Source: a bacterium (GTDB taxonomy: Bacteria > Patescibacteriota > Patescibacteriia > UBA1558 > S5-K13). From it: DNA of 63,608 bases. How positions within the stretch are numbered: the first letter of the stretch is position 1; every line of letters starts with the position of its first letter. This document shows, piece after piece, positions 1 to 63,608 of this stretch. The translations under genes were made by a program, and so were the position numbers. The DNA lies in the NCBI GenBank assembly GCA_029555085.1, contig JAKPTO010000030.1, positions 1 to 63,608 of the forward strand. The letters run 5' to 3'. The notes under the pieces are model-generated. The model saw only the letters and a list, made by a program, of their open reading frames with translations, was not told where the DNA came from and ran no database searches.

Positions 1-935
1 TTAAAGTGTATGGCATATACTATTAATCCTAATTTACCAAGATTAAGAGCTAAAGCAGTTAATATGGTTATTAATGAACATAAAAGTATTAGACATGTTG
101 CAAGGTATTATGGTTTTAATCCAAGTACAATAAGTAGATGGTTAAAAAAGGTTCCAGATGGAGGTTGTAATGAAATACCAACAAAGTCATCAAGACCACA
201 TAGTCATCCAAAGAAAATAAGTAATGATATTATTAAAAGAATAATTAAATTAAGAATAGAAACAAAAGGAAGATGTTCTGAGGTAATACATCAAATGTTA
301 AGAAATGAAGGAATAAGTATTAGTTTAAATAGTGTTAAAAGAACTTTAGATAGACAACATTTATTAAAGAAAAGAAGTCCTTGGAAAAGATATCATATAT
401 CAATAAAACGTCCTAAAATAGGCCTTCCTGGTGATTTAATACAATTAGATACTATTCATCTTATGAAAAATGAAAAAGAAAAGATATATGTATATACATT
501 AATAGATGTATATTCAAGATGGTGTTATGCAAAAGCAGTAAATAAAATAAATACATTAAAAACAATTGAATTTTTAAAACAAGCTAGAAGAAAAGCATTA
601 TTTAGTTTTAATTGTATTCAATCAGATCATGGAAGTGAATTTTCACAACATTTTACTGAAAGAATAAATATTATTCATAGACACTCAAGAGTAAGATGTC
701 CTAATGATAATGCTCATCTTGAAAGATTTAACAGAACATTACAAGATGAATTATTAGATTATTTACCTAAAGATGTTAATATTATTAATAGATACTTATC
801 AAGATACTTAAAATACTATAATGAAGAAAGATTACATCTTGGTATTAATCTAAAAACACCTAGTCAAATGATTGCTAAGTGTTGCCAAGCTATTGGATAG
901 AAGACGATAAATACTTTAAATAACGAGAGTATGTA
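1..935. mobile_element. Edge-of-window insertion sequence carrying an IS481-like transposase. The left end is cut by the window and the right end must lie before the comM stop.
   Basis: One transposase ORF fills 10-900. Only about 40 nt separate it from the convergent comM stop. Terminal inverted repeats cannot be defined because the left boundary is at or beyond the window edge. Confidence 0.45.
10..900 (+). CDS. DDE transposase/integrase (rve catalytic core, IS481/IS3-superfamily-like) with an N-terminal HTH
   Basis: 296 aa. The N-terminal HTH region reads SIRHVARYYGFNPSTISRWLKK. The DDE spacing is LIQLDT ... QSDHGSEF ... NAHLERFNRTLQDE, and the tail YYNEERLHLGI is typical of rve integrase-type transposases. 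Confidence 0.85.
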   Translation: MAYTINPNLPRLRAKAVNMVINEHKSIRHVARYYGFNPSTISRWLKKVPDGGCNEIPTKSSRPHSHPKKISNDIIKRIIKLRIETKGRCSEVIHQMLRNEGISISLNSVKRTLDRQHLLKKRSPWKRYHISIKRPKIGLPGDLIQLDTIHLMKNEKEKIYVYTLIDVYSRWCYAKAVNKINTLKTIEFLKQARRKALFSFNCIQSDHGSEFSQHFTERINIIHRHSRVRCPNDNAHLERFNRTLQDELLDYLPKDVNIINRYLSRYLKYYNEERLHLGINLKTPSQMIAKCCQAIG

Positions 936-939
936 TTAT

Positions 940-2466
940 TTAAATTTCCATTTTTCTGTATTGTAGCGCTTCAGCAATATGTTCTGTTTTTATATTTTGA
1001 GAATTCTCTAAATCAGCTATTGTGCGCGCGACTTTTAATATTCTGAAATACCCACGGGCTGATAGATTATATTTTTCTATGGCAATGGATAATAGTTTCT
1101 TTGCTTCAATTGGAATTATACAATATTTTTTAATAAGAGATAATCCCATTTCTGAATTTGTAAAAATTTTTTCATTTTTAAACCTTGATTCTTGTATTTT
1201 TCTAGCGACCTTAATTTTATTTTTTATTTCCGATAAATTAGTGGTTTCAGAATCTTTTTGTAATTCATCTTGTTTAACTCTAGAAATATTTAAATGAATA
1301 TCAATTCTATCAAGTAAAGGACCAGAAATTTTTTGATTATAATTTCTAATTTGTAAATTTGTGCAAGTACAGTTTTTTGTTTCGTCTCTTAAATATCCAC
1401 ATGGACATGGGTTTTGAGCTGTAATTAAAATAAATTTTGCCGGAAATTCTAATGACATTTGCGCACGAGAAATTGTAATGTGCCCATCTTCTAATGGTTG
1501 TCGAAGTGTTTCTAGATTTTTTTTAGGAAACTCTGGCAATTCATCTAAAAATAAAATTCCTCTATGCGCTAAAGTTATTTCACCTGGTTTTGGAATTCCA
1601 CCTCCGCCGACAAGAGACACAAGTGATGATGAGTGATGAGGTGAGCGAAATGGCCTTTTTGTAATTAATGGGTTTTCCCTACTAAGAAGTCCAACTGAAC
1701 TATAAATTCTACTCACTTCTAAAATTTCTCGTTCTGATAAATCCGGTAAAATACTCGGCATTGATCTAGCAAGTAATGTTTTTCCAGATCCCGGGGATCC
1801 ACACATTGAAACATTATGAGCGCCTGAGGCAGATATTATCATCGCTCTTTTTGCGTATTCTTGTCCACGTATTAAAGAAAAATTATACTCATGGTTTTCA
1901 TATTCTGAAATTTTTTCTAAAGTTTTTAAATTTTTTACTTTTTCTAACTGGATTTTTCTATTTAAAAATTTTACAAGCTCGGATAAATTTTTTATTGCAA
2001 AAATATTTATACCGTTAATAAGCGAAGCTTCAACCGAATTTTCGTATGGCAAAAAAATATTTTCATATCTATTTTCTTTTGCAAAAATACAAATTGAAAT
2101 AATATTATTTATTTTTCTTAAGCTTCCGTCAAAAGAAAGTTCTCCTACGAAAATAGATTTTTTTAAAACTTCTTCGCATTTAATTGTTTCATTTTCTTGC
2201 AAAATAGAAAGAGCAATTGGTAAATCATAATGATTTCCAATTTTTTTAAGATCTGCTGGTGCTAAATTAACAACAATACTGGTTCTTGGATAATCCAGAT
2301 AACTATTTTTTATTGCTGATTTGACTCTTTCTTTTGCTTCTTGAACAGCTGTATCAGCTAGTCCAACAATTGTCATTTTAGGAAGTGCTCGTTGAATATC
2401 AGCTTCAACTTCTACCAAAAAAGAATTTAGACCCAATGAGGCTGTTGTGAGTATTTTTGAGGCCAT
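940..2466 (-). CDS. comM: Mg-chelatase-like AAA+ ATPase, YifB/ComM family
   Basis: 508 aa. There is an N-terminal Lon-like ChlI domain, Walker A GSPGSGKT, Walker B ILFLDELPEF, a Cys cluster CPCGY...CTC, and a C-terminal Mg_chelatase_C-like helix region. Confidence 0.9.
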   Translation of the reverse strand: MASKILTTASLGLNSFLVEVEADIQRALPKMTIVGLADTAVQEAKERVKSAIKNSYLDYPRTSIVVNLAPADLKKIGNHYDLPIALSILQENETIKCEEVLKKSIFVGELSFDGSLRKINNIISICIFAKENRYENIFLPYENSVEASLINGINIFAIKNLSELVKFLNRKIQLEKVKNLKTLEKISEYENHEYNFSLIRGQEYAKRAMIISASGAHNVSMCGSPGSGKTLLARSMPSILPDLSEREILEVSRIYSSVGLLSRENPLITKRPFRSPHHSSSLVSLVGGGGIPKPGEITLAHRGILFLDELPEFPKKNLETLRQPLEDGHITISRAQMSLEFPAKFILITAQNPCPCGYLRDETKNCTCTNLQIRNYNQKISGPLLDRIDIHLNISRVKQDELQKDSETTNLSEIKNKIKVARKIQESRFKNEKIFTNSEMGLSLIKKYCIIPIEAKKLLSIAIEKYNLSARGYFRILKVARTIADLENSQNIKTEHIAEALQYRKMEI

Positions 2467-2627
2467 ACGCTTTTCATTTAGTTTTTAAGTTATAAAGTTA
2501 AAAGTCATAAGCTTTCAGTTTTTATAACTAAATACTTCATAACTCAATATTTATACCTTATAACTTTTAAAAAAATTGTCAATATTGATTTTTATTGAAA
2601 TTTTTATTAATATTTTATGTATAAAAA

Positions 2628-2816
2628 ATGGGAGGAATTGTGATAGTTCATCATGATAATGATTATTGGGAAACAGTCGATAGTATTATGAGCTACAGAA
2701 TAGCTCGTGAATTAAAAGATCTATACCCCAATAGAGAAATTCGTATTGTTAGAGTAAGAGATGGGTTCCAAAAAAAAGTAACCCTCGGAGAGATTACACT
2801 TGAATACGATTATTAA
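2628..2816 (+). CDS. Small hypothetical protein (62 aa, or 58 aa from GTG 2640, which is preceded by GGGAGG)
   Basis: The ORF is followed directly by a strong terminator. An SD-like GGGAGG overlaps the ATG and sits 5 nt before an in-frame GTG. I recognise no family. Confidence 0.4.
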   Translation: MGGIVIVHHDNDYWETVDSIMSYRIARELKDLYPNREIRIVRVRDGFQKKVTLGEITLEYDY

Positions 2817-2819
2817 TTT

Positions 2820-2843
2820 AGAGCGCCATGGGCGCTCTTTTTG
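2820..2843 (+). terminator. Rho-independent terminator
   Basis: AGAGCGCC-ATG-GGCGCTCT stem-loop followed by TTTTTG. Confidence 0.7.
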
Positions 2844-2882
2844 TCTCTTGGTTTTAAACATATAAAAAGATCATATAATTAT

Positions 2883-2950
2883 ATGAAATATAAATATTCT
2901 TTTATTTTAGACCATTCGTTAGAATTTTTGGAGATAAAATTTTCGTCTTA
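2883..2950 (+). repeat. Degenerate duplicate of the 5' end of the methyltransferase gene that starts at 3720 (a gene-start relic)
   Basis: atgaaatataaatattcttttattttagaccattcgttagaattt matches atgaaaataaaatattcttttattttgggacattcttcagaaattt at 3720. Similarity is roughly 85 percent over about 45 nt by eye. The relic frame runs into a stop after 35 codons. Confidence 0.55.
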
Positions 2951-2986
2951 TTTTTATCCCAGAAATTGTTATGTTATAATGAATAT

Positions 2987-3715
2987 ATGAATCAAGTATT
3001 TATTTATGCATTTATAGCGAGTTTCGCACTTATTTTAGGTGCTATTTTAGGCGTTTGTTTTAAATTCAGGCAAAAAGTTATTGCCTCTTTTATGGCATTT
3101 GGTTCCGGTGTTTTAATATGCGCGCTTACTTTTGGGTTAATGGAGGAAGCATTTAATCATGGTGGCTTTGATGCAGTAATTATAGGATTTTTATCTGGTG
3201 GACTTATGTTTATAATCGGTAATTATGTTTTATACTATTTTGGAGGGAGAACTCATAAAACAAAACAAACACACAAGACACATAAAAACACTAATGGAAA
3301 ATTAATAATTTTAGGTTCGGTTTTAGACGGAATTCCTGAATCAATTGCACTTGGTGTTGCGCTTTTTAATACTGGTACGAGTGGCTTACTTATGCTTGTA
3401 GCTATATTTTTATCAAATTTTCCAGAAAGTATTTCTTCTATAACAGGACTCAAAAGAGAAGAATTTTCCAATATAAAAATTATTACTTTATGGCTAATTG
3501 TTGCAATTATAAGTTTTCTTTCTGTTGTGTTGAGTTATTTGTTTTTAAATAATATTGATCCAAATATAATGGGAATTATTGAATCATTTGCCGCCGGAGC
3601 AATACTTGCTATGCTTGCTGATTCGATGATGCCAGAAGCATACGAAGAAGGTGGTTTTAGAATTGGAATTTTAACAATATTGGGATTTTTAATTGCGTTT
3701 ATAATTTCTAGATAA
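2987..3715 (+). CDS. ZIP-family divalent metal (zinc) transporter, ZupT-like
   Basis: Polytopic membrane protein with a His/Lys-rich loop (HKTKQTHKTHKN), the motif GSVLDGIPESIALG and the ZIP signature LSNFPESIS. The track ORF starts at TTG 2966. ATG 2987 lies 7 nt after an extended -10 (TGtTATAAT, 2972-2980), so the mRNA may be leaderless. Confidence 0.8.
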   Translation: MNQVFIYAFIASFALILGAILGVCFKFRQKVIASFMAFGSGVLICALTFGLMEEAFNHGGFDAVIIGFLSGGLMFIIGNYVLYYFGGRTHKTKQTHKTHKNTNGKLIILGSVLDGIPESIALGVALFNTGTSGLLMLVAIFLSNFPESISSITGLKREEFSNIKIITLWLIVAIISFLSVVLSYLFLNNIDPNIMGIIESFAAGAILAMLADSMMPEAYEEGGFRIGILTILGFLIAFIISR

Positions 3716-3719
3716 AAAT

Positions 3720-4919
3720 ATGAAAATAAAATATTCTTTTATTTTGGGACATTCTTCAGAAATTTCTTTTGCGGAAATAAAATCTCTGCTCAATTTTTTA
3801 AGTATTAAATTTTTAATTTTAGAATTTAATAAATATTTTTTAATCATTGAAACAGATTCAGAAATTGATGTTGTTTCTATTATGAAGCAACTTGGCGGAG
3901 TTATAAAAATTGGAAAAATAGAAAATGAATTTTTGATTAATGAAATTGAAAAAGCCCAAAATTTTTTATTTGATTATTTGGTCAAAAATAAATCAAATGG
4001 AAAACTTAAAATTGGTTTTAGTTTTTACAATACAAGTAGTTCATTTATGAGCTCTTTTGAAAGAGCTTCGTTTTTATTAAAGAAAAAATTAAAACAACAA
4101 AATATTCCAGTGAGAATTATCACTTCGAAAAAGCAAGATTTATCTGCTGTTATAGTAGATAAAGAAAAATTGATTGATCGCGGTTTTGATTTTCAAATTT
4201 TAGCTTTTGATGATAAATTTTTTATTACAAAAACGCTAGCTATTCAGGATTACGAAAAATTTGGAAGTATTGATTATGATAGGCCAAAAATCGATGCAAC
4301 TTCAGGAATGATGCCTCCTAAATTAGCACAAATAATGCTTAATTTATCAAAAAATAGGGATATTGTTTATGATCCATTTTGTGGTTCCGGCACTATATTA
4401 CTTATGGCTGGAGAATTGAATTATAAAAAAATAATCGGTTCAGATATTTCGAGTCGCGCTGTTTCAGATAGTGTGGAAAATATAAAATGGTATGAGGAAA
4501 AATTTAATAAAAAATTAAATTATGAAATTTTTGAAGCAGATGTTTTGGATTTGCCACAAAAAATATTAGATGAAAAAATTAATTGTATAGTAACAGAAGG
4601 ATATTTGGGGAAACCACTCAGAGGAAATGAGAGTTTGGATTTTATAAAAAAACAAATAAAAGAATTAGAAATTTTGTATTTAAAATCATTTGAGGTTTTT
4701 TCAAAAATTTCAAGTTTGAATTGTGTTATAATTTCTATGCCGGTTTTTGCTCGCGCTAAAGAGTTATTTTATTTACATATTTTAGATAAAATATCTGAAT
4801 ATGGTTTTAAACAAGAAAATTTATTAGATGATAAATATTTAAATGAAAGGCGCACATTAATTTACAAAAGAGAAGATCAAAAAGTTTATAGAGAAATTAT
4901 TAAATTTGTAAAATTGTAA
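3720..4919 (+). CDS. Class I SAM-dependent RNA/DNA methyltransferase (UPF0020/Trm11-RlmL-like) with an N-terminal THUMP-like region
   Basis: 399 aa. SAM motif I reads VYDPFCGSGTILLMA. An acidic motif II (GSDIS) and a catalytic-loop-like TEGYLGKP are also present. The substrate cannot be assigned from sequence. Confidence 0.65.
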   Translation: MKIKYSFILGHSSEISFAEIKSLLNFLSIKFLILEFNKYFLIIETDSEIDVVSIMKQLGGVIKIGKIENEFLINEIEKAQNFLFDYLVKNKSNGKLKIGFSFYNTSSSFMSSFERASFLLKKKLKQQNIPVRIITSKKQDLSAVIVDKEKLIDRGFDFQILAFDDKFFITKTLAIQDYEKFGSIDYDRPKIDATSGMMPPKLAQIMLNLSKNRDIVYDPFCGSGTILLMAGELNYKKIIGSDISSRAVSDSVENIKWYEEKFNKKLNYEIFEADVLDLPQKILDEKINCIVTEGYLGKPLRGNESLDFIKKQIKELEILYLKSFEVFSKISSLNCVIISMPVFARAKELFYLHILDKISEYGFKQENLLDDKYLNERRTLIYKREDQKVYREIIKFVKL

Positions 4920-4969
4920 AATTAAAATATTTTATAACTAAAATTATTTAACTCTTAATTTAAAAATAT

Positions 4970-6319
4970 ATGTTACAAAAACAAGTTTTTAAATCATACG
5001 ACATAAGAGGAATTTATCCGGATGAGCTTGATGATGCTGGAGCTTATGAAATAGGACAGATTTTTCTTTCTTTAATTTGTAAAAGATCAGGGAAAAAACC
5101 AGAGGACTTGAAAATTTTTATAGCTCGGGATATTAGAAATTCTTCAGAGAATTTATGTAAATCAATTATAGATTCGCTTGTTTCAAAAGGAGTGAATATA
5201 TATGACGCGGGACTTGTGTCTGTTGATGTTATTTATTTTGCTGTGGGGCGATATGATTATGATGGTGGAATAATGGTTACAGCATCTCATAATCCAGGAG
5301 CTTATGGCGGATTCAAAATGGTTTCCTCTGGTGTAGAATGGGTTCGTGGAGGAGATTTATGGAAACACAGAGAGGAAATGGTAAATTTTCCAGATAAAGT
5401 TGGGACAGTTGAACAAGTTGATATTTGGGAGGATTATCTAGATCATATTTTTTCATTTGTTGATGTTTCAAAAATAAAAAAATTAAAAGTTGTAGTGGAT
5501 TCTGGAAATGGAATGGCCGGAATTATGATTCCAAAAATTTTAGAAAGATTACCGCAGATAGAACTTATTCCATTATTTTTTGAACCAGATGGAAATTTTC
5601 CAAACAGAAATCCAAATCCATTAGGAGATGGCGCGTATCAGAAATTATCTGAAAAAGTTGTTTTGGAGTCCGCTGATGTTGGATTTATTTACGATGCTGA
5701 TTCAGATAGAGTTTTTCTAGTTGATGAAAAAGGAAAATTTCTACCCGGAGATGATGTATTATTAGTTCTTGCAAAACAAATTATAGAAAGAAATCCAGGC
5801 GCTGGAATTGTCTATAATTTAGTTTCATCAAAAAATGTGAAAGAGTTTGTTGAGAAAAACGGAGGACGCGCAATTAGATCGGAAGTTGGATATGTAAATA
5901 TGGGAGTTCACATGAAAGAAGAAAATTGTATTATGGGTGGAGAGATTTCAGCGCATTTTTCTTATGCGAAAAATTATTATTCTGATTCTGGTTACATTTC
6001 ATTTTTAATAATATTAGAAGCGATGTCAGAAGAAGGTTTCAAATTATCAGAATTTATAAAAGCCAATAAACATTGGCACAGATTTCCGGAAATTGTATTA
6101 CCAGCTGATAATATGGAAAAAATGCTAGACAATATAAGAAATCACTATAAAGAAAATATTTTTGATGAAATAGATGGAATTACAGTTGAGTTTCCAAATT
6201 GGTGGTTTAATGTAAGAGGTTCAAATACAGAGCCAATTTTAAAAGTCACTTTGGAAGTTTTATATGAAGAAGATTATGAAAGAAGAAAAAATGAAGTATT
6301 GAATGTTTTAAATTTATAA
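4970..6319 (+). CDS. Phosphomannomutase/phosphoglucomutase (alpha-D-phosphohexomutase family)
   Basis: 449 aa. The active-site loop is TASHNPGAYGGFK, the Mg loop is YDADSDR, the sugar-binding loop is GGEISAH, and the phosphate loop is RGSNTEP. Confidence 0.9.
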   Translation: MLQKQVFKSYDIRGIYPDELDDAGAYEIGQIFLSLICKRSGKKPEDLKIFIARDIRNSSENLCKSIIDSLVSKGVNIYDAGLVSVDVIYFAVGRYDYDGGIMVTASHNPGAYGGFKMVSSGVEWVRGGDLWKHREEMVNFPDKVGTVEQVDIWEDYLDHIFSFVDVSKIKKLKVVVDSGNGMAGIMIPKILERLPQIELIPLFFEPDGNFPNRNPNPLGDGAYQKLSEKVVLESADVGFIYDADSDRVFLVDEKGKFLPGDDVLLVLAKQIIERNPGAGIVYNLVSSKNVKEFVEKNGGRAIRSEVGYVNMGVHMKEENCIMGGEISAHFSYAKNYYSDSGYISFLIILEAMSEEGFKLSEFIKANKHWHRFPEIVLPADNMEKMLDNIRNHYKENIFDEIDGITVEFPNWWFNVRGSNTEPILKVTLEVLYEEDYERRKNEVLNVLNL

Positions 6320-6390
6320 AATTAAAAATATAATTGGAATTTTTGATAAACATATAAATTTAGAAATTATAATTTTTTGAGATTACAATA

Positions 6391-6413
6391 GGGCCGACGC
6401 TTCGCGTCGGCCC
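6391..6413. terminator. GC-rich hairpin between convergent genes (probable bidirectional terminator)
   Basis: GGGCCGACGC-TTC-GCGTCGGCCC forms a perfect 10 bp stem in otherwise AT-rich DNA. There is no clean U-tract on either side. Confidence 0.55.
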
Positions 6414-6438
6414 TTATCCGTATATAATTTATAACAAA

Positions 6439-6996
6439 TTAAAATTTAACCTGAACATTTTCTTTTTCTTTTTCATCTGCTTCAAAGAATTTAAATTCAG
6501 TAAATTTTAGCATATTTGCGATTATATTGTCTGGGAAAATTCGTATTTTAATATTGAAATCCCTTGCATTTCCATTGTAAAATCTTCTTGCTGCTTGAAT
6601 TTTATTTTCTGTATCTGATAGCTCATCTTGAAGTTTTGTAAAATTAGCAGAAGCTTTTAAATCTGGATAATTTTCAGAAACAGCAAATAAGGTTTTCAAT
6701 GTTTCTGATAAAGCACTTTCCGCTTTAGATTTTTCGTCAGTTGTTTTTGCGTTTATAGCCATATTTCTTGCTTCAGTAACTTTTGTAAGAACATTTTCTT
6801 CGTGTGTCATGTATCCTTTTACAGATTCAACTAAATTTGGAATAAGATCGTGTCTTCTTTTTAATTGTACATCAATATCGCTCCAAGCTTCTTCTGTTCG
6901 AGTTTTTAATTTTATTAGAGAATTGTAAATAGATACGATCCATAACAAAAAAATCGCAATTACCCCAGTTATTATTAATAATGTTGTTGTGTTCAT
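6439..6996 (-). CDS. lemA: LemA family membrane protein
   Basis: 185 aa. An N-terminal TM helix is followed by YNSLIKLKTRTEEAWSDIDVQLKRRHDLIPNLV and ARRFYNGNARDFN, the canonical LemA signature. Confidence 0.9.
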   Translation of the reverse strand: MNTTTLLIITGVIAIFLLWIVSIYNSLIKLKTRTEEAWSDIDVQLKRRHDLIPNLVESVKGYMTHEENVLTKVTEARNMAINAKTTDEKSKAESALSETLKTLFAVSENYPDLKASANFTKLQDELSDTENKIQAARRFYNGNARDFNIKIRIFPDNIIANMLKFTEFKFFEADEKEKENVQVKF

Positions 6997-7061
6997 ATTT
7001 TTTTTAATTATTTCTCAAACTTGTTTTTGTATAAAACTAGTTGAGTGTTTATTATTTATAT

Positions 7062-7316
7062 TTATCTTTTTGGTATTTGTGGGGCTGGTCTTGTGGCTGG
7101 GTTGGTATTTTTTTCACTATTTGCGGATTTGTTTTCTTTATTATTTATAGTTTCTTGAACTTGTTGTTGCACGCTATTTTGAATTTGTTGCTTTTGTATT
7201 TCTAATTTTTTCTTTTCAGTATTGATAAAATAAGCAATGATTAATTCAGCAAGTAATACCACTATTATTAAAATTGCTAATATTTTTATGACTTTTTCAA
7301 AGTTTTTTTCTATCAT
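7062..7316 (-). CDS. Small single-pass membrane protein with a Q/N-rich tail
   Basis: 84 aa. One TM helix (ILAILIIVVLLAELIIAYF) is followed by a low-complexity tail. No family recognised. Confidence 0.4.
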   Translation of the reverse strand: MIEKNFEKVIKILAILIIVVLLAELIIAYFINTEKKKLEIQKQQIQNSVQQQVQETINNKENKSANSEKNTNPATRPAPQIPKR

Positions 7317-7433
7317 ATTTTTATTTTTAAAGAAATCTACAATATTATTATACTACATTTTTTACAATTGTAAATAAATTTAGTATAATATATGTATAGA
7401 ATAAACCCCAGCTAAGGGAACAAAAATAAAAAT

Positions 7434-10169
7434 ATGAAATATTTCAAAAACTCAAAAATGTTTTATTTTAGTGGATTTTTTATATTATTACTTTTTTTAG
7501 TAATAGTAATCCCTAATATAACTGACGCTCAATGGGTAGAACCTGGTTCTGATCCTCCACACAATAATATGCCACTTCCGCTTAATCAAAGCGCTATGGG
7601 GCAATATAAAATAGGACCACTTGTAATAGGTAGTTCTACCATAAATCCAAATTATTTATTCAGTGTTGTTGAGGGGAATTCATTATTTAGTGAAGCATAT
7701 ATTTCAAAAGCTTTAACTGTTCAAGATGGAGCCCAAATAATATTATCTGGCACTAATTCAAAAGTGAATTTATCAAATGGTTCGTCTATAAATTTATCTC
7801 CAGGCACTTCCTTAATAGGAAAATCTGACAATACAGGGAGTGCTATAAGTATTACTCATAGTGGAGATAGTTCACATAGTGGAATTTATTCTTATTCTCC
7901 AGGTGGTTATGCAATTGACACAAGAACAGATAATGGAGTTGCTTTTTTTGCTAATTCCGAGAATGGATGGTCGGTATTTGCTCAAACAAACAAGGGCGTA
8001 GCATTATATGGTAAAAGTGATGACAATTTGGGTGTTGCTGGTAGATTTGATGGAAAAGTTGTATTCAATAATTTATCTGGAACAGAACTTGCTAATATAA
8101 AATCAGGATATTTAACCTCCAAAGGTATTACAACAGTATATCCTCAGGCATTTTATCAAGTAGGAGATGACAATGTATATCAGGAAAATACCGTGGTAAC
8201 AAGTAGGTTGTGTTTTGCGTCAACAACTGCAGATGGATTACACAATCCAGCGCAACCAATGGATTGTAGATATGAATTTGGTACTGCTCCTTATGCAGAA
8301 ACTTGGTATATTTGGAGTTCAAATAATCCAAGTCTTCCAACTGGAGCTTATCAGCCAGCATCAATGAGTTTGGATGGGCTTATTTCTGTTAAATGTAATG
8401 ATGATGGTGTTCAAACAAATCCTTCAAAGGGTATAAAAATAGGAGAGGGTTCATATATATATGATAGTTCTTGTGACAGTGGCGGTGGTGGAGGAGGCGG
8501 GGGAAGTGAAATTCCTTTTAGTGAAACACTGCATATACAATCTCAGGAAGCAATTAAAATAGCTTCGACTAAATATATTGATTTAAAAATAAATCAGGGT
8601 AGTGGAAATGAAAAGGGAATGAGAATTATGAGCACTGGTGATATAGGAATAGGCAGAGATATTAATATGAATAATGATAAATCTATTGCCGTTAATCATA
8701 ATAATAATAGTAAGATTTATATTGGTAATTATTCTGATGGTTTAGGATTTGATTTTGGTACGAGTACACATGGTAATAATCTTACAGCATCATTAAGTGT
8801 TGAGGGGAGCGTAGCTGCTAATGCTTTATGTATGGGAGATGATTGTAGGAGTTCTTGGGGACAGGTTGCTTCTAATTTGTGGACATCGTCTTCCGATAAT
8901 AACAACATCTATCCTACAAATTTAAATGCAAATGTGGGAATAGGAACCACAACTCCTCAGGCGCAATTGCATGTTAATGGTGGAATATATTTAACACCAA
9001 CAACAACACAATTTGCTAAAAATATTCTTTTTAATAATTCGAATGGTGATCTAGTTTGGAGGGGTGGTATTATGTTGGTTGGGGGAGATCTAGGTCCAAA
9101 TCTACATCTAGTTTATGAGACTTGGCAAAACTCTAACGCAGCACCATGGGAGTGGGGCTATAACTCTATAAACGAAGAGCACATATATGGTAAAGGTAAT
9201 CCCAATGGTAATGCTAATTTTAACGTTTCAACTCATCCTGGTAAAAAAATATATAATTTTGCTTTTAACACAGCGTATTTAGAAGCGGGGACTAACTATA
9301 TAATATCCTTTAATGCTCAATCAACAAGCAGTGATGCGAATTATTTTGGATTTGTTTATAACATAAATACAAGCATCAATTCAGATGGAAACAGTTTAAG
9401 CGTGTTGATAATGAAAAAAATAAAAAATTTGGAAAATTATCTTCACTTTATTCCAGAATCTACAGGAATACACAATCTTGCATTTTTTAGTTTTGTAAAA
9501 GATGGAGAAATTACAATTAATAATTTTAGCATAAGAAAACAAGATTCACCGGGTAATATATCAGTTTCTGGTTTATATACTGGTATAGGTGGCTCTGAGG
9601 GGATAAAAGTAGATCCATTTGGTAATGTTGGGATTGGAACATCTGTCCCAGCCGCAGAATTACATGTAGATGGAGATGTTATAATTTCTGGTAGTCTTTG
9701 TGTGGGTGGATTGTGCGTGAATGATCTTCGTTCGCAGTTACAGTGTCCACCAAAAATCGTTCCCGTTATTATTAGTGATGGTGTTTCTCCCTCTTTTGGA
9801 TATTTAAGTTATGAAGATTGCGATAACGAGACACATATTGATCGAGTAAGAATTGAAAAACCACAAATATGTGACTCTAGTTATGCATGTAAGTATTTGG
9901 CGGGTGCTGACCATATGCATACCGCCTATGATCCATGTGTTTCGTGTGAAGCGTTTTGTAAGGTTTTAGGATTGAAGACAAGGGATACAACATATTTTTA
10001 TGAGAACATTGACTATACAGACGATTATAATCAATATGGTGATATTTTTTATTGTGATACTTATCAATGCTATTTTCCTATAGGCGGAAACATTTTGTGG
10101 GGTCCACAGTCAAGTTCGGGTTATACTGGAAGAATAACAAGACTAATGAGTTGTACGTGTTATAAATAG
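7434..10169 (+). CDS. Large secreted or anchored fibre-like surface protein with a Cys-rich C-terminal domain
   Basis: 911 aa. An N-terminal hydrophobic anchor is followed by QWVEPGSDPPHNNMPLPLNQS. The motif (N)VGIGTxxPxAxLHVxG occurs twice (nt 8931-8980 and 9621-9677), as in tail-fibre or surface-fibre proteins. There is an eight-residue Gly linker. The last approximately 150 aa contain about 14 Cys. Confidence 0.8.
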   Translation: MKYFKNSKMFYFSGFFILLLFLVIVIPNITDAQWVEPGSDPPHNNMPLPLNQSAMGQYKIGPLVIGSSTINPNYLFSVVEGNSLFSEAYISKALTVQDGAQIILSGTNSKVNLSNGSSINLSPGTSLIGKSDNTGSAISITHSGDSSHSGIYSYSPGGYAIDTRTDNGVAFFANSENGWSVFAQTNKGVALYGKSDDNLGVAGRFDGKVVFNNLSGTELANIKSGYLTSKGITTVYPQAFYQVGDDNVYQENTVVTSRLCFASTTADGLHNPAQPMDCRYEFGTAPYAETWYIWSSNNPSLPTGAYQPASMSLDGLISVKCNDDGVQTNPSKGIKIGEGSYIYDSSCDSGGGGGGGGSEIPFSETLHIQSQEAIKIASTKYIDLKINQGSGNEKGMRIMSTGDIGIGRDINMNNDKSIAVNHNNNSKIYIGNYSDGLGFDFGTSTHGNNLTASLSVEGSVAANALCMGDDCRSSWGQVASNLWTSSSDNNNIYPTNLNANVGIGTTTPQAQLHVNGGIYLTPTTTQFAKNILFNNSNGDLVWRGGIMLVGGDLGPNLHLVYETWQNSNAAPWEWGYNSINEEHIYGKGNPNGNANFNVSTHPGKKIYNFAFNTAYLEAGTNYIISFNAQSTSSDANYFGFVYNINTSINSDGNSLSVLIMKKIKNLENYLHFIPESTGIHNLAFFSFVKDGEITINNFSIRKQDSPGNISVSGLYTGIGGSEGIKVDPFGNVGIGTSVPAAELHVDGDVIISGSLCVGGLCVNDLRSQLQCPPKIVPVIISDGVSPSFGYLSYEDCDNETHIDRVRIEKPQICDSSYACKYLAGADHMHTAYDPCVSCEAFCKVLGLKTRDTTYFYENIDYTDDYNQYGDIFYCDTYQCYFPIGGNILWGPQSSSGYTGRITRLMSCTCYK

Positions 10170-10241
10170 AAAAAGTATTATTGAATAATTTTTATACTAG
10201 TTTGATGGATAATTTATTTTAATTTTTAATATATTAGTTTT

Positions 10242-12062
10242 ATGAAAAAATTATTTATTCCATTTGTTGTCTTAATATTATTTACAGTAGGTATTTTTAA
10301 CTTTGATGTTGTGTTTTCAGCTGTAGATGAACATTTTCCAGCTCCAAACTGTAGTGCTGGTCAGTGTTACTGTGAAGCTACGGAATATCCATATCTTGAT
10401 AGGGATAGGGGTCTATGTATAGGAGAAAGTGATATATCCTTAAAAGAGGAGAGAAATATAAATAATATAAAATCAATGGGTCTTGAGCTTACAAGTATTA
10501 AAAACAATTATGCTCCTCATTTTATATTTTTATCCGAGGATTTGAGAAATGTTTTAATAGTAAAATTATCTTCTTATTGCGACGACACTCTTAGTGTTAG
10601 TACTTCAACAGTAAAAACTAGTGTGCCACGCGCTCAAAGAGATACTTTTTTTAGAGATAAATATGTTCCACATTTAGGACTTACAAAAGCAGTTGATATT
10701 TTAGGTAAATATGATAGTTTGGGAAACTCTATTCAACATTTAATTACATTAGCGAATACAACAAATCTGTATATTAAAAATAGCGCGATAGATATGGGAG
10801 ATGTGTCTGCTAGTTTGAGTAGTGCAATTACAGAGTTAGGTAATTACATTGATAAATTGAATTCTGATTTAACGGATTTGGGAGGTGTTATTTCTGGTTT
10901 TGATGTAAATAATTTTTATAGTTTTCAGAATTTTTCAGATTTATATAGTGAGTATGAAGCAAGTTTTGGGTCTTCTCTTGATTTATACTTAGAATCTAAA
11001 GACGAGGTTGTGGGTATAGCTATGGAGGCAATAAGAAGAGTCGAAGCAGCGTATAATGAAAATTCCAGTATTAAGGCAGATCCTTATAGTATTTCAGTGG
11101 GAGATAGTTCTGAAGTTACTGTGTCAGTAAGAGATTCTCTAAATAATCCTATAATTGGAAGAACTGTAACACTAATAAGTAGTGGCGGAAATCCAATTAT
11201 AAGTCCAGAATTTCAGGCAACTAATGACAATGGAATAGCTGTGTTTAATGTTAAAGGAACTCAAGTAGGAAAAATTAGTTTAGAAGCAAAAATAGAAGGA
11301 GAAGATCTCGTGATATATGGAAGTTATTTAATAGAAGTTTTAATGAATCAAGCGCAGTTGAGATGCGAGGCGGAGAATGGAAAATGGACTGGAGAAACTT
11401 GTATTTGTCCAGATGGATTGACTTGGGATGAGCGACATTACCATTGCTTTAATCAAAAAGCGCAAGATGGATGTGTGGCTACCGGAGGTACTTGGATTCC
11501 AGAAACTCCTACTTGCAAATGTCCAAAAGAATTACCAATATGGAATGAAGCTAAGTTTATGTGTGTTTCTGAGGATACTCCGGGGAATCCACAAGAAAAT
11601 TGTATAAAAGATGGCGGAACATGGAATGGTAAAACATGTATATGTCGAGATGCTTATTTTTGGGATGCAGGTTGTAAAGATCCTCATTGTATAGAACGCG
11701 CTTCAAATCCAGCAGGAGCGTGTAATGCAGACGGCGGAACATGGGACAGTGAAACAAAAATATGCAAATGTCCAAAAGAATTACCAAAATGGGATGAAGC
11801 TAAGTTTATGTGTGTTAATGTAACTGATCAAGCTCCAGAGACGAATTGTAAAAAAGACGGCGGAACATGGGACGGTGAAACATGCATATGTCAAGATGCT
11901 TATTTTTGGGATGCAGATCCATCAAATCCTCATTGTATAGAGCGCGCTTCAAATCCAGCAGGAGCATGTAATGCGGATGGTGGAAAATGGGACGGTGAAA
12001 CATGTCAGTGCCCAGAGGGATTTATTTGGAACAAGGAAGAATCAATGTGTATAAAAAAATAA
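10242..12062 (+). CDS. Secreted protein with a bacterial Ig-like (Big_1/invasin-type) domain and six C-terminal Cys-rich approximately 30-aa modules
   Basis: 606 aa. A signal peptide ends in VFS/AV. The Ig-like segment reads DPYSISVGDSSEVTVSVRDSLNNPIIGRTVTLISSGGNP...NGIAVFNVKGTQVGKISLEAKI. It is followed by six repeats of the form C..(D)GG.W.G.TC.CP....W......C. Confidence 0.8.
   Translation: MKKLFIPFVVLILFTVGIFNFDVVFSAVDEHFPAPNCSAGQCYCEATEYPYLDRDRGLCIGESDISLKEERNINNIKSMGLELTSIKNNYAPHFIFLSEDLRNVLIVKLSSYCDDTLSVSTSTVKTSVPRAQRDTFFRDKYVPHLGLTKAVDILGKYDSLGNSIQHLITLANTTNLYIKNSAIDMGDVSASLSSAITELGNYIDKLNSDLTDLGGVISGFDVNNFYSFQNFSDLYSEYEASFGSSLDLYLESKDEVVGIAMEAIRRVEAAYNENSSIKADPYSISVGDSSEVTVSVRDSLNNPIIGRTVTLISSGGNPIISPEFQATNDNGIAVFNVKGTQVGKISLEAKIEGEDLVIYGSYLIEVLMNQAQLRCEAENGKWTGETCICPDGLTWDERHYHCFNQKAQDGCVATGGTWIPETPTCKCPKELPIWNEAKFMCVSEDTPGNPQENCIKDGGTWNGKTCICRDAYFWDAGCKDPHCIERASNPAGACNADGGTWDSETKICKCPKELPKWDEAKFMCVNVTDQAPETNCKKDGGTWDGETCICQDAYFWDADPSNPHCIERASNPAGACNADGGKWDGETCQCPEGFIWNKEESMCIKK
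11513..12008 (+). repeat. Intragenic tandem duplication (two units of about 250 bp) encoding Cys-module pairs
   Basis: The unit starting tgcaaatgtccaaaagaattaccaa at 11513 recurs at 11763. The two units align throughout with scattered substitutions of all types, roughly 85 percent identity by eye. The mirrored antisense ORFs 11557-11787 and 11815-12003 are a by-product of this repeat. Confidence 0.85.
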
Positions 12063-12085
12063 TATAATTTAAAAAATAATTATTT

Positions 12086-12316
12086 ATGAATATAGCAAAT
12101 AATAAAAAAACAATACTTTTGGGAATTTTAATCATTGTTTTTGCGCTTGTTATTATTTTTGGAGTAAGTTTTTTCTATTTAAATAGAAATAGAAACAAAA
12201 ATAAAACGAATGATAAAAAATATTATTTAAATATTGATGAAAATAAAGTCATTGAGAATCCAACGACAAACGATATTAAGAACCTAATCGACCAAATCGA
12301 AACTCAGGGTATTTAG
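12086..12316 (+). CDS. Small single-pass membrane protein
   Basis: 76 aa. It has one TM helix (ILLGILIIVFALVIIFGVSFFY) and sits between two giant surface-protein genes on the same strand. Confidence 0.4.
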   Translation: MNIANNKKTILLGILIIVFALVIIFGVSFFYLNRNRNKNKTNDKKYYLNIDENKVIENPTTNDIKNLIDQIETQGI

Positions 12317-12360
12317 TTTGGATAATTATCATTTCAGAAAATATAAAAATACAATTTTTA

Positions 12361-15360
12361 ATGAAAAAAAATATATTAAAACTTTTTATATTGTGCGCTG
12401 TGTTTGTATTGTTTTTTGGAACAATTTTGTTTTTTAGTTTTAGTAATAATAAAAATGTTCTTGCTGTTGAAGATATTACAGGTGGTTGGTTTTGGTCTCC
12501 GCACATTGGTTGGGCGTCGCAAAATTGCAGTAATAGATATTACGGTATTTCATCTTCTGATTATAAAAATTATTGCGGAATAGAGAGATCACCTTATTTA
12601 GATGTTAATTTTAATGGCAAAGATATTTTAATCGGAGAATCTAAAATTATAGATAGTTCTGGAAACGATATAAATGGAATATATAAAGATAATTCCGGAA
12701 ACAAAAATGTTAATGTAAATAATATAAAAATAGGTAGAAGTAACGCAATAAATGGTTATGATGCCTCTTTTACTGGATTTGATTCTTCGGCTATAGAATT
12801 TAAAGATAGAAAGTTTGATATTCATAAATCTGATTATTTTTTTACAATCAGTATGTGGTTTAAAGCGAATCCAGATGATATACAAGAAGCAGAAGCTATG
12901 TTATTTTCTCATCATTCATCATTGTCACATTCTCCAGGAGAGCAAAAAAAATATTATTGCGCTTTATACAAAACATCAATTGCAAGAGAGGATAGAATAA
13001 AGTGCATGTTACATACTTATAGCATTGATAAAACAATAGAATTAGATGATAGGTGGCATAACTTGGTATTGGTATATAATGGAAAAACTTTAAAATTATA
13101 TTTAGATGGTAATGAATATGGATCTGTAAATACGGGAAATTTTAATTATTCGGCAAGTGGCGGGGATGTGACGCTTATTCTCGGAAATTCAAAACCAGGA
13201 TCAGTATATGAAAATGTATTTCCTGGGCAAGTTGATGATTTTAGATTTTGGAGAGAAGCGTTGACATTGGAAGAAATTCAAAAAAATCAATTTTACAACT
13301 CTAATTATGGATTAACAGTTGATGAGAATGGATTTTTAAGTGGATGGTCCTGGTCAAGTCATTATGGTTGGATTTGTTTTGGTGAAACATGTAGAGATGG
13401 CACTCGTCCACATTCAAATATTAATAATGAAACAAAAATTCACAAAACAACAAATTCTGCAAATGGGATATATAAAGACATGATAACTGGTTGGGCGCAA
13501 ATAATAAATTTAAAAGATCATGGTTGGATTGCTTTGAATACAGATCGTGATGAACCAGTTAGTGGTTCTACATATAAAGATTGCGCTAGTTGTATGTCGA
13601 AGGATACAGAAACAGATCTTATTACTTATTTTAAAATGGATGAAGAATCTGGGGATGTAATTTCTGATTATTCTGGTCTTCAACATAATGGGCGATTAAT
13701 TTCAAATAATCAAAATTTTTCATATCCAAATGGCAGGGTTAATAATTGTATATATTTAGATGGAGACGATTATATACAGGTAGATGAAAAATATAACATC
13801 AGAGACAGAGATTTTTCTTTTGAAATTTGGTTTAAACCAAATACTTCCCAGGAAGAAACAATTATAAGCTCTGACCAATTTAATCTTAAAAAAACAGATA
13901 GGGATATTAAATTTGAGTTTATGGAGGTAGGCGATAGTTTATCTAGGGAATATGAATTAAGGACTAATGAATGGTATCATCTTTTGATTTCTGTAAAAAG
14001 AAACGATGATAAAATTTCAGTTTTTTTGTATGTTAATGGTTCTGTGGTTGCGCATTCAGATATGAATGGATATGATAATTTGAAGATAGGTAATTTGAGA
14101 ATTGGAGGTAGTCAAGGTGATGGTTCGAATAATTTTTTTGGATCTATTGATATATTTAGATTATATACAAGAATTTTTTCAGAAGAAGATGCTTTGTATA
14201 ATTATAAATATCCAGAAAAGCGTTTATGTTCGGGATGTTTTCATATTTTTTTAGATGAAAACAAGAATACAAAAAGACATATATGTTATGATTGCAAAAA
14301 GTGCTCTATTTCAGAAGATGCAACATATTCTTATAATTGCGATTCATGTGCTAAGTGTAAAAAATATGGTTTAATTTTTGATTCTAATGAATCAAATATA
14401 AAGGGATTTGCGTGGAATGGTCCAGTTAATCCATTAACAATTAACGAAAGTGGAGTTGGTTGGATACAGTTTTCCCCAAGTCTTTCAGCTGGCGTATATC
14501 AATCTTATGTTTCAGGAAAATATGGAAATATTTATAGTCGTACGAATATAGGAAGCGAGTCTAGTGTCGCGCCACCAGTAGGAAGATATAATGCGACTTA
14601 TTTAATACAGGCAAATGGAGATATTACAAATTGGATTAGCGAGCAAATGATAATCACGGGAGATTCTGGAAATATTTCAGGATATGATTATTCAAGTAAT
14701 TGGATTAACAGAGGCGTTGATTATGAATTTCCTAGTTCAGATAATAGTTATGGAAATATTTTGGGGTCATTAGATTATGATGGGATTATTGGGGGAGAAT
14801 ATGGAAATGTTATAGAAAGATTACCCACACCAGGAGAATGTTTAAATGGTCGTATTTATAAAAAAACTGATGATGTCACCATTGAAGATCCATATATTTT
14901 TCAAGATGGACAATGTTCCAATACTTCCGGCGTAATTGTTATAGAGGGTCGTTTGACAATTAATAAAGATATAACTTATTCATCTCCATCAATATCACAA
15001 GTTAAGCAATTATCCTCAGTCGTTTGGATAATTAAAGGGGATTTAATAATCAATCCAAATGTTACTAATTTGGCGGGTACTTTTATAGTTTTAGGTAAAG
15101 ATGGTGTTGAGTGTGGAGATAATATGAGCCATCTAGAGCGAAATTGCGGAGCGATATATACAGGATCGTCTAATAAGCAATTGTTGGTTTCCGGACAATT
15201 TCTAGCAAAAGCATTTAAATTTGAAAGAACATATAAAAGTGATTTTAGAGAACCAGCGGAATTAATTATTTATGATGGAAGAAATATAGTAAATCCTCCA
15301 CCAGGATTGGGAGATGTATTAAAATCCTTTCCACGATGGGATCAGATAGCGCCTTATTGA
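12361..15360 (+). CDS. Giant secreted protein with two LamG/concanavalin-A-like lectin domains, Trp-rich GWxWS..(I/Y)GWI repeats and an internal Cys cluster
   Basis: 999 aa with an N-terminal anchor. The first Laminin_G_3-type signature is WHNLVLVYNGKTLKLYLDGNEYG...GQVDDFRFWREALTLEEI. The second is WYHLLISV...VFLYVNGSVVAHS...GSIDIFRLYTRIFSEEDA. The repeated Trp motifs are GGWFWSPHIGWAS, GWSWSSHYGWICF, GWAQI..HGWIAL and GFAWNG..GVGWIQF. The Cys cluster reads CSGCFH..CYDCKKCS..CDSCAKCKKYG. Confidence 0.85.
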   Translation: MKKNILKLFILCAVFVLFFGTILFFSFSNNKNVLAVEDITGGWFWSPHIGWASQNCSNRYYGISSSDYKNYCGIERSPYLDVNFNGKDILIGESKIIDSSGNDINGIYKDNSGNKNVNVNNIKIGRSNAINGYDASFTGFDSSAIEFKDRKFDIHKSDYFFTISMWFKANPDDIQEAEAMLFSHHSSLSHSPGEQKKYYCALYKTSIAREDRIKCMLHTYSIDKTIELDDRWHNLVLVYNGKTLKLYLDGNEYGSVNTGNFNYSASGGDVTLILGNSKPGSVYENVFPGQVDDFRFWREALTLEEIQKNQFYNSNYGLTVDENGFLSGWSWSSHYGWICFGETCRDGTRPHSNINNETKIHKTTNSANGIYKDMITGWAQIINLKDHGWIALNTDRDEPVSGSTYKDCASCMSKDTETDLITYFKMDEESGDVISDYSGLQHNGRLISNNQNFSYPNGRVNNCIYLDGDDYIQVDEKYNIRDRDFSFEIWFKPNTSQEETIISSDQFNLKKTDRDIKFEFMEVGDSLSREYELRTNEWYHLLISVKRNDDKISVFLYVNGSVVAHSDMNGYDNLKIGNLRIGGSQGDGSNNFFGSIDIFRLYTRIFSEEDALYNYKYPEKRLCSGCFHIFLDENKNTKRHICYDCKKCSISEDATYSYNCDSCAKCKKYGLIFDSNESNIKGFAWNGPVNPLTINESGVGWIQFSPSLSAGVYQSYVSGKYGNIYSRTNIGSESSVAPPVGRYNATYLIQANGDITNWISEQMIITGDSGNISGYDYSSNWINRGVDYEFPSSDNSYGNILGSLDYDGIIGGEYGNVIERLPTPGECLNGRIYKKTDDVTIEDPYIFQDGQCSNTSGVIVIEGRLTINKDITYSSPSISQVKQLSSVVWIIKGDLIINPNVTNLAGTFIVLGKDGVECGDNMSHLERNCGAIYTGSSNKQLLVSGQFLAKAFKFERTYKSDFREPAELIIYDGRNIVNPPPGLGDVLKSFPRWDQIAPY

Positions 15361-15488
15361 TTAACAGGGTAAGAGGTTAAAAAATAAATAAAGTAAACAA
15401 TTTTAACAAGTATGAAGTTTTGAAACTCAAATGTTTAAAATTTTTTTCGAATTTTAAACTTGATACTTGAGATTAATAATTTAACATT

Positions 15489-16607
15489 ATGGGTTTATTT
15501 TCTAAAAAAAATCAAAATTTTTTGGGTGTAGATATAGGTACATCTGGAATTAAATTAGTTCAACTTGCAAATGAGAAGGGTACGGCTCGTCTTGTTACAT
15601 ATGGATTAGCTGAGATAAATACGGAAATAATAAGAAACAAAACAACTCAAAATATAAATATTGTAGCTGGTAGACTCGCCGGTCTAGTTCAGAAATCAAG
15701 AGTTTCAACAAAAGATTGTTCTGCGGCGCTACCTATTTTTTCAGTATTTAATTCAGTTATAAGCTTACCAGCTATGTCGAAAAATGATATGGATTCTGCT
15801 GTAAAATGGGAAGCAAAAAAATTTATTCCTTTTCCAATAGAAGATATGATTTTGGATTGGAGAGTAATTGCCGATACACAGAATAAACATCAAACAATTT
15901 ATAATGAAAAATCATATGGCAGTACTTCAAATTCTATTGATCAGGACATTATAAAAACAAAATCAAAATTTATAAAAGTTTTATTAACAGCAGCTCCAAA
16001 GAATGTAGTTGCTGTGTATATTGAAATTTTTAAAAAAGCCCAGTTAAATTTATTGAGTTTAGAAGTTGAGTCGTTTGCAATCGCTAGGTCTCTAATTGAT
16101 CAAAATACAAACAATGTAATGGTAATTGACATAGGTTCCGTAACAACAGATGTTTGTGTGGTTGAAAACGGTTTGCCTATTTTAAATAGAAGTATAGAGG
16201 TTGGCGGTAATTTAATGACAGAAAGTATTGCTAGAAGCTTAAATATTAGTTTTGAAAGAGCTGAGCAGTTTAAACAAGATTTTGGTTTAGCGACTAATTT
16301 AGACGAAGGCATATCAATTCCTAAAAAAATAGAAGAAACCTTAGCGCCAATGGTAAATGAAATAAAATATGTTTTTGATTTATATAAAAGACAGAGTAAT
16401 AGTAGGATAGATTCCATAATATTAACTGGCGGATCCGCGTATTTACCAAATTTAATAGATTATTTGAAAAAGGTTTTGAATGCCCCAGTATATATAGGAG
16501 ATCCATGGCACAAAGTTATGTATCCAAAAGAACTTGAGCCAGTTTTGGATGAAATGGGGCCTAAATTCGGTGTTGCGATAGGCCTAGCGCTTAGAAATAT
16601 CATTTAA
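15489..16607 (+). CDS. pilM: Type IV pilus assembly protein PilM (actin/FtsA-like ATPase fold)
   Basis: 372 aa. The phosphate-1 loop is LGVDIGTSGIKLVQL, followed by VIDIGSVTTDVCV and ILTGGSAYLPNL. It is the first gene of a pilMNO-ordered set. Confidence 0.9.
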   Translation: MGLFSKKNQNFLGVDIGTSGIKLVQLANEKGTARLVTYGLAEINTEIIRNKTTQNINIVAGRLAGLVQKSRVSTKDCSAALPIFSVFNSVISLPAMSKNDMDSAVKWEAKKFIPFPIEDMILDWRVIADTQNKHQTIYNEKSYGSTSNSIDQDIIKTKSKFIKVLLTAAPKNVVAVYIEIFKKAQLNLLSLEVESFAIARSLIDQNTNNVMVIDIGSVTTDVCVVENGLPILNRSIEVGGNLMTESIARSLNISFERAEQFKQDFGLATNLDEGISIPKKIEETLAPMVNEIKYVFDLYKRQSNSRIDSIILTGGSAYLPNLIDYLKKVLNAPVYIGDPWHKVMYPKELEPVLDEMGPKFGVAIGLALRNII

Positions 16608-16647
16608 TTTATTTGTTGTTTTTTAGTTTATAAACTATAATTAATAC

Positions 16648-17733
16648 ATGTCAGATATAAATTTATTACCAGACGATTTAAAGAAAAGAGAACAGAAAAT
16701 TCTTAGTAAAAGAGGTGGTTCTTCTAATTCAGAAATAGAATTTACCACGGGACAAAAACTACCCGATAATTTAGATAATTCAAGAAATTCAACAATAAAT
16801 AATAAACCAAACAATATTTCATATAAAAAAGAAGAGATAAATAATCAATATAATGTTTTAAAAGGTGATGTTTCTGAAGTTGTAAAAAAAGAAGAATTAG
16901 ATGATATTTTGGATTTAGATAATTTGGATATTGATAAAAATATACAAAAAAAGGAAATAGCAAAAACAATGCCAATTTCAAGTAAAACTGTAAAAAAGTC
17001 AAACAATTCTCAGTTACCGCCACAACAAGCACCAATAAAACAAATTTCTCGTGACAAATCTTTGAAATCAAAAAAAGATAATGTTTCTTTTTTTAAGAAA
17101 ATTTCTAATATTTTTACCAAAAAGAAAGAGGATACAGATGAACAAAATTCAAATGTTAATCTTTTACCGAAAGATTTAAAAATAGTAAGTAGCGAAAGCA
17201 TTTTGAATATAGCTATTTATACTCTTCTTATATCAATTGTTATTTTATTTGTGGTTTATTTCGGAATTGTTATTTATAAAATAAACATAGAAAAACAACT
17301 TATAGCATTAAACTCAAAAACACAAGAAGCGCTAAAGGATGTGGAGCATTACGATAAAGTAATAGATGACGCGGAGGATTCTAAGAGTAGAATTAATAAA
17401 ATTATAGGATTGTTTAATAAACATATTTACTGGACTCAATTTTTTTCTAAAATTGAAAAGAGCACTCTACCAGAGGTTAAATTTAATGCCTTTGCCGGCA
17501 ATATTACTGGCAATATTGTTCTTTCAGCTAGCGCTCCAGATTATTATACTGTGGCAAGGCAATGGTTGTATTTAAAGAATAAGTCCCCTGAACTTGTTAA
17601 AGATATTATAATAGAGGGGGCTTCCGCATCTGGATCGGCAAGCGCTGGAGCTGATACGAGGATAAATTTCTCTATAACTCTAGATTTAAATGATGATGTC
17701 TTTTATAAAACAAATATAAGTACAAATGAATAA
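16648..17733 (+). CDS. pilN: PilN-like pilus alignment protein with a long low-complexity N-terminal extension
   Basis: 361 aa. The DINLLP motif lies at residues 3-8. A second NVNLLPKDLK (nt 17152-17181) lies immediately before the single TM helix and the periplasmic-type domain. Confidence 0.75.
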   Translation: MSDINLLPDDLKKREQKILSKRGGSSNSEIEFTTGQKLPDNLDNSRNSTINNKPNNISYKKEEINNQYNVLKGDVSEVVKKEELDDILDLDNLDIDKNIQKKEIAKTMPISSKTVKKSNNSQLPPQQAPIKQISRDKSLKSKKDNVSFFKKISNIFTKKKEDTDEQNSNVNLLPKDLKIVSSESILNIAIYTLLISIVILFVVYFGIVIYKINIEKQLIALNSKTQEALKDVEHYDKVIDDAEDSKSRINKIIGLFNKHIYWTQFFSKIEKSTLPEVKFNAFAGNITGNIVLSASAPDYYTVARQWLYLKNKSPELVKDIIIEGASASGSASAGADTRINFSITLDLNDDVFYKTNISTNE

Positions 17734-17745
17734 TATTTAAATATA

Positions 17746-18456
17746 ATGTTTAAAGAAAATAAATTAAATAATGTTTTTGACGCAAATTCTATCAACGAAT
17801 CAGGTAGTTCTGCTATTAATATTAGCAGTAAACCAATTTCAAAATATACTATTTTTATTTCTAAACATATAAAGATTTTGGTTTTTATAGAAATTGTTTT
17901 GGTGTTTGTAATTGGGTATATGTTTTTAATACAACCAAAATTAAGTGAATTGTCAGCATCAAATAAAATGTTAAAAGACAAAAATCTTGAACTGCAAAAA
18001 ATTCAGGAATATTTAGTTACTAGTAAAAATTTAAACGAAGATTATCAAAAAATAAAAACCGACAACGAAAGACAGCTTGAAAAATTATTAATAATTCTTC
18101 CAAATGATAAAGAATTGCCAGAACTTTTTGCTCAAATAGAAGCTCTCGCAATAAAACAAAATCTTATAGTGGGTAATATATCAGTAAATAGTAGTTCTAA
18201 TATAAGTTCTTCTGAGAAGAAAAATCAAAACACAGAACAAGCAACAAAAAACAGCGATCTCATTAGAGAAATTGAGGTTTCTGTTTCTATTTTAAGCGAC
18301 GATGGTTCATATGACAAAGTTAAAAAGTTTTTAGACGCAATGGAAACACATATTAGATTAATTGATATAACATCATTTAGTTTTGATGAAAAAATGACAT
18401 CTTATTCAATAGTTTTTAAAACATATTTTTTAAAAAGCAATGAAAGCAAAAGTTGA
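17746..18456 (+). CDS. pilO: PilO-like pilus alignment protein
   Basis: 236 aa. It has a TM helix, then a coiled coil (LQPKLSELSASNKMLKDKNLELQKIQEYL), then an alpha/beta C-terminal region. It occupies the position after pilN. Confidence 0.65.
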   Translation: MFKENKLNNVFDANSINESGSSAINISSKPISKYTIFISKHIKILVFIEIVLVFVIGYMFLIQPKLSELSASNKMLKDKNLELQKIQEYLVTSKNLNEDYQKIKTDNERQLEKLLIILPNDKELPELFAQIEALAIKQNLIVGNISVNSSSNISSSEKKNQNTEQATKNSDLIREIEVSVSILSDDGSYDKVKKFLDAMETHIRLIDITSFSFDEKMTSYSIVFKTYFLKSNESKS

Positions 18457-18775
18457 TCAAAAATTAATAGTTTTGTTTGTAATCATAATTATAATGGTGG
18501 GTGTGGTTTTTTATTTTCTTAACAAAAAAGAAAAAGAGAATAGAGAGATGATAAACAATATAAACAATCAAACAGTGGGATTGCAAGTAATACAAAGCAA
18601 GCAGGCAAAGTTTGATTCTTTGGTTAAGAGTATAAAAAATATTTTTGCTGAAGCAAAATTTGATTCATTTACAAGGAATTTAAAAACATATATCAATTTA
18701 CCAATCGATACTGGAAGAGTGGGCAATCCGTATCCATTTGGTAATTATCGACAAAGCACAGAGGAATTAAAATAA
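18440..18775 (+). CDS. Small single-pass membrane protein in the pilP position
   Basis: 111 aa with one TM helix. It overlaps the pilO stop by 17 nt and ends 1 nt before the pilB start, which suggests translational coupling. Confidence 0.5.
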   Translation: MKAKVDQKLIVLFVIIIIMVGVVFYFLNKKEKENREMINNINNQTVGLQVIQSKQAKFDSLVKSIKNIFAEAKFDSFTRNLKTYINLPIDTGRVGNPYPFGNYRQSTEELK

Positions 18776-18776
18776 T

Positions 18777-20540
18777 ATGATAGTTGATTATAATAATAAA
18801 ATATTTTCAAAAATAAAAGAACTTGGCATATTGGATGATGGCAAGATGAATTTTATTATAGAAAAATTACAAGAAAAACCAGATACAAACATAGACAAAA
18901 TTATAAAACAGTATTATATGGTCGATGGAGAGGAATATGCAAAAATAAAATCAGAAGTTATTAATATTCCATACAAAAATCTTATTGACGAGAATATAGA
19001 TAAAGAAGTTTTAAGGATATTGCCACAAAATTTATCTGAGAATTATAAAATGGTTATTTTTAAAAAAGAGGATAATGTTTTGCATGTAGGAATGGTTGAT
19101 CCAGAAAATTTTAACGCAGTAGAAGCAATTGAATTTTTAGCGCATAAAAATAATTACAGTTTAAAAAGTTATATTATTTCAGAAGATAGTTTTAATAGCG
19201 CTTTTCAAAAATCTGGCGATTTAAAAGAAGAAGTTGGGGAAGTTCTGGATTACGCAAAAGAAAAATTTGAGGATATTAATTTAGACGAAAATCTTTTAGA
19301 GGCGCAGGATTTGGGAGAGATTATAAGAACCGCGCCAGTTACAAAAATAGTTTCAGTTATTATTAAACATGCTGTTGACGGACGCGCTTCAGATATTCAT
19401 ATAGAGCCAGTTGGGAGAAGATCGGTTGTTAGATTTAGAATTGACGGAAGATTACACAACTCTATAGTTTTGCCAATATATATACATAACGCGCTTATAA
19501 CAAGGGTGAAAGTTATGGCAAATATGAAAATTGATGAAACTAGAATTCCTCAAGACGGAAGAATAAGAATTAAGGTAAGAAAAGATAAAGAAGAAAAAAA
19601 GATAGATTTTAGAGTTTCAACACTTCCGTTGCTTGATTATGAAAAAGTTGTTATGAGAATTTTATATACGCCAGATACTGTTCCAACATTTGAAGATTTG
19701 GGATTTATGGGTTCTGTAAGACAGATGATTGAAACTGGCATAGAAAAACCAAACGGAATGTTCTTAGTAACTGGGCCAACTGGAAGCGGTAAATCATTTA
19801 CTTTATTTACAGCGCTTAATAAAGTTAACGCCGAGGATATAAATATTTCTACACTTGAAGATCCAGTTGAGTATAATATCGAAAGAGTTAATCAATCGCA
19901 AATAAGGCCAGAAATTGGATTTACATTTGCCTCGGGTCTTAGATCTTTGCTTAGACAAGATCCAGATGTTATTATGGTTGGAGAAATTAGAGATTTAGAA
20001 ACAGCAGAACTCGCAGTTCATGCTGCGCTTACAGGACATTTGGTTTTATCAACACTCCACACAAATAATGCATTAGGAGCAATTCCAAGATTGATGGATA
20101 TGAAAATAGAGCCATTTTTACTTGCATCAACTTTAAATTTGGTTATAGCGCAGCGTTTAGTAAGAAAAATATGCGGAAATTGTGTACAAGAAATTAAGCC
20201 CTCAGAAACAATGCTTAATGTAGTCAAACCAATATTGGATAATTTACCAGAATCAGCTTTTTATGGTAAATTTAAAAAAGGAGATATCCCAAAATTTTAT
20301 CAGGGGGCTGGTTGCAATAGATGTGGAGGAACTGGATATAAGGGGAGAATTGCAATTGTAGAAGTTATTTTATTAGATAAACAATTGAGGGAAATAATAA
20401 GTAGCGGTGGAAATATTGCGGATTTTGAAAGAGCAATGAAAGAAACAGGATATATAAATATGCTACAAGATGGTATCATAAAAGCAATGAATGGAATTAC
20501 AACAATTGAAGAGGTGATAAGTGTTACCAACGAAGAATAA
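18777..20540 (+). CDS. pilB: Type IV pilus extension ATPase PilB (GspE/T2SSE family)
   Basis: 587 aa. It has a T2SSE N-terminal domain, Walker A GPTGSGKSFT, Walker B DPDVIMVGEIRD, the His box LTGHLVLSTLHTN, and the tetracysteine CGNC...CNRCGGTGYKGR. Confidence 0.93.
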   Translation: MIVDYNNKIFSKIKELGILDDGKMNFIIEKLQEKPDTNIDKIIKQYYMVDGEEYAKIKSEVINIPYKNLIDENIDKEVLRILPQNLSENYKMVIFKKEDNVLHVGMVDPENFNAVEAIEFLAHKNNYSLKSYIISEDSFNSAFQKSGDLKEEVGEVLDYAKEKFEDINLDENLLEAQDLGEIIRTAPVTKIVSVIIKHAVDGRASDIHIEPVGRRSVVRFRIDGRLHNSIVLPIYIHNALITRVKVMANMKIDETRIPQDGRIRIKVRKDKEEKKIDFRVSTLPLLDYEKVVMRILYTPDTVPTFEDLGFMGSVRQMIETGIEKPNGMFLVTGPTGSGKSFTLFTALNKVNAEDINISTLEDPVEYNIERVNQSQIRPEIGFTFASGLRSLLRQDPDVIMVGEIRDLETAELAVHAALTGHLVLSTLHTNNALGAIPRLMDMKIEPFLLASTLNLVIAQRLVRKICGNCVQEIKPSETMLNVVKPILDNLPESAFYGKFKKGDIPKFYQGAGCNRCGGTGYKGRIAIVEVILLDKQLREIISSGGNIADFERAMKETGYINMLQDGIIKAMNGITTIEEVISVTNEE

Positions 20541-20572
20541 TTTATAAAATTTTATAAGTAATACCCAATATA

Positions 20573-20956
20573 ATGGCTAAAGAAAAAATTAAAATTTTAA
20601 TAGCAGAGGACGATTCTTTTTTGGCGCAAATGTATTCAGAAAAATTAGAGAAAGAAGGTATAGAGGTTATTTTAGCAACTAATGGCGTTGAAGCTATTGA
20701 TAAAATGAAAATAGAAATGCCGGATTTGTTACTTTTAGATCTTTTGATGCCAAAGAAAAATGGATTCGAGGTTTTACAAGAAAAATTGTCTGATGAAAAA
20801 ATTAGAGACATTCCAGTAATTGTTCTTACTAATTTGTCTCAAAAAGAAGACATAAAAAAATGTTATGATTTGGGAGCAAGAGAGTTTATGATAAAAGCAT
20901 ATTTTATTCCAAGTGAAATTATAGACAAAATTAAAAAATTATTAAATGTAGAATAA
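20573..20956 (+). CDS. Stand-alone CheY-like response-regulator receiver domain
   Basis: 127 aa. It reads ILIAEDD ... the phospho-acceptor context DLLLLDLLMPKKNG ... VLTNL ... K near the C-terminus. There is no output domain. Confidence 0.88.
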   Translation: MAKEKIKILIAEDDSFLAQMYSEKLEKEGIEVILATNGVEAIDKMKIEMPDLLLLDLLMPKKNGFEVLQEKLSDEKIRDIPVIVLTNLSQKEDIKKCYDLGAREFMIKAYFIPSEIIDKIKKLLNVE

Positions 20957-20961
20957 TAATT

Positions 20962-22002
20962 ATGCCCGCAGTTGATCAGTTGTATTTAACAGAATTAGTA
21001 AATGAAGCCATAAGAAACGAAGCTTCATCTATTTATTTTGATATAAGTAATTATCCGGTTATAAAAACATCTGGTAAATTAAAAAAAATCACCACAGAAG
21101 ATGTATTAACAAAAGATTTTTTAGAAACAATGAAAGATTTTTTCTTATCAGATGATCAAATTGAAGAACTTCAAACAAAAAAAGAAATTACAATAGGTTA
21201 TGATTGGTCTACTGATATGAGATTATCTGTTAATTTTTTCTTTCAGAAAAATTCATTATCTGTTGTGATTAATTTGATACCTTTAAATATAAAGGATATG
21301 AAGGAGTTGAATTTACCAAATATAGTTTCAGATATTTTAAATTTAAATTCAGGACTTGTATTAATATGTGGACCAATAGGATCTGGAAGAACCACAACTG
21401 TTATTTCAATACTTCAGACAATAAATCAAACAAAAGAGAAAAGAATTCTTACGATAGAGGATCCAATTGAATATGAATTTATAAATGATAAATCAATAAT
21501 ACAACAAAGAGAAGTAGGAAAAGATATTCCATCTTTTGAAGTCGGAATTACTCAGGCAATGGATGAATCAATAGATGTTTTATTTATTTCAAATATTTCT
21601 ACGCCAAATCAAATTAAATTAGCGCTTGAATCAGCGAGTTCAGGAAAACTCGTGTTTGCAATAATGGATTGTGATTTAATTAACACAGCAATAGAAAAAA
21701 TGTTTGCAAGTTTCAAATCTTCAGAAAAAGATTTTGGAACGACTTTGGTTTCAGAGTCATTAAAAGTCGTAATAAATCAAAGGTTGTTACAAAAAATCGG
21801 AGGTGGAAGAATTTTGGCGTCTGAGGTATTTGTAATGAACTCATCTGGAAAAGCAATCGTTAAATCAGGAAGATTGGAACAACTTAGATCTATTATGCAG
21901 ACATCTCGCGCTGACAATATGCAAGATTTAAATAGTGTTTTAAGGTCCTTAGTGCAAAAGGGAATGGTAAAACCAGAAGAAGCAGAAAAATATTTAATTT
22001 AA
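20962..22002 (+). CDS. pilT: Type IV pilus retraction ATPase PilT
   Basis: 346 aa. Walker A is GPIGSGRTTT, followed by TIEDPIEYEF. The size and domain layout are those of PilT/PilU rather than PilB. Confidence 0.85.
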   Translation: MPAVDQLYLTELVNEAIRNEASSIYFDISNYPVIKTSGKLKKITTEDVLTKDFLETMKDFFLSDDQIEELQTKKEITIGYDWSTDMRLSVNFFFQKNSLSVVINLIPLNIKDMKELNLPNIVSDILNLNSGLVLICGPIGSGRTTTVISILQTINQTKEKRILTIEDPIEYEFINDKSIIQQREVGKDIPSFEVGITQAMDESIDVLFISNISTPNQIKLALESASSGKLVFAIMDCDLINTAIEKMFASFKSSEKDFGTTLVSESLKVVINQRLLQKIGGGRILASEVFVMNSSGKAIVKSGRLEQLRSIMQTSRADNMQDLNSVLRSLVQKGMVKPEEAEKYLI

Positions 22003-22006
22003 TCTT

Positions 22007-23218
22007 ATGCCAATATTTAATTATAAAGCTCTAAATCAACTTAACCAAGCTTTAGAAGGAGCTGTTGAAGCGCCAACTATTGAATTAGCAGAAAGTGTTT
22101 TAGTGGATAGAGGACTTAGAGTTATTAGTATCCAAGAACAGAAAAAATATGATTTAGCGGATTTAAAAATATTAAATATTTTATCTGGAGTAAAGAAAAA
22201 AGATTTAGTTGTTTTTTCAAGACAATTATCTGTTATGGTTTCCGCAACAGTTCCAATAATACAGTCACTAAGAAGCATTGGACAGCAAACAAAAAATGGA
22301 AAATTGAGATCCATTATAAATATTATAGCTGATGATGTTGACGGAGGATTAAAACTTTCCGAAGCAATGAAAAAACACTCTATTTTTGATAATTTTTTCG
22401 TAAACATGGTTGCTTCCGGAGAGACATCTGGAAAGTTAGACGAGGTTTTAAGTTATTTAGCTGATGAGGTAGAAAAAAGCTACGATCTTCAAGCAAAAAT
22501 AAAAGGAGCTATGATATATCCTGTATTTATAGTTTGTGGACTTATTATAGTCGCTATTGCTATGATGATTTTTGTAATACCAAATTTAACTAGCATGCTT
22601 ACGCAATCTGGTCAAGAATTGCCACTTCCAACTAAAATTTTAATAGGAATAAGTAATTTTTTTAGGTTTAAATATATATATATAATAATTTTTGCGATTA
22701 TTTTTGGCGGTGGTGGATTTTATTTTTTTAAAAAAACAGAATCAGGAAGGAATTTTGCTGGAGGGATAAAATTGAGATTCCCGGTTTTTGGAAGGTTATT
22801 TCAAAATATTTATTTAGTGAGATTTGCTGGAACATTATCGAGTTTAATTACCGCCGGAGTTCCTCTTACAGAAGCATTGCGTATAACAGCTGAAGTTGTA
22901 TCAAATAAAAAATACAAAGACATAATAGAAGAAACAATGAAAAAAGTTGAGGACGGCTATTCGCTTGCTGATGAATTATCAAAAAGTTATTTATTTCCGC
23001 CAATGGTTTCACAGATGTTGAGAATAGGGGAGAAAACAGGAAGAATGAATTTTGTTCTTGATAAATTGGCTTCATTTTATTCTCGAGAAGTGTCAAATAT
23101 GGTTGCAAATTTAACATCTTTGCTTGAACCTATGATTATGGTGGCAATTGGCGTTGGTGTAGGAGGAATGGTTGCTGCGGTTATTATGCCTATGTATAAT
23201 ATGGCAAATGCATTTTAA
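22007..23218 (+). CDS. pilC: Type IV pilus platform protein PilC (GspF/T2SSF family)
   Basis: 403 aa. It has two T2SSF repeats, each a cytoplasmic helical domain followed by a TM segment. Motifs include FSRQLSVMVSATVPI and GEKTGRMNFVLDKLASFY. Confidence 0.92.
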   Translation: MPIFNYKALNQLNQALEGAVEAPTIELAESVLVDRGLRVISIQEQKKYDLADLKILNILSGVKKKDLVVFSRQLSVMVSATVPIIQSLRSIGQQTKNGKLRSIINIIADDVDGGLKLSEAMKKHSIFDNFFVNMVASGETSGKLDEVLSYLADEVEKSYDLQAKIKGAMIYPVFIVCGLIIVAIAMMIFVIPNLTSMLTQSGQELPLPTKILIGISNFFRFKYIYIIIFAIIFGGGGFYFFKKTESGRNFAGGIKLRFPVFGRLFQNIYLVRFAGTLSSLITAGVPLTEALRITAEVVSNKKYKDIIEETMKKVEDGYSLADELSKSYLFPPMVSQMLRIGEKTGRMNFVLDKLASFYSREVSNMVANLTSLLEPMIMVAIGVGVGGMVAAVIMPMYNMANAF

Positions 23219-23221
23219 ATT

Positions 23222-23250
23222 TTGATCTAATTTTGAAAATATGATATAAT
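23222..23250 (+). promoter_or_regulatory. Sigma-70-type promoter for the pilin gene
   Basis: -35 TTGATC (23222-23227), a 17 nt spacer, and an extended -10 TGaTATAAT (TATAAT at 23245-23250). The 5' UTR of about 110 nt contains the hairpin CTTTGG-tttgtg-CCAAAG. Confidence 0.6.
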
Positions 23251-23362
23251 ATATAAGTGGAATTTTTTATGGTTATAAGCTTTGGTTTGTGCCAAAGATA
23301 AAATAATTAATATATAAAATTTTGTCGAGTTTAATTCGGCAAAGAAAGGATTAATAAAACAA

Positions 23363-23815
23363 ATGAACAAGAAAAAAGGTTTTACACTGATAGAACTTTT
23401 GGTGGTTATCGCCATCATAGGTTTATTAGCAACACTTGCTGTTGTGTCCCTAAACAGCGCTAGAGCAAAAGCAAGAGACGCACAAAGGGTCTCAGATGTT
23501 AAGCAAATTTCTACTGCTCTTGAGATGTATTACGCATCAAATGGTGATTATCCGGTTTGTGGCAGTTATAGTGCTGATATAGCAGTTTCAGCCTGTACGG
23601 GTCTTGATCTCGATGCTGAATTATCGAGTTTTAACGATCCAAAAGACTCAGAAGTGTGCGTTAACGGTAGCACAGGATGTAATTATACTTTTACAGTAAT
23701 GGGAAACGATGGGTATGAAATTTGCTTTGCTTTAGAATCTGGTTCTGGAAGTTTGGGAGATGGTTTAAATAAGATTACAACAGGTGGAATGTTGTCACCT
23801 GGTTGTACTTTCTAA
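23363..23815 (+). CDS. pilA: Type IV (major) pilin with a class III signal peptide
   Basis: 150 aa. The N-terminus is MNKKKG/FTLIELLVVIAIIGLLATLAVVSL, giving the prepilin peptidase site G/F with Glu5. The C-terminal globular part has multiple Cys. Confidence 0.93.
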   Translation: MNKKKGFTLIELLVVIAIIGLLATLAVVSLNSARAKARDAQRVSDVKQISTALEMYYASNGDYPVCGSYSADIAVSACTGLDLDAELSSFNDPKDSEVCVNGSTGCNYTFTVMGNDGYEICFALESGSGSLGDGLNKITTGGMLSPGCTF

Positions 23816-23832
23816 TACCTATTGACTTTTAA

Positions 23833-23862
23833 ATCCCCCACCTTCGAGGTGGGGGATTTTTT
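23833..23862 (+). terminator. Rho-independent terminator after the pilin gene
   Basis: ATCCCCCACC-TTCGA-GGTGGGGGAT followed by TTTTT. Partial copies of the same hairpin core (CACCTTCGAGGTGGGG, AACCTCGAAGGTT) follow at 23865-23896 and face the tRNA-Arg 3' end. Confidence 0.85.
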
Positions 23863-23904
23863 AAACCTCGAAGGTTGGAGCACCTTCGAGGTGGGGATTA
23901 TTAA

Positions 23905-23979
23905 TGGCGCTTTCACCAGGAATCGAACCTGGATTATCAGCTCCGCAAGCTGACGTTTTATCCATTAAACTATGAAAGC
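23905..23979 (-). tRNA. tRNA-Arg (anticodon GCG), CCA encoded
   Basis: The hand-folded cloverleaf is acceptor GCTTTCA/TGAAAGC, D-arm GTTT-AATGGATA-AAAC (A20 present), anticodon arm TCAGC-TTGCGGA-GCTGA, and T-arm CCAGG-TTCGATT-CCTGG. The discriminator is G, followed by CCA. Total length is 75 nt. Confidence 0.85.
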
Positions 23980-24040
23980 AGATATTTATGGGGATAAATT
24001 AAAAAGGGCAATTATGCCCTTTTAATATATAATATAAACA

Positions 24041-24550
24041 TTAAAGTTTCAATGCCCTGATAAGATAATCAGATCCTGGCTCATCATCTTTGTCTAAATC
24101 TTCTTCTACAAAGTTTAATAAAAGATCTCTAACTTTTACTGGATTTTGTCCGTTTAGTGGTATGCTTATTCTTGGTTTGGCTCTATTTTTTAATATTATA
24201 AATACCATAGAAACTTGCGGAGGTTCATATATTACAAAGAAGTTTTTCATTTCTTTGTACATATAGAATTTTTTTCCTATTTGTATTCCAGCTTCCATTA
24301 TATTTATATTTAATTCAACAGGTTCTTTTCTGTTTAGTAGCAGTATTATTATTACAGACATTACAATAATAACAGCGAATAAAAAATTTTTCTCTATCAT
24401 AGCCCACAATACCAATATTGCTGCGCCTACAAAAAGCACAATATACCAAGTCATGGTTCTTTCCGGTTTTTCAAATTCTGGAAAGTGCCAACTTAGTAGA
24501 GTATTTCCTTTTTCTATTTGATCTTTATCTTCCATATAATAATTATACAA
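24041..24550 (-). CDS. Membrane protein with two TM helices and a PH-like C-terminal domain (hypothetical)
   Basis: 169 aa. A TM hairpin (WYIVLFVGAAILVLWAMI / FAVIIVMSVIIILLL) is followed by a beta-rich domain and an acidic tail. Confidence 0.55.
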   Translation of the reverse strand: MYNYYMEDKDQIEKGNTLLSWHFPEFEKPERTMTWYIVLFVGAAILVLWAMIEKNFLFAVIIVMSVIIILLLNRKEPVELNINIMEAGIQIGKKFYMYKEMKNFFVIYEPPQVSMVFIILKNRAKPRISIPLNGQNPVKVRDLLLNFVEEDLDKDDEPGSDYLIRALKL

Positions 24551-24622
24551 TTTTAATTAATAATTGACAATCTATTTATTGTTATATATAATTTCCATAT
24601 TGCTTTTGTGTGTATTTCGTTT

Positions 24623-24694
24623 GGAGAGATAGTCTCGCTACGCGATGGGTTGGTTGTAAGATGGGTTGCTTGTAATTAAAATAAATAATTTATG
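24623..24694 (+). repeat. Left copy of the direct repeat flanking the GIY-YIG gene (includes a tRNA-Ser 5' fragment)
   Basis: ggagagat..ctcgctacgcgatgggttggttgtaa..gtaattaaaataaataatttat. The blocks recur at 24941-25019. This copy carries an extra internal gatgggttgcttgtaa. Confidence 0.8.
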
Positions 24695-24937
24695 TATACC
24701 GTATATATATTACAAAGCCTAAAAACTAAAAAATATTATATTGGTCACACTAAAGATATTAACGATAGATTGAGAAGACACAATACTGGTTTATCAAAAT
24801 ATACAAAAAAATTTATTCCATGGAAATTAATTTATTCTGAGGAATATCAAACAAAATCAGAAGCATATAAAAGAGAAATGGAGATTAAAAAATATAAAGG
24901 CGGTATAAAATTTAAAAAATTGATAAATAATTTATAA
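24692..24937 (+). CDS. Small stand-alone GIY-YIG nuclease-domain protein (UPF0213/YhbQ-like)
   Basis: 81 aa. It reads YTVYILQS..KYYIGHTKDINDRLRRHN ... E(x)K.K, covering the GIY, YIG, Arg and Glu positions of the GIY-YIG fold. Confidence 0.85.
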   Translation: MYTVYILQSLKTKKYYIGHTKDINDRLRRHNTGLSKYTKKFIPWKLIYSEEYQTKSEAYKREMEIKKYKGGIKFKKLINNL

Positions 24938-24940
24938 TAC

Positions 24941-25019
24941 GGAGAGATGGCCGATCCCGCAGAGCGGGACCTCGCTACGCGATGGGTTGGTTGTAATTAA
25001 AATAAATAATTTATAATAT
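24941..25019 (+). repeat. Right copy of the direct repeat, beginning with a 14-nt duplicate of the tRNA-Ser 5' end
   Basis: GGAGAGATGGCCGA (24941-24954) equals the first 14 nt of the tRNA-Ser at 25020. It is followed by the hairpin TCCCGC-aga-GCGGGA, then ctcgctacgcgatgggttggttgtaattaaaataaataatttata as in the left copy. Confidence 0.8.
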
Positions 25020-25109
25020 GGAGAGATGGCCGAGCGGTTGAAGGCACCACACTGCTAACGTGGCAGGGCGTAAAAACCCTCGAGGGTTCGAATCCCTCTC
25101 TCTCCGCCA
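25020..25109 (+). tRNA. tRNA-Ser (anticodon GCU), long variable arm, CCA encoded
   Basis: The acceptor is GGAGAGA/TCTCTCC, the D-loop is GCCGAGCGGTTGAAGGC, the anticodon loop is CTGCTAA, the long variable arm is GGCAGGGCGTAAAAACCCTC, and the T-arm is GAGGG-TTCGAAT-CCCTC. Total length is 90 nt. Confidence 0.9.
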
Positions 25110-25275
25110 ACACAATTTTTTAGCTGAACAATATATTAGATAATTGGCGTATCAGTATGATAAATCTTGTAAATGTTTAATGTATTAAAGTTTTTAATTA
25201 TTTCAGCTCAAAGTAGCTTGTTATTTATATATTAAGATTTATGCAGAGCGTTTAATAAAGAGCATAAAATTCATA

Positions 25276-26778
25276 TTATTTTCTTCTTTTCCATCTTCTT
25301 AATCTAGTAATAATTCTTTTTGTTGTGGTATTAACTTCTTTTAGTGAGGAGTTTTTTATTTTTTCTTTTGCGGTGTTTGTTTTTACAAAATTAAGCCAAT
25401 CAGGATTAGGATAAATTCTATTTTTATCTGTTATTATTTCAACTACATCTCCATTTTTAAGCTCAGCATCAAGTTTTGCAATTTTATTATTTATTTTTAC
25501 AGAAACACATTTATTGCCTATATCAGTATGTATGTGATATGCGAAATCAATAGGAGTTGATCCTTCAGGTAAATCTATAACATCGTTTTTTGGGGTAAAA
25601 ATAAAAATTCGAGATTTAAATATATCAGTATTTAACTTGATTGATTTTATATAATCTCTATTATTTTTTATTTTACCCTGCCATTTTACTAGATCTTTTA
25701 TCCAGTCCAAGTTTTGATTTTCTAGATTTTTATAAGTTTTGTCTTCATAACTCCAGTGTGAAGCTATTCCAAATTCTGCCATGTTATCCATTTCCGCGGT
25801 TCTTATTTGTATTTCAATTGGATTGTGAGTTTCATTAAAAACCGTGGTATGCAAAGATTGATAACCATTTGGTTTTTTTTGTGATATGTAGTCCTTAACC
25901 CTGCCATTTAGCGGTTGATAATGATTGTGTATGATTCCAAGCGTTGAATAGCAGGTTTCAATATCTTTTACAATAATTCTGAGCGCTATTAGGTCGTATA
26001 TTTTATTTATATCTTTGTCTTTTTTGAGTAATTTTAAATAAAGTGAATATAATCTTTTTTGTCTGCCATAGATAGAATGAAACTGCACTTTATTTTCTTT
26101 CAAAATTTTTATTATATTTTTTTTTGTTTGATTTAAAGACAATGTTTTTTCTCCAATTTGTGATTTGAATTGCTTTATTGTCCACTTATATTCAACTGGG
26201 TATACGTATTTAAAAGATAAATCCTCCAATTCTTCTTTTATTTTATACATTCCTAATCGTCCAGCAATTGGAGCATATATTTCAAGAGATTCAAGTGCTA
26301 TTCTATATCTTTTTTCTTGATTTTTGTGGTATTTTAGAGTTTTTAAATTGTGTAAACGATCAGCAAATCTAATTATTATTACTCTTATGTCCTTACTCAT
26401 TGCAATAAACATTTTTCTTAAATTTTCTGCATATCTTTCTGCGCCACTATATTTTATTGTTCCAATTTTTGTATCGCCTTCTACTAGCTGAGCAATATCG
26501 CTTCCAAATTCAGATTTTATATCATCTACTGTAAAAGCGTTTTCTTCTAGAACATCATGTAACAATCCAGCTATTACTGTATCTACATTCATTTTCCATT
26601 TTGTGAGCGTGTATGCTGTTTCGAGTGGATGTGTTATATATTCTTCTCCACTGAGACGCTTTTGACCTTGATGAGCAACACAAGCAAACTCCCAGGCTTT
26701 TAGAAGTAATTTTTCATTATAATTGCTTATATTATGATTTTTTTTGAGTAAATTTAATACATCTTTTATGTCTCTCAT
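25276..26778 (-). CDS. relA: RelA/SpoT homologue: HD hydrolase, (p)ppGpp synthetase and TGS domains
   Basis: 500 aa. The HD motif is HPLETAY...LLHDVLEE, the synthetase motifs are DLIALRIIV and YQSLHTTV and EIQIRT, and the TGS domain is IFIFTPKNDVIDLPEGSTPIDFAYHIHTDIG. It lacks the long ACT/ZFD C-terminus. Confidence 0.88.
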   Translation of the reverse strand: MRDIKDVLNLLKKNHNISNYNEKLLLKAWEFACVAHQGQKRLSGEEYITHPLETAYTLTKWKMNVDTVIAGLLHDVLEENAFTVDDIKSEFGSDIAQLVEGDTKIGTIKYSGAERYAENLRKMFIAMSKDIRVIIIRFADRLHNLKTLKYHKNQEKRYRIALESLEIYAPIAGRLGMYKIKEELEDLSFKYVYPVEYKWTIKQFKSQIGEKTLSLNQTKKNIIKILKENKVQFHSIYGRQKRLYSLYLKLLKKDKDINKIYDLIALRIIVKDIETCYSTLGIIHNHYQPLNGRVKDYISQKKPNGYQSLHTTVFNETHNPIEIQIRTAEMDNMAEFGIASHWSYEDKTYKNLENQNLDWIKDLVKWQGKIKNNRDYIKSIKLNTDIFKSRIFIFTPKNDVIDLPEGSTPIDFAYHIHTDIGNKCVSVKINNKIAKLDAELKNGDVVEIITDKNRIYPNPDWLNFVKTNTAKEKIKNSSLKEVNTTTKRIITRLRRWKRRK

Positions 26779-26815
26779 AATTTGATTATAACATTATAAA
26801 AAAACCTGACCAGAG

Positions 26816-28861
26816 TCAGGATTTTTTCGTTTTTTTGCAATCTTTATTGGAGCACTTTTCTTGGTTTCTAAACTCTACCATCGGGGAGCCACACTTTTCG
26901 CAAATATTTCCAGTTGGTTTGCTCCATGAAGCGAATTTACACTCCGGATAATTCTTACATCCATAAAAGATTTTTCCACGCTTTGTCCTTTTGATTATAA
27001 CGGCTCCGGTTTTACAAATAGGACAGTTTATATTTAATTCTTCGGTAATTGTTTTTGTGTTTTTACATTCTGGAAAGTTTGAGCAAGCAATAAATTTTCC
27101 AAATCTTCCAAATTTTATTACCATGGGAGAGCCACACTTTTCACAAATCTGATCCGTTTCTTCTGTTGTATCAACTTTTTCCACTGATTCGTATTTTTCT
27201 AATAATTTTTTTTCAAATGGTTTATAAAAATCAGATAAAAATGGCCTCCATTGTTTTTTTCCTATTGCTATTTCATCAAGACCACTTTCTATATTTGCAG
27301 TAAATTGATAATCAACTATTTCGGGAAATTCTTCTTTGAGCATTTTATTTACTAATTCTCCAATTTCAGTTGGGATCAATCTTTTTTGTTCTTTAATTAC
27401 ATATTTTCTTGCAATTATTGTAGAAATCGTTGGCGCGTATGTAGATGGACGACCAATTCCAAGTTTTTCCATTGCTTTTATAAGAGAAGCTTCGTTGTAT
27501 CTTGCTGGCGCTTCTGTGAATTTTTGTTCGCCGTTTATGTTTTTTAATTCTACCGCGTCGTTTTTATTGACTTCTGGGAGTTGATTTTCAGCGACATTTG
27601 ATTTATAGATTTTCATAAATCCATCAAATATAATAATATTTCCGCTTGAAACAAATGTAAACTTTTCTGCATCGTCTGAAATCTCTATTTTTGTATTTTT
27701 TATTTTCGCACTAGACATTTGACTAGCAACAGCTCTTTCCCAGATTAATTTATATAATTTAAATTGTTTTGCATCTAAATATTGTTCAATTTTTTCTGGT
27801 GTGTTTTCCACGCTTGTTGGTCTTATTGCTTCGTGAGCTTCCTGAGCATTTTTAGATTTTGTTTTATATTTTCTGGCATTGGAATATTGTTCTCCTAAAT
27901 TTTCTTTTATAAATTTGGAACATGATGCAATAAATCCTTCTGATAAATTTACAGAATCAGTTCTCATATAGGTTATAAGACCAGTGCTTCCAGTATGAAT
28001 TTCTATTCCTTCGTATAATTGTTGAGCTAAAAGCATTGTTTGTTTTGAGCTAAAACCCAATTTATTATTTGCAGATTGTTGCAAAGTTGAAGTTGTAAAT
28101 GGAGCTAGTGGATTTTTTGCTACATCGTTTGATTCAACATTTGATATTTTATAATCAAGAGATTTTATTTGCGATATTAAATCATCTGACTTTTGATTTG
28201 AATTTATTTCAAATTTATCAAAACTTTTTTTATTGATTTTTGTGAGTTCTGATTTTATTTCTGTTTTTTCTTTTGTAAAAAAATCAGCTAGAATTTTCCA
28301 ATATTCTTGAGATTTAAAATTTCTTATCTCATCTTCTTTGTCGCAAATAAGTCTTACTGCGGCTGATTGAACTCTTCCCGCTGACAATCCTTTTGAAATT
28401 TTTTTCCATAAAAATGGAGAAAGTTTGTATCCAACTAATCTATCTAATATTCTTCTTGCTTGCTGAGCATTGACTAGATTTTCATCAAGCTCTCTAGGAT
28501 TTTCTAGCGCTTTTTCTAGAGCAGTTTTTGTAATTTCATGAAATGCTATTCTTTTGAAGTTTTTTGGTTTTAGTAAATAATTTAAGTGCCATGAAATTGC
28601 TTCCCCTTCTCGATCTTCATCAGTTGCGAAAAATACCATTTTTGCTGTTTTTGCCAATTTTTTAAGTTTTAGAACATTTGCTTTTGCTTTTTTTGGAACA
28701 GTGTATTCTGGTTCAAAATCTTCTTCTATTTTTACTCCCAATTTTCTCTCTGGCAAGTCCCTGACATGACCATATGAAGATTCAACATCATAACTACTAT
28801 CCAAAAATTTTTTTATTGTTTTCGCTTTTGTTGGTGATTCAACAATAACTAAATTTTTCAT
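26816..28861 (-). CDS. topA: DNA topoisomerase I
   Basis: 681 aa. The TOPRIM start is LVIVESPTKAKTI, followed by DEDREGE. The active-site Tyr context is ITYMRTDS. There are three C-terminal C4 zinc ribbons (CEKCGSPM...). Confidence 0.95.
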   Translation of the reverse strand: MKNLVIVESPTKAKTIKKFLDSSYDVESSYGHVRDLPERKLGVKIEEDFEPEYTVPKKAKANVLKLKKLAKTAKMVFFATDEDREGEAISWHLNYLLKPKNFKRIAFHEITKTALEKALENPRELDENLVNAQQARRILDRLVGYKLSPFLWKKISKGLSAGRVQSAAVRLICDKEDEIRNFKSQEYWKILADFFTKEKTEIKSELTKINKKSFDKFEINSNQKSDDLISQIKSLDYKISNVESNDVAKNPLAPFTTSTLQQSANNKLGFSSKQTMLLAQQLYEGIEIHTGSTGLITYMRTDSVNLSEGFIASCSKFIKENLGEQYSNARKYKTKSKNAQEAHEAIRPTSVENTPEKIEQYLDAKQFKLYKLIWERAVASQMSSAKIKNTKIEISDDAEKFTFVSSGNIIIFDGFMKIYKSNVAENQLPEVNKNDAVELKNINGEQKFTEAPARYNEASLIKAMEKLGIGRPSTYAPTISTIIARKYVIKEQKRLIPTEIGELVNKMLKEEFPEIVDYQFTANIESGLDEIAIGKKQWRPFLSDFYKPFEKKLLEKYESVEKVDTTEETDQICEKCGSPMVIKFGRFGKFIACSNFPECKNTKTITEELNINCPICKTGAVIIKRTKRGKIFYGCKNYPECKFASWSKPTGNICEKCGSPMVEFRNQEKCSNKDCKKTKKS

Positions 28862-28881
28862 TATTTTGTAATTTATAATTT

Positions 28882-30165
28882 TTAGAAACTTTTTCTATTT
28901 TTTAAAATATAATTTTCATCTATCCATTTTTCTCTTAAACTTCCTGTTAGATACATAGATCCAGTAATTACCAGGCAGTCAGAACTTTCAGTTTGTGTTA
29001 ATCCAAATTCAAGAGCATGCCATGGATCTAAAAAATAATCTATTTTCGCTTTTGTTCGTAATTTTTTTATTATATTTTTGAATTCAATCATTGAGGCAGT
29101 TTTCCTACCGGCATTTAGCGTTAATGATCTTGTAAAAATTATATAATCTGCTAGATGAGCTATTTCTTCAAGAGATTGAGCAACATTTTTATCTGCTACC
29201 ATACCATAAACAACTATTAGTTTTCTATATTTTATTGTTTTTAAATCTTCTGCTAATTTTTTTAGTTTAATTCTGTTGTGAGCACCATCTATTATTACAT
29301 GTGGTGATTCTTGAATTGTTTCAAATCTACATGGAAGTTTTGTTTGTTTTATTCCCTTTTCTATTGCTTTTTTATTTATATTGAGAAATTCTCCTATTTT
29401 TTTTGCAATCGCACTATTTTTTTCATTAGAACTAATACCCTTTACTTTTATAGATACAAATTTAGATTTTTCTTTATCACATTTTGTTTGGAACATTTTT
29501 AAAATTTTAGGACGCTCTTCTGTCGTGATGAGAGTACAGTTCTTTTTTACTATTCCCATTTTTTCTTTTGCTATTAATTCAAGTGTATTTCCTAAAACAT
29601 CTTGGTGATCATAATCAATATTTGTTATAACAGCATATTTTGTATTTTTTATAACATTTGTAGCGTCATTGAGTCCGCCGAGTCCTACTTCAAGCACAAC
29701 CCAATCACATTTTTCTTTTGCAAAATATACAAATCCAACAGCCACAAAAACTTCAAAGTATGATGGTACTCCGTATGGACTTTTTATTGCGCATTCTGTT
29801 AGTGGTTTTTTGAAACTCTCTATTATATTTGCGAAATCGTTTGGAGAAATATATTCATTATTAATTCTTATTCTTTCTATACTTGTTGTTGTGTGTGGTG
29901 AGTAATACGAACCAACTTTATAACCACCACATTTTAAAACATTGTGTATTGCACAAGTTGTTGATCCTTTTCCAGCAGTTCCAGTTACATGAATATATTT
30001 TAATTTATTTTGTGGATTTCCTATTAATTTTAAAAAATAATTTAATCTTTCTACAAAAAAAGATCTATTCAATTTACGATTACCTCTTTTCATGTAATCA
30101 ATAGAGGGTATGTTATTAAGCGATTTTAAGAATTCAACCGCATTTTGATATTTAGAATTTCGCAT
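28882..30165 (-). CDS. folC: Mur-ligase-family folylpolyglutamate synthase/dihydrofolate synthase-like protein
   Basis: 427 aa. The P-loop is VTGTAGKGST. The central domain motifs are EVGLGG..DATN and DHQDVLG, followed by a C-terminal Mur ligase domain. Confidence 0.7.
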   Translation of the reverse strand: MRNSKYQNAVEFLKSLNNIPSIDYMKRGNRKLNRSFFVERLNYFLKLIGNPQNKLKYIHVTGTAGKGSTTCAIHNVLKCGGYKVGSYYSPHTTTSIERIRINNEYISPNDFANIIESFKKPLTECAIKSPYGVPSYFEVFVAVGFVYFAKEKCDWVVLEVGLGGLNDATNVIKNTKYAVITNIDYDHQDVLGNTLELIAKEKMGIVKKNCTLITTEERPKILKMFQTKCDKEKSKFVSIKVKGISSNEKNSAIAKKIGEFLNINKKAIEKGIKQTKLPCRFETIQESPHVIIDGAHNRIKLKKLAEDLKTIKYRKLIVVYGMVADKNVAQSLEEIAHLADYIIFTRSLTLNAGRKTASMIEFKNIIKKLRTKAKIDYFLDPWHALEFGLTQTESSDCLVITGSMYLTGSLREKWIDENYILKNRKSF

Positions 30166-30204
30166 ATTTTATTCATTTATTGATTTAAAAAAAGAAAACA
30201 TCGC

Positions 30205-31296
30205 CTAATATTTGAGTTCGTAGATTTGCCCTCCTAAATTTTTAATCAATCCACTTAGCTCCATTTCTGTTAAATTTGACATGACGATATTTGTATTAAG
30301 TCTACTATACTCTATGATTTTGTCAACCTTTAAAGGTCCGTCTAAGAGAATTTTATATATAATTTTATGATTTTCAGATAAAAAATTAATTTTTTGTTGT
30401 GATTTTTGATTATCTTTTATATTGTATATTTCTAATATATCATTTACATCTGTTATTATTTTTGCGCCTTGTTTTATTAGCATATTGCAACCATCTTGAT
30501 TTTTGTTAAATATATTCCCAGGACAAGTTAAAACCTCTCTATTTTCAGATAATGCAAAATTGGCAGTAATTAAAGCTCCTGATTTCATACCAGCTTGAAC
30601 TACAAAAGTTGCCTGCGATAATCCCGCAATTATTCTGTTTCTTTGTGGAAAGTTTTGTTTTTTGTATGGAAAATTTATTCCATATTCTGAAATTATGAGT
30701 CCACTTTTTTCTATTTGTTTCGCAAGATTAAGATTTGATAAGGGACTTGGTTTTGTTATATCAGATCCCAAAACAGCAATTGTTTCACCTTTTGTTTTTA
30801 ATGTTTCTATGTGAGAAAGAGAATCAATTCCATTTGCAAGTCCAGATACTATTGTAATGTTTTTTCTTGCGCAAATGGTGACAAATTTTTCAACTATAGA
30901 TTTTCCATAAGAGTCAAATTTTCTAGAACCAACCACACTTAAAAAATTTTTATTTTTTAGTAATTCTAAATTTCCTTTTGTAAAAAGCACAAGCGGAGGA
31001 GAAAAAATTTGTTTTAATAGATATGGGTAATCGTCGCTAAAATAATTTATTATTTTTATATTTTGCTTCTCGTGTGTTTCCCAAATTGTATTATAATCAA
31101 TTTTACTTTTTTGATTTATAAAATAATTTGTAAAATTTTCTGTAAATCTATTATTTATTAATTCTTTATAATTTAGGTTCCAAATTTTTTCCCAATCTTT
31201 GAATATATCAAATAATTTTTTTACTTTTTTAAAACCAATATTAGGAATTAAAAAAAGGCCCAATAAAATTTTTTTATGTTCTAGCTCCATAATCAC
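30205..31296 (-). CDS. dprA: DNA processing protein DprA (Smf)
   Basis: 363 aa. It has an N-terminal SAM-like domain, a Rossmann core (VVGSRKFDSYGK, SGLANGIDSLSH, PQRNRIIAGLS) and a C-terminal winged-helix-like tail. dprA-topA synteny is common in bacteria. Confidence 0.9.
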   Translation of the reverse strand: MIMELEHKKILLGLFLIPNIGFKKVKKLFDIFKDWEKIWNLNYKELINNRFTENFTNYFINQKSKIDYNTIWETHEKQNIKIINYFSDDYPYLLKQIFSPPLVLFTKGNLELLKNKNFLSVVGSRKFDSYGKSIVEKFVTICARKNITIVSGLANGIDSLSHIETLKTKGETIAVLGSDITKPSPLSNLNLAKQIEKSGLIISEYGINFPYKKQNFPQRNRIIAGLSQATFVVQAGMKSGALITANFALSENREVLTCPGNIFNKNQDGCNMLIKQGAKIITDVNDILEIYNIKDNQKSQQKINFLSENHKIIYKILLDGPLKVDKIIEYSRLNTNIVMSNLTEMELSGLIKNLGGQIYELKY

Positions 31297-31371
31297 TTTT
31301 CTAATTGTTATAATGTGATTATATTAGATAATTTTTTATTTTGCAAGTTTTACCCAGCTATTGACAAAAAA

Positions 31372-31400
31372 ATTTAGATATGCTATTATAATATATTATA
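31372..31400 (+). promoter_or_regulatory. Near-consensus sigma-70 promoter driving the ORF-less transcript at 31.4-31.7 kb
   Basis: -35 TTGACA (31372-31377), an exact 17 nt spacer, and -10 TATTAT (31395-31400). Confidence 0.6.
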
Positions 31401-31406
31401 ATATAA

Positions 31407-31695
31407 TAGAAAATTAAAAATATATAAAATATGCATAATTTTGCGGAGAAATTGCCATGATTCTTTAGTAATCAATTAGGCTATTTATATAAAAATATTA
31501 TTCTCCGCAGCATTATTCATATTTATATTTCTGTTCGCTAGTAGTTTTTAGTTACCCCCCTCCTGGTGGCTTTAAACGCAAGTTAGGTGGCTTTTCTTGC
31601 TTCGGCATGTGAGAGCTATTTACACTAGCGGATAGTAATATAAATATGATAAACAATCTTTTGTTCACAAGAGGTTGTTTTTTTATTAAAATTGT
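31407..31695 (+). ncRNA. Candidate structured RNA (orphan sRNA or cis-regulatory leader of the downstream lipoprotein gene); class unknown
   Basis: There is no ORF longer than 9 codons. The first hairpin is TGCGGAGAA (31443-31451) paired with TTCTCCGCA (31512-31520). A long closing helix pairs TCATATTTATATT/CGCTAGT (31528-31553) with ACTAGCG/AATATAAATATGA (31635-31660). That helix encloses a locally GC-rich core (CCCCCCTCCTGGTGGC, two GGTGGCTTT boxes, a GC-UUCG-GC tetraloop). An intrinsic terminator follows 2 nt later. Confidence 0.45.
31663..31695 (+). terminator. Rho-independent terminator ending the candidate RNA/leader
   Basis: AACAATCTTTTG-TTCA-CAAGAGGTTGTT forms 12 bp including two G-U pairs, followed by TTTTT. 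Confidence 0.75.
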
Positions 31696-31741
31696 GTTAA
31701 TTTAATACATTACGAAAATATTATTATAAAGGAGGAAAAAA

Positions 31742-32254
31742 ATGAAAAACATTTTTTTCGTGCTGTTGATAATCTTGCTTTTTTTGGTTTTATCTTGCGA
31801 TAAACCGACTCAAGTGAGATTAAGCGATGGAAATGAGGATGCAAACTTTCATGTTCCAGCATCTTCAGGATTGCTTGGAAATGTTGATCTTCACGTAATT
31901 CCTGAAACCATTCAGGGTTCAGCCATTATCCTTATTAATGGTCCTGGGGCGTCTATAGGATATGATATTCGCGATAGAAACGATTCTTCGTTTATTTATT
32001 TTGCGGATTCATATATTTCAGCCGGAGGCAAAACCATAGAAACAGGAACTGTCATACCCTACAATAAGTGGGTCCATATTCGTTTGGTGATTTACAAGTC
32101 AGGGTTATCTGGCTATGTGGTGTCATTTTTACAACTGCTTGGATTAGATTTTTTTGATTCGATTGAAGAGTATATGATCGAATCAGTTTATGAAGCGGAT
32201 TTTATGTTTGAGGGTCCGTCTCATGTGAAAAAAACTCAGTGGATTAAACACTGA
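31742..32254 (+). CDS. Putative lipoprotein (hypothetical)
   Basis: 170 aa. The signal peptide has the lipobox LVLS/C. A strong SD (AAAGGAGGA) lies 6 nt upstream. No family recognised. Confidence 0.6.
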   Translation: MKNIFFVLLIILLFLVLSCDKPTQVRLSDGNEDANFHVPASSGLLGNVDLHVIPETIQGSAIILINGPGASIGYDIRDRNDSSFIYFADSYISAGGKTIETGTVIPYNKWVHIRLVIYKSGLSGYVVSFLQLLGLDFFDSIEEYMIESVYEADFMFEGPSHVKKTQWIKH

Positions 32255-32266
32255 GAATAATAATAA

Positions 32267-32300
32267 AAAGCCCACTAATCTTGACTTAGTGGGCTTTTCT
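32267..32300. terminator. Bidirectional terminator between convergent genes
   Basis: AAAGCCCACTAA-tcttgac-TTAGTGGGCTTT, with an A-run upstream and a T-run downstream. Confidence 0.8.
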
Positions 32301-32318
32301 ATTTATATAAAAATTGAT

Positions 32319-32849
32319 TTATAATAAGGATTCTATTTTTTTTACAGCTTCTTGTAATGCTAAATTTATTTTTTCTATTTCACTGTTCATAAATTTTTGA
32401 AGCACAATATCTTCGCTTGGAATATTTTTCATTTCATCATTTTTAATTCCAATTCTAATTCTCATAAATTCACTTCCACCTAATTTTTCTATGATTGATT
32501 TTATACCATTGTGTCCAGCAGATGATTTAAATATTCCAGATTTCACTTCTCCCATTTCAATATCCAAATCGTCATAAATAATTATGATATCTTTTATGTC
32601 AATTTTATAATATTGTTTTATTAAACTAACTGCATCACCACTTAAATTCATAAAAGTTGTTGGTTTAGCAACAATAATTTCTCTAGATTTTAGAATTTCT
32701 GATTTCAATTTTTTATTTTCAGTAAACTTCCCTAAGTTGTTATTATCTATAAATAAATCAACTGCCATGAATCCGGCATTGTGTTTTGTTTCTTTGTATT
32801 CTTTTCCGGGATTTCCTAATCCGACTATAAGTTTCATATTGTTATTCAA
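32319..32849 (-). CDS. pth: Peptidyl-tRNA hydrolase
   Basis: 176 aa. It contains LIVGLGNPGKEYKETKHNAGF with the catalytic His, plus GHNGIKSI. Confidence 0.93.
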   Translation of the reverse strand: MNNNMKLIVGLGNPGKEYKETKHNAGFMAVDLFIDNNNLGKFTENKKLKSEILKSREIIVAKPTTFMNLSGDAVSLIKQYYKIDIKDIIIIYDDLDIEMGEVKSGIFKSSAGHNGIKSIIEKLGGSEFMRIRIGIKNDEMKNIPSEDIVLQKFMNSEIEKINLALQEAVKKIESLL

Positions 32850-32860
32850 GATTAGCTTTA

Positions 32861-34228
32861 TTATTTTTTTAACATTTTTTTAAGTTTTTTAACATAAATA
32901 GAAATTGAAAGTCCATATAAATCAAATTCTTCTCTGAGTTTTTTGCTTATAAATCTTACATATGATTCATTTAAACTTGTTTTATATCCGATTACAATTT
33001 CAAAAGATAATTTGTGCTCAGATTTTGTAATTTCATAAATTTTTGGTTTTTTTCTTCCTTTTCCAATTGTTGGTGGATGAATTTTTATAATTTTTTGTCT
33101 GAATTTTTCCAGAGCAGATTTATCAATTTGGATTTTTGATTTTTCGTATAATTTAATTGCTTCATCTAATATTCTTAAAACTCTAGTTTTATCAATTGCT
33201 GAAACAGGGATTATTTTTGCCCACCATAGAAATGGCATTATGTTATTATAATACTGTACATATTTGTCATAGGTTTTTAAATTTTTATCATTTATTAAAT
33301 CCCATTTATTCGCTACGACAATAAGTGATTTTTTAGATTTAATCGCAAGTTGCGCAATTTTCATATCTCCAACAGAAATATTTTTCGAAACATCTGTCAC
33401 TAAAATTATAATATTTGTTTTCGCAATTGCTTTTTTAGTTTGATCAACCGATTTTTGTTCTAATTCATTTTGTTTTGTTTTAGTTTTTCTTTTTCTTATT
33501 CCTGCAGTATCAATTAATACAAATGGATATCCTTTGAATTGAAATGGAATAAATTGCGCATCTCTTGTTGTGTGTTCTTCGTGAGAAACAATTACACGCT
33601 CTTCGTTTAATATCGAATTAATAATAGAGGATTTGCCAACATTTGTTTTTCCTATAAAAGCAATTTTTATTTCTTCTTTTTCTGTTGTTTTTTTAGATTT
33701 TAATTTTATGTTTTTAATTTTTTCAACTACCATATCAAGTAAATCACCAGTTCCAGATCCTGTTATTGCAGAAATTTTTTTTGGTTCACCTAGTCCTAAT
33801 TTTATAAATTCATCAGCCTGTATTCTCTCTTTTTTATTTCCGCATTTATTCGCAACTAAAATATAATTCAATTTATTTCTTTTTATATATGATGCGAAAT
33901 TTTTGTCCTGCGGAAGTATCCCAACTTTAGCATCAACTAAAAATAATATTAAATGTGATTGAGAAATTATTTTTTCTGCTTGCTCGATTATTTTTTTATC
34001 AACTAAACTATCCTTTTCTTTTTTCTTAAATAAATCATCTTCTATTCCGCCGGTGTCAACTATATTAAAAACTTTTCCAAGCCATTCTGTTTCTTGAGAA
34101 TTAATATCTCTTGTTGTCCCAGGAATTGTGCTTGTAATAGCTTTATTTTTTACGAGCAAATTAAAAAGAGTGGACTTCCCCACATTAGTCCTTCCCACGA
34201 TTGAAACAATTGGAAGATTTTTATTCAT
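32861..34228 (-). CDS. der: Ribosome-associated GTPase Der (EngA), tandem GTPase domains plus a KH-like domain
   Basis: 455 aa. The two G1 loops are GRTNVGKSTLFN and GKTNVGKSSIIN. The DTGG and DTAG G3 motifs and the NKCG/NKWD G4 motifs are present. Confidence 0.93.
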   Translation of the reverse strand: MNKNLPIVSIVGRTNVGKSTLFNLLVKNKAITSTIPGTTRDINSQETEWLGKVFNIVDTGGIEDDLFKKKEKDSLVDKKIIEQAEKIISQSHLILFLVDAKVGILPQDKNFASYIKRNKLNYILVANKCGNKKERIQADEFIKLGLGEPKKISAITGSGTGDLLDMVVEKIKNIKLKSKKTTEKEEIKIAFIGKTNVGKSSIINSILNEERVIVSHEEHTTRDAQFIPFQFKGYPFVLIDTAGIRKRKTKTKQNELEQKSVDQTKKAIAKTNIIILVTDVSKNISVGDMKIAQLAIKSKKSLIVVANKWDLINDKNLKTYDKYVQYYNNIMPFLWWAKIIPVSAIDKTRVLRILDEAIKLYEKSKIQIDKSALEKFRQKIIKIHPPTIGKGRKKPKIYEITKSEHKLSFEIVIGYKTSLNESYVRFISKKLREEFDLYGLSISIYVKKLKKMLKK

Positions 34229-34338
34229 TATATTTTAGTAACTAGCTTTCAGCTATAAATTTTATAAATCAAGTTTTATTTAAATTAATTTATTTTTACT
34301 ATTATATAGGCTGAAAGTTTTGAGATTAACAATTACGA

Positions 34339-35772
34339 TTATTTTTGGTCTTTACCGAGAAGAATTAAGAAATCTATTTTACCATCCATTAAATAATCTT
34401 TAAGATTTTCTGATAAAACATTTGTTCTTATTCCACCTATTTTATTTTGAATTTTTGTAAGTGTTTGAGGGTATTTATTATTACTTAAATCATAGATTAT
34501 TGTTGATGTTGAATTTTTTGTAGGAGCATTTTCTATTCTTGAAATTGTTAGTCCCTGCGCTTCTAAAATTTTTGCTTTTTTACTTGCAAGTCCTGATTGG
34601 TCTGTTCCATTTAATATATATATTGTAGCATTTTCTTGTTGCGCTTGCATCGAAATTTTATCTTGATTTTCAAATAGATTTTTGAAAAAATCTTGTATTA
34701 TGCCGAAGTTGCCTCCTTTTGGGATGAGTATCCACGCGCCGTCATAAGTTGAGGTTGTGCTTGTGAGTAAATTATCTGGAGCATCATTTATAACTTTGTT
34801 GTAAATTTTATTTTTGTCAATTTCTTTTAAAATATCTACAAATCTTATGGCCTCCCAGGTTTCTACATCTGTTTTTACATATTCATTTAAAATTTTAAAA
34901 AGTTTAGAAATTTTATTAGGGTTTGTAATCGTAGAAAAACTTAATATTTTGTCTTTTACAGAACTTATTATTTTCATTTGTCTTTTGCTTCTTGCATAAT
35001 CAGAGCCCTCAAAACCACTTCCATCAATTACTATTCCGTGGCGACTTCTTGCAAATTTTAATGCCTCGTCACCATCTAAATGCTGTTGTCCCTTTTTAAA
35101 TTGAACGGTTTGAATTTTATGATTGTTTGTTGGGTATTGATAATCTACAAAACTATTTTCTATATATACATCTACTCCGCCAAGTGCATTTACAATTTCC
35201 TTAAAACCAAAAAAATCTACAGACACGCCATAATGTATCGGGATTCCAATATTTTCTTCAATATTTTGTTCTGCATATTTCAGTCCATTGCCTTTTTCTA
35301 TACTTTCTCCTATGGAATATAAGTGATTTATTTTTTTATACATTCCATTTTCTGTTTTAACAATCAGATCTCTTGGAATTGAAACCATATAAACTTCATT
35401 TGTTTCATATTCATAACTCAAAAGTATTATTGTATCTGTTAGAAATGGTCCATCATGACCCTCTCCACCCATTCCAAGTATTAATACATTTGTTCTTCCA
35501 TCAGATTCGCCTTTTAATTTTTTGAAATCAGAAGAAATCAAGGAAGATATTTGTCTGATTAAAGAATTTTTTTGAATTGTCTGTGCAAAACTAGATTTAG
35601 AACTTGAAGCGATAACAGAAAGTATTAGTATTGTTGATAGAAATCCAATCAAAAACAAAAAAAGCACATTTTTTATTATGAACATTAATCTGCTTTTTTC
35701 ATATCGCTTTCTTGCTGTTTCTAAACTTTCTTCACCATTGTCATCGATAAAAAATTTTTTCTGTTTTTTCAT
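34339..35772 (-). CDS. LytR-CpsA-Psr (LCP) family cell-envelope phosphotransferase with a LytR_C-like C-terminal domain
   Basis: 477 aa. An N-terminal TM helix is followed by TNVLILGMGGEGHDGPFLTDTIILLSY, VSIPRDL and ALKFARSRH. Confidence 0.85.
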   Translation of the reverse strand: MKKQKKFFIDDNGEESLETARKRYEKSRLMFIIKNVLFLFLIGFLSTILILSVIASSSKSSFAQTIQKNSLIRQISSLISSDFKKLKGESDGRTNVLILGMGGEGHDGPFLTDTIILLSYEYETNEVYMVSIPRDLIVKTENGMYKKINHLYSIGESIEKGNGLKYAEQNIEENIGIPIHYGVSVDFFGFKEIVNALGGVDVYIENSFVDYQYPTNNHKIQTVQFKKGQQHLDGDEALKFARSRHGIVIDGSGFEGSDYARSKRQMKIISSVKDKILSFSTITNPNKISKLFKILNEYVKTDVETWEAIRFVDILKEIDKNKIYNKVINDAPDNLLTSTTSTYDGAWILIPKGGNFGIIQDFFKNLFENQDKISMQAQQENATIYILNGTDQSGLASKKAKILEAQGLTISRIENAPTKNSTSTIIYDLSNNKYPQTLTKIQNKIGGIRTNVLSENLKDYLMDGKIDFLILLGKDQK

Positions 35773-35916
35773 TTTATTCTGAATTGTATTAAGTTTTATT
35801 CTTAAGTTATAATAATATAAAAAAGATATTTTATCAAGATATTTGTCTACTTGTACAGTTTTGTATTTTTAATCAATGTATTATATAATTAATTTATACT
35901 ATAAATTATTAATACT

Positions 35917-36084
35917 ATGGGAGAAACACAAAACAATAGAGATTATTTTGGTAAAAAAATAGATGAGATAATAGATTCAATTGTTGGTTTTTTCTTTGAA
36001 ACATTTCCATATATTTCACTTATGCTAGCTTTTTTGTTTTTGCTTTATAAATTATTAAAGCCAGCTATAATAATTGAATATTAA
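35917..36084 (+). CDS. Possible small membrane protein (55 aa); not in the ORF track because it is under 60 aa
   Basis: The ATG ORF encodes MGETQNNRDYFGKKIDEIIDSIVGFFFETFPYISLMLAFLFLLYKLLKPAIIIEY. It has one hydrophobic helix and is followed by a plus-strand terminator at 36109-36137. No clear SD. Confidence 0.25.
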   Translation: MGETQNNRDYFGKKIDEIIDSIVGFFFETFPYISLMLAFLFLLYKLLKPAIIIEY

Positions 36085-36108
36085 ATATTATTAAATATAA
36101 AAATAAAA

Positions 36109-36137
36109 ACGGGCTCTTATGGAGAGTCTGTTTTTTG
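36109..36137 (+). terminator. Stem-loop with a T-run. It is best on the plus strand and may also serve the convergent minus-strand gene.
   Basis: ACGGGCTCT-tatgg-AGAGTCTGT forms 9 bp with two G-U pairs on the plus strand, followed by TTTTTT. Confidence 0.5.
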
Positions 36138-36146
36138 TTGAAAATG

Positions 36147-36422
36147 TTATTCGCCAACGCAGAATTTTTCCGCGTTATTGGAACAGTCAGTGCATCCGCA
36201 ATAAGGTTTTTTTTCATCATTGCTTGGCATGAGGCCTGTTCCCTTGCATGTTTCGCAGATGTTTCCGTCGGCTCGTTTACCAGAGCCCCTGTTATTTTCT
36301 CCAGAAGCAATCCAGTTTTCTCGAGGAATAAATGTTCGAGTATCTGGGGCTTCTTTTTGTGCATTGCCACGGGGTTTGTATACTGACTTCCCCTTGGGGT
36401 TTTTTGTATTTGGAAAAAGCAT
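36147..36422 (-). CDS. Small basic Cys-rich protein (91 aa) with a DnaJ-type CxxCxGxG motif; unknown function
   Basis: The chosen frame and start are MLFPNTKNPKGK...ICETCKGTGLM...CGCTDCSNNAEKFCVGE. GGAGG lies 4 nt upstream of ATG 36422. The gene has its own promoter at 36455-36483. The region is much more GC-rich than its flanks, so five overlapping frames are open. Confidence 0.55.
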   Translation of the reverse strand: MLFPNTKNPKGKSVYKPRGNAQKEAPDTRTFIPRENWIASGENNRGSGKRADGNICETCKGTGLMPSNDEKKPYCGCTDCSNNAEKFCVGE

Positions 36423-36454
36423 TTTTCCTCCATAATATGTATTTTTCTGAAATA

Positions 36455-36483
36455 AATATTGCATATTTTAACAAAAATGTCAA
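36455..36483 (-). promoter_or_regulatory. Promoter of the small Cys-rich protein gene
   Basis: On the minus strand: TTGACA, a 17 nt spacer, and TGcAATATT (an extended -10). The predicted start lies about 25 nt upstream of the ATG. Confidence 0.5.
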
Positions 36484-36514
36484 TAGCAAGATAAATCTAA
36501 TTATTTATTTATAT

Positions 36515-36547
36515 ATAAAATAAAACAATCCCACAAATGAGATTGTT
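36515..36547 (-). terminator. Terminator after rpmB
   Basis: On the minus strand: AACAATC-tcatttgtgg-GATTGTT followed by TTATTTT. Confidence 0.55.
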
Positions 36548-36572
36548 GCCTTGTAACTTTCGCCTAAAAGTA

Positions 36573-36752
36573 TTATTTTTTTATTGGCTTTGCCATTTCT
36601 TTAATACATCTAGCACAAACCTTCGCTGATTTTCCATTTATTTTTTTTGATTGCAGATTAATTCCTATGGCTCTTTTTGTCTTTCTTTGAGAATGACTTT
36701 TTAAATTACCACTTGTGGTGCCACGTTTGCAAATTGAACAAACTCTTGCCAT
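36573..36752 (-). CDS. rpmB: 50S ribosomal protein L28 (zinc-ribbon C+ form); absent from the ORF track because it is 59 aa
   Basis: My translation is MARVCSICKRGTTSGNLKSHSQRKTKRAIGINLQSKKINGKSAKVCARCIKEMAKPIKK. It shows the L28 signature (C..C.K....GN..SHS..KTKR...NLQ) with a second C..C pair. Confidence 0.88.
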   Translation of the reverse strand: MARVCSICKRGTTSGNLKSHSQRKTKRAIGINLQSKKINGKSAKVCARCIKEMAKPIKK

Positions 36753-36822
36753 ATATTTGTAATTTGAATATTAATAATTTATAATGATAAATATATATTA
36801 TTTTTATAATTTTGTCAATAAT

Positions 36823-37512
36823 ATGATATTAAATTCACTATTTACAAATCCAATGTTATTTATTGCATGGCTTGTTGCGATAATTTTTGCACTTACAATT
36901 CATGAATTTTTTCACGCGTATGTAGCTTTAAAACAAGGTGACCCAACAGCAAAATTAATGGGAAGACTTAGTTTAAACCCCCTTGTTCACATTGATGTTT
37001 TTGGTTTTATATCAATTCTTTTAGTTGGATTTGGTTGGGCAAAACCAGTGCCAGTAAATCCACTTTATTTTAAAAATAAAAAATGGGGAGATGCAATTGT
37101 TTCAGTTGCTGGACCATTATCAAATTTTATTTCCGCAACAATTTTTATTATGTTTTTTGTTATTGGAGTAAAATTAAATATTATAAATTACGATTTATTA
37201 ATAAACACTATAAATTATTTTGTAGGTTATGGTTCCGTTTATAATTTAGGATATTATTTTTTAATTTCTTTAATAGTTATAAATATAGCGCTAGGAGTTT
37301 TTAATCTTATCCCAATTCCACCGCTAGATGGTTATCATATATTATTTGCAGTATTGCCAAATTCTTTTAATGATGTAAAAGTTTGGCTTTTGAAAAATGG
37401 ACCAACATTTTTATTAATTATAATTTTAGCCGATAGTTTTTTAAATATAGGAGTTTTTTCTTATCTATTTAATTTAATATTTAATGCTCTTGGCAAATTA
37501 ATTTTAGGTTAA
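36823..37512 (+). CDS. Site-2-protease-class (M50-like) membrane zinc metalloprotease
   Basis: It has the HExxH motif (TIHEFFHAY) in the first TM region, polytopic topology, and NLIPIPPLDGYH (the third zinc ligand motif). The track ORF starts at 36784; ATG 36823 (MILNSLF) is the more plausible start. Confidence 0.8.
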   Translation: MILNSLFTNPMLFIAWLVAIIFALTIHEFFHAYVALKQGDPTAKLMGRLSLNPLVHIDVFGFISILLVGFGWAKPVPVNPLYFKNKKWGDAIVSVAGPLSNFISATIFIMFFVIGVKLNIINYDLLINTINYFVGYGSVYNLGYYFLISLIVINIALGVFNLIPIPPLDGYHILFAVLPNSFNDVKVWLLKNGPTFLLIIILADSFLNIGVFSYLFNLIFNALGKLILG

Positions 37513-37524
37513 TCTCTAATAATA

Positions 37525-37553
37525 TTGACTAATCGTATAAGTTGTGATAACCT
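37525..37553 (+). promoter_or_regulatory. Candidate promoter of the str operon
   Basis: -35 TTGACT (37525-37530), a 17 nt spacer ending in TG, and -10 TAACCT. Confidence 0.4.
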
Positions 37554-37627
37554 ATTTTAATATTAGTAACAAATTTTATTTTAATAATTTTAATGTACCC
37601 AAATATCTAACTGGGTAGTCAAAATAA

Positions 37628-38047
37628 ATGCCAACAATAAATCAATTAGTAAAAAAACCAAGGAAGGATCCAAGGAAAAGACCAAGTACTGTGGGTCTTA
37701 AATTCAGACAAAACACTTTAAAGAGAACAAAAAAATATAATTCAGTTGGTTCTCCATTTAAAAGAGGGGTTTGTATAAAAGTAACTACAACAACTCCAAA
37801 AAAACCTAATTCAGCACTGCGCAAAATTGCGAGAGTAAGATTATCCAATGGTCAAGAAGTAACAGCTTATATACCTGGAGTGGGACATAATTTACAGGAA
37901 CACTCTATAGTTATGGTAAGAGGTGGTAGAGTAAAGGACTTACCGGGGGTTGCTTATCACATAGTTCGTGGTGTTTATGATTCACAGGGTGTTGAAAATA
38001 GAAAGCAGGGAAGGTCTCTTTATGGAGCAAAAAAACCTAAAAAATAA
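37628..38047 (+). CDS. rpsL: 30S ribosomal protein S12
   Basis: [13 protein letters not shown]...[20 protein letters not shown]...GHNLQEHS...[11 protein letters not shown]. Confidence 0.97.
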
Positions 38048-38104
38048 TTAAAATAGCAATTAAACTAGTTTTAGTCACTAGGAACTAAAAGTTAAAATTA
38101 ATAT

Positions 38105-38572
38105 ATGAGAGGTAAACCACAATCAAAAAGAAAGATTAAACCAGATCCAAAATTTAATAGTTTGGTTATTGGAAAATTTATAAACTATATAATGAGAAAT
38201 GGTAAAAAAGCCATGGCCCAAACAATAGTTTATAAATCACTTGATATAATTTCAGAAAAAACAAAACAAGATGGACTTGCTGTTTTTAATCAAGCAATAA
38301 AAAATGTTGCTCCAACACTTGAAGTTAAGGGAAGGAGAGTTGGTGGAGCAAATTATCAGGTTCCAGTTGTTGTTTCCAATGAAAGAAAACAAGTATTAGC
38401 ATTTAGATGGATAATTGATGCAGCAAAATCAAGAAAGGGAAAAGCAATGTCAGAAAAATTAGCCGATGAGATAATTTCTGCATCTACAAATGAAGGCGAA
38501 GCAATAAAGAAAAGAACAAATATTCATAAAATGGCTGAATCTAATAGAGCTTTTGCTCATTTTGCCAGGTAA
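38105..38572 (+). CDS. rpsG: 30S ribosomal protein S7
   Basis: PDPKFNSLVIGKFINYIMRNGKK...EVKGRRVGGANYQVPV...NRAFAHFA. Confidence 0.97.
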   Translation: MRGKPQSKRKIKPDPKFNSLVIGKFINYIMRNGKKAMAQTIVYKSLDIISEKTKQDGLAVFNQAIKNVAPTLEVKGRRVGGANYQVPVVVSNERKQVLAFRWIIDAAKSRKGKAMSEKLADEIISASTNEGEAIKKRTNIHKMAESNRAFAHFAR

Positions 38573-38645
38573 TTTTTAGCTGTAGGTTTTTAACTGTCAG
38601 CTTTTATTTTTTAAAATTTATTTAAAATTTAGAATTTAAAATTAT

Positions 38646-40721
38646 ATGTCGAGACAATATTCATTAGAAGATACTAGAAATATTGGGATTATTGCCCATA
38701 TAGACGCTGGTAAAACAACAACTACTGAGCGTATTTTGTTTTATACAGGTAAAAAACATAAAATGGGAGAAACGCATGATGGAACAGCAGACATGGATTG
38801 GATGGAGCAAGAAAAAGAAAGAGGGATAACAATCACATCAGCTGCTACAACATGTTTTTGGAATAATAAAAGAATTAATATAATTGATACTCCAGGACAT
38901 GTGGATTTTACCGCTGAGGTGGAGAGATCTTTAAGAGTTTTAGATGGAGCTGTTTGTGTTTTTGATGGTTCGCAAGGAGTTGAACCACAATCTGAAACAG
39001 TATGGAGACAAGCAGACAAATATCATGTTCCAAGATTAGCCTATATTAACAAGATGGCAAAAATGGGAGCGGATTTTTATATGAGCGTTGATTCAATTTT
39101 TAAAAGATTGTCACAAAAAGCTGTTCCTATACAGATTCCAATTGGAGCAGAGAGCGAATTTCTTGGAGTTGTAGATCTTATAAAAATGAAAGCATATAAA
39201 TTTGAAGGGCAAAGTGGAGAAAAAATTGTTGAAATTGAAATTCCAGAAAATTTAAAAGACAAGGCACTTGAATTTAGAGCTAAACTTGTCGAAGTTGCTG
39301 CAGAGGGTTCTGATGAACTTACAGAAAAATATTTGAGTGGTGGTGATTTATCAGAAGAAGATATAAAAACAGGATTAAGAGCATTAGTATTAAAAGGAGG
39401 AGTTTATCCAGTATTGTGCGGAGATGCACTTACGAATCAAGGCATTCAATTTGTTCTTGATGCTGTTGTTGATTATTTACCATCACCAGTTGAGGTTCCT
39501 CCAATAGAGGGAATTGATAAAAGAACAGGAGAAAAAATTCATAGAAAAACAGATGATAATGAAAAATTTTCAGCTCTAGCATTTAAAGTTGCAACAGATC
39601 CTTTTATTGGAAAATTAATTTTTGTAAGAGTTTATTCTGGAGTTTTAAAAGCGGGATCTTATGTTTATAATTCTTCTACAGACACAAAAGAAAGAATTGC
39701 AAGAATTGTTTACCTTCATGCAAATTCTAGAGAAGAGGTTAGTGAAATTTATGCGGGAGACATTGCAGGAGTTGTGGGGTTAAAAGATACAAAAACAGGA
39801 AACACATTGTGTTCTGAAGGTGATGATATAATATTAGAATCAATTACATTTCCAGAACCAGTTATTCATATGGCAATTGAACCAAAAACAAAACAAGATC
39901 AAGAAAAAATGGGCTTGGCTCTTGCTAAGCTTTCAGAAGAAGATCCTACATTTAGGATTAAGACAGATGAAGAAACACAACAGGTTATTATTGCTGGAAT
40001 GGGAGAATTACATCTGGATGTTTTAGTTGATAGAATGAGAAGGGAATTTAAAGTTGAGGTGGGCACAGGACAGCCACAGGTTGCTTATAAAGAAACAATA
40101 AAAGGGACAGCAGAAGCAGAGGGAAAATATATTAAACAATCAGGTGGTCGTGGACAATATGGTCATTGTTGGATTAGAGTTGAGTCCCGTGAAAGAGGGA
40201 AGGGACATGAATTTGTTGATGAGATTAAAGGTGGAGTAATTCCAAGAGAGTTTATTCCAGCTATTCAAAAAGGTATAAAAGAAGCATGCGATGAAGGAAT
40301 TCTTGCGCATTATCCAGTTATTGATGTAAAAGCAACGGTTTATGATGGATCTTACCATGAAGTTGACTCGTCTGAGGCTGCATTTAAAATTGCGGCTTCA
40401 AAAGCATTCAAAGATGCTTGTCGCGCTGCTCAACCAATAATTTTAGAACCAATTATGAAAGTCAATGCAATAACTCCGGAAGAATACATGGGAGATGTTA
40501 TTGGAGATTTAAATTCAAAAAGAGGACAAATTGATAGTATGGAAGATAGAGTAAATCTAAAATCTATAAATGCAAAAGTTCCATTATCAGAATTATTTGG
40601 TTATGCAACAACTCTTCGTGGGATGACTCAGGGAAGAGCAAGTTACACAATGGAATTTAGTCATTATCAAGAAGTCCCTCAAAAAATTGCTCAGGAAATT
40701 ATAGAAGGGAAAAGAAAGTAA
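38646..40721 (+). CDS. fusA: Elongation factor G
   Basis: 691 aa. It has the G1 motif AHIDAGKTT, then DTPGHVDF and NKMAKMG, plus domains II-V including GELHLDV. Confidence 0.97.
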
Positions 40722-40801
40722 ATTAGATTTCATATTTCAAATTTAGATTAATAGAATTTTAGTTGTTTGAAAATTGAAATCTAAAAATTAAGAACAAAAA
40801 T

Positions 40802-40996
40802 ATGGATATTGATAAAATAATAGACATTGTTAAAAAAACAAACAAAGAAGTTGTTCTTTTGCGTGAAAATGGAGATGCTTATGTTGTTTCAAAATTGGAA
40901 GATTTTTATAAAAATCTAGATAAAGATGCGAATGACTATAATAAAAAATCAGATGATGATTATGCTATCTCTGTAAAGAAATTAATAATGCCATGA
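40802..40996 (+). CDS. Small acidic protein resembling the N-terminal fold of Phd/YefM antitoxins (tentative)
   Basis: 64 aa. The segment KEVVLLRENGDAYVVSKLEDFYKNL resembles the YefM/Phd pattern ([22 protein letters not shown] in E. coli YefM, from memory). No toxin ORF is adjacent. It is inserted between fusA and tuf. Confidence 0.35.
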   Translation: MDIDKIIDIVKKTNKEVVLLRENGDAYVVSKLEDFYKNLDKDANDYNKKSDDDYAISVKKLIMP

Positions 40997-41117
40997 CATT
41001 TGCATTTTTTTGAATAATTTGTTATTATAGTTTATGCATTTATTTTTTTAATAAATTTTTAATAAAATTTTTAGTGGTTTTCCACTATGGTATCTAATTT
41101 AATTAATTATTCTCGAT

Positions 41118-41137
41118 TCAAGTCAAGCTTGACTTGA
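41118..41137. repeat. Perfect 20-bp palindrome just upstream of the tuf SD
   Basis: TCAAGTCAAGCTTGACTTGA. Its right arm continues into TGAGG (the SD region), 12 nt before the tuf ATG. It shares TTGACTYGATGAGG with the hairpin after tuf. Confidence 0.8.
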
Positions 41138-41153
41138 TGAGGTAAATAAAATT

Positions 41154-42341
41154 ATGGCAGAAACATTTAACAGAACAAAATCACATGTAAACGTAGGTAC
41201 AATCGGCCACGTTGATCATGGAAAAACAACTTTAACAGCTGCTATCTTAAAGGTTTTGGCAGTTCATGGTGGTGTTGCTCAAAATAAATCAGTTGATCAA
41301 ATTGATAACGCACCAGAAGAAAAGGAAAGAGGTATTACTATTGCTACTTCTCACGTAGAATATGAATCAGAAAAAAGACACTATGCTCACGTTGATTGTC
41401 CAGGACACGCTGACTATGTAAAAAATATGATTACCGGCGCTGCACAAATGGACGGAGCAATACTTGTAGTGTCAGCTGCTGATGGAGCTATGCCTCAGAC
41501 AAGGGAACATATTGTTCTAGCAAGACAAGTTGGAGTTCCTTATATTATTGTTTTCTTGAATAAGGTTGATCAGGTAAGTGACCCAGAACTTATTGATTTA
41601 GTTGAGGAAGAAGTAAGAGATCTATTAAAAAAATATGAATTCCCTGGTGATGAAGTTCCATTCGTAAGAGGATCAGCACTTAAAGCATTAGAGGATCCAC
41701 AAGGTGAGGCATCAAAACCAATATTAGAACTTGTTTCTAAGTTAGATGAATATATTCCAGAGCCAGTCAGAGAACTAGATAAACCATTTTTAATGCCAAT
41801 TGAAGATATCTTCTCAATTGAAGGAAGAGGAACAGTAGTAACAGGAAGAATTGAGAGAGGTATTGTTAAATTAAGTGATGAGGTTGAAATGGTGGGTATT
41901 AGACCAACTGTAAAAACAGTTGTTACTGGTATTGAAATGTTTAACAAATCTCTTGATCAAGGACAAGCTGGAGACAACGCTGGAATATTATTAAGAGGTA
42001 CAAAGAAAGACGATGTTGAAAGAGGACAAGTTTTAGCAAAACCAGGAAGCATTACCCCACATACAGATTTTGAAGCAGAAGTTTATATTTTATCCAAAGA
42101 AGAAGGTGGAAGACATACACCATTTTTCAAGGGTTACAAACCACAATTCTATATTAGAACTTCAGATGTTACAGGTGATGTAGAATTACCAGAAGGAACA
42201 GAAATGGTTATGCCTGGAGATACAGTTAATTTGAAAGTTAAATTAATTCACCCAGTAGCATTAGAAGAAAAACAAAGATTCGCAATCAGAGAAGGTGGTA
42301 AAACTGTTGGAGCAGGGGTTGTTGTTAAGATTATGAAATAA
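41154..42341 (+). CDS. tuf: Elongation factor Tu
   Basis: 395 aa. It has [21 protein letters not shown] and NKVD, and the C-terminus [15 protein letters not shown]. Confidence 0.98.
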
Positions 42342-42354
42342 ATTTATTTATTTT

Positions 42355-42381
42355 CCCTCATCGAATTTGACTCGATGAGGG
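42355..42381. repeat. Perfect 10-bp-stem hairpin immediately after tuf, with no U-tract
   Basis: CCCTCATCGA-atttgac-TCGATGAGGG. The 3' arm and loop share 13 of 14 nt (TTGACTCGATGAGG) with 41129-41142. Confidence 0.8.
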
Positions 42382-42408
42382 AAAATTGTATATTAATAAT
42401 TTATATTT

Positions 42409-42759
42409 ATGGAGAAGAATAAGAGTAAAAAAGAAAAAGTAGAAGAAAATTTGATAACTAATAGAATCAGAATAAGACTCAAAGCATACGATCACATGCT
42501 TATTGATCAATCGACAAAAACAATTGTTGATGTAGCACTTCGCAATGGTGCAAAAGTAATAGGACCAATTCCATTACCAACAGATATTAAAAAATACACA
42601 GTATTAAAATCAACTTTTGTACATAAGGATGCCAGAGATCAATACGAAATGAGAACACATAAAAGACTTTTAGATATCATAGAACCAGATAGAAAAACAA
42701 TAGACGCGCTTATGAGCTTAGACCTTCCAAACGGTGTTGACATAGAGATAAAGATGTGA
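42409..42759 (+). CDS. rpsJ: 30S ribosomal protein S10 (about 15-aa Lys-rich N-terminal extension)
   Basis: [17 protein letters not shown]...GPIPLPT...[27 protein letters not shown]. Confidence 0.96.
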
Positions 42760-42986
42760 TAAGCTCTTTTTAAGTTATTTTTTTTAATTGTTTTGAAGGG
42801 AACATTTAAAAACCCCCATCAAGGGGAAGTGTTAGATGGCTTTTCAATAACAAGTAGGAGATTGAAAAAAGCATTAATTAAATTCTGCAAAATTAATATT
42901 AAATTTAGCAGAATCGCAATTTTACATTTTTTAAACCCAAGTGTGTTTAAAAGAGGTAAGGTTACGATTTTTTATATTATAAGGAC

Positions 42987-43838
42987 ATGAATTTCATAGT
43001 AGGAACAAAAATAAAAATGACTCAAATATTTACAGAAGATGGTAGAGTTATTCCAGTTACAGAAATTAGCGCAAAACCAAATACTGTATTGAGGGTTAAA
43101 ACAAAAGAAACAGACGGATATGAATCTGTTGTTTTGGCATACGGAGAGAAGAATAAGATAAAAAAATCTTTATCTGGATTTTTTAAAAATTTAGGAAAAT
43201 TTAGGGGCGTGAAAGAATTTAGAATAGATGATATGAAATTCGACTTAAAACCAGGAGATAAAATTGGACTCGATTCTTTTACAGAGGGAGAAAAAGTAAA
43301 GGTTTCTTCAGTTTCAAAAGGTAAAGGTTTTCAGGGCGTTGTAAAAAGACATGGATTTAATGGTGGACCAAGAACTCATGGTGATAAAGATCAGTTGAGA
43401 ATGGGTGGATCGATTGGCGCGACTGAACCAAGAAGAGTTTTCAAGGGAAAAAAAATGCCTGGAAGAATGGGTGGAGAAATGGTATCAATTAAAAATTTAG
43501 AAATTGTGAAAATTGATTTAGAGAATCATTTATTATATGTGAGAGGTGCTGTATCTGGTGGAAGAAATGCTTTGGTTATGATTTATGGATCCGGAGATAT
43601 AAAAGTTCATGAAGAACAAAAGAAAAATATTGAAACACCAGAGACAAACACAGAAGAACCAAAGGTTGTTGAATCAATTGATAATTCAATTGAGGTTCCA
43701 ATAACAACAGAAACTGAAAAACCACAAGAAGTACAACAAGAAGTACAAGAAGCAGTAGAAGAAACCTCAAAAGTTGATGAAACCCCAGAGACCGAAAATA
43801 AAGAAGAAATAAAGGAAGAAACAAAAGAAGAAAAATAA
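42987..43838 (+). CDS. rplC: 50S ribosomal protein L3 with an approximately 75-aa acidic E/T/K-rich C-terminal tail
   Basis: GTKIKMTQIFTEDGRVIPVTEI...GKGFQGVVKRHGFNGGPRTHG. The tail reads HEEQKKNIETPETNTEEPK...EETKEEK. Confidence 0.96.
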   Translation: MNFIVGTKIKMTQIFTEDGRVIPVTEISAKPNTVLRVKTKETDGYESVVLAYGEKNKIKKSLSGFFKNLGKFRGVKEFRIDDMKFDLKPGDKIGLDSFTEGEKVKVSSVSKGKGFQGVVKRHGFNGGPRTHGDKDQLRMGGSIGATEPRRVFKGKKMPGRMGGEMVSIKNLEIVKIDLENHLLYVRGAVSGGRNALVMIYGSGDIKVHEEQKKNIETPETNTEEPKVVESIDNSIEVPITTETEKPQEVQQEVQEAVEETSKVDETPETENKEEIKEETKEEK

Positions 43839-43842
43839 TTTT

Positions 43843-44487
43843 ATGTTAAAGACAAAGATTTACAATTTAGAGGCAAAAGAAATTGGAGAATTGCAACTCG
43901 ATAAGAGGATTTTTGGAGTTAAAATAAATGAACCAGTTGTTCAACAAGTTGTAGAGGCTCATCTTGCAAATAGGCGTCAAGTTTTAGCACATACAAAACA
44001 AATTGGGGAAGTTCGTGGTGGTGGAAAAAAACCATGGAGACAAAAAGGAACAGGACGCGCAAGACATGGCTCTATCAGGTCACCACTATGGAAAGGTGGT
44101 TCTGTAACTTTCGGTCCTACAAAGGATAGAAATTTTGCGAAAAAAGTAAATCAGAAAATGAAACAAAAAGCATTATTTATGGTTTTATCAGACAAATTCA
44201 ATGAAAATAAATTAACAGTTTTAGAGGATTTTAATTTAACAACAAGAAAAACAAAAGATTTATTATCAGCAATTTCAAAATTCAATTTAAAAGATAAAAA
44301 AATTATAATTGGCATTGATAAAAAAGATTCAAACATGCAAGAAGCTTCAAAGAATTTAAAAACTGTTAAAGTTATGCCAATTGCAAGTTTTAATGTATAT
44401 TCATTATTAAATTTTGATAATTTGTTTTTGACAAAAAAAGCAGTAGAAGCAATTAGTAAACATTTTAATAAGATTAAATCAAGTTAA
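43843..44487 (+). CDS. rplD: 50S ribosomal protein L4
   Basis: GGGKKPWRQKGTGRARHGSIRSPLWKGGSVTFGP. Confidence 0.96.
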   Translation: MLKTKIYNLEAKEIGELQLDKRIFGVKINEPVVQQVVEAHLANRRQVLAHTKQIGEVRGGGKKPWRQKGTGRARHGSIRSPLWKGGSVTFGPTKDRNFAKKVNQKMKQKALFMVLSDKFNENKLTVLEDFNLTTRKTKDLLSAISKFNLKDKKIIIGIDKKDSNMQEASKNLKTVKVMPIASFNVYSLLNFDNLFLTKKAVEAISKHFNKIKSS

Positions 44488-44500
44488 TCTTGAAAATTAT

Positions 44501-45004
44501 ATGGGAATTTTTAGTAAAAAAAAGAAGAAGATTGATAAAAAAGAAGTTGTTAAACAAACAAAGGATTTGACTATTGATGAAATTTCAAAAGATAAATCAA
44601 AAAAAACAGATAAAAAAGAAAAAGTTAAAAAATCAGAAGATTTAACTATTGAAGAAATAAAACAAGAAAAGTCAAAGAAATTAGGAAAAGGCAAAAAAGT
44701 GGAATCTGGGAAGGATACAAAGGAATCATATAAAATTTTAGTAAGAGCACTTATTACAGAAAAAGCATCTTATTTAAAATCAGAAAATAAATATTTATTT
44801 GAAGTTACAAAAACTGCAACCAAAAATGAAATAAAAAAAGCAATTTTTCATGTTTATGGATGTTGGCCAGAGAGTATTAATATAATAAATATAGGTGGCA
44901 AGCGTGTAAGATATGGAAAGAATGCCGGAACAACAAAAGGAAAGAAAAAAGCAATAGTAACGCTTAAAAAAGGAGATAGTATAGAAATTTACGAAGGAGT
45001 TTAA
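44501..45004 (+). CDS. rplW: 50S ribosomal protein L23 with an approximately 70-aa Lys-rich, internally repeated N-terminal extension
   Basis: The core reads YKILVRALITEKAS...YLFEVTKTATKNEIKKAI. The extension contains the repeat K(D/E)LTI(D/E)EI(S/K)..KSKK twice. Confidence 0.93.
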   Translation: MGIFSKKKKKIDKKEVVKQTKDLTIDEISKDKSKKTDKKEKVKKSEDLTIEEIKQEKSKKLGKGKKVESGKDTKESYKILVRALITEKASYLKSENKYLFEVTKTATKNEIKKAIFHVYGCWPESINIINIGGKRVRYGKNAGTTKGKKKAIVTLKKGDSIEIYEGV

Positions 45005-45051
45005 TAATTTATTGATAGATTAATTACATAATAGGATAATTGAAAAATAGT

Positions 45052-45894
45052 ATGGCAATAAAATTATACAAACCTACTACACCGGGAAGAAGAAAGACAT
45101 CAGTTATTTCAAGTCCTTTAGTTTCCAAAAAAGCAAAATTGCCAAAAAATTTAGTTACAATAAGAAAAAAACATTCAGGAAGAAATAATCAGGGAAAAAT
45201 TACAGTAAGACACAAAGGCGGTGGTGAAAAAAGATACATAAGGATAGTTGATTTTAAAATGGATAAATATGATATTCCAGCAAAAATTGAAAGAATAGAG
45301 TATGATCCAAATAGAAATGCAAATATAGCGCTAGTTTGTTATAGAGATGGAGAAAGAAGATATGTTTTAGCGCATGAGGGGATAAAAATAGGCGAACATA
45401 TTGTATCATCAAAAACAAAACTAACAATATCAGAAGGAAATAGATTCCCATTGTCACTTATTCCAACAGGAATTTCAGTGTATAATGTAGAGTTAAAACC
45501 AGGGACTGGTGGTAAATTAGCAAGAAGCGCTGGAAGTAGTTTAACATTTATTGGAATAGATGGAGACAGAGCACAATTAAAATTACCATCAGGAGAAATG
45601 AGAATTGTTTCAAAGGATTGTTGTGCGACAATAGGAACTGTTTCAAATTCAGAATACAGAAATATAAGATGGGGTAAGGCAGGAAGAATGAGACATCGTG
45701 GAATAAAACCTGCGGTTCGTGGAAAGGTAATGAATCCATGTGATCACCCACACGGAGGTGGAGAAGGAAAACATCCTATTGGTATGAAACATCCAAAAAC
45801 ACTTTGGGGCAAACCAGCGCTAGGAGTTAAAACAAGAAAGAATAATAAATATAGTGATAAATTTATAATTGCAAGAAGAAAAAAAAGAAGATAA
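45052..45894 (+). CDS. rplB: 50S ribosomal protein L2
   Basis: MAIKLYKPTTPGRR...GGGEKR.YR..DF...HPHGGGEGK. The track ORF starts at TTG 45040; ATG 45052 matches the conserved L2 N-terminus. Confidence 0.97.
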   Translation: MAIKLYKPTTPGRRKTSVISSPLVSKKAKLPKNLVTIRKKHSGRNNQGKITVRHKGGGEKRYIRIVDFKMDKYDIPAKIERIEYDPNRNANIALVCYRDGERRYVLAHEGIKIGEHIVSSKTKLTISEGNRFPLSLIPTGISVYNVELKPGTGGKLARSAGSSLTFIGIDGDRAQLKLPSGEMRIVSKDCCATIGTVSNSEYRNIRWGKAGRMRHRGIKPAVRGKVMNPCDHPHGGGEGKHPIGMKHPKTLWGKPALGVKTRKNNKYSDKFIIARRKKRR

Positions 45895-45922
45895 ATAATT
45901 TAAACTAGATTTTAATAAAAAT

Positions 45923-46210
45923 ATGTCAAGAAGTTTAAAAAAATTACCATTTACATGTCCTAAGCTTTTGAATAAATTATCAAAGATTAAGCCAGGAGAT
46001 AAAACAACGATTATAAAGACATGGTCAAGGGCATCAACAATAACTCCCGAGATGGTCGGATATACTATTTATGTTCATAATGGCAAAGATCATTTACCAG
46101 TATTTGTTGTTGAAAATATGGTTGGACATAAATTAGGAGAATTTTCACCTACAAGAAAGTTTGTTTCTCATGGTGGTAAAATGGCGAAAGCCCAATCAAA
46201 GAAAAAATAA
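45923..46210 (+). CDS. rpsS: 30S ribosomal protein S19
   Basis: [10 protein letters not shown]...[47 protein letters not shown]. Confidence 0.97.
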
Positions 46211-46228
46211 TTTTAAATTATTAATATT

Positions 46229-46759
46229 ATGCAGGTAACAGCAAAATTAAAAAGCTATCATGTGTCTCCAAGAAAAGTAAGACTTGTTGTTGATGTAATA
46301 AGAGGATTAGATGTTTTAGATGCAATAGCGCAGTTAGAGAATTTAAATAAAAGATCGTCAGGTGGGATTTTAAAGCTTTTGAATTCTGCAATTGCAAATG
46401 CCGTAAATAATTTTTCCTTAGAAAAAAATAATTTATATGTAAAAACAATTTTTGTAGATAAAGGGATGGTTTATAAAAGATGGATGCCAAAAGCACACGG
46501 TTCAGCTGGAAGAATTAGAAAAATAACAAGCCATGTTACAATTATCCTTGATGAAAGAATTCCAAGCGATTCAAAAAAGAAGATTAAAAAACAAAAAACC
46601 GAAACTAAAGAAGATATAGATATTATTGATATAAAAGATATTAAAAAAGAATCTGTGCAGAGCGTAAAACCAGTAAAAAAACAGAAATTGTCAGTAAATA
46701 AACCACAACAAAAATCTAAATCAATTAAAAATTTTATAAGGAAAGTAGGAGATAAATAA
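46229..46759 (+). CDS. rplV: 50S ribosomal protein L22 with an approximately 65-aa Lys-rich C-terminal tail
   Basis: The core reads AKLKSYHVSPRKVRLVVDVIRGLDVLDAIAQLE...GRIRKITSHVTIIL. The tail reads SDSKKKIKKQKTETKEDIDIIDIKDIKKES... Confidence 0.95.
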   Translation: MQVTAKLKSYHVSPRKVRLVVDVIRGLDVLDAIAQLENLNKRSSGGILKLLNSAIANAVNNFSLEKNNLYVKTIFVDKGMVYKRWMPKAHGSAGRIRKITSHVTIILDERIPSDSKKKIKKQKTETKEDIDIIDIKDIKKESVQSVKPVKKQKLSVNKPQQKSKSIKNFIRKVGDK

Positions 46760-46760
46760 A

Positions 46761-47588
46761 ATGGGACAGAAAGTAAATCCAATAATATTTAGAATGGGCA
46801 TGTCACAATCATGGAAATCCAAATGGTTTAGTGACAAACACTATATAGAGTATTTAAAGCAGGATGTTTTAGTTAGAAAATTTTTAAAAAACAAATTAAA
46901 AGATGCTGGTATTGATGAAATTGAAATAAAAAGATCCGCTGATGTTATAGAAATTGTGATTTATTCTTCAAGGCCAGGTGTTATTATTGGTCGCGGTGGT
47001 ACTGGCGTGGAGGATATTAAAAAAGAAATTATATCAAAGTATTTTAAAAATATAAAAAAGAATTTAAAGATAACCATAGAGGAAGTGAAACAACCAATGA
47101 CAAGTGCTGCAATTGTGTTGCAAGGTATGATTGATCAGATAGAAAAAAGATTGCCATATAGAAAAGTAATGAAAAAAACAATAGAAAAAGTTATGCAAGC
47201 GGGTAATATAGGTGTGAAAATTACAATGTCCGGAAGATTAAATGGTGTTGAGATTGCAAGAACAGAAACATTAAAAAATGGCAGATTACCACTTCACACA
47301 TTTCGTGCTAATATTGACTATTCAAGAGGAGCAGCACATACAACTTATGGAGCAATTGGAATTAAAATATGGATTTATAAAGCAGATGCAGTTACAGGTT
47401 CGGAAAATCAAGAATTAAAGCGTGAAAATAGACAAAGATTTAATAAATTTGATAATAAAAGGGGTTTTGATAAATCAGCAAAAAGACCACAGGTTTCCCC
47501 AAGAGATCGTGTTAGGGTGAGTGAGAAAAAGTCTGAAACTAAAAAGTCCCCAGCAAAGACAAATATAAAGACAAGTACAAAGAAATAA
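46761..47588 (+). CDS. rpsC: 30S ribosomal protein S3 with a basic C-terminal tail
   Basis: MGQKVNPIIFRMGMSQSWKSKWF..., plus the KH domain and S3_C (GRLNGVEIARTE). Confidence 0.97.
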   Translation: MGQKVNPIIFRMGMSQSWKSKWFSDKHYIEYLKQDVLVRKFLKNKLKDAGIDEIEIKRSADVIEIVIYSSRPGVIIGRGGTGVEDIKKEIISKYFKNIKKNLKITIEEVKQPMTSAAIVLQGMIDQIEKRLPYRKVMKKTIEKVMQAGNIGVKITMSGRLNGVEIARTETLKNGRLPLHTFRANIDYSRGAAHTTYGAIGIKIWIYKADAVTGSENQELKRENRQRFNKFDNKRGFDKSAKRPQVSPRDRVRVSEKKSETKKSPAKTNIKTSTKK

Positions 47589-47602
47589 TTTAAATTAAAG
47601 AT

Positions 47603-48010
47603 ATGTTAGCACCAAAAAAAGAAAAATATAAAAAATGGCAAAGAGGTGATCAGATTAGAGGTATTGCTACTTCAAATAATGAAGTAAGTTTTGGTAGTTT
47701 TGGATTAAAAACCAAGGAATCTGGATGGATAACATCAAGACAGATTGAATCAGCAAGACGCGCTATTGTTCATCATTTACAGAGAGGTGCTAAATATTGG
47801 ATTAGAATTTTTCCAAGCAAACCAATAACATCTAAAAGTGGAGAAATTCCAATGGGTAAAGGAAAAGGAGCAGTTGATCACTATGTGGCTGTTGTGAAAC
47901 CAGGAAATATATTGTTTGAAATAGAGGGAATAAAAGAGGAGTTAGCAAAAAGAGCATTACAGTTAGCAGCTCATAAATTACCAGTTAAATGTATTTTTGT
48001 AAAAAAATAA
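47603..48010 (+). CDS. rplP: 50S ribosomal protein L16
   Basis: [15 protein letters not shown]...[26 protein letters not shown]...[20 protein letters not shown]. Confidence 0.97.
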
Positions 48011-48014
48011 CAAT

Positions 48015-48245
48015 ATGAAATTTAAAGAATTAAAAGAGAAAAAGATAAAAGATTTACACGAGCTTTTGAAAGAAAAAAGAGAACAATTTAGATCTTTAAG
48101 ATTTAGTATTTCTTCAGATCAAGAAAAAAATGTAAGAAAAATTAGATCAGTTAAAAAAGAAATAGCTCAAATTTTAACCTTATTAAATAGTAAAAATAAA
48201 ATAGAAAATAAAGATTCAGTTATAACAGAGGAAGAAGATAAATAA
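48015..48245 (+). CDS. rpmC: 50S ribosomal protein L29
   Basis: LKEKKIKDLHELLKEKREQFRSLRF...IRSVKKEIAQILT. It occupies the position between rplP and rpsQ. Confidence 0.92.
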   Translation: MKFKELKEKKIKDLHELLKEKREQFRSLRFSISSDQEKNVRKIRSVKKEIAQILTLLNSKNKIENKDSVITEEEDK

Positions 48246-48275
48246 CTTAATCGAGCTAAGCTCGGATAAATAAAT

Positions 48276-48545
48276 ATGACACAAGAAATTAAAAAAGAAG
48301 CAAGAAAAAAACAATTTAGGGAACTAAAGGGTGTGGTTATTAGTAATAAAATGAATAAAACCGTTACAGTCAAAGTTGATACAAGTAGACAACATAAAAT
48401 TTATAAAAAAAGATATGTTGTGAGTAATAAATATAAGGCGCATGATGAGTATAATCAATATAAGGTAGGTGACTATGTAGCAATAAGACAAGTTAAGCCA
48501 ATATCAAAGGATAAAAAATGGCAAGTAATTAGAAAAATAAAGTAA
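48276..48545 (+). CDS. rpsQ: 30S ribosomal protein S17
   Basis: [42 protein letters not shown]...[19 protein letters not shown]. Confidence 0.96.
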
Positions 48546-48550
48546 ATCGT

Positions 48551-48922
48551 ATGATACAAATGAATACAATGTTAACCGTAGCTGATAATACAGGGGCAAA
48601 AAAGGCCCAGTGCATTAAAGTACTTGGCGGGACAAGAAGAAGATATGCTAGAATTGGGGATATAATTGTTATTGTTGTTAAATCAGCTCAACCACATCAA
48701 ATGGTAAAAAAGAGTGATGTATTAAAAGCAGTTATTGTAAGACAACATAAAGAATTAAGAAGACCAAGTGGAGTTTATATAAGATTTGATGATAATGCGG
48801 TCGTGATTTTAGATAAGAATAATAAGGATCCAAAAGGAACAAGAATTTTTGGACCAGTAGCAAGAGAATTACGCGCGAAAGGATTTAATAAAATAATTTC
48901 ACTTGCGCCGGAAGTATTATAA
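48551..48922 (+). CDS. rplN: 50S ribosomal protein L14
   Basis: [27 protein letters not shown]...GDIIVIVVK...[11 protein letters not shown]. Confidence 0.97.
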
Positions 48923-48995
48923 ATTGAGACGCGGGAACTAGTATTTAGAAGTCGCACATAATAACTTCTAAGCTCTAGGATCCGAATATAAATAT

Positions 48996-49307
48996 ATGAA
49001 AATTAAGAAAAATGATACAGTAAAGATATTAAAAGGAAAAGATAAGGGTAAAACAGGAAAAGTTACTCAGGTTTTTCCAAATGAAGAAAAAATAGTTATT
49101 GATGGAATAAATAAAAGATATAAAAATTTGAAATCAAGAAGACAGGGAGAAAAGGGACAAAGGATAGAATTTTTTGCTCCAATGAGTTATTCCAATGTTG
49201 CAATTATATGTAAAAAATGTGGGAGACCAACAAGAGTTGGATATAAATTTTCTGAAAATAAAGAAAAATATAGAATTTGTAGAAAATGTAAAGAGTCAAT
49301 TGATTAA
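48996..49307 (+). CDS. rplX: 50S ribosomal protein L24 carrying two CxxC pairs in its C-terminal part
   Basis: The N-terminus has the KOW motif (MKIKKNDTVKILKGKDKGKTGKV). The C-terminal part reads ICKKCGRPTRVGYKF..YRICRKCKESI. Confidence 0.95.
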   Translation: MKIKKNDTVKILKGKDKGKTGKVTQVFPNEEKIVIDGINKRYKNLKSRRQGEKGQRIEFFAPMSYSNVAIICKKCGRPTRVGYKFSENKEKYRICRKCKESID

Positions 49308-49325
49308 TAGTTTTAACAAAATATT

Positions 49326-49931
49326 ATGTCAACAATTAATATAAAAGAGAAATATCAAAAAGAAGTTTTAAAACAATTAAAACAAGATTTGAATTTGAAA
49401 AATGTTTTACAAACACCAAAATTAGAAAAAGTAACTTTAAATGTTGGTTTGGGTAAATCTTTATCAAATAAGGATTATATTAAAGTAGTAGAAGATACAT
49501 TGAGAAGAATTACAGGACAACATCCAATTTTGACAAAAGCGAAAAAGTCAATTTCATCATTTAAGATAAGAGAAGGAATGGTAGTGGGAGCAAAGGTTAC
49601 TTTACGAGGTAAGAGAATGTATGATTTTTTAGATAAATTAATTAATATAACATTTCCTAGGGTAAAAGATTTTAGAGGAATTGATGTATCCAAGGGAAAA
49701 CATTTTGATAAGCATGGTAATTTTTCATATGGTTTTAAAGAGCACATTTCTTTTCCAGAAATAAAAGCAGATGAAGTTGAAAATATTCACGGACTTGAAG
49801 TTACAATATCAACCACAGCAAAAAATCCATTCGAATGTTATCTTCTTTTAAAGTATTTGGGTTTTCCATTTGTAGTTGAAGAGAAAAATGAAGACGCTTT
49901 AAGAGAAAAATATTTATCTAAAAAGAATTAA
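49326..49931 (+). CDS. rplE: 50S ribosomal protein L5
   Basis: LKEKYQKEV...PKLEKVTLNVGLG...AKKSISSFKIREGMVVGAKVTLRG.RMYDFLDKLI...RDFRG. Confidence 0.97.
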   Translation: MSTINIKEKYQKEVLKQLKQDLNLKNVLQTPKLEKVTLNVGLGKSLSNKDYIKVVEDTLRRITGQHPILTKAKKSISSFKIREGMVVGAKVTLRGKRMYDFLDKLINITFPRVKDFRGIDVSKGKHFDKHGNFSYGFKEHISFPEIKADEVENIHGLEVTISTTAKNPFECYLLLKYLGFPFVVEEKNEDALREKYLSKKN

Positions 49932-49956
49932 TTCCAAAAAAGGAAAATAAAATATT

Positions 49957-50142
49957 ATGGCAACAAAATCACAGATAGCAAGATCACAAAAAAAACCAAA
50001 ATTTTCTACAAGAAAAAATAGAAGATGTTGGAGATGTGGAAGAATCAGAGCGTATATGAGAGATTTTGATTTATGTAGAATTTGTTTTAGAGAACTTGCA
50101 AGTAAAGGTGAGATGCCCGGAATTAAGAAATCAAGTTGGTAA
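49957..50142 (+). CDS. rpsZ: 30S ribosomal protein S14, type Z (zinc-binding, 61 aa)
   Basis: The motif is CWRCGR...CRICFRE, giving the two CxxC pairs typical of short S14. Confidence 0.95.
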
Positions 50143-50177
50143 ATATAATTAATTAAATAAAATTTTATATCAATATT

Positions 50178-50573
50178 ATGATGACAGATCCAATAGCAGA
50201 CATGTTAACAAGAATAAGAAATGCTCAGGCCGTGAGGAAGGAAGATTTGGTTATGCCATTTTCAAAAATTAAATATGAAATTTTAAAACTACTCGCAAGA
50301 GAGGGTTATATTGAGTCAGTAGAAAAAATAGAAGAAAAATCTCACCCAGAATTACGCGTGCAATTAAAATATAAAGAAGATAAAAAGGCATACATAGAAC
50401 ATATTAAAAGAATTTCTAAACCAGGTCAGAGGATATATGTAAGTAAAGATAAATTGCCAAAAATTTTAAATGATTTTGGTGTTGCAATTTTATCAACATC
50501 GCAGGGTATAATGACTAACAAGAAAGCGCGTAGATTAAAAATCGGTGGTGAATTATTATTTGAAATTTGGTAA
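50178..50573 (+). CDS. rpsH: 30S ribosomal protein S8
   Basis: MTDPIADMLTRIRNAQ...GVAILSTSQGIMT...A.R..IGGELL. Confidence 0.97.
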   Translation: MMTDPIADMLTRIRNAQAVRKEDLVMPFSKIKYEILKLLAREGYIESVEKIEEKSHPELRVQLKYKEDKKAYIEHIKRISKPGQRIYVSKDKLPKILNDFGVAILSTSQGIMTNKKARRLKIGGELLFEIW

Positions 50574-50603
50574 AGATTTTTAAAATTTAAATTAATATAA
50601 TAT

Positions 50604-51149
50604 ATGTCAAGAATAGGAAAACAACCAGTAATAATACCAGAAGGCGTAACAGTTCAAATATCTGACGGTTCAATAAGTGTTTCTGGTAAAAAAGGAAAAC
50701 TCCAAGAGAATTTAGTTCCTGGTGTTAATGTTGTTATAGAGGAAAATAAAATAATAGTCAGTGTAAAAGATCCAGAAGATAAAAAGCAAAAAGCAAGATG
50801 GGGATTACAAAGAAGTTTAATTAATAATATGGTAAATGGAGTTACAAATGGATATGAAAAGAAATTAGAAGTCAATGGAGTTGGTTATAGAGTAGCATTG
50901 CAGGGCAAAAAATTAATTTTAAATGTTGGATTTTCACATCCTGTTGAGTATAATATTCCAGAAACAGTAGAGGCTGTTGTTGAAAAGAATACAATAACTC
51001 TTACAAGTTTTGATAAGCGTTTGTTGGGTCAAACAGCCGCTGAAATTAGAAGTATTAAAAAACCAGAACCATACAAAGGTAAAGGTATAAAATATAGCGA
51101 TGAAGTTATAAGGAGAAAGGCTGGTAAAGTAGCCGGTAAAGGAGCATAA
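50604..51149 (+). CDS. rplF: 50S ribosomal protein L6
   Basis: [17 protein letters not shown]...GVGYRV...[10 protein letters not shown]...[11 protein letters not shown]. Confidence 0.97.
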
Positions 51150-51154
51150 AATAT

Positions 51155-51508
51155 ATGGATAAGAATAAAAAAATTGATTTATTAAAATTAAAAAGACATA
51201 AAAGAGTAAGAGCAATTATTAAAGGTGATGCAAAAAGACCTCGCCTTAGTGTTCGTTTTAGTCTAAATCATTCATATATACAATTAATAGATGACGAAAA
51301 AGGTGTTACAATAGTAAGCGCAACTGATAAAGAATTAAAATCAAAAGGAAAAAATACAAAAATTGCTGAAGAATTAGGAAAATTAATTGCAGAAAAAGCA
51401 TTGGCTAAAAAAATTACAAAAGTAGTTTTTGACAGAGGATCGAAAAAATATCATGGAAAAGTAAAAGCATTAGCTGATTCAGCGCGTTCTAATGGTTTGG
51501 AATTTTAA
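51155..51508 (+). CDS. rplR: 50S ribosomal protein L18
   Basis: [11 protein letters not shown]...[20 protein letters not shown]...VFDRG...[16 protein letters not shown]. Confidence 0.96.
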
Positions 51509-51531
51509 TAAATTTTTAATAAAATATAAAT

Positions 51532-52095
51532 ATGCCTTATAAACAAAGAAAAGATAATAGCGAAGGATATTCAAAAAAAAGAGAGAAGCCAGAATTTGAG
51601 CAGCGTTTAGTTGATATTGCAAGAGTAAGCAGAACAACAACCGGGGGGAAAAGATTGAGATTTAGAGCATGTGTTGTTATTGGAGATGCAAATGGTAAAG
51701 TAGGATGGGGCCTTGCAAAAGGAGCTGATGTTGCTCTTGCCATTGAAAAGGCAGTTAATTACGCAAAGAAAAAAATGATTCATGTTGATGTAAGTAAAAA
51801 CACAATTGCACATGAAGTTTCATGCAAATTTAAATCAGCGAAAATATTTTTGAAACCAGCACAAGAAGGTCGTGGAATTATAGCCGGTGGCGTTGTTAGA
51901 GATATTTTGGAGCTTGCTGGATTTAAAGATGTTATTTCAAAAATGTACGGCACAAATAATAAAGTAACTAATGTTATTGCGGTTTTTAAAGCGCTATCTC
52001 AATTAAAAACAAGATCAGAAGAATTACCAGAGGAAAACAAGGAAGAAGTAAAGTCGGATGATTCTGCTACGGCTAGTGAATCAGAAAATAAATAA
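51532..52095 (+). CDS. rpsE: 30S ribosomal protein S5 with an acidic C-terminal tail
   Basis: VDIARVSRTTTGGKRLRFRACVVIGDANGKVGWGLAKGADV..AI.KA...GRGIIAGG.VR. Confidence 0.97.
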   Translation: MPYKQRKDNSEGYSKKREKPEFEQRLVDIARVSRTTTGGKRLRFRACVVIGDANGKVGWGLAKGADVALAIEKAVNYAKKKMIHVDVSKNTIAHEVSCKFKSAKIFLKPAQEGRGIIAGGVVRDILELAGFKDVISKMYGTNNKVTNVIAVFKALSQLKTRSEELPEENKEEVKSDDSATASESENK

Positions 52096-52119
52096 AATAA
52101 TCATAAATTAATAAATTAT

Positions 52120-52617
52120 ATGTTAAGTCTAAATAATTTAAAAATTCAAAAAGGTTCTAAAAAAAAGACACAGAGAAGAGGAAGAGGAAACGCCTCAGGA
52201 AGGGGTAATTATTCTGGTCGTGGAATAAAAGGACAAAAATCAAGAAGTGGTGGTAAATCAGGACTAAAAAAAATGGGTATGAGAAATATGATATTGCAAA
52301 CGCCTAAATTACGCGGATTTAACAGAAGTAGTAAAATAATTCATATAGTAAATATTGGCAATATAGAAAAATTGTTTAAAGAAGGGGATAGAATAACACC
52401 AAAAGATTTATTTAAAAAAGGTTTAATAAAATCAAGCTCAGGCACTGTTAAAATTTTAGGAAATGGAAAACTTACAAAGAAATTTTCAATATCAGCGCAT
52501 CAATTTTCTAAATCAGCAAAAGAATCAATAGAGAAAGTTGGTGGCGTTGCTACGATTTATACAAAGAAAGAAAATCCAAAATTAAAAAAGAGCAATAAAA
52601 AAGAAGTAGAAAAATAA
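52120..52617 (+). CDS. rplO: 50S ribosomal protein L15 (follows rpsE directly; no rpmD/L30 gene)
   Basis: L.NLK..KGSKKK..RRGRGNASGRGNYSGRGIKGQKSRSG. Only 24 nt separate it from the rpsE stop. Confidence 0.96.
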   Translation: MLSLNNLKIQKGSKKKTQRRGRGNASGRGNYSGRGIKGQKSRSGGKSGLKKMGMRNMILQTPKLRGFNRSSKIIHIVNIGNIEKLFKEGDRITPKDLFKKGLIKSSSGTVKILGNGKLTKKFSISAHQFSKSAKESIEKVGGVATIYTKKENPKLKKSNKKEVEK

Positions 52618-52647
52618 TTTTTATTCAATTTATCTCAACAAATTAAC

Positions 52648-53931
52648 ATGTTTCTAGACAGATTAAAACAAATTTATAAAATAAAGGACCTAAGAAATTC
52701 CATTTTTTTCGTTCTATTTATGCTTTTTATATGTAGAATTATAGTACATGTTCCTATTCCAGGTGTTAATGTTTATGGTTTAAAAAGTTATTTTCAGTCA
52801 AATCAACTTTTAGGATTGTTAAATATGTTTTCAGGCGGAGGATTGAAAAATTTTTCAATAGGAATGTTGGGAGTTGGTCCATATATTACAGCTTCAATTA
52901 TAATACAACTTTTAGCTATGATTATTCCATCACTTGAAGCAATAATGAAAGAAGGAGAATCTGGACAGCAAAAGATGAATCAATACACAAAATATTTAAC
53001 TATTCCATTAACTATAATTCAGGCATATAGTTTTATTACCCTTTTACAAAAACAATCAAATTACACTATAATTGGTCGCTTAAGCATAATGCAATACATA
53101 TCAGCAATGGTCACAATTACTGCGGGAACAATGTTGTTGGTTTGGATAGGGGATTTAATAACTGAAAAAAAGATAGGAAACGGAATATCTCTTTTGATTT
53201 TCGCTGGGATAGTTTCTGGTTGGCTTGGTTCTGTCCAGAACTTAGTGGTTACTTACGATCCTTCAAAAATTTTCGGAATAATTTTGTTTTTAGCGATATC
53301 TCTTTTAACAATAGTTGTTGTTGTTGTAATAAATGAAGCTCAGCGCAATGTTCCAGTTTCATATGCAAGAAGAGTTAGAGGGAATAAAATGTATGGAGGA
53401 GTAAATACTCATTTACCGCTAAAAGTTAATCAAGCGGGCGTTATTCCAATTATATTTGCAGTATCAATTGTTATTTTTCCTCCAATGATAGCTAAATTTT
53501 TTGTAGCTAGTGGAAATCGTGTAGTTGTGAGTATTGCAAATTTTATTATTAATCTTTTCCAGAATCAGGTGTTTTATGGAATATCATATTTTGTTCTTGT
53601 GGTTGCTTTTACATATTTTTATACAGCGATTATATTTCATCCAGATCAAATTGCCGATAATTTACAAAAAAATGGTGGATTTATTCCGGGTATTAGGCCA
53701 GGTAAAACAACAGCAGAATATTTACAGAAAATAGTAGTAAGGATTAATTTTGCTGGCGCATTGTTTTTGGGAATTATAGCTGTGCTTCCAGTTATTATGC
53801 AAAAATTAACATCAGGCATTGGTTCTATGGTAGTTGGCGGAACAAGTATTTTAATTGTTGTATCTGTTGTAATTGAAACAGTGAAGGCCATTAATTCTCA
53901 ACTTACAATGAGAAATTACGAGGAATTATAA
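52648..53931 (+). CDS. secY: Preprotein translocase subunit SecY
   Basis: 427 aa with 10 TM topology. Motifs include GVGPYITASIIIQLL and GGFIPGIRPGKTTAEYL. Confidence 0.97.
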   Translation: MFLDRLKQIYKIKDLRNSIFFVLFMLFICRIIVHVPIPGVNVYGLKSYFQSNQLLGLLNMFSGGGLKNFSIGMLGVGPYITASIIIQLLAMIIPSLEAIMKEGESGQQKMNQYTKYLTIPLTIIQAYSFITLLQKQSNYTIIGRLSIMQYISAMVTITAGTMLLVWIGDLITEKKIGNGISLLIFAGIVSGWLGSVQNLVVTYDPSKIFGIILFLAISLLTIVVVVVINEAQRNVPVSYARRVRGNKMYGGVNTHLPLKVNQAGVIPIIFAVSIVIFPPMIAKFFVASGNRVVVSIANFIINLFQNQVFYGISYFVLVVAFTYFYTAIIFHPDQIADNLQKNGGFIPGIRPGKTTAEYLQKIVVRINFAGALFLGIIAVLPVIMQKLTSGIGSMVVGGTSILIVVSVVIETVKAINSQLTMRNYEEL

Positions 53932-53955
53932 TTATAGTTTGGCATTTTAAATTTT

Positions 53956-53977
53956 AGGACCACAGAGTCCTTTTTTT
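53956..53977 (+). terminator. Weak rho-independent terminator after secY
   Basis: AGGAC-cacaga-GTCCT followed by TTTTTT. Confidence 0.45.
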
Positions 53978-54043
53978 GTTAGAGCTTTAAAAAATGAAAA
54001 AAATGGAGTAATATGGTATAGTTATAAATAATTAGATAAAAAT

Positions 54044-54670
54044 ATGAACATAGTGTTTATAGGAATGCCTGGTTCTGGAAAAGGAACTCAAGCACAAAAA
54101 TTAGCGCAAAAATTAAATTATCCTTTTGTTTCAACTGGAGATCTTTTTCGTTCTCAAATAGAAAAACAAACAGAAATAGGAAAAAAAGCAAAACAAATTA
54201 TTGATGGAGGTAATTTAGTTGACGATGATGTAACTTTTGAATTATTAAAACAAGGATTAAAAGATTTTGATATATCAAGAGGTTTGATTCTGGATGGTTT
54301 TCCAAGAAATTTAAATCAAGCAAAAATGTTAGATGAATATTTAAAAATTGATAAAGTTATTAACATTAATTTATCAGAGAGCGAAGTTTTAACAAGAATT
54401 GGCGGAAGAAGAACTTGTATTTGTGGAGCCACATATCATATAAAATTTAATCCCCCAAAGCAAAAAAATATTTGTGATGTTTGCGGGAAAGAACTTTTTA
54501 TAAGAGAGGATGCGAAAGAAGAAGCAATAAAAACAAGAATTGAAATTTATAATAAAAGCGTTGATCCGCTTTTAGATTTTTATAGAAAAAAGGGCCTTGT
54601 TTTAGATATTGATGGTAATCCACCAATTGATGAAGTAACAACAGAGATTAACAATAAATTAAGTTTATAA
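54044..54670 (+). CDS. adk: Adenylate kinase (zinc-lid form)
   Basis: MNIVFIGMPGSGKGTQ...LDGFPRN. The lid reads CICGATYH...CDVCG. Confidence 0.96.
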   Translation: MNIVFIGMPGSGKGTQAQKLAQKLNYPFVSTGDLFRSQIEKQTEIGKKAKQIIDGGNLVDDDVTFELLKQGLKDFDISRGLILDGFPRNLNQAKMLDEYLKIDKVININLSESEVLTRIGGRRTCICGATYHIKFNPPKQKNICDVCGKELFIREDAKEEAIKTRIEIYNKSVDPLLDFYRKKGLVLDIDGNPPIDEVTTEINNKLSL

Positions 54671-54674
54671 TTTT

Positions 54675-55451
54675 ATGATAACAATAAAAAAAGAAAATGA
54701 AATAAAAATTTTAGCTGAGGGTGGGAAAATTCTTGGAAATATTTTAAAAAAAGTTGGAGAGAGCGCAAAGCCAGGAGTAAGTACAAAATTTTTAGACGAA
54801 TTAGCTGAAAAATTAATTTTAGAGTCAGGTGGCGTGCCATCTTTTAAGGGTTATGGAGATGGAAATCCATTTCCCAATGCGCTTTGTACATCGATTAATC
54901 ATGAAATTGTTCATTGTATTCCAAGTGAAAATAAGATTTTAAAAGAATCTGATATTATAGGGCTTGATATTGGTATGAAATGGCCAAAAGATAAAAGTGG
55001 CTTATTTACTGATTGTGCAATTACAGTCCCTGTTGGAAAAATTGATAAAAAAGTTTATGAATTATTGGATGTAACTCGTGGCGCGCTTGACGAAGCAATA
55101 AATTTTATAAAGCCAGGAATATTTGTAAATGACATTGGCGAGATGATAGAAAAATATGTTGATTCACGCGGTGATTATGGAATAGTTAGAGATTTAGTGG
55201 GGCATGGCGTTGGGTATAAAGTTCATGAAGCGCCAATGATTCCAAATTTTAAAGTTTATGAAAGAAGTGAGAGATTAAAACCAGGAATGGTTTTAGCTAT
55301 TGAACCAATGATAAATTTAGGAACTCATGAGATAGAGTTTGCTAAAAATGGTTGGGATATTGTAACAAGAGATGGATCAATTTCAGCACATTTTGAACAT
55401 ACAATTGTGGTTACTGAAAATGGTTGCAAAGTTTTAACAAATCCAGATTAG
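54675..55451 (+). CDS. map: Methionine aminopeptidase type I
   Basis: The metal ligands lie in GLDIG...DCAIT, HGVGYKVHE, LAIEPM and AHFEHT. Confidence 0.96.
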   Translation: MITIKKENEIKILAEGGKILGNILKKVGESAKPGVSTKFLDELAEKLILESGGVPSFKGYGDGNPFPNALCTSINHEIVHCIPSENKILKESDIIGLDIGMKWPKDKSGLFTDCAITVPVGKIDKKVYELLDVTRGALDEAINFIKPGIFVNDIGEMIEKYVDSRGDYGIVRDLVGHGVGYKVHEAPMIPNFKVYERSERLKPGMVLAIEPMINLGTHEIEFAKNGWDIVTRDGSISAHFEHTIVVTENGCKVLTNPD

Positions 55452-55566
55452 TTAGTAAAATTTTTCATTTTGAACTTGTTTGTATGTAGTGATTCAAGTT
55501 CTAGAATTTTAAAAAGCACTTTATGTTGATTATATTATTAAAGAAATTTTTTACATTAATTAATAT

Positions 55567-55968
55567 ATGAAAAATTATTTAGGTATAGATTATGGAATAT
55601 CTAAAATCGGTCTCGCCTTATCTGATAGCGAGACAAAAGTTTGTTTGCCTTATAAAATTTTAAACGAATTTGAATTTTGGAATTCAATACAAAATATAAT
55701 AGAAGAAAATAATATTGATGAAGTTGTGTTGGGAATTCCTAAAAATTTAAATAATGAAGAAACACAGCAAACACAAATTACAATGAATTTTTTTGAAAAA
55801 TTAAAAAACACAATAAATAAAAAAATTCATTTAGAGGATGAAAGAATGACTTCTAAATTTGCTAATGAAATTAAAAAAAATATTGGTATGAAAAATTTAG
55901 GAGCCGAAGATGATTCTTCAGCAGCACTTATTCTTGATTCATTTTTAAAGCGAGAATATGGAAATTAA
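55567..55968 (+). CDS. ruvX: Putative pre-16S rRNA nuclease / Holliday-junction-resolvase-like protein YqgF (RuvX)
   Basis: 133 aa. It contains YLGIDYGISKIGLALSD, VLGIPKNLNNEE, DERMTS and DDSSAALILDSFL. Confidence 0.85.
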   Translation: MKNYLGIDYGISKIGLALSDSETKVCLPYKILNEFEFWNSIQNIIEENNIDEVVLGIPKNLNNEETQQTQITMNFFEKLKNTINKKIHLEDERMTSKFANEIKKNIGMKNLGAEDDSSAALILDSFLKREYGN

Positions 55969-57061
55969 AATATTGATTTATATTTTATTTTTTTTATTAT
56001 CTTTAATTTTGGGATATGTTTTTTCGCGACTCATGATAAAGCTATCTTTTAAGTTTAAAATTTTAGATATCCCAAATGAAGAAAGAAAAATTCATAAATT
56101 ACCAACTCCGCTTTTAGGTGGTCCTGCAATATATTTAAGTTTTTTAATTTCAGTGATTTTGTTTTTTATTTTTAACCACTATTTTAATTTCGGAATCACT
56201 GTCAATTATTTACAAATTATCGGAGTTTTGATTGCTGGACTTGTAATTATAATTGGCGGAATTTTAGATGATAAATATAATTTGTCGCCAATAAAACAAA
56301 CTTTATTTGTTTTATTGGCATGTTTTATAATTATAATTTTTGGAACGCAAATAAAATTTATAACTCATCCTAGTGGGGGAATACTAGATTTAACAATAGG
56401 CGAGTTTCAATTATTTGGAATGAATTTTTATGCAGTGGGCGTTATAATTACATTTTTGTGGTTACTTGTCATAACAAATGCTACGAAACTTTTAGATGGG
56501 CTTGATGGTTTATGCGGAGGAATAACTTCTATTGTAATGATAATACTTTTTATTGTTTCATTATCTTGGGATAAGGCAAATAGCTTTACTCCAAATTTAA
56601 TTTTAATTTTTCTAGGAGCTGTAATTGGATTTTTAATTTTAAATTTTAATCCCGCGAAGATATTTTTGGGCAACGGAGGAAGTAATTTACTAGGAATAAT
56701 AATTGGATTTTTTGCAGTTGCAACTGGCGCAAAAATTGCAACAGCGTTGCTTGTTATGGGATTGCCACTTCTTGATATGGTTTTAGTAATTATTCAGAGA
56801 ATTAAAAATCATGAACATCCATTTACTCATGCGGATAGAAAACATTTACATTTTAAATTAATTGATTATGGATTTAGTGTAAAACAGGCAGTTTTATTTA
56901 TGTATATGTCATCATTTATTTTCGGAATTATTGCGCTTTTTCAAAATACAATAGGAAAAATAATAATGCTTTTCGTGCTTGTTGTTTTTTTCTCATTAAT
57001 ATTTTATAAATTAAATTCCTCAAATGGAGCGAGCAAACATGAAAAAAATATTAATAATTAG
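55958..57061 (+). CDS. Glycosyltransferase family 4 polyprenyl-phosphate sugar-1-phosphate transferase (MraY/WecA/TagO-like)
   Basis: 367 aa and polytopic. It contains DIPNEERKIHKLPTPLLGG, ITNATKLLDGLDGLCGG and NPAKIFLGNGGSNLLG. Its shorter length favours WecA/TagO-like over MraY. Confidence 0.8.
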   Translation: MEIKILIYILFFLLSLILGYVFSRLMIKLSFKFKILDIPNEERKIHKLPTPLLGGPAIYLSFLISVILFFIFNHYFNFGITVNYLQIIGVLIAGLVIIIGGILDDKYNLSPIKQTLFVLLACFIIIIFGTQIKFITHPSGGILDLTIGEFQLFGMNFYAVGVIITFLWLLVITNATKLLDGLDGLCGGITSIVMIILFIVSLSWDKANSFTPNLILIFLGAVIGFLILNFNPAKIFLGNGGSNLLGIIIGFFAVATGAKIATALLVMGLPLLDMVLVIIQRIKNHEHPFTHADRKHLHFKLIDYGFSVKQAVLFMYMSSFIFGIIALFQNTIGKIIMLFVLVVFFSLIFYKLNSSNGASKHEKNINN

Positions 57062-57491
57062 TTTTATTTTATTTTTTGTTTTTTCAGGGTGTGCAAAAAA
57101 AGAACAAAATATAACAGCAAATTATAGTAAAAAATTATTAGTTAATGATACACAAGTTTCTGTTGAAGTTGTTTCTGGGTCTTATGAAATGAAGAAGGGT
57201 TTATCAGACAGAGATGAAATGTGTGAAAATTGTGGGATGCTTTTTATAATGCCCGGTTCAAGTATTCATTATTTTTGGATGCATGATATGAAATTTCCAC
57301 TTGACTTTGCGTATATTGAAAATAATAAAATAGTAGAAATTTTCAAAAATGTTCCAATCTATACAAACAATGAATTCACAAAGATTAATTCAGTGGAAAA
57401 TTCAGATATGATATTAGAATTAAATGCAGGATTTTTGGATAAAAATAATATAAAAGTGGGAGATAGAATTCAGTTAATATCATCAAAGTAG
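57039..57491 (+). CDS. DUF192-family lipoprotein
   Basis: The signal peptide has the lipobox FSG/C (MKKILIISFILFFVFSGC). DUF192-like motifs are GLSDR, GMLFI, FWMHDM.FPLD and ILELNAG. The track ORF starts at 57024; ATG 57039 has GGAG 9 nt upstream. Confidence 0.75.
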   Translation: MKKILIISFILFFVFSGCAKKEQNITANYSKKLLVNDTQVSVEVVSGSYEMKKGLSDRDEMCENCGMLFIMPGSSIHYFWMHDMKFPLDFAYIENNKIVEIFKNVPIYTNNEFTKINSVENSDMILELNAGFLDKNNIKVGDRIQLISSK

Positions 57492-57598
57492 GATTGATTG
57501 ATGGTAATAAAATAATAAAAGAGCAGTTTCAAGACATGCTCGGGTCAGTTGTTTAATTTAATTTTTTGAACGAGGAGCAAACCCACTCAAATACAATT

Positions 57599-57805
57599 TC
57601 ACTCAGCTAATTCATAGACAATTCCAATTAAGAAGCTCAGCACAAGGAATTGCCAAAATGTTAGGGTGGGGAGATTAAATATCGGCATCAGCCAATTCCA
57701 CAATAATTGCAACACTAATGCTCCTAGACAGAATAGTGCTATTACAAGTATTGCAATGACAATCCGAGCAATTACGCTTAAGACAATGGAGATAATGTGA
57801 TCCAT
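57599..57805 (-). CDS. Small two-TM membrane protein (hypothetical)
   Basis: 68-70 aa and very hydrophobic. AGGAGG lies just upstream, which favours the second ATG at 57805. The ORF is more GC-rich than its surroundings. Confidence 0.45.
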   Translation of the reverse strand: MDHIISIVLSVIARIVIAILVIALFCLGALVLQLLWNWLMPIFNLPTLTFWQFLVLSFLIGIVYELAE

Positions 57806-58021
57806 TATCATACCTCCTATGTTGTTTTTTTATTTATTGTCGAAATCCGACTTTTTATTATAGTATGTAGAAAAAATTTGTCAATAATAAATAAATTAAT
57901 AAAATAAGTAAAATAAATATACTGTTGTTAAAAAGAATAGTAGAAATATGATGTATAATCTTAATATATTGATTTTTTAGTTGAGTGATGTAAACTAAAA
58001 TTAGTATTTAATTAAATAATA

Positions 58022-58864
58022 ATGATGATGATTAATATAAAAACAGAGTACATACACGAATCTGGTGATGAAAACATCAATGAAGATTCTTTTGTGATTG
58101 GTAAAAATATTTTTGGTGTTTTTGATGGAGCAACAAGCATGACTCAATTTAAAAATAAAAAAGGATATACAGGCGCTTACATAGCTTCTAATATATGTAA
58201 AAAAGTTTTTAAAAATGAAAAAAGTAGTTTGTATAAATTAGCCATAACAGCAAATAGAGAAATTAGAGATCAGATGGAAAGAAATAAAATTGATATTAGT
58301 AAAAAAGAAAATTTATGGAGCACTACAATTGCTGTTATAAAAATTGATAAGAAAAGAAATAAATTTGAATGGCTTCAATTGGGGGATTCTTTGATTATGG
58401 TTATATATAAAGATGATACATACAAGCTCATGGTAAATGATTATGATCATGATATAGAAACTCTTGTAATGTATAAAAAATTAGCAGACAAAAAGATAAA
58501 AAATATTCGCCAAGTTCTTGACAAGCAATTGTTAAAAACCAGAAGACTCGCCAATAAAACTTATGGAGTTTTAAACGGAGAGGTTGTTGTTAATAAATTT
58601 TTTAAAAAAGGAGTAGAGAAATTAGATAATATAAAGAATATATTATTGTTTACAGATGGATTAATTTTACCAAAAAAAGATCCAAAAAAATTAGACGATT
58701 TCGATACATTTATAAAACTTTATCTATCTGGTGGATTTAAAAAAATAAAAGATTATATAAAACAAATTCAAGCTAGTGATCCTAATTGTTGGAAATATCC
58801 AAGGTTAAAACAATGTGATGATATGACAGGAATAAGTGTATTTATAAACAATAAAACTGCTTAA
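58022..58864 (+). CDS. PP2C/SpoIIE-like Ser/Thr phosphatase-fold protein (divergent)
   Basis: 280 aa. It contains NEDSFVIGKNIFGVFDGATSM, QLGDSLIMVIYKDD and LLFTDGLI, which resemble the PP2C metal-binding motifs. Confidence 0.55.
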   Translation: MMMINIKTEYIHESGDENINEDSFVIGKNIFGVFDGATSMTQFKNKKGYTGAYIASNICKKVFKNEKSSLYKLAITANREIRDQMERNKIDISKKENLWSTTIAVIKIDKKRNKFEWLQLGDSLIMVIYKDDTYKLMVNDYDHDIETLVMYKKLADKKIKNIRQVLDKQLLKTRRLANKTYGVLNGEVVVNKFFKKGVEKLDNIKNILLFTDGLILPKKDPKKLDDFDTFIKLYLSGGFKKIKDYIKQIQASDPNCWKYPRLKQCDDMTGISVFINNKTA

Positions 58865-58969
58865 ATATTCCTAATATTATTATAAGGTTAGACCCCGCTT
58901 ATCATTAAATATGAAAACATCCTATGAATTTGTTTCTATGTCGCATTTGATCTTAGAGAGAACGTGGTG

Positions 58970-58998
58970 TTGACTTTTAAATATAATTATAGTAAAAT
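58970..58998 (+). promoter_or_regulatory. Promoter of rplU
   Basis: -35 TTGACT (58970-58975), a 17 nt spacer, and -10 TAAAAT (58993-58998). Confidence 0.6.
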
Positions 58999-59037
58999 TT
59001 GATTACTATATTTATATAATTAAATTTATTCAAAAGT

Positions 59038-59343
59038 ATGAAATTAGCAGTAGTAAGAACAGGAGGCAAGCAATACAAAGTAAAAGAAGGTGATAAAATT
59101 AAGGTTGAGAAAATTGAAGGCGATGAAGGATCTAAAATAGAATTAGATGATATTCTTTTATTAGTAGATGATGATAAAGTAGAAATAGGAACTCCAAAAC
59201 TTGATAAAAAAATAACAGCTACTATTTTAAAACAGAGTAGAGCAAAAAAAGTAAGAGTTGTTAAATACAAAGCTAAAACAAGGTATCATAAAGTTTATGG
59301 ACATAGACAACATTTTACAGAACTCGCAATCAATAAAATATAA
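59038..59343 (+). CDS. rplU: 50S ribosomal protein L21 (no rpmA/L27 downstream)
   Basis: MKLAVVRTGGKQYKVKEGDKIKVEKIEG...KKVRVVKYKAKTRYHKVYGHRQHFTEL.I. Confidence 0.95.
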   Translation: MKLAVVRTGGKQYKVKEGDKIKVEKIEGDEGSKIELDDILLLVDDDKVEIGTPKLDKKITATILKQSRAKKVRVVKYKAKTRYHKVYGHRQHFTELAINKI

Positions 59344-59357
59344 ACTTACTTCATAAT

Positions 59358-59390
59358 AAAAAATTCGGCACATAACCGAATTTTTTATTT
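59358..59390. terminator. Bidirectional rho-independent terminator
   Basis: AAATTCGG-cacataa-CCGAATTT is flanked by an A-run and a T-run. It lies between convergent genes. Confidence 0.8.
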
Positions 59391-59420
59391 TTTACAAAAT
59401 TTTATTTGACTCGCAATTAA

Positions 59421-59711
59421 TTAATTAATCTCTTTCCATTTAACTCCAGATTCAAACGCATTAACATCTTGTTCATATTGTTCTCTTGTTGCATTTACGG
59501 TTGCATATCTTTTTTGATTTGGAGGAGCTGAATCAACAAAAGCTTTTAGACTTCTCGGAGTCCTTACACCTTTCCAATCTGTTGTTATTGATAAAGATGG
59601 TTCCCCTCTCATAGATCTTAAAAAACCTATAAATTCAACAGTATCCATTGTTTCAAATTCACGAGTTATATCCCTTGGTTGGTTTTCTATTTTGTTTTCT
59701 AAATTTTCCAT
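59421..59711 (-). CDS. Hypothetical protein (96 aa)
   Basis: It is the last ORF in the minus-strand dnaB-ybaB-recR string. No recognisable motif. Confidence 0.45.
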   Translation of the reverse strand: MENLENKIENQPRDITREFETMDTVEFIGFLRSMRGEPSLSITTDWKGVRTPRSLKAFVDSAPPNQKRYATVNATREQYEQDVNAFESGVKWKEIN

Positions 59712-59732
59712 TTTATTTAATTTAATGTTTAT

Positions 59733-60326
59733 TTAATTTAATTCTTTTCTATTTTCTAGCGCAGAAGTGAGTGTTATTTCGTCTGTGTATTCAATGTCAG
59801 TTCCCATTGGAATTCCTTTTGCAAGGCGAGTAATTTTTACTCCTAAATTTACTAAAATATTTTTTAAATAAGTTATTGTTGCTTCGCCCTGGATACTTGT
59901 GTCAAATGCGAGTATTAATTCTTTTGTATTTTCATTTTTGATCCTTTCCGTTAATTCTTTTATAAATAATTTATCAGGAGTAATTCCCATTATCGGATCA
60001 ATTAGTCCACCGAGTGTGTGATATAGACCATTGTATTTATGAGTGCGTTCAATTGCTTCTAATTCTTTTGGAGTCGACACAACACAAATTGTAAATTTGT
60101 CTCTACTTGTCGACGAACATATTTCACATGGATTTGTGTCAGCGAAATTTCTGCACATTTGACAAACTTTTAAATTTTCTAAACCAACAAAAGAATTTAT
60201 AAATTCCTCTATTTTTGATTTTGGACGAGACGCAATAGAAAGCGCGAGACGCTCAGCTGTTTTAGGACCTATTCCGGGAAGGGTTAGGAATTGATCTATT
60301 ATTTTTTTTATTGAACTTGGGTACAT
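59733..60326 (-). CDS. recR: Recombination protein RecR
   Basis: 197 aa. It has the HhH motif LPGIGPKTAERLA, the C4 zinc finger CQMCRNFADTNPCEIC, and Toprim (ELILAFDTSIQGEATI). Confidence 0.95.
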   Translation of the reverse strand: MYPSSIKKIIDQFLTLPGIGPKTAERLALSIASRPKSKIEEFINSFVGLENLKVCQMCRNFADTNPCEICSSTSRDKFTICVVSTPKELEAIERTHKYNGLYHTLGGLIDPIMGITPDKLFIKELTERIKNENTKELILAFDTSIQGEATITYLKNILVNLGVKITRLAKGIPMGTDIEYTDEITLTSALENRKELN

Positions 60327-60327
60327 T

Positions 60328-60615
60328 TTAAAATTTAAAATCAGGAATTGAAATATCGCCTGAGCGCATTTTTTCGGCTAAGATTTTTCTTACCTTATCA
60401 TTTCCATCATTTATTAAGTTTGGAATTGTTGATTCAATTATAGATTTTTCAATTCCATCAGGAATTGAAAGATTTAAAATTTTTTGATTTGCGTCCATTT
60501 TTATTTTTATTCCGTTTTTTTCTACTTCAACAGTTTCTTGACTTAATACATTTTGCATTTGTTTTGCTTGCGTTCTTAAATCTTTAATTTGATTTAGTTT
60601 TGAAAATAGTGACAT
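60328..60615 (-). CDS. ybaB: Nucleoid-associated protein YbaB/EbfC
   Basis: 95 aa. The N-terminal helix carries the MQN/QAKQMQ pattern. It is adjacent to, and 1 nt from, recR. Confidence 0.8.
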   Translation of the reverse strand: MSLFSKLNQIKDLRTQAKQMQNVLSQETVEVEKNGIKIKMDANQKILNLSIPDGIEKSIIESTIPNLINDGNDKVRKILAEKMRSGDISIPDFKF

Positions 60616-60659
60616 ATTGTTTATTATTAATTTTTATTTTTTATAAAATATAAAATTTA

Positions 60660-62135
60660 TTACTCATTTGACATTGGAATTTGCTCTTCTAGTTCTTTTG
60701 ATTTTTCCAAATTTTTGAAACTTACAGTTTGTTCATCAAAATATAATTTTACAATTCCAGTTGGACCATTTCTGTGCTTTGCTATATGAATTTCTGCAAT
60801 TCCTTTTTCTTCGGGAGTTAAATCTTCGTATTTGTAATTTCTATCAGCAGATTTTCTGTAAATAAACATTACAACATCAGAGTCCTGCTCAATACTCCCA
60901 GATTCTCTAAGGTGCGCGAGTTTTGGAATTGCTGGTTTTGTCTGTTCAACAGCACGAGATAATTGCGAAAGAGCGATAACTGGAATATTTAATTCTCTAG
61001 CAATTCCTTTTAGACCTCTGGTTATTTTTGCAACTTCTTGAACGCGGTTTTCTTCATCTCCATGAGATTCCATAAGTTGTAAATAATCTATAACAAGACA
61101 GGATAAATTATGTTCTAATTTTAATCTTCTCGCTTTTGTTCTAATTTGCATTATATTTAAACTACTTGAATCATCTATGAATATTTTACTTTCAGCGAGA
61201 ACTCCCATTGCGTGTCCTATTCTAGGAAAGTCATCATTTTCTTGACGGTCTGATAATTTTCCAGTTCTCATTTTCCAGAGTGATACCCCAGCTTCAGCGC
61301 ATAAAATTCTATCAACAAGTTCTTCTTTGCTCATTTCAAGAGAGAAAATTCCAACACATTCTTTTGTTCGAACGGCTATGTTTCTTGCTATATCAAGCGC
61401 AAAAGAAGTTTTACCAACAGAAGGGCGAGCGGCAATAATTACTAAATTTGATTTTTGAATTCCTGCAAGTAGATTATCTAAATCTGAGTATCCAGTTGGA
61501 AGTCCACGAAGTTTTCCTTTGTTTTTGTGAAGTTCATCAATTCTTTCAAATGTTTCGTTTAATATATTTGAGATGCCAATAAAATTTTCTTTTAAATATT
61601 TTTGTGAAATCCCAAATAATTTTTGTTCAGCAGAATCTAATACATCATCAATATTTTCCATTTCTCTAAAAGCGCTGTTTGTAATTTCAGAAGACGCTTT
61701 TATAAGTTTTCTAAGCGTTGATTTTTTTTGAATAATTTCCCCGTAATATTTTACATTTCCAGCTGTTACAACTGAATTTGCTAAACTTGCTAAATAACTT
61801 TTCCCACCAATGTTTTCAAGTTCTCCATATTCGGAAAGTATATTGCTAACAGAAAGCAAATCTATTGGCTCTCTTTTGTCGTATAAAGAAATACAAGCTC
61901 TAAAAATTATCTGATGCGCTTTTTTATAAAAATCTTCTTCAGATAAAATATCCGCAATTTTTGAAATTGCTTCATTGTCAATTAAAATAGAACCGAGAAC
62001 ATTGGATTCAGCCTCTAAATTATGTGGCGGAATTCTATCTGATTGAGTATCTAATGTTTGATATTCTTCTGGCATATAAAGTATTTTACCATGTAAAAGC
62101 TTTTGAGCAAGGGGGGTTTTATACAGGTTATACAC
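60660..62135 (-). CDS. dnaB: Replicative DNA helicase DnaB
   Basis: 491 aa. It contains PPHNLEAESNVLGSIL, Walker A ARPSVGKTSFAL, VIDYLQLM and IPVIALSQLSR. The start may be the internal Met at 62075. Confidence 0.95.
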   Translation of the reverse strand: MYNLYKTPLAQKLLHGKILYMPEEYQTLDTQSDRIPPHNLEAESNVLGSILIDNEAISKIADILSEEDFYKKAHQIIFRACISLYDKREPIDLLSVSNILSEYGELENIGGKSYLASLANSVVTAGNVKYYGEIIQKKSTLRKLIKASSEITNSAFREMENIDDVLDSAEQKLFGISQKYLKENFIGISNILNETFERIDELHKNKGKLRGLPTGYSDLDNLLAGIQKSNLVIIAARPSVGKTSFALDIARNIAVRTKECVGIFSLEMSKEELVDRILCAEAGVSLWKMRTGKLSDRQENDDFPRIGHAMGVLAESKIFIDDSSSLNIMQIRTKARRLKLEHNLSCLVIDYLQLMESHGDEENRVQEVAKITRGLKGIARELNIPVIALSQLSRAVEQTKPAIPKLAHLRESGSIEQDSDVVMFIYRKSADRNYKYEDLTPEEKGIAEIHIAKHRNGPTGIVKLYFDEQTVSFKNLEKSKELEEQIPMSNE

Positions 62136-62184
62136 AATATTGACCTATTGCATATAATATGATATTATTTTTTACATATTATGC

Positions 62185-62260
62185 GCGCCGTTAGCTCAGT
62201 CGGTAGAGCAGCAGCCTTTTAAGCTGATGGTCGTGGGTTCGATTCCCTCACGGCGTACCA
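62185..62260 (+). tRNA. tRNA-Lys (anticodon UUU), CCA encoded
   Basis: The acceptor is GCGCCGT/ACGGCGT (G1-U72), the D-arm is GCTC-AGTCGGTA-GAGC, the anticodon arm is GCAGC-CTTTTAA-GCTGA, and the T-arm is GTGGG-TTCGATT-CCCTC with one T-T mismatch. Total length is 76 nt. Confidence 0.85.
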
Positions 62261-62416
62261 TTTTACAAACCACAGCACATCTTAGTATTTATTGTACTTG
62301 TTAGCAAGAATCACGAAATACTCAGCAATGAGTGTTTTTTTGTTTGATTTTGTATATAAATTATTATAATATTTAAATATAAAATTAAACATAATATAAA
62401 CACATAAACCAACAAT

Positions 62417-63608
62417 ATGAGCATAGAACAACCTGGAGGAGCTTTTCTACATCAAAAAGATTCTAAACTTCATACAAGTAAATATGTAGAACATGAACAA
62501 GAAAGAAGGAAAAGAACAGGAGAACTAACTTCAAGTAAACCAGCAGATAAAATAAATGACTTTATGGAAGTATTAGAAAAAATACATCTTGGTCATAGAG
62601 ATGATGAAAAAATTCTTGATCGTATAAAGGATTATTATCATAAAGAATATGTAATTAAAGAAAATGATGTTCCTGAATCATATTTTGATAATCAAAGAAG
62701 AATATTAAGAGAACAGGGACATGGAAATGTTAATTTTACAAAAAAGGAAAGAGGGGATTCAATAGAAGTACTTCAAAATGATCAAAGATCAACTTTAGAT
62801 AACTGGATAAATTATTTTACATCTACTGATTCAGATAGTTTTCCAATGTGGGCAAAGTATTGGGCATTCAATGGAATGACAAAACTATCTACCTATGATA
62901 AAGAAAAACATAAATTCAATATTAGAGACAAAGGAACTGTAGCACCTTTTGTTGATCTAAACAGAGAAGCACTTGCATATACAATTGATTCAATTATTAA
63001 AAAAGCAAAAGGTGAAAACATAGCACTAGAACAAGAAGATCCTGAATTTAAAAAACTACTCAATGGTGCTAATTTCGGAAAACTGTATGCTTATGCAATT
63101 GAAAAAGTCACTCCTGCAAAAGAAAACGAACTAGAAAATACTAAAGGTGAATGGATTAAATACAACAAAGGTTCAGATCATATGCCACTTGTAAAATCAC
63201 TTCAAGGACATGGAACTGGATGGTGTACAGCAGGAGAAAACACAGCACAAAAACACCTTCAAGGAGGTGATTTCTATGTATATTATTCATATGATGAGAA
63301 TAAAAAACCAACTATTCCAAGAGTAGCTATTAGAATGAAGGGACATCAAATAAATGAAGTTCGTGGAATAGCAAAAGATCAAAATCTAGATCCATACATA
63401 AATGATGTTGTAACTGAAAAACTAAATGAATTTCCAGATGGAGAACTATATCAGAAAAAAGTAGAAGATATGAAAAGATTAACTGAAATAGATAATAAAT
63501 CTAAATCAGGACAAGAACTAAACAAAGACGATCTTAGATTTCTCTATGAAATAGATTCAGAAATCAAAGGATTTGGTTATGAAAAAGACCCAAGAATACA
63601 AGAAATAC
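62417..63608 (+). CDS. Hypothetical protein, 3'-truncated by the window end (over 397 aa)
   Basis: The frame is open from ATG 62417 to the last base. My translation is MSIEQPGGAFLHQKDSKLH...LQGHGTGWCTAGENTAQKHLQGGDFYVYY.... It is not in the supplied ORF track because no stop is reached. No family recognised. Confidence 0.6.
   Translation, partial: MSIEQPGGAFLHQKDSKLHTSKYVEHEQERRKRTGELTSSKPADKINDFMEVLEKIHLGHRDDEKILDRIKDYYHKEYVIKENDVPESYFDNQRRILREQGHGNVNFTKKERGDSIEVLQNDQRSTLDNWINYFTSTDSDSFPMWAKYWAFNGMTKLSTYDKEKHKFNIRDKGTVAPFVDLNREALAYTIDSIIKKAKGENIALEQEDPEFKKLLNGANFGKLYAYAIEKVTPAKENELENTKGEWIKYNKGSDHMPLVKSLQGHGTGWCTAGENTAQKHLQGGDFYVYYSYDENKKPTIPRVAIRMKGHQINEVRGIAKDQNLDPYINDVVTEKLNEFPDGELYQKKVEDMKRLTEIDNKSKSGQELNKDDLRFLYEIDSEIKGFGYEKDPRIQEI

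Follow-up and report, generated by a model that had tools for sequence, protein, structure and literature searches.

We found that two large secreted proteins, ORF999 and ORF911, are encoded by conserved members of a type IV pilus (T4P) gene cluster across many related lineages, and that they probably form a surface- or host-recognition module of the pilus machine. The reading that we prefer, while granting it slightly under an even chance, is that they are Sec-exported, pilus-linked modular adhesins that are co-transcribed with the pil genes and recognise a surface or a host. The analysis covered a 63.6-kb stretch of DNA, hereafter the window, in which positions 7434-23815 hold a single block of genes, all on the plus strand, in the order ORF911, ORF606, ORF76, ORF999, pilM-N-O, a 111-aa transmembrane (TM) ORF and pilB-cheY-pilT-pilC-pilA (Table 1). 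This co-oriented block with pil genes had been proposed in the original prediction, and its coordinates match the ORF calls on the window, with which Pfam agrees; minus-strand ORFs within the block are overlapping and short (<=123 aa).

Table 1. Features in and around the pil block of the window.
Feature	Position	Strand	Basis
LemA family gene	6439..6996	-	Pfam LemA 5.5e-62
84-aa single-TM ORF, divergent from ORF911	7062..7316	-	kept in close relatives
Promoter-like site TTTACA-17-TATAAT ahead of ORF911	7361..7389	+	11/12 consensus matches, consensus only
ORF911, secreted fibre-like protein	7434..10169	+	homologues, N-terminal motif, position
ORF606, secreted, Ig domain and Cys-rich modules, clade-specific	10242..12062	+	
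ORF76, small single-TM protein, clade-specific	12086..12316	+	
ORF999, GW-hairpin/beta-solenoid protein, first conserved gene of pil operon	12361..15360	+	
LamG domain 1 of ORF999, ~residues 144-310, between GW hairpins	12790..13290	+	Pfam Laminin_G_3
LamG domain 2 of ORF999, ~residues 420-605	13618..14175	+	Pfam Laminin_G_3, AF2, Foldseek
ORF999 C-terminal domain, residues 670-999, last GW hairpin and beta-solenoid	14368..15357	+	profile search, AF2, Foldseek
pilM	15489..16607	+	Pfam PilM_2 1e-51
pilN-like, 361 aa	16648..17733	+	position between PilM and PilO, INLLP motif
pilO	17746..18456	+	Pfam PilO 1.7e-6
111-aa single-TM ORF	18440..18775	+	same position in many related loci
pilB, extension ATPase	18777..20540	+	T2SSE 3e-125, MshEN
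CheY-type receiver	20573..20956	+	Response_reg 4e-21; kept between pilB and pilT
pilT-type ATPase, 346 aa	20962..22002	+	T2SSE 2e-19
pilC, platform protein	22007..23218	+	T2SSF 7.8e-64
Promoter-like site with TG before pilA	23222-23250	+	consensus match only
pilA, pilin, 150 aa, 6 Cys, KKG/FTLIELLVVIAIIGLLA	23363..23815	+	N_methyl 3.1e-10
Terminator-like G+C hairpin CCCCCACCT-TCG-AGGTGGGGG, then ATTTTTT, 3' of pilA	~23836-23866	+	consensus only

As a whole, the block makes up a conserved, type-IVa-like pilus operon; it belongs to a Patescibacteria lineage whose nearest named relatives are Komeili-, Buchanan- and Uhrbacteria. PilM, PilN, PilO, PilB, PilT, PilC and a pilin with a class-III signal are encoded together, PilN being assigned by position and motif only: the protein gave no Pfam match, and has a long, low-complexity N-terminal half, one TM segment and two INLLP/VNLLP motifs. 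The 111-aa ORF has larger counterparts in loci L043 and L045. In most related loci, a LemA homologue lies on the minus strand ~1-7 kb upstream of the solenoid domain as a divergent neighbour, and the 84-aa ORF is kept at 45-50% identity in loci L001, L007 and L009. In a composition check for horizontal transfer, the GC content over 8-12 kb was modestly raised (0.34-0.35, against ~0.28-0.29 nearby), which may simply mirror the amino-acid composition of the genes there.

The genes are separated by gaps of 72, 23, 44 and 128 nt from ORF911 through the giant genes (ORF911, ORF606 and ORF999) into pilM, and by intergenic distances of -17 to 40 nt inside pilM-pilC; pilA is preceded by 144 nt. The promoter-like site ahead of ORF911 is a candidate start of the block transcript, judged by its match to the consensus. 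A terminator before pilM had been named as an observation that would speak against the predicted unit, and the ORF999-pilM spacer (15361-15488) contains no terminator-like site and folds no better than shuffled sequences (z = -0.29). The pilin gene had also been assigned a promoter and a terminator of its own; matching sites are indeed present, but they are consensus matches only, and promoter-like sites occur in the region at the frequency expected from shuffling (103 versus 101).

Neither a secretin (PilQ) nor PilD (Peptidase_A24) was detected among the ORFs of the window, itself part of the genome, when non-obvious ORFs were searched with Pfam and the other translations, including the ribosomal-protein operon and recognisable ORFs, were read or judged from operon context; PilD may be encoded elsewhere in the genome. 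A secretin is also absent from the gene tables of related loci. The class-III G-FTLIE motif occurs once in all six frames of the window, in pilA, and the Pfam scans and motif search thus agree with the original prediction that the 63.6 kb contain no secretin, no PilD and a single class-III pilin. It had further been suggested that the giants replace a missing minor-pilin/PilY1 priming complex, as would suit a window with one pilin and no PilY1, and the close relatives L002 and L003, whose contigs reach far enough to include a single pilin gene after pilC. However, L028, L032 and L034 carry 3-4 pilin genes 3' of pilC, some of them divergent and minor-pilin-like, together with the same ORF999-family gene upstream, indicating that the giants coexist with minor pilins and do not replace them. 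In addition, the six-frame motif search, Pfam and NCBIfam detected no class-III signal, N_methyl or PilY1 domain in ORF911, ORF606 or ORF999, and their N-termini, with a hydrophobic stretch before an AxA-type site, resemble ordinary Sec signal peptides. With such signals and no pilin helix, the giants cannot polymerise into a filament, and they lack the hydrophobic helix needed to prime its assembly. The window covers only part of the genome, and we consider the replacement very improbable.

ORF999 consists of a Sec-type signal (residues 1-35), GW hairpins at residues 42-53, 328-340, 377-392 and 682-703, two LamG domains and the C-terminal domain (C-domain), which terminates in ...IIYDGR..NPPPGL.D..K..P.W. 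Laminin_G_3 was matched twice above the Pfam threshold (1.1e-36, 126.7 bits over two stretches), and the LamG models adopt the jelly-roll fold, with Foldseek matches to laminin LG4-5 and neurexin (E 1e-11 to 1e-13); the pLDDT of LamG domain 1 was mostly ~55-84. While the AF2 model of full-length ORF999 from a 9-sequence alignment was poor (pLDDT 50), with the LamG domains alone confident, the C-domain was modelled separately from a 32-sequence alignment and yielded short repeated strands with pLDDT 81-98 at domain residues 130-290 and 72-82 up to residue 320. Half of this C-domain model, including its first 130 residues, is of low confidence, as is the GW-hairpin region. The best Foldseek matches of the C-domain were ice-binding beta-solenoids (probability 0.96-0.99, TM 0.37-0.47), followed by ComZ, with every match at E > 1e-3 and TM <=0.47. 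The C-domain is thus modelled as a triangular-type beta-solenoid, with a weak resemblance to ice-binding proteins and ComZ, and not as a PilY1-like fold; the giants also have no PilY1 match in Pfam or NCBIfam.

A search of the C-domain profile against PDB sequences found nothing, Foldseek against viral structures gave nothing useful, and PHROGs and NCBIfam returned no informative matches for the giants. DUF7305 was rejected as an assignment for the ORF999 family, as the member in L006 scored 21 bits against a 27-bit gathering threshold and three of the 65 members reached only E ~1e-4; no paper mentioning DUF7305 was found in the literature search. The DUF3494/ice-binding family was likewise rejected, since neither ORF999 nor any of the 65 members has a Pfam match to it; the likeness is one of fold alone, and the genomic context of ORF999 is unrelated to ice binding.

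At E<=1e-3 the C-domain profile retrieved 1331 representative clusters, of which 203 pass E<=1e-30; nearly all of the 150 matches listed carry the domain at the C-terminus of the protein. In most complete members, a signal peptide and GW repeats precede the C-domain, and the inserts across the 65 members comprise LamG, F5/8-type-C, FG-GAP, fn3, PKD and Big domains, whereas short members (~500-650 aa) are without LamG but retain both hairpins and C-domain (35% identity, E 2e-45). Among the LamG-bearing loci, the N-terminal part is 26-47% identical and the C-domain 46-65%. ORF999 itself has the ~330-aa C-domain ending in IIYDGR..N.PPGL, the signal peptide, the GWxWS..GW repeats and the position before pilM that mark the family. 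Where named by the source, the members are 'hypothetical protein', and no paper describing the family was found in our literature searches, which were aimed at other topics and whose coverage was incomplete.

In each of the 33 informative loci, those on a continuing contig, pilM is immediately preceded by the ORF999-family gene: 30/30 from a peptide-pattern scan that gave matches in 32 assemblies, at gaps of ~10-440 nt, and 3/3 distant members from an independent HMM search, one of which has unrelated flanks. The loci come from Komeili-, Buchanan- and Uhrbacteria as well as from unnamed Patescibacteria; PilM identity among them falls as low as 37%, and the flanks change. Each of the matched assemblies, which represent one species apiece, gave a single match in the peptide-pattern scan, and no match lay apart from pil genes. 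This synteny supports the pilus-adhesin reading, as do the variable inserts and the lack of a terminator before pilM, but the gene neighbours the alignment-complex genes pilMNO rather than the pilins, a placement just as compatible with a structural role. ORF999 could then line the path of the filament across the wall or S-layer as an extracytoplasmic collar or conduit, doing in a secretin-less envelope what PilP/PilQ/TsaP do elsewhere, with the GW hairpins binding wall polymers. The constant adjacency to pilM-N-O in 33/33 loci, the single match per assembly, the conserved C-domain with its near-invariant terminal motifs and the lack of a secretin among the window's ORFs all favour such a collar. 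In contrast, the variable lectin, Ig and discoidin inserts and the fast-evolving N-terminus are typical of exposed ligand-binding proteins, and ORF999 has no TM anchor past its signal peptide. Furthermore, we know of no comparable component described in monoderm T4P, which counts against the collar as well; we consider it fairly unlikely.

We also analysed the fibre-like ORF911, in which the signal peptide is followed by W-V-E-P-G-S-D-P-P-H-N-N at residues 26-37, two NVGIGT..L.V.G motifs at residues 501 and 732 and a C-terminal head of ~155 aa with 13 of the 19 Cys of the protein. No Pfam or NCBIfam match was obtained for ORF911, but its homologues conserve the motif W-x-x-P-x3-PP-x2-N right after the signal peptide; ORF911 has this motif, the NVGIGT-type repeats and the position between LemA and the solenoid gene that characterise the family. 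Of 25 distinct loci, ~18 have an ORF911-type gene ahead of the solenoid gene, while ~7, both Uhrbacteria loci among them, lack it; two further motif-bearing homologues occur in the same genomic context. A phage tail-fibre origin, suggested by the NVGIGT repeats, was rejected: the locus contains no phage genes, and the motif-bearing homologues whose loci were examined all neighbour the pil locus or share its conserved upstream surroundings.

ORF606 contains an invasin-type Ig domain (Big_1 at residues 288-353, 9.9e-11, 42 bits; Invasin_D3 35.1 bits) and five C..GG.W..C.C modules. The giants are indeed Cys-rich as described, with 19, 30 and 22 Cys in ORF911, ORF606 and ORF999, and the foreseen LamG folds in ORF999 and Ig-like domain in ORF606 were both recovered above threshold. 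The predicted synteny with pilMNO-BTC held for ORF999 and ORF911, but not for ORF606 and ORF76, which are confined to the closer clade, ORF76 being present in three copies in L005. On this distribution, ORF606 and ORF76 appear to be later, clade-specific additions, and the view of the three giants as one unit is too strong. A tie to the pil operon is supported for two of the three giants, and the inserted domains are of lectin or Ig type.

The coming and going of ORF606 and ORF76 between clades, together with the absence of the fibre gene from some loci, would also be compatible with pilus-independent surface fibres, adhesins or S-layer-associated proteins, co-regulated with the pilus for attachment and without a physical link to it. 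All three giants have ordinary Sec signals and no pilin features, and many unrelated surface and phage proteins carry NVGIGT-type repeats. Co-regulation alone, however, rarely fixes an operon position across differing flanks and PilM proteins that are 37-47% identical. The scan also gave one match per assembly and none apart from pil genes, and we regard such independence as unlikely.

In the pilus-adhesin reading, the giant genes would be transcribed together with pilMNO-BTC, and their products exported by Sec. ORF999 would provide a scaffold of GWxWS...GW beta-hairpins and the C-terminal solenoid, with lineage-specific binding modules inserted between the hairpins, while ORF911 would be a secreted fibre whose shaft of repeats joins a conserved, docking-type motif at the N-terminus to a Cys-rich head that varies. 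The conserved solenoid end may dock to the machine or, in the manner of PilY1, to the pilus tip through minor pilins whose genes lie elsewhere. Glycans on the host or surface would be bound by the variable lectin/Ig parts, after which PilT-driven retraction would draw the cell in. The weak IBP/ComZ resemblance of the C-domain model, the size and architecture of the ORF999 family, the conserved motif and position of the fibre family and the precedent of lectin-like pilus proteins in Saccharibacteria support this reading. Counting against it are the Sec-type signals and missing pilin helix of the giants, the window's lack of minor pilins for docking and the ~7 loci without the fibre gene, as well as the weak Foldseek matches, the commonness of beta-solenoids, the low confidence of half of the C-domain model and of the GW region, and promoter and terminator assignments that are consensus matches at background frequency.

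Patescibacteria account for a large share of bacterial diversity, and the cultivated ones are attached to host cells; to our knowledge, the molecules by which they choose and hold a host are largely unknown outside Saccharibacteria. As the first gene of the pil operon throughout, found once per assembly and with exchangeable lectin-type modules on a conserved scaffold, the ORF999 family is a concrete candidate for the recognition of hosts. It could help to predict from its genome which host or glycan an uncultured lineage binds, and it supplies targets for expression and binding studies. It is possible, if speculative, that the GW-hairpin/beta-solenoid proteins represent an undescribed class of dedicated non-pilin T4P partners, an independently evolved counterpart of PilY1 and ComZ, which together with the fibre would make up a plug-in host-recognition device in a large part of Patescibacteria. 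If so, an exchange of lectin/Ig inserts and fibre heads would give the device a new specificity. Alternatively, such a partner class could be the missing envelope-crossing component of the secretin-less machine, and a structural ORF999 would explain the passage of a pilus across an S-layered envelope that has no secretin.

Among known systems, PilY1, the tip-associated adhesin of Pseudomonas and Myxococcus T4aP, is similar to ORF999 in being a large Sec-exported non-pilin encoded with pilus genes, with a conserved C-terminal domain, a variable N-terminal binding part and a proposed adhesin role. The C-domain of PilY1 is a beta-propeller, whereas that of ORF999 is modelled as a beta-solenoid, with no PilY1-type match in Pfam, and the PilY1 gene sits with minor pilins while that of ORF999 sits in front of pilM. 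Two monoderm T4P-linked systems are also comparable. PilC of Streptococcus sanguinis is a true pilin with a modular lectin and shares a ConA/LamG-type module with ORF999, which is not a pilin, and the tapirins of Caldicellulosiruptor are beta-helix adhesins encoded at a pilus locus, although the Foldseek match of their fold to the ORF999 C-domain was not significant (E 5.6). The original remark that no characterised example of such a combination was known was overstated, as ComZ (PMC6561018) and PilX1/PilX2 (PMC12206443) have been described. Thermus thermophilus ComZ (PDB 6QVI) is a pilus-associated protein with a beta-solenoid, proposed to act as a receptor at the tip, and its solenoid is closest to the ice-binding protein FfIBP (PMC6561018), and the best matches of the ORF999 C-domain are likewise ice-binding solenoids. 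The direct Foldseek match to ComZ (6qvi_B) is weak (E 0.22, probability 0.77, TM 0.18-0.26), and ComZ is a pilin with the solenoid inserted in a GspK-like pseudopilin fold, whereas ORF999 has a Sec signal and no pilin motif. PilX1 and PilX2 of the Saccharibacteria member Nanosynbacter lyticus TM7x are large, lectin-like, host-binding proteins without a predicted PilD signal (PMC12206443). Compared by description, they differ from ORF999 as lollipop pilins with added C-terminal domains at another locus position, but, like the ORF999 family, they are patescibacterial T4P-locus proteins with jelly-roll or propeller lectin-like domains (PMC12206443).

The ORF map and Pfam scans of the window confirmed the predicted layout, a single plus-strand block at 7434-23815 in which three giant genes (ORF911, ORF606 and ORF999) lie upstream of a type IV pilus operon. 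The class-III motif of pilA was the only one across the six frames of the 63.6-kb window, and neither a prepilin peptidase nor a secretin was found encoded within it, as also originally noted; with a single pilin here, the other pilins and pilD are thus most likely encoded elsewhere in the genome. At 361 aa, the PilN-like protein is of unusual length, with a low-complexity, N/K/S-rich N-terminal half and a doubled PilM-binding-type motif (INLLP at residue 4 and VNLLP at about residue 170). The G+C content is 0.34-0.35 over ORF911/ORF606 (8000-12000) versus 0.28-0.29 in the flanks.

Features in and around the pilus block of the window
Feature	Position	Strand	Content
IS481-type integrase/transposase	10-900	+	rve, rve_3, HTH; very start of the window
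ComM-like Mg-chelatase/MCM ATPase	940-2466	-	natural-transformation gene
LemA gene	6439-6996	-	divergent border of the fibre/solenoid/pil block
ORF911	7434-10169	+	no known domain (Pfam)
ORF606	10242-12062	+	Big_1/Invasin_D3 Ig domain; five Cys-rich C..GG.W..C.C modules
ORF76	12086-12316	+	single-TM ORF
ORF999	12361-15360	+	two Laminin_G_3 stretches (Pfam)
pilM, PilN-like gene, pilO, 111-aa TM ORF		+	in this order downstream of ORF999
PilN-like protein	16648-17733	+	INLLP motif twice; one TM segment; no Pfam match
pilB, CheY receiver, PilT-type ATPase, pilC		+	Pfam
pilA (pilin)		+	150 aa; KKG/FTLIELLVV
tRNA-Arg(GCG)	23905-23979	-	directly after the pilA terminator hairpin
DprA	30205-31296	-	natural-transformation gene

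A consensus search found no terminator-like site in the 128-nt spacer between ORF999 and pilM, as expected for genes read together, and the folding of the spacer was not above that of shuffled sequences (z = -0.29). Upstream of pilA lies a TG-extended promoter-like site, and downstream of it a G+C hairpin with a T-run; being consensus matches that occur at background frequency, such promoter and terminator calls are no proof alone. Two copies of the hairpin sequence ACCTTCGAGGTGGGG lie less than 60 nt apart on the plus strand of 23836-23900 (at about 23842-23856 and 23883-23897).

We scanned one genome per species with an alignment of the conserved C-terminal part of ORF999 (residues 670-999, the C-domain), which gave 32 loci in 32 assemblies, Komeilibacteria, Buchananbacteria, Kerfeldbacteria and Uhrbacteria among them. 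With the window proteins, tblastn placed the C-domain gene directly 5' of pilM, with the same operon order, in all 30 loci with a continuing contig, PilM identity to the window being 37% at the lowest. An independent exhaustive profile search with the C-domain yielded 1331, 544 and 203 representative clusters at E<=1e-3, 1e-10 and 1e-30, respectively, and among 150 matches listed the C-domain was the C-terminal end of the protein in all but a few. The genes of three distant members picked from this list were likewise immediate 5' neighbours of pilM; in one case the gap was 9 nt and the flanks were unrelated. Since an ORF999-family gene directly precedes pilM in 33/33 loci, with one match per assembly, a functional tie of the family to the pilus machine is very likely; the anticipated synteny with pilMNO-BTC thus rests on much stronger evidence than the original prediction had. 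That the gene always neighbours pilMNO and was matched once per assembly would suit the main rival equally well, namely that the protein is a structural part of the pilus base in an envelope with an S-layer and no secretin. At two distant loci (L043, 12491-13357; L045, 12424-13356), the place of the small TM ORF 3' of pilO is taken by a gene for a ~290-310-aa protein that gives faint fn3-type matches, so that the fourth alignment-complex gene is variable.

Direct searches gave only nine full-length ORF999 orthologues (42-100% identity), and the whole neighbourhood is kept at their loci, which by itself shows close kinship only. Locus L006, reached through P0021, a distant ORF911 homologue encoded there, differs from the window in its upstream genes and has the order fibre gene (ORF911-type), 602-aa gene, pilM-N-O-x-B-cheY-T-C-pilA, with 46% PilM identity to the window. 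The 602-aa protein is without LamG domains and has in common with ORF999 the 'GWxWS..GW' motifs and the last 345 residues (35% identity, E 2e-45), so that ORF999 is a conserved scaffold carrying inserted LamG domains. In most of the complete family members, an ordinary Sec signal peptide (basic n-region, hydrophobic core, AxA-like site) precedes the first GWxWS..GWISLN hairpin by no more than a few residues, and between hairpins lie member-dependent modules, namely LamG, F5/8-type-C, FG-GAP, fn3, PKD, Big and Cys-rich DUF4215. Such variable, exposed-type inserts speak against the structural role. In the LamG-bearing loci, tblastn identities were 26-47% for the N-terminal part, 46-65% for the C-domain and 63-83% for PilM. 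The scaffold lies outside Pfam and NCBIfam coverage, with only sub-threshold matches to DUF7305, and its members, where sources give a name, are called 'hypothetical protein'. In L037 (6764-11005) and L038 (6761-11008), a single, very Cys-rich protein of 1413-1415 aa (41-43 Cys), encoded directly after LemA, carries the solenoid C-domain and a separate fibre gene is absent; this long protein may be a fusion or have an expanded N-terminal part.

The full-length ORF999 model was poor, except for two LamG jelly-rolls, which by Foldseek resemble laminin LG4-5 and neurexin LNS pairs and further match lectin-like domains of clostridial neurotoxins and trans-sialidase. The 32-sequence alignment gave a usable C-domain model (pLDDT 71.7; 81-98 at domain residues 130-290 and 72-82 at 290-320), in which these two stretches consist of short repeated strands. 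Foldseek against the PDB returned nothing at E<=1e-3 for this model; in place of the PilY1-like or minor-pilin fold originally considered, its best matches were the ice-binding beta-solenoids 9lhs, FfIBP (7ehk/4nu2) and 6bg8 (prob 0.8-0.99, TM 0.37-0.47), followed by ComZ of Thermus thermophilus (E 0.22, prob 0.77). FfIBP is reported to be the nearest structure to the ComZ solenoid too, and ComZ has been argued to cap the competence pilus (PMC6561018). The model suggests that the C-domain is a solenoid of the same class as the ice-binding proteins and ComZ; beta-solenoids being common, this resemblance does not prove homology.

The ORF911 homologues have in common a W-x-x-P-x3-P-P-x2-N motif right after the signal peptide, often then ...P.N.G...Q.K.G.L.I, as well as NVGIGT..L.V.G repeats and alternative Cys-rich C-terminal heads, a layout that resembles an adhesin fibre, in which a shaft joins a conserved N-terminal end for attachment to a distal head that can be exchanged. 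Of the 25 distinct loci whose upstream sequence is long enough, ~18 have a plus-strand ORF with this motif 5' of the solenoid (ORF999-family) gene, and in most cases it comes immediately after a divergent LemA gene; the ORF was missing in L012, L015, L019, L032, L034, L037 and L038. Two further motif-bearing homologues have the same conserved upstream neighbourhood, though for only one of them does the contig extend as far as the solenoid gene. For ORF606 no more than four relatives could be detected, and like ORF76 it is restricted to the closer clade; both look like lineage-specific accessories. The proposed tie of the giants to the pilus thus held for ORF999 and ORF911, and not for ORF606. 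In L005 (GCA_028708725.1, 16003-17636), the ORF76 slot is occupied by three paralogous ORFs for small TM proteins (87, 79 and 107 aa), which have a ..NPT.EDI.DL...I motif in common, and by an ORF for a secreted coiled-coil protein of 231 aa; an assembly gap inside the Cys-repeat gene of this locus fits repeat collapse. A divergent LemA gene also borders the block in many distant loci (L006, L020-L024, L031, L033, L036-L038, L044 and L045), where genes for an M48 peptidase and a ClpB-like ATPase often lie behind LemA.

Related loci carry one to four pilin genes after pilC. L028, L032 and L034 have three or four, some with divergent N-termini of the minor-pilin type, and in these loci too pilM is preceded by the solenoid gene. 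The solenoid protein thus occurs alongside minor pilins rather than in their place, contrary to the idea that the giants stand in for them. The ComM-like gene and DprA both lie <15 kb from the pilus operon, and ComM is a conserved neighbour in close relatives too; their proximity hints at a DNA-uptake role for the window's pilus.

The evidence best supports a recognition module linked to the pilus, in which Sec would export the ORF999- and ORF911-type proteins, the conserved solenoid end of ORF999 would associate with the pilus or its machine, surface glycans would be bound by the fibre head and the inserted lectin modules, and PilB/PilT cycles would bring the cell to its target. A co-regulated but physically independent adhesin set is a possible alternative. 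The finding, which two uncharacterised, widespread protein families underlie, is best filed as T4P-locus-encoded non-pilin adhesin-type proteins. The recognition module would work in the manner of PilY1, ComZ or the lectin-like PilX proteins of Saccharibacteria (PMC12206443), but the ORF999-type proteins, which are without propeller, pilin domain and class-III signal, belong to none of these three.

Follow-up and report, generated by a model that had tools for sequence, protein, structure and literature searches.

A structured RNA gene with an invariant anti-Shine-Dalgarno loop adjoining Shine-Dalgarno-led accessory genes in a clade of Patescibacteria

The 63,608-nt stretch of DNA analysed here (the window) carries, next to dprA, a non-coding unit whose core folds into a three-way junction and is conserved in ten lineages. 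The RNA constitutes a new family of structured RNAs that is well supported and a candidate for a new Rfam entry, and it very probably represents an independent structured sRNA gene. Its only invariant loop is the sequence with which the ribosome docks onto mRNA, and it adjoins the only genes of the neighbourhood that bear a Shine-Dalgarno (SD) sequence. We propose, with a probability of somewhat under one half (about 0.45), that it functions on its own as an sRNA, pairing through its anti-SD loop with the SD-led mRNAs of the genes that follow it and controlling their translation. Patescibacteria have tiny genomes and pared-down ribosomes, and many of their lineages are without SD-led initiation; to our knowledge, almost nothing is known of RNA-based regulation in this group. 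If the link between the loop and the adjoining genes is functional, it would provide a handle on SD-led (often foreign) genes and on the fate of SD/anti-SD recognition; even if it were an ordinary sRNA, the RNA would be well suited to found a new Rfam family.

The RNA is flanked on one side by dprA, a gene of the Mur ligase family and topA; a gene for a 170-aa lipoprotein, pth, der and a LytR-family gene make up the other side. The der-pth...dprA-mur-topA synteny of the region is conserved in any case. The place between the RNA and pth is occupied by varying genes in the relatives and is referred to below as the slot. The elements of the locus, in positions of the window, are the following; helices are denoted P, loops L and junction strands J.

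31361 to 31389, forward strand: promoter, with the −35 box TTGACA (31361 to 31366), a 17-nt spacer and the −10 box TATTAT (31384 to 31389)
31437 to 31514, forward strand: 5′ hairpin domain P0, outer stem at about 31444 to 31452 with 31501 to 31509
31513 to 31652, forward strand: conserved core of 140 nt, a three-way junction (covariance model R1, 155.7 bits, E = 6e-35)
31516 to 31542 with 31624 to 31650, forward strand: closing helix P1, nearly continuous, 24 bp with three 1x1 mismatches
31544 to 31577, forward strand: hairpin P2, made up of 4 bp, a conserved UU/UU internal loop and 7 bp
31557 to 31564, forward strand: L2, the 8-nt loop CCCCUCCU, from the alignment of 10 lineages
31578 to 31583, forward strand: J2/3, GCAAGU, invariant in the 10-lineage alignment
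31584 to 31622, forward strand: hairpin P3, 15 bp, with a UUCG tetraloop (31601 to 31604) and a bulged U
31651 to 31687, forward strand: intrinsic terminator, a 13-bp hairpin (31651 to 31680) followed by U7 (31681 to 31687)
31694 to 31714, forward strand: conserved block TGTGTTAATTTAATACATTAC in the spacer that precedes the downstream gene
31730 to 32254, forward strand: first slot gene, encoding the 170-aa lipoprotein, with the SD AGGAGG (31730 to 31735), the ATG at 31742 and the lipobox LSC

A preliminary description of this DNA had recognised a near-consensus promoter at the head of an ORF-less unit with a strikingly GC-rich core, and all three features are borne out. The promoter matches the consensus at 11 of 12 positions and is reinforced by a TG at 31381–31382 that makes it an extended −10 promoter; transcription is predicted to start at about 31396. 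On the forward strand, no open reading frame of at least 20 aa is found between 31390 and 31700, and the minus strand of the region holds two short ones (29 and 38 aa). The G+C content of the RNA region is 40–43%, as against 18–25% in its flanks and about 26–30% in the genome. The fold of the window RNA is far more stable than that of shuffled sequence, with z-scores on the forward strand of −7.2 (301 nt) and −7.56 (the 140-nt core); the opposite strand gives −4.0. The terminator hairpin with its U-tract, placed ahead of the SD of the downstream gene, had been described as well. Hairpin and order stand, with corrected dimensions: the stem has 13 pairs and not 12, the U-tract ends at 31687 and not 31695, and the distance from there to the SD is about 43 nt and not 46. 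The 9-bp hairpin reported in the 5′ part corresponds to the outer stem of P0, which comprises about 9 bp.

The unit is approximately 290 nt long in the window, and the functional core of the family takes up about 140–150 nt. Promoter, core and terminator are kept together as one unit in the 10 lineages. A TTGACA box, a spacer of 16–18 nt and a TATAAT-like −10 box precede the core in all ten, and so does the TG extension ahead of the −10 box, which was found as TGC by regular expression in nine and by eye in L015 (TGA-TATACT). A terminator hairpin with U-tract is present in nine of the ten, with stem sequences that are unrelated to one another, and a U-tract ends the unit in all ten; in L015 there is no separate terminator and the U-tract follows directly after P1. 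These promoters and terminators are consensus predictions, not mapped transcript ends, and it is from them that we infer transcription of the unit and the extent of the transcript.

The loci of relatives were gathered through DprA homology and, in one case, through a DNA pattern. The RNA is present in nine further distinct relatives (L001, L002, L005, L006, L008, L011, L012, L014 and L015); L003 is the same species as L002, L013 has the same sequence as L012, and the copy in L007 is truncated by the contig end. DprA identity among the carrier loci, either to the DprA of the window or to one another's, is 54–84%. A covariance model built from eight sequences matches one copy per locus with 127–161 bits, and detects nothing further, either in the 63.6-kb window or in the other loci searched; in the window it scores 156 bits on the forward strand versus 32 on the reverse. 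Collecting homologues and looking for covariation had been suggested beforehand as a check on the structure, and the outcome is clear. In the 10-sequence alignment, standard pairs make up 98.4% of the 500 pair cells, and compensatory changes, in which both sides differ, occur in 26 of the 50 pairs. When the pairing partners were slid by 1–3 columns as a control, 33–45% of cells were paired and at most 9 pairs were compensatory, and none of 500 shuffled alignments attained the observed pairing values. The many G-U pairs together with the compensatory changes indicate that the RNA is encoded on the forward strand.

Outside these relatives, the family was not encountered. No copy of the RNA was found in L019 or L020; a scan of metagenomes for the loop-junction pattern returned L003 as its sole match; of two viral pattern scans, the first gave a chance match inside a coding region (L004) and the second none; and blastn against phages gave no match. 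Within the searches made, the RNA thus seems restricted to one Patescibacteria clade, and the recognisable family seems narrow.

The covariation-supported fold differs from the one first drawn for the core. The closing helix had been placed at 31528–31553 with 31635–31660, about 12 nt away from the pairing of P1 given above, and had been described as 13 bp, a 6x6 internal loop and 7 bp; G-U pairs fill the alleged loop, and the result is the 24-bp helix. The three helices are joined by strands of 1 nt (J1/2), 6 nt (J2/3) and 1 nt (J3/1). P2 is 100% paired, with all 11 pairs holding in all 10 sequences and 7 of the 11 showing compensatory change. P3 is 98.7% paired; seven of its pairs show compensatory change, including a replacement of GC-UUCG-GC by GG-UUCG-CC, and its 2x2 internal loop is conserved as UU/UU or UU/AU. 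The motifs that had been pointed out in the core, namely CCCCCCTCCTGG, two GGTGGCTTT boxes (31566 and 31586) and GC-UUCG-GC, are all present in the window.

The most striking element of the core is L2. Its CCCUCCU, which includes CCUCCU, the anti-SD motif of 16S rRNA, is invariant in 10 of 10 lineages, and L2 is altered in L015 alone, where its first C is replaced by U (loop UCCCUCCU). The stem beneath covaries (AGUUACC/GGUGGCU, GAUAACA/UGUUGUC and AGUGACA/UGUUGCU) while the loop is fixed, so that an unpaired, C-rich, SD-complementary sequence is conserved at the end of a hairpin. The presence of CCUCC had been noticed in the preliminary description; what had been missed is that it is the invariant element, and this in an otherwise nearly SD-free genome.

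In contrast to the core, P0 is only modestly supported by covariation: among six close relatives, 3 of its 27 predicted pairs show compensatory change (its inner pairs are GCC/GGC and GAUU/AAUC). It is absent from L008, L011, L012, L014 and L015, in which the core begins 8–22 nt past the −10 box; P0 is therefore dispensable for the RNA family.

The scarcity of SD sequences in the genome is apparent from several counts. Among the window ORFs of at least 150 aa, a lenient SD-like word is found in 5 of 47. GGAGG occurs 52 times on the two strands of the window, and in two cases it is properly placed before a plausible start; these two clear pairs of GGAGG and start codon lie at 31731 and, on the minus strand, at 36431. 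The first belongs to the lipoprotein gene just downstream of the RNA (SD-to-ATG spacing 6 nt), the second to a small, G+C-rich ORF at 36422 (minus strand). Of the 37 core genes in the loci (der, pth, dprA, mur, topA, lytR, vut), not one is preceded by an SD; of the 16 slot genes just downstream of the RNA, 14 are, the remaining two having GGGAG. Two more accessory genes with an SD lie immediately upstream of the RNA, in L014 and L015.

The slot genes encode lipoproteins of two diverged subfamilies, a 140–190-aa ‘ASDEE’ protein and others, and no Pfam family was found for the 170-aa lipoprotein of the window or for the proteins of the other slot genes. The first slot gene has a G+C content of 35–43% versus about 26–30% for the genome, and the nearest homologues of the window lipoprotein outside the clade are in Cloacimonadota. 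Judged by sequence identity, exchange of the slot genes does not follow the descent of the genome: the lipoproteins of L002 and L014 are 75% identical and their DprA proteins 54%, and for the window and L002 the values are 35% and 84%. The RNA gene marks a hot spot of surface lipoprotein gene exchange. It is always co-oriented with the slot genes and upstream of them. Additional genes separate the RNA from dprA in L014 and L015, showing that the RNA stays with the genes on the pth side.

Starting from the gene anatomy and its conservation, the secondary structure, the invariance of the loop and the contrast between an SD-poor genome and an SD-rich slot, we infer pairing between loop and SD and the direction of regulation as follows. 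A consensus sigma-70-type promoter would start, and the intrinsic terminator would end, an RNA that is proposed to be abundant. Within it, a rigid three-way junction, with the 24-bp P1 and the UUCG-capped P3 as a stable scaffold, would hold out the P2 hairpin, and the CCCUCCU of its loop would base-pair with AGGAGG Shine-Dalgarno sequences. Nearly the sole SD-led mRNAs available would be those of the small, G+C-richer and often exchanged accessory genes directly downstream of the RNA, whose translation would be controlled, most likely by occlusion of the ribosome-binding site. The RNA would act in trans, and also in cis on any read-through transcript.

The complementarity on which this proposal rests is generic, amounting to 6–7 bp with the AGGAGG that precedes the slot genes and the ORF at 36422, and no extended complementarity to any mRNA was found within the window. 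Two GGAGGGG/AGGAGGG sites in the window were considered as targets and rejected: that at 9058 is inside a coding region and that at 30234 is near the 3′ end of dprA, neither being a plausible target at a start site. It should also be considered that the SDs of the slot genes may be a mere legacy of their acquisition from SD-using donors, in which case their adjacency to the RNA could reflect a recombination hot spot 3′ of the RNA gene and not regulation. Furthermore, the strong conservation of the junction and of the internal loops of P3 hints at a bound protein or a tertiary fold, for which the anti-SD model gives no explanation.

The last point bears on a different reading of the same loop, which we regard as unlikely, yet as the strongest of the alternatives: the RNA could be a mimic of the 3′ tail of 16S rRNA, which would compete with the 30S subunit for every SD-led mRNA, or would titrate a factor recognising the anti-SD tail, such as one involved in assembly or maturation, instead of acting on specific neighbours. 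What is invariant is precisely the anti-SD sequence, whose flanks resemble ...CACCUCCUU (ACACCCCUCCUU in L011 and L012). A promoter of consensus strength would suit such a role, and the conservation of the junction and the P3 internal loops goes beyond the needs of a scaffold that presents a seed. CCUCCU is reported to be absent from the 3′ terminus of 16S rRNA in roughly half of the Parcubacteria (PMC9297842). Against this reading, no partner protein is encoded beside the RNA, the adjacent small proteins being without a Pfam family. Since SD-led genes are so few here, acting ‘globally’ would hardly differ from acting ‘specifically’.

Control in cis by a 5′ leader or riboswitch was one of the two options in the preliminary description, the other being an independent sRNA; in such an arrangement the junction would be the aptamer, the terminator the expression platform, and the slot genes would be reached by read-through. 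The constant position of the RNA, upstream of the slot genes and in the same orientation, is what such a leader would predict, the junction is highly conserved, and no consensus promoter was seen between the terminator and the next gene in the window or in L001, L002, L006 and L008. Several observations nevertheless make it improbable. The 24-bp P1 could hardly be displaced and is too long for switching. The terminator hairpins have no sequence in common and so allow no conserved anti-terminator pairing, and since the U-tract of L015 abuts P1 and the terminators otherwise differ, there is no conserved alternative pairing that would join the junction to the terminator; across the 10 lineages, no mutually exclusive pairing of aptamer and terminator is conserved. 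Promoter-like sites are present between the RNA and the next gene in L005, L014 and L015. In L012, an insertion of about 500 nt, consisting largely of a G+C-rich element with a strong fold, parts the RNA from the next genes; the spacer block TGTGTTAATTTAATACATTAC, a candidate promoter or operator of the slot genes, remains there with the downstream genes, about 500 nt from the RNA. There is also no constant tie to one gene family, at least two unrelated families following the RNA, and the Cloacimonas homologues of the window gene, which include an orthologue, are without such an RNA upstream, which speaks against a leader specific to the lipoprotein family. Among the models of Rfam 15, no relevant match to a described aptamer class was obtained for the window or for the loci of five relatives. 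These observations, together with the conserved unit of promoter, core and terminator, favour the independent sRNA of the two options.

A housekeeping RNA or RNP component too diverged for Rfam, such as a 6S-like binder of RNA polymerase, is about as improbable as the leader. Single-copy occurrence at each locus, a very strong predicted promoter, high conservation in reduced genomes and a rod-like P1–P3 axis of about 40 bp would all be in keeping with it. With 6S RNA (RF00013), the window RNA shares the features of a strongly promoted, presumably abundant and mostly double-stranded molecule of about 150–200 nt with a long closing stem; it differs in being a genuine three-way junction, its J3/1 only 1 nt long, in lacking the two-sided central bubble, and in having no match to the RF00013 model at E <= 10. 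Nor do the SRP, RNase P and tmRNA models match even at E <= 10, and the family seems narrow for a housekeeping RNA (DprA of carriers at least about 54% identical, and none in L019/L020).

More generally, the cmscan search that had been recommended yielded no confident family. With Rfam 15 at gathering scores, no family matched in the RNA region of the window; in E-value mode, positions 31250–31800 and the loci of five relatives gave chance-level matches only, such as Phe_leader with 29.7 bits (cut-off 55), driven by the terminator and an AU helix, and GibS with 27 (cut-off 115). The absence of RNase P, tmRNA, SRP, 6S and T-box signatures, already remarked upon from inspection, is consistent with this. 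Candidates rejected for want of a model match and of signature motifs are 6S, SRP, RNase P, tmRNA, 5S and T-box RNAs, and likewise the hammerhead, retron msr and omega-RNA, for which there is also no RT, TnpB or IscB gene nearby.

That there is no RNA gene at all, and that the region is instead an antisense ORF (38 aa, 31552–31668, minus strand) or a miniature inverted-repeat element, is very hard to credit. In all 10 sequences one minus frame is open over the whole core or the greater part of it, and the two arms of the 24-bp inverted repeat might be taken for terminal repeats. However, pN/pS in the open frame is 0.80, not below that of the others; the frame has neither SD nor promoter, and the places where it starts and stops differ by lineage; the element is syntenic and occurs once, a second copy being absent from the window and the searched loci; and the compensatory changes, including G-U pairs, fit a forward-strand RNA. 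Protein coding was rejected in general, as none of the six frames shows a signature of purifying selection (pN/pS 0.58–0.90).

The stand-alone sRNA with an anti-SD loop, the reading that we prefer, has parallels among known regulators. The C-rich-loop sRNAs of Staphylococcus and Bacillus (Firmicutes) block ribosome binding. RsaE/RoxS (RF01820), the C-rich-loop sRNAs of these genera and RNAIII H7/H13/H14 are likewise promoter-to-terminator sRNAs of low-G+C, monoderm-type hosts, and have in common with the window RNA an unpaired, SD-complementary, C-rich motif in the loop of a stable hairpin. In contrast with this type, the window RNA forms a three-way junction with a closing helix of 24 bp, carries one such loop instead of several C-rich motifs, and has no homology in sequence or structure (no cmscan match at E <= 10, including to the RF01820 model); its host is almost SD-free, which leaves a tiny potential target set of accessory genes. 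The alpha-proteobacterial α-r14/NfeR1, AbcR1/2 and CcsR ‘cuckoo’ RNAs are trans-acting sRNAs with CCUCCU-type motifs in hairpin loops. They have repeated CCUCCUCCC loops and tandem hairpins, are associated with Hfq and belong to SD-using genomes, whereas the window RNA has a single loop, another fold and no Rfam match, and is found in another phylum.

A wider interpretation, which we consider doubtful, is that the RNA represents, in one lineage, a widespread RNA of Patescibacteria that is linked to pth, has taken the anti-SD function off the ribosome and gates SD-led genes. If this were true, the core genes would have given up SD-led initiation, and a CCUCCU-displaying RNA would silence or license those genes that are SD-led. 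Its targets would mostly be horizontally acquired surface-protein genes beside the RNA and perhaps the mRNAs of incoming phages, and RNA-based control of foreign genes would be tied to a remodelled initiation of translation.

Evidence for a transcript is weak and ambiguous. In four wastewater metatranscriptomes nothing from the window organism was seen, and no RNA run with the window's own sequence was found. A wetland run labelled RNA-Seq, whose library source is given as ‘METAGENOMIC’, contains a single 226-nt contig of a relative (depth 2.4) that consists of the RNA only, without the neighbouring genes; this contig seems to extend to the −10 box. The DNA is seen in metagenomes from activated sludge, wastewater, digesters and soil.

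The genes exchanged in the slot just downstream of the RNA do not follow the relatedness of the loci that carry them, for which DprA identity serves as the yardstick. The slot lipoproteins of the relatives' loci L002 and L014 are 75% identical while their DprA proteins share 54%; conversely, the window and L002 share 84% in DprA and 35% in the lipoprotein. The first slot genes concerned here are:

Window 31742-32254, plus strand: gene for a 170-aa lipoprotein
L006:2144-2566, L011:3186-3617, L012:2740-3174 and L015:2465-3037, all minus strand: ASDEE protein

The lipoprotein gene has a G+C content of 35-43%, above the genome level. Beyond a few Patescibacteria, its nearest homologues come from Cloacimonadota, at 50-65% identity, which suggests that the gene has passed between these two groups, co-residents of digesters and wastewater. 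In four lineages the first gene after the RNA instead encodes a recurrent protein of 140-190 aa, which has a basic tail and the conserved segment ...A(T/A)ASDEE(I/L)xSY(A/V)K..., and for which no Pfam family was found. Shine-Dalgarno sites are nearly absent from the genome, as examined in the 63.6-kb window: a well-placed GGAGG precedes just two ORFs (31731 and, on the minus strand, 36431), both of them small, accessory and richer in G+C, each with its own TTGACA promoter.

The stretch between the RNA terminator and the slot genes, and the region towards dprA, contain further elements:

Window 31694-31714, ahead of the slot genes: conserved spacer block (T)GTTAATTTAATAYATTAC
L012:3335-3645, minus strand, between sRNA terminator and slot genes: G+C-rich element of about 300 nt
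L014:3416-3952, plus strand, between slot region and dprA: 178-aa ORF

The spacer block, which may be a promoter or operator, has matching spacers in L001, L002, L006, L008, L011 and L012; in the last of these it keeps company with the slot genes, not with the RNA. The element in L012, reported for this one relative, is very rich in G+C, folds with z = -7.1 and is closed by a helix of some 20 bp. It gave no Rfam match at E <= 1; a structured RNA and a miniature mobile element are both candidate readings. The L014 ORF contains a ...PNHFHGII... motif of the kind present in IS200/RAYT-type Y1 transposases, its candidate identity.

One ORF overlaps the RNA core itself:

Window 31552-31668, minus strand: 38-aa antisense ORF

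In each of the 10 lineages its frame stays free of stop codons through the whole core or the greater part of it. Given a pN/pS of 0.80, this probably just reflects conservation of the RNA.
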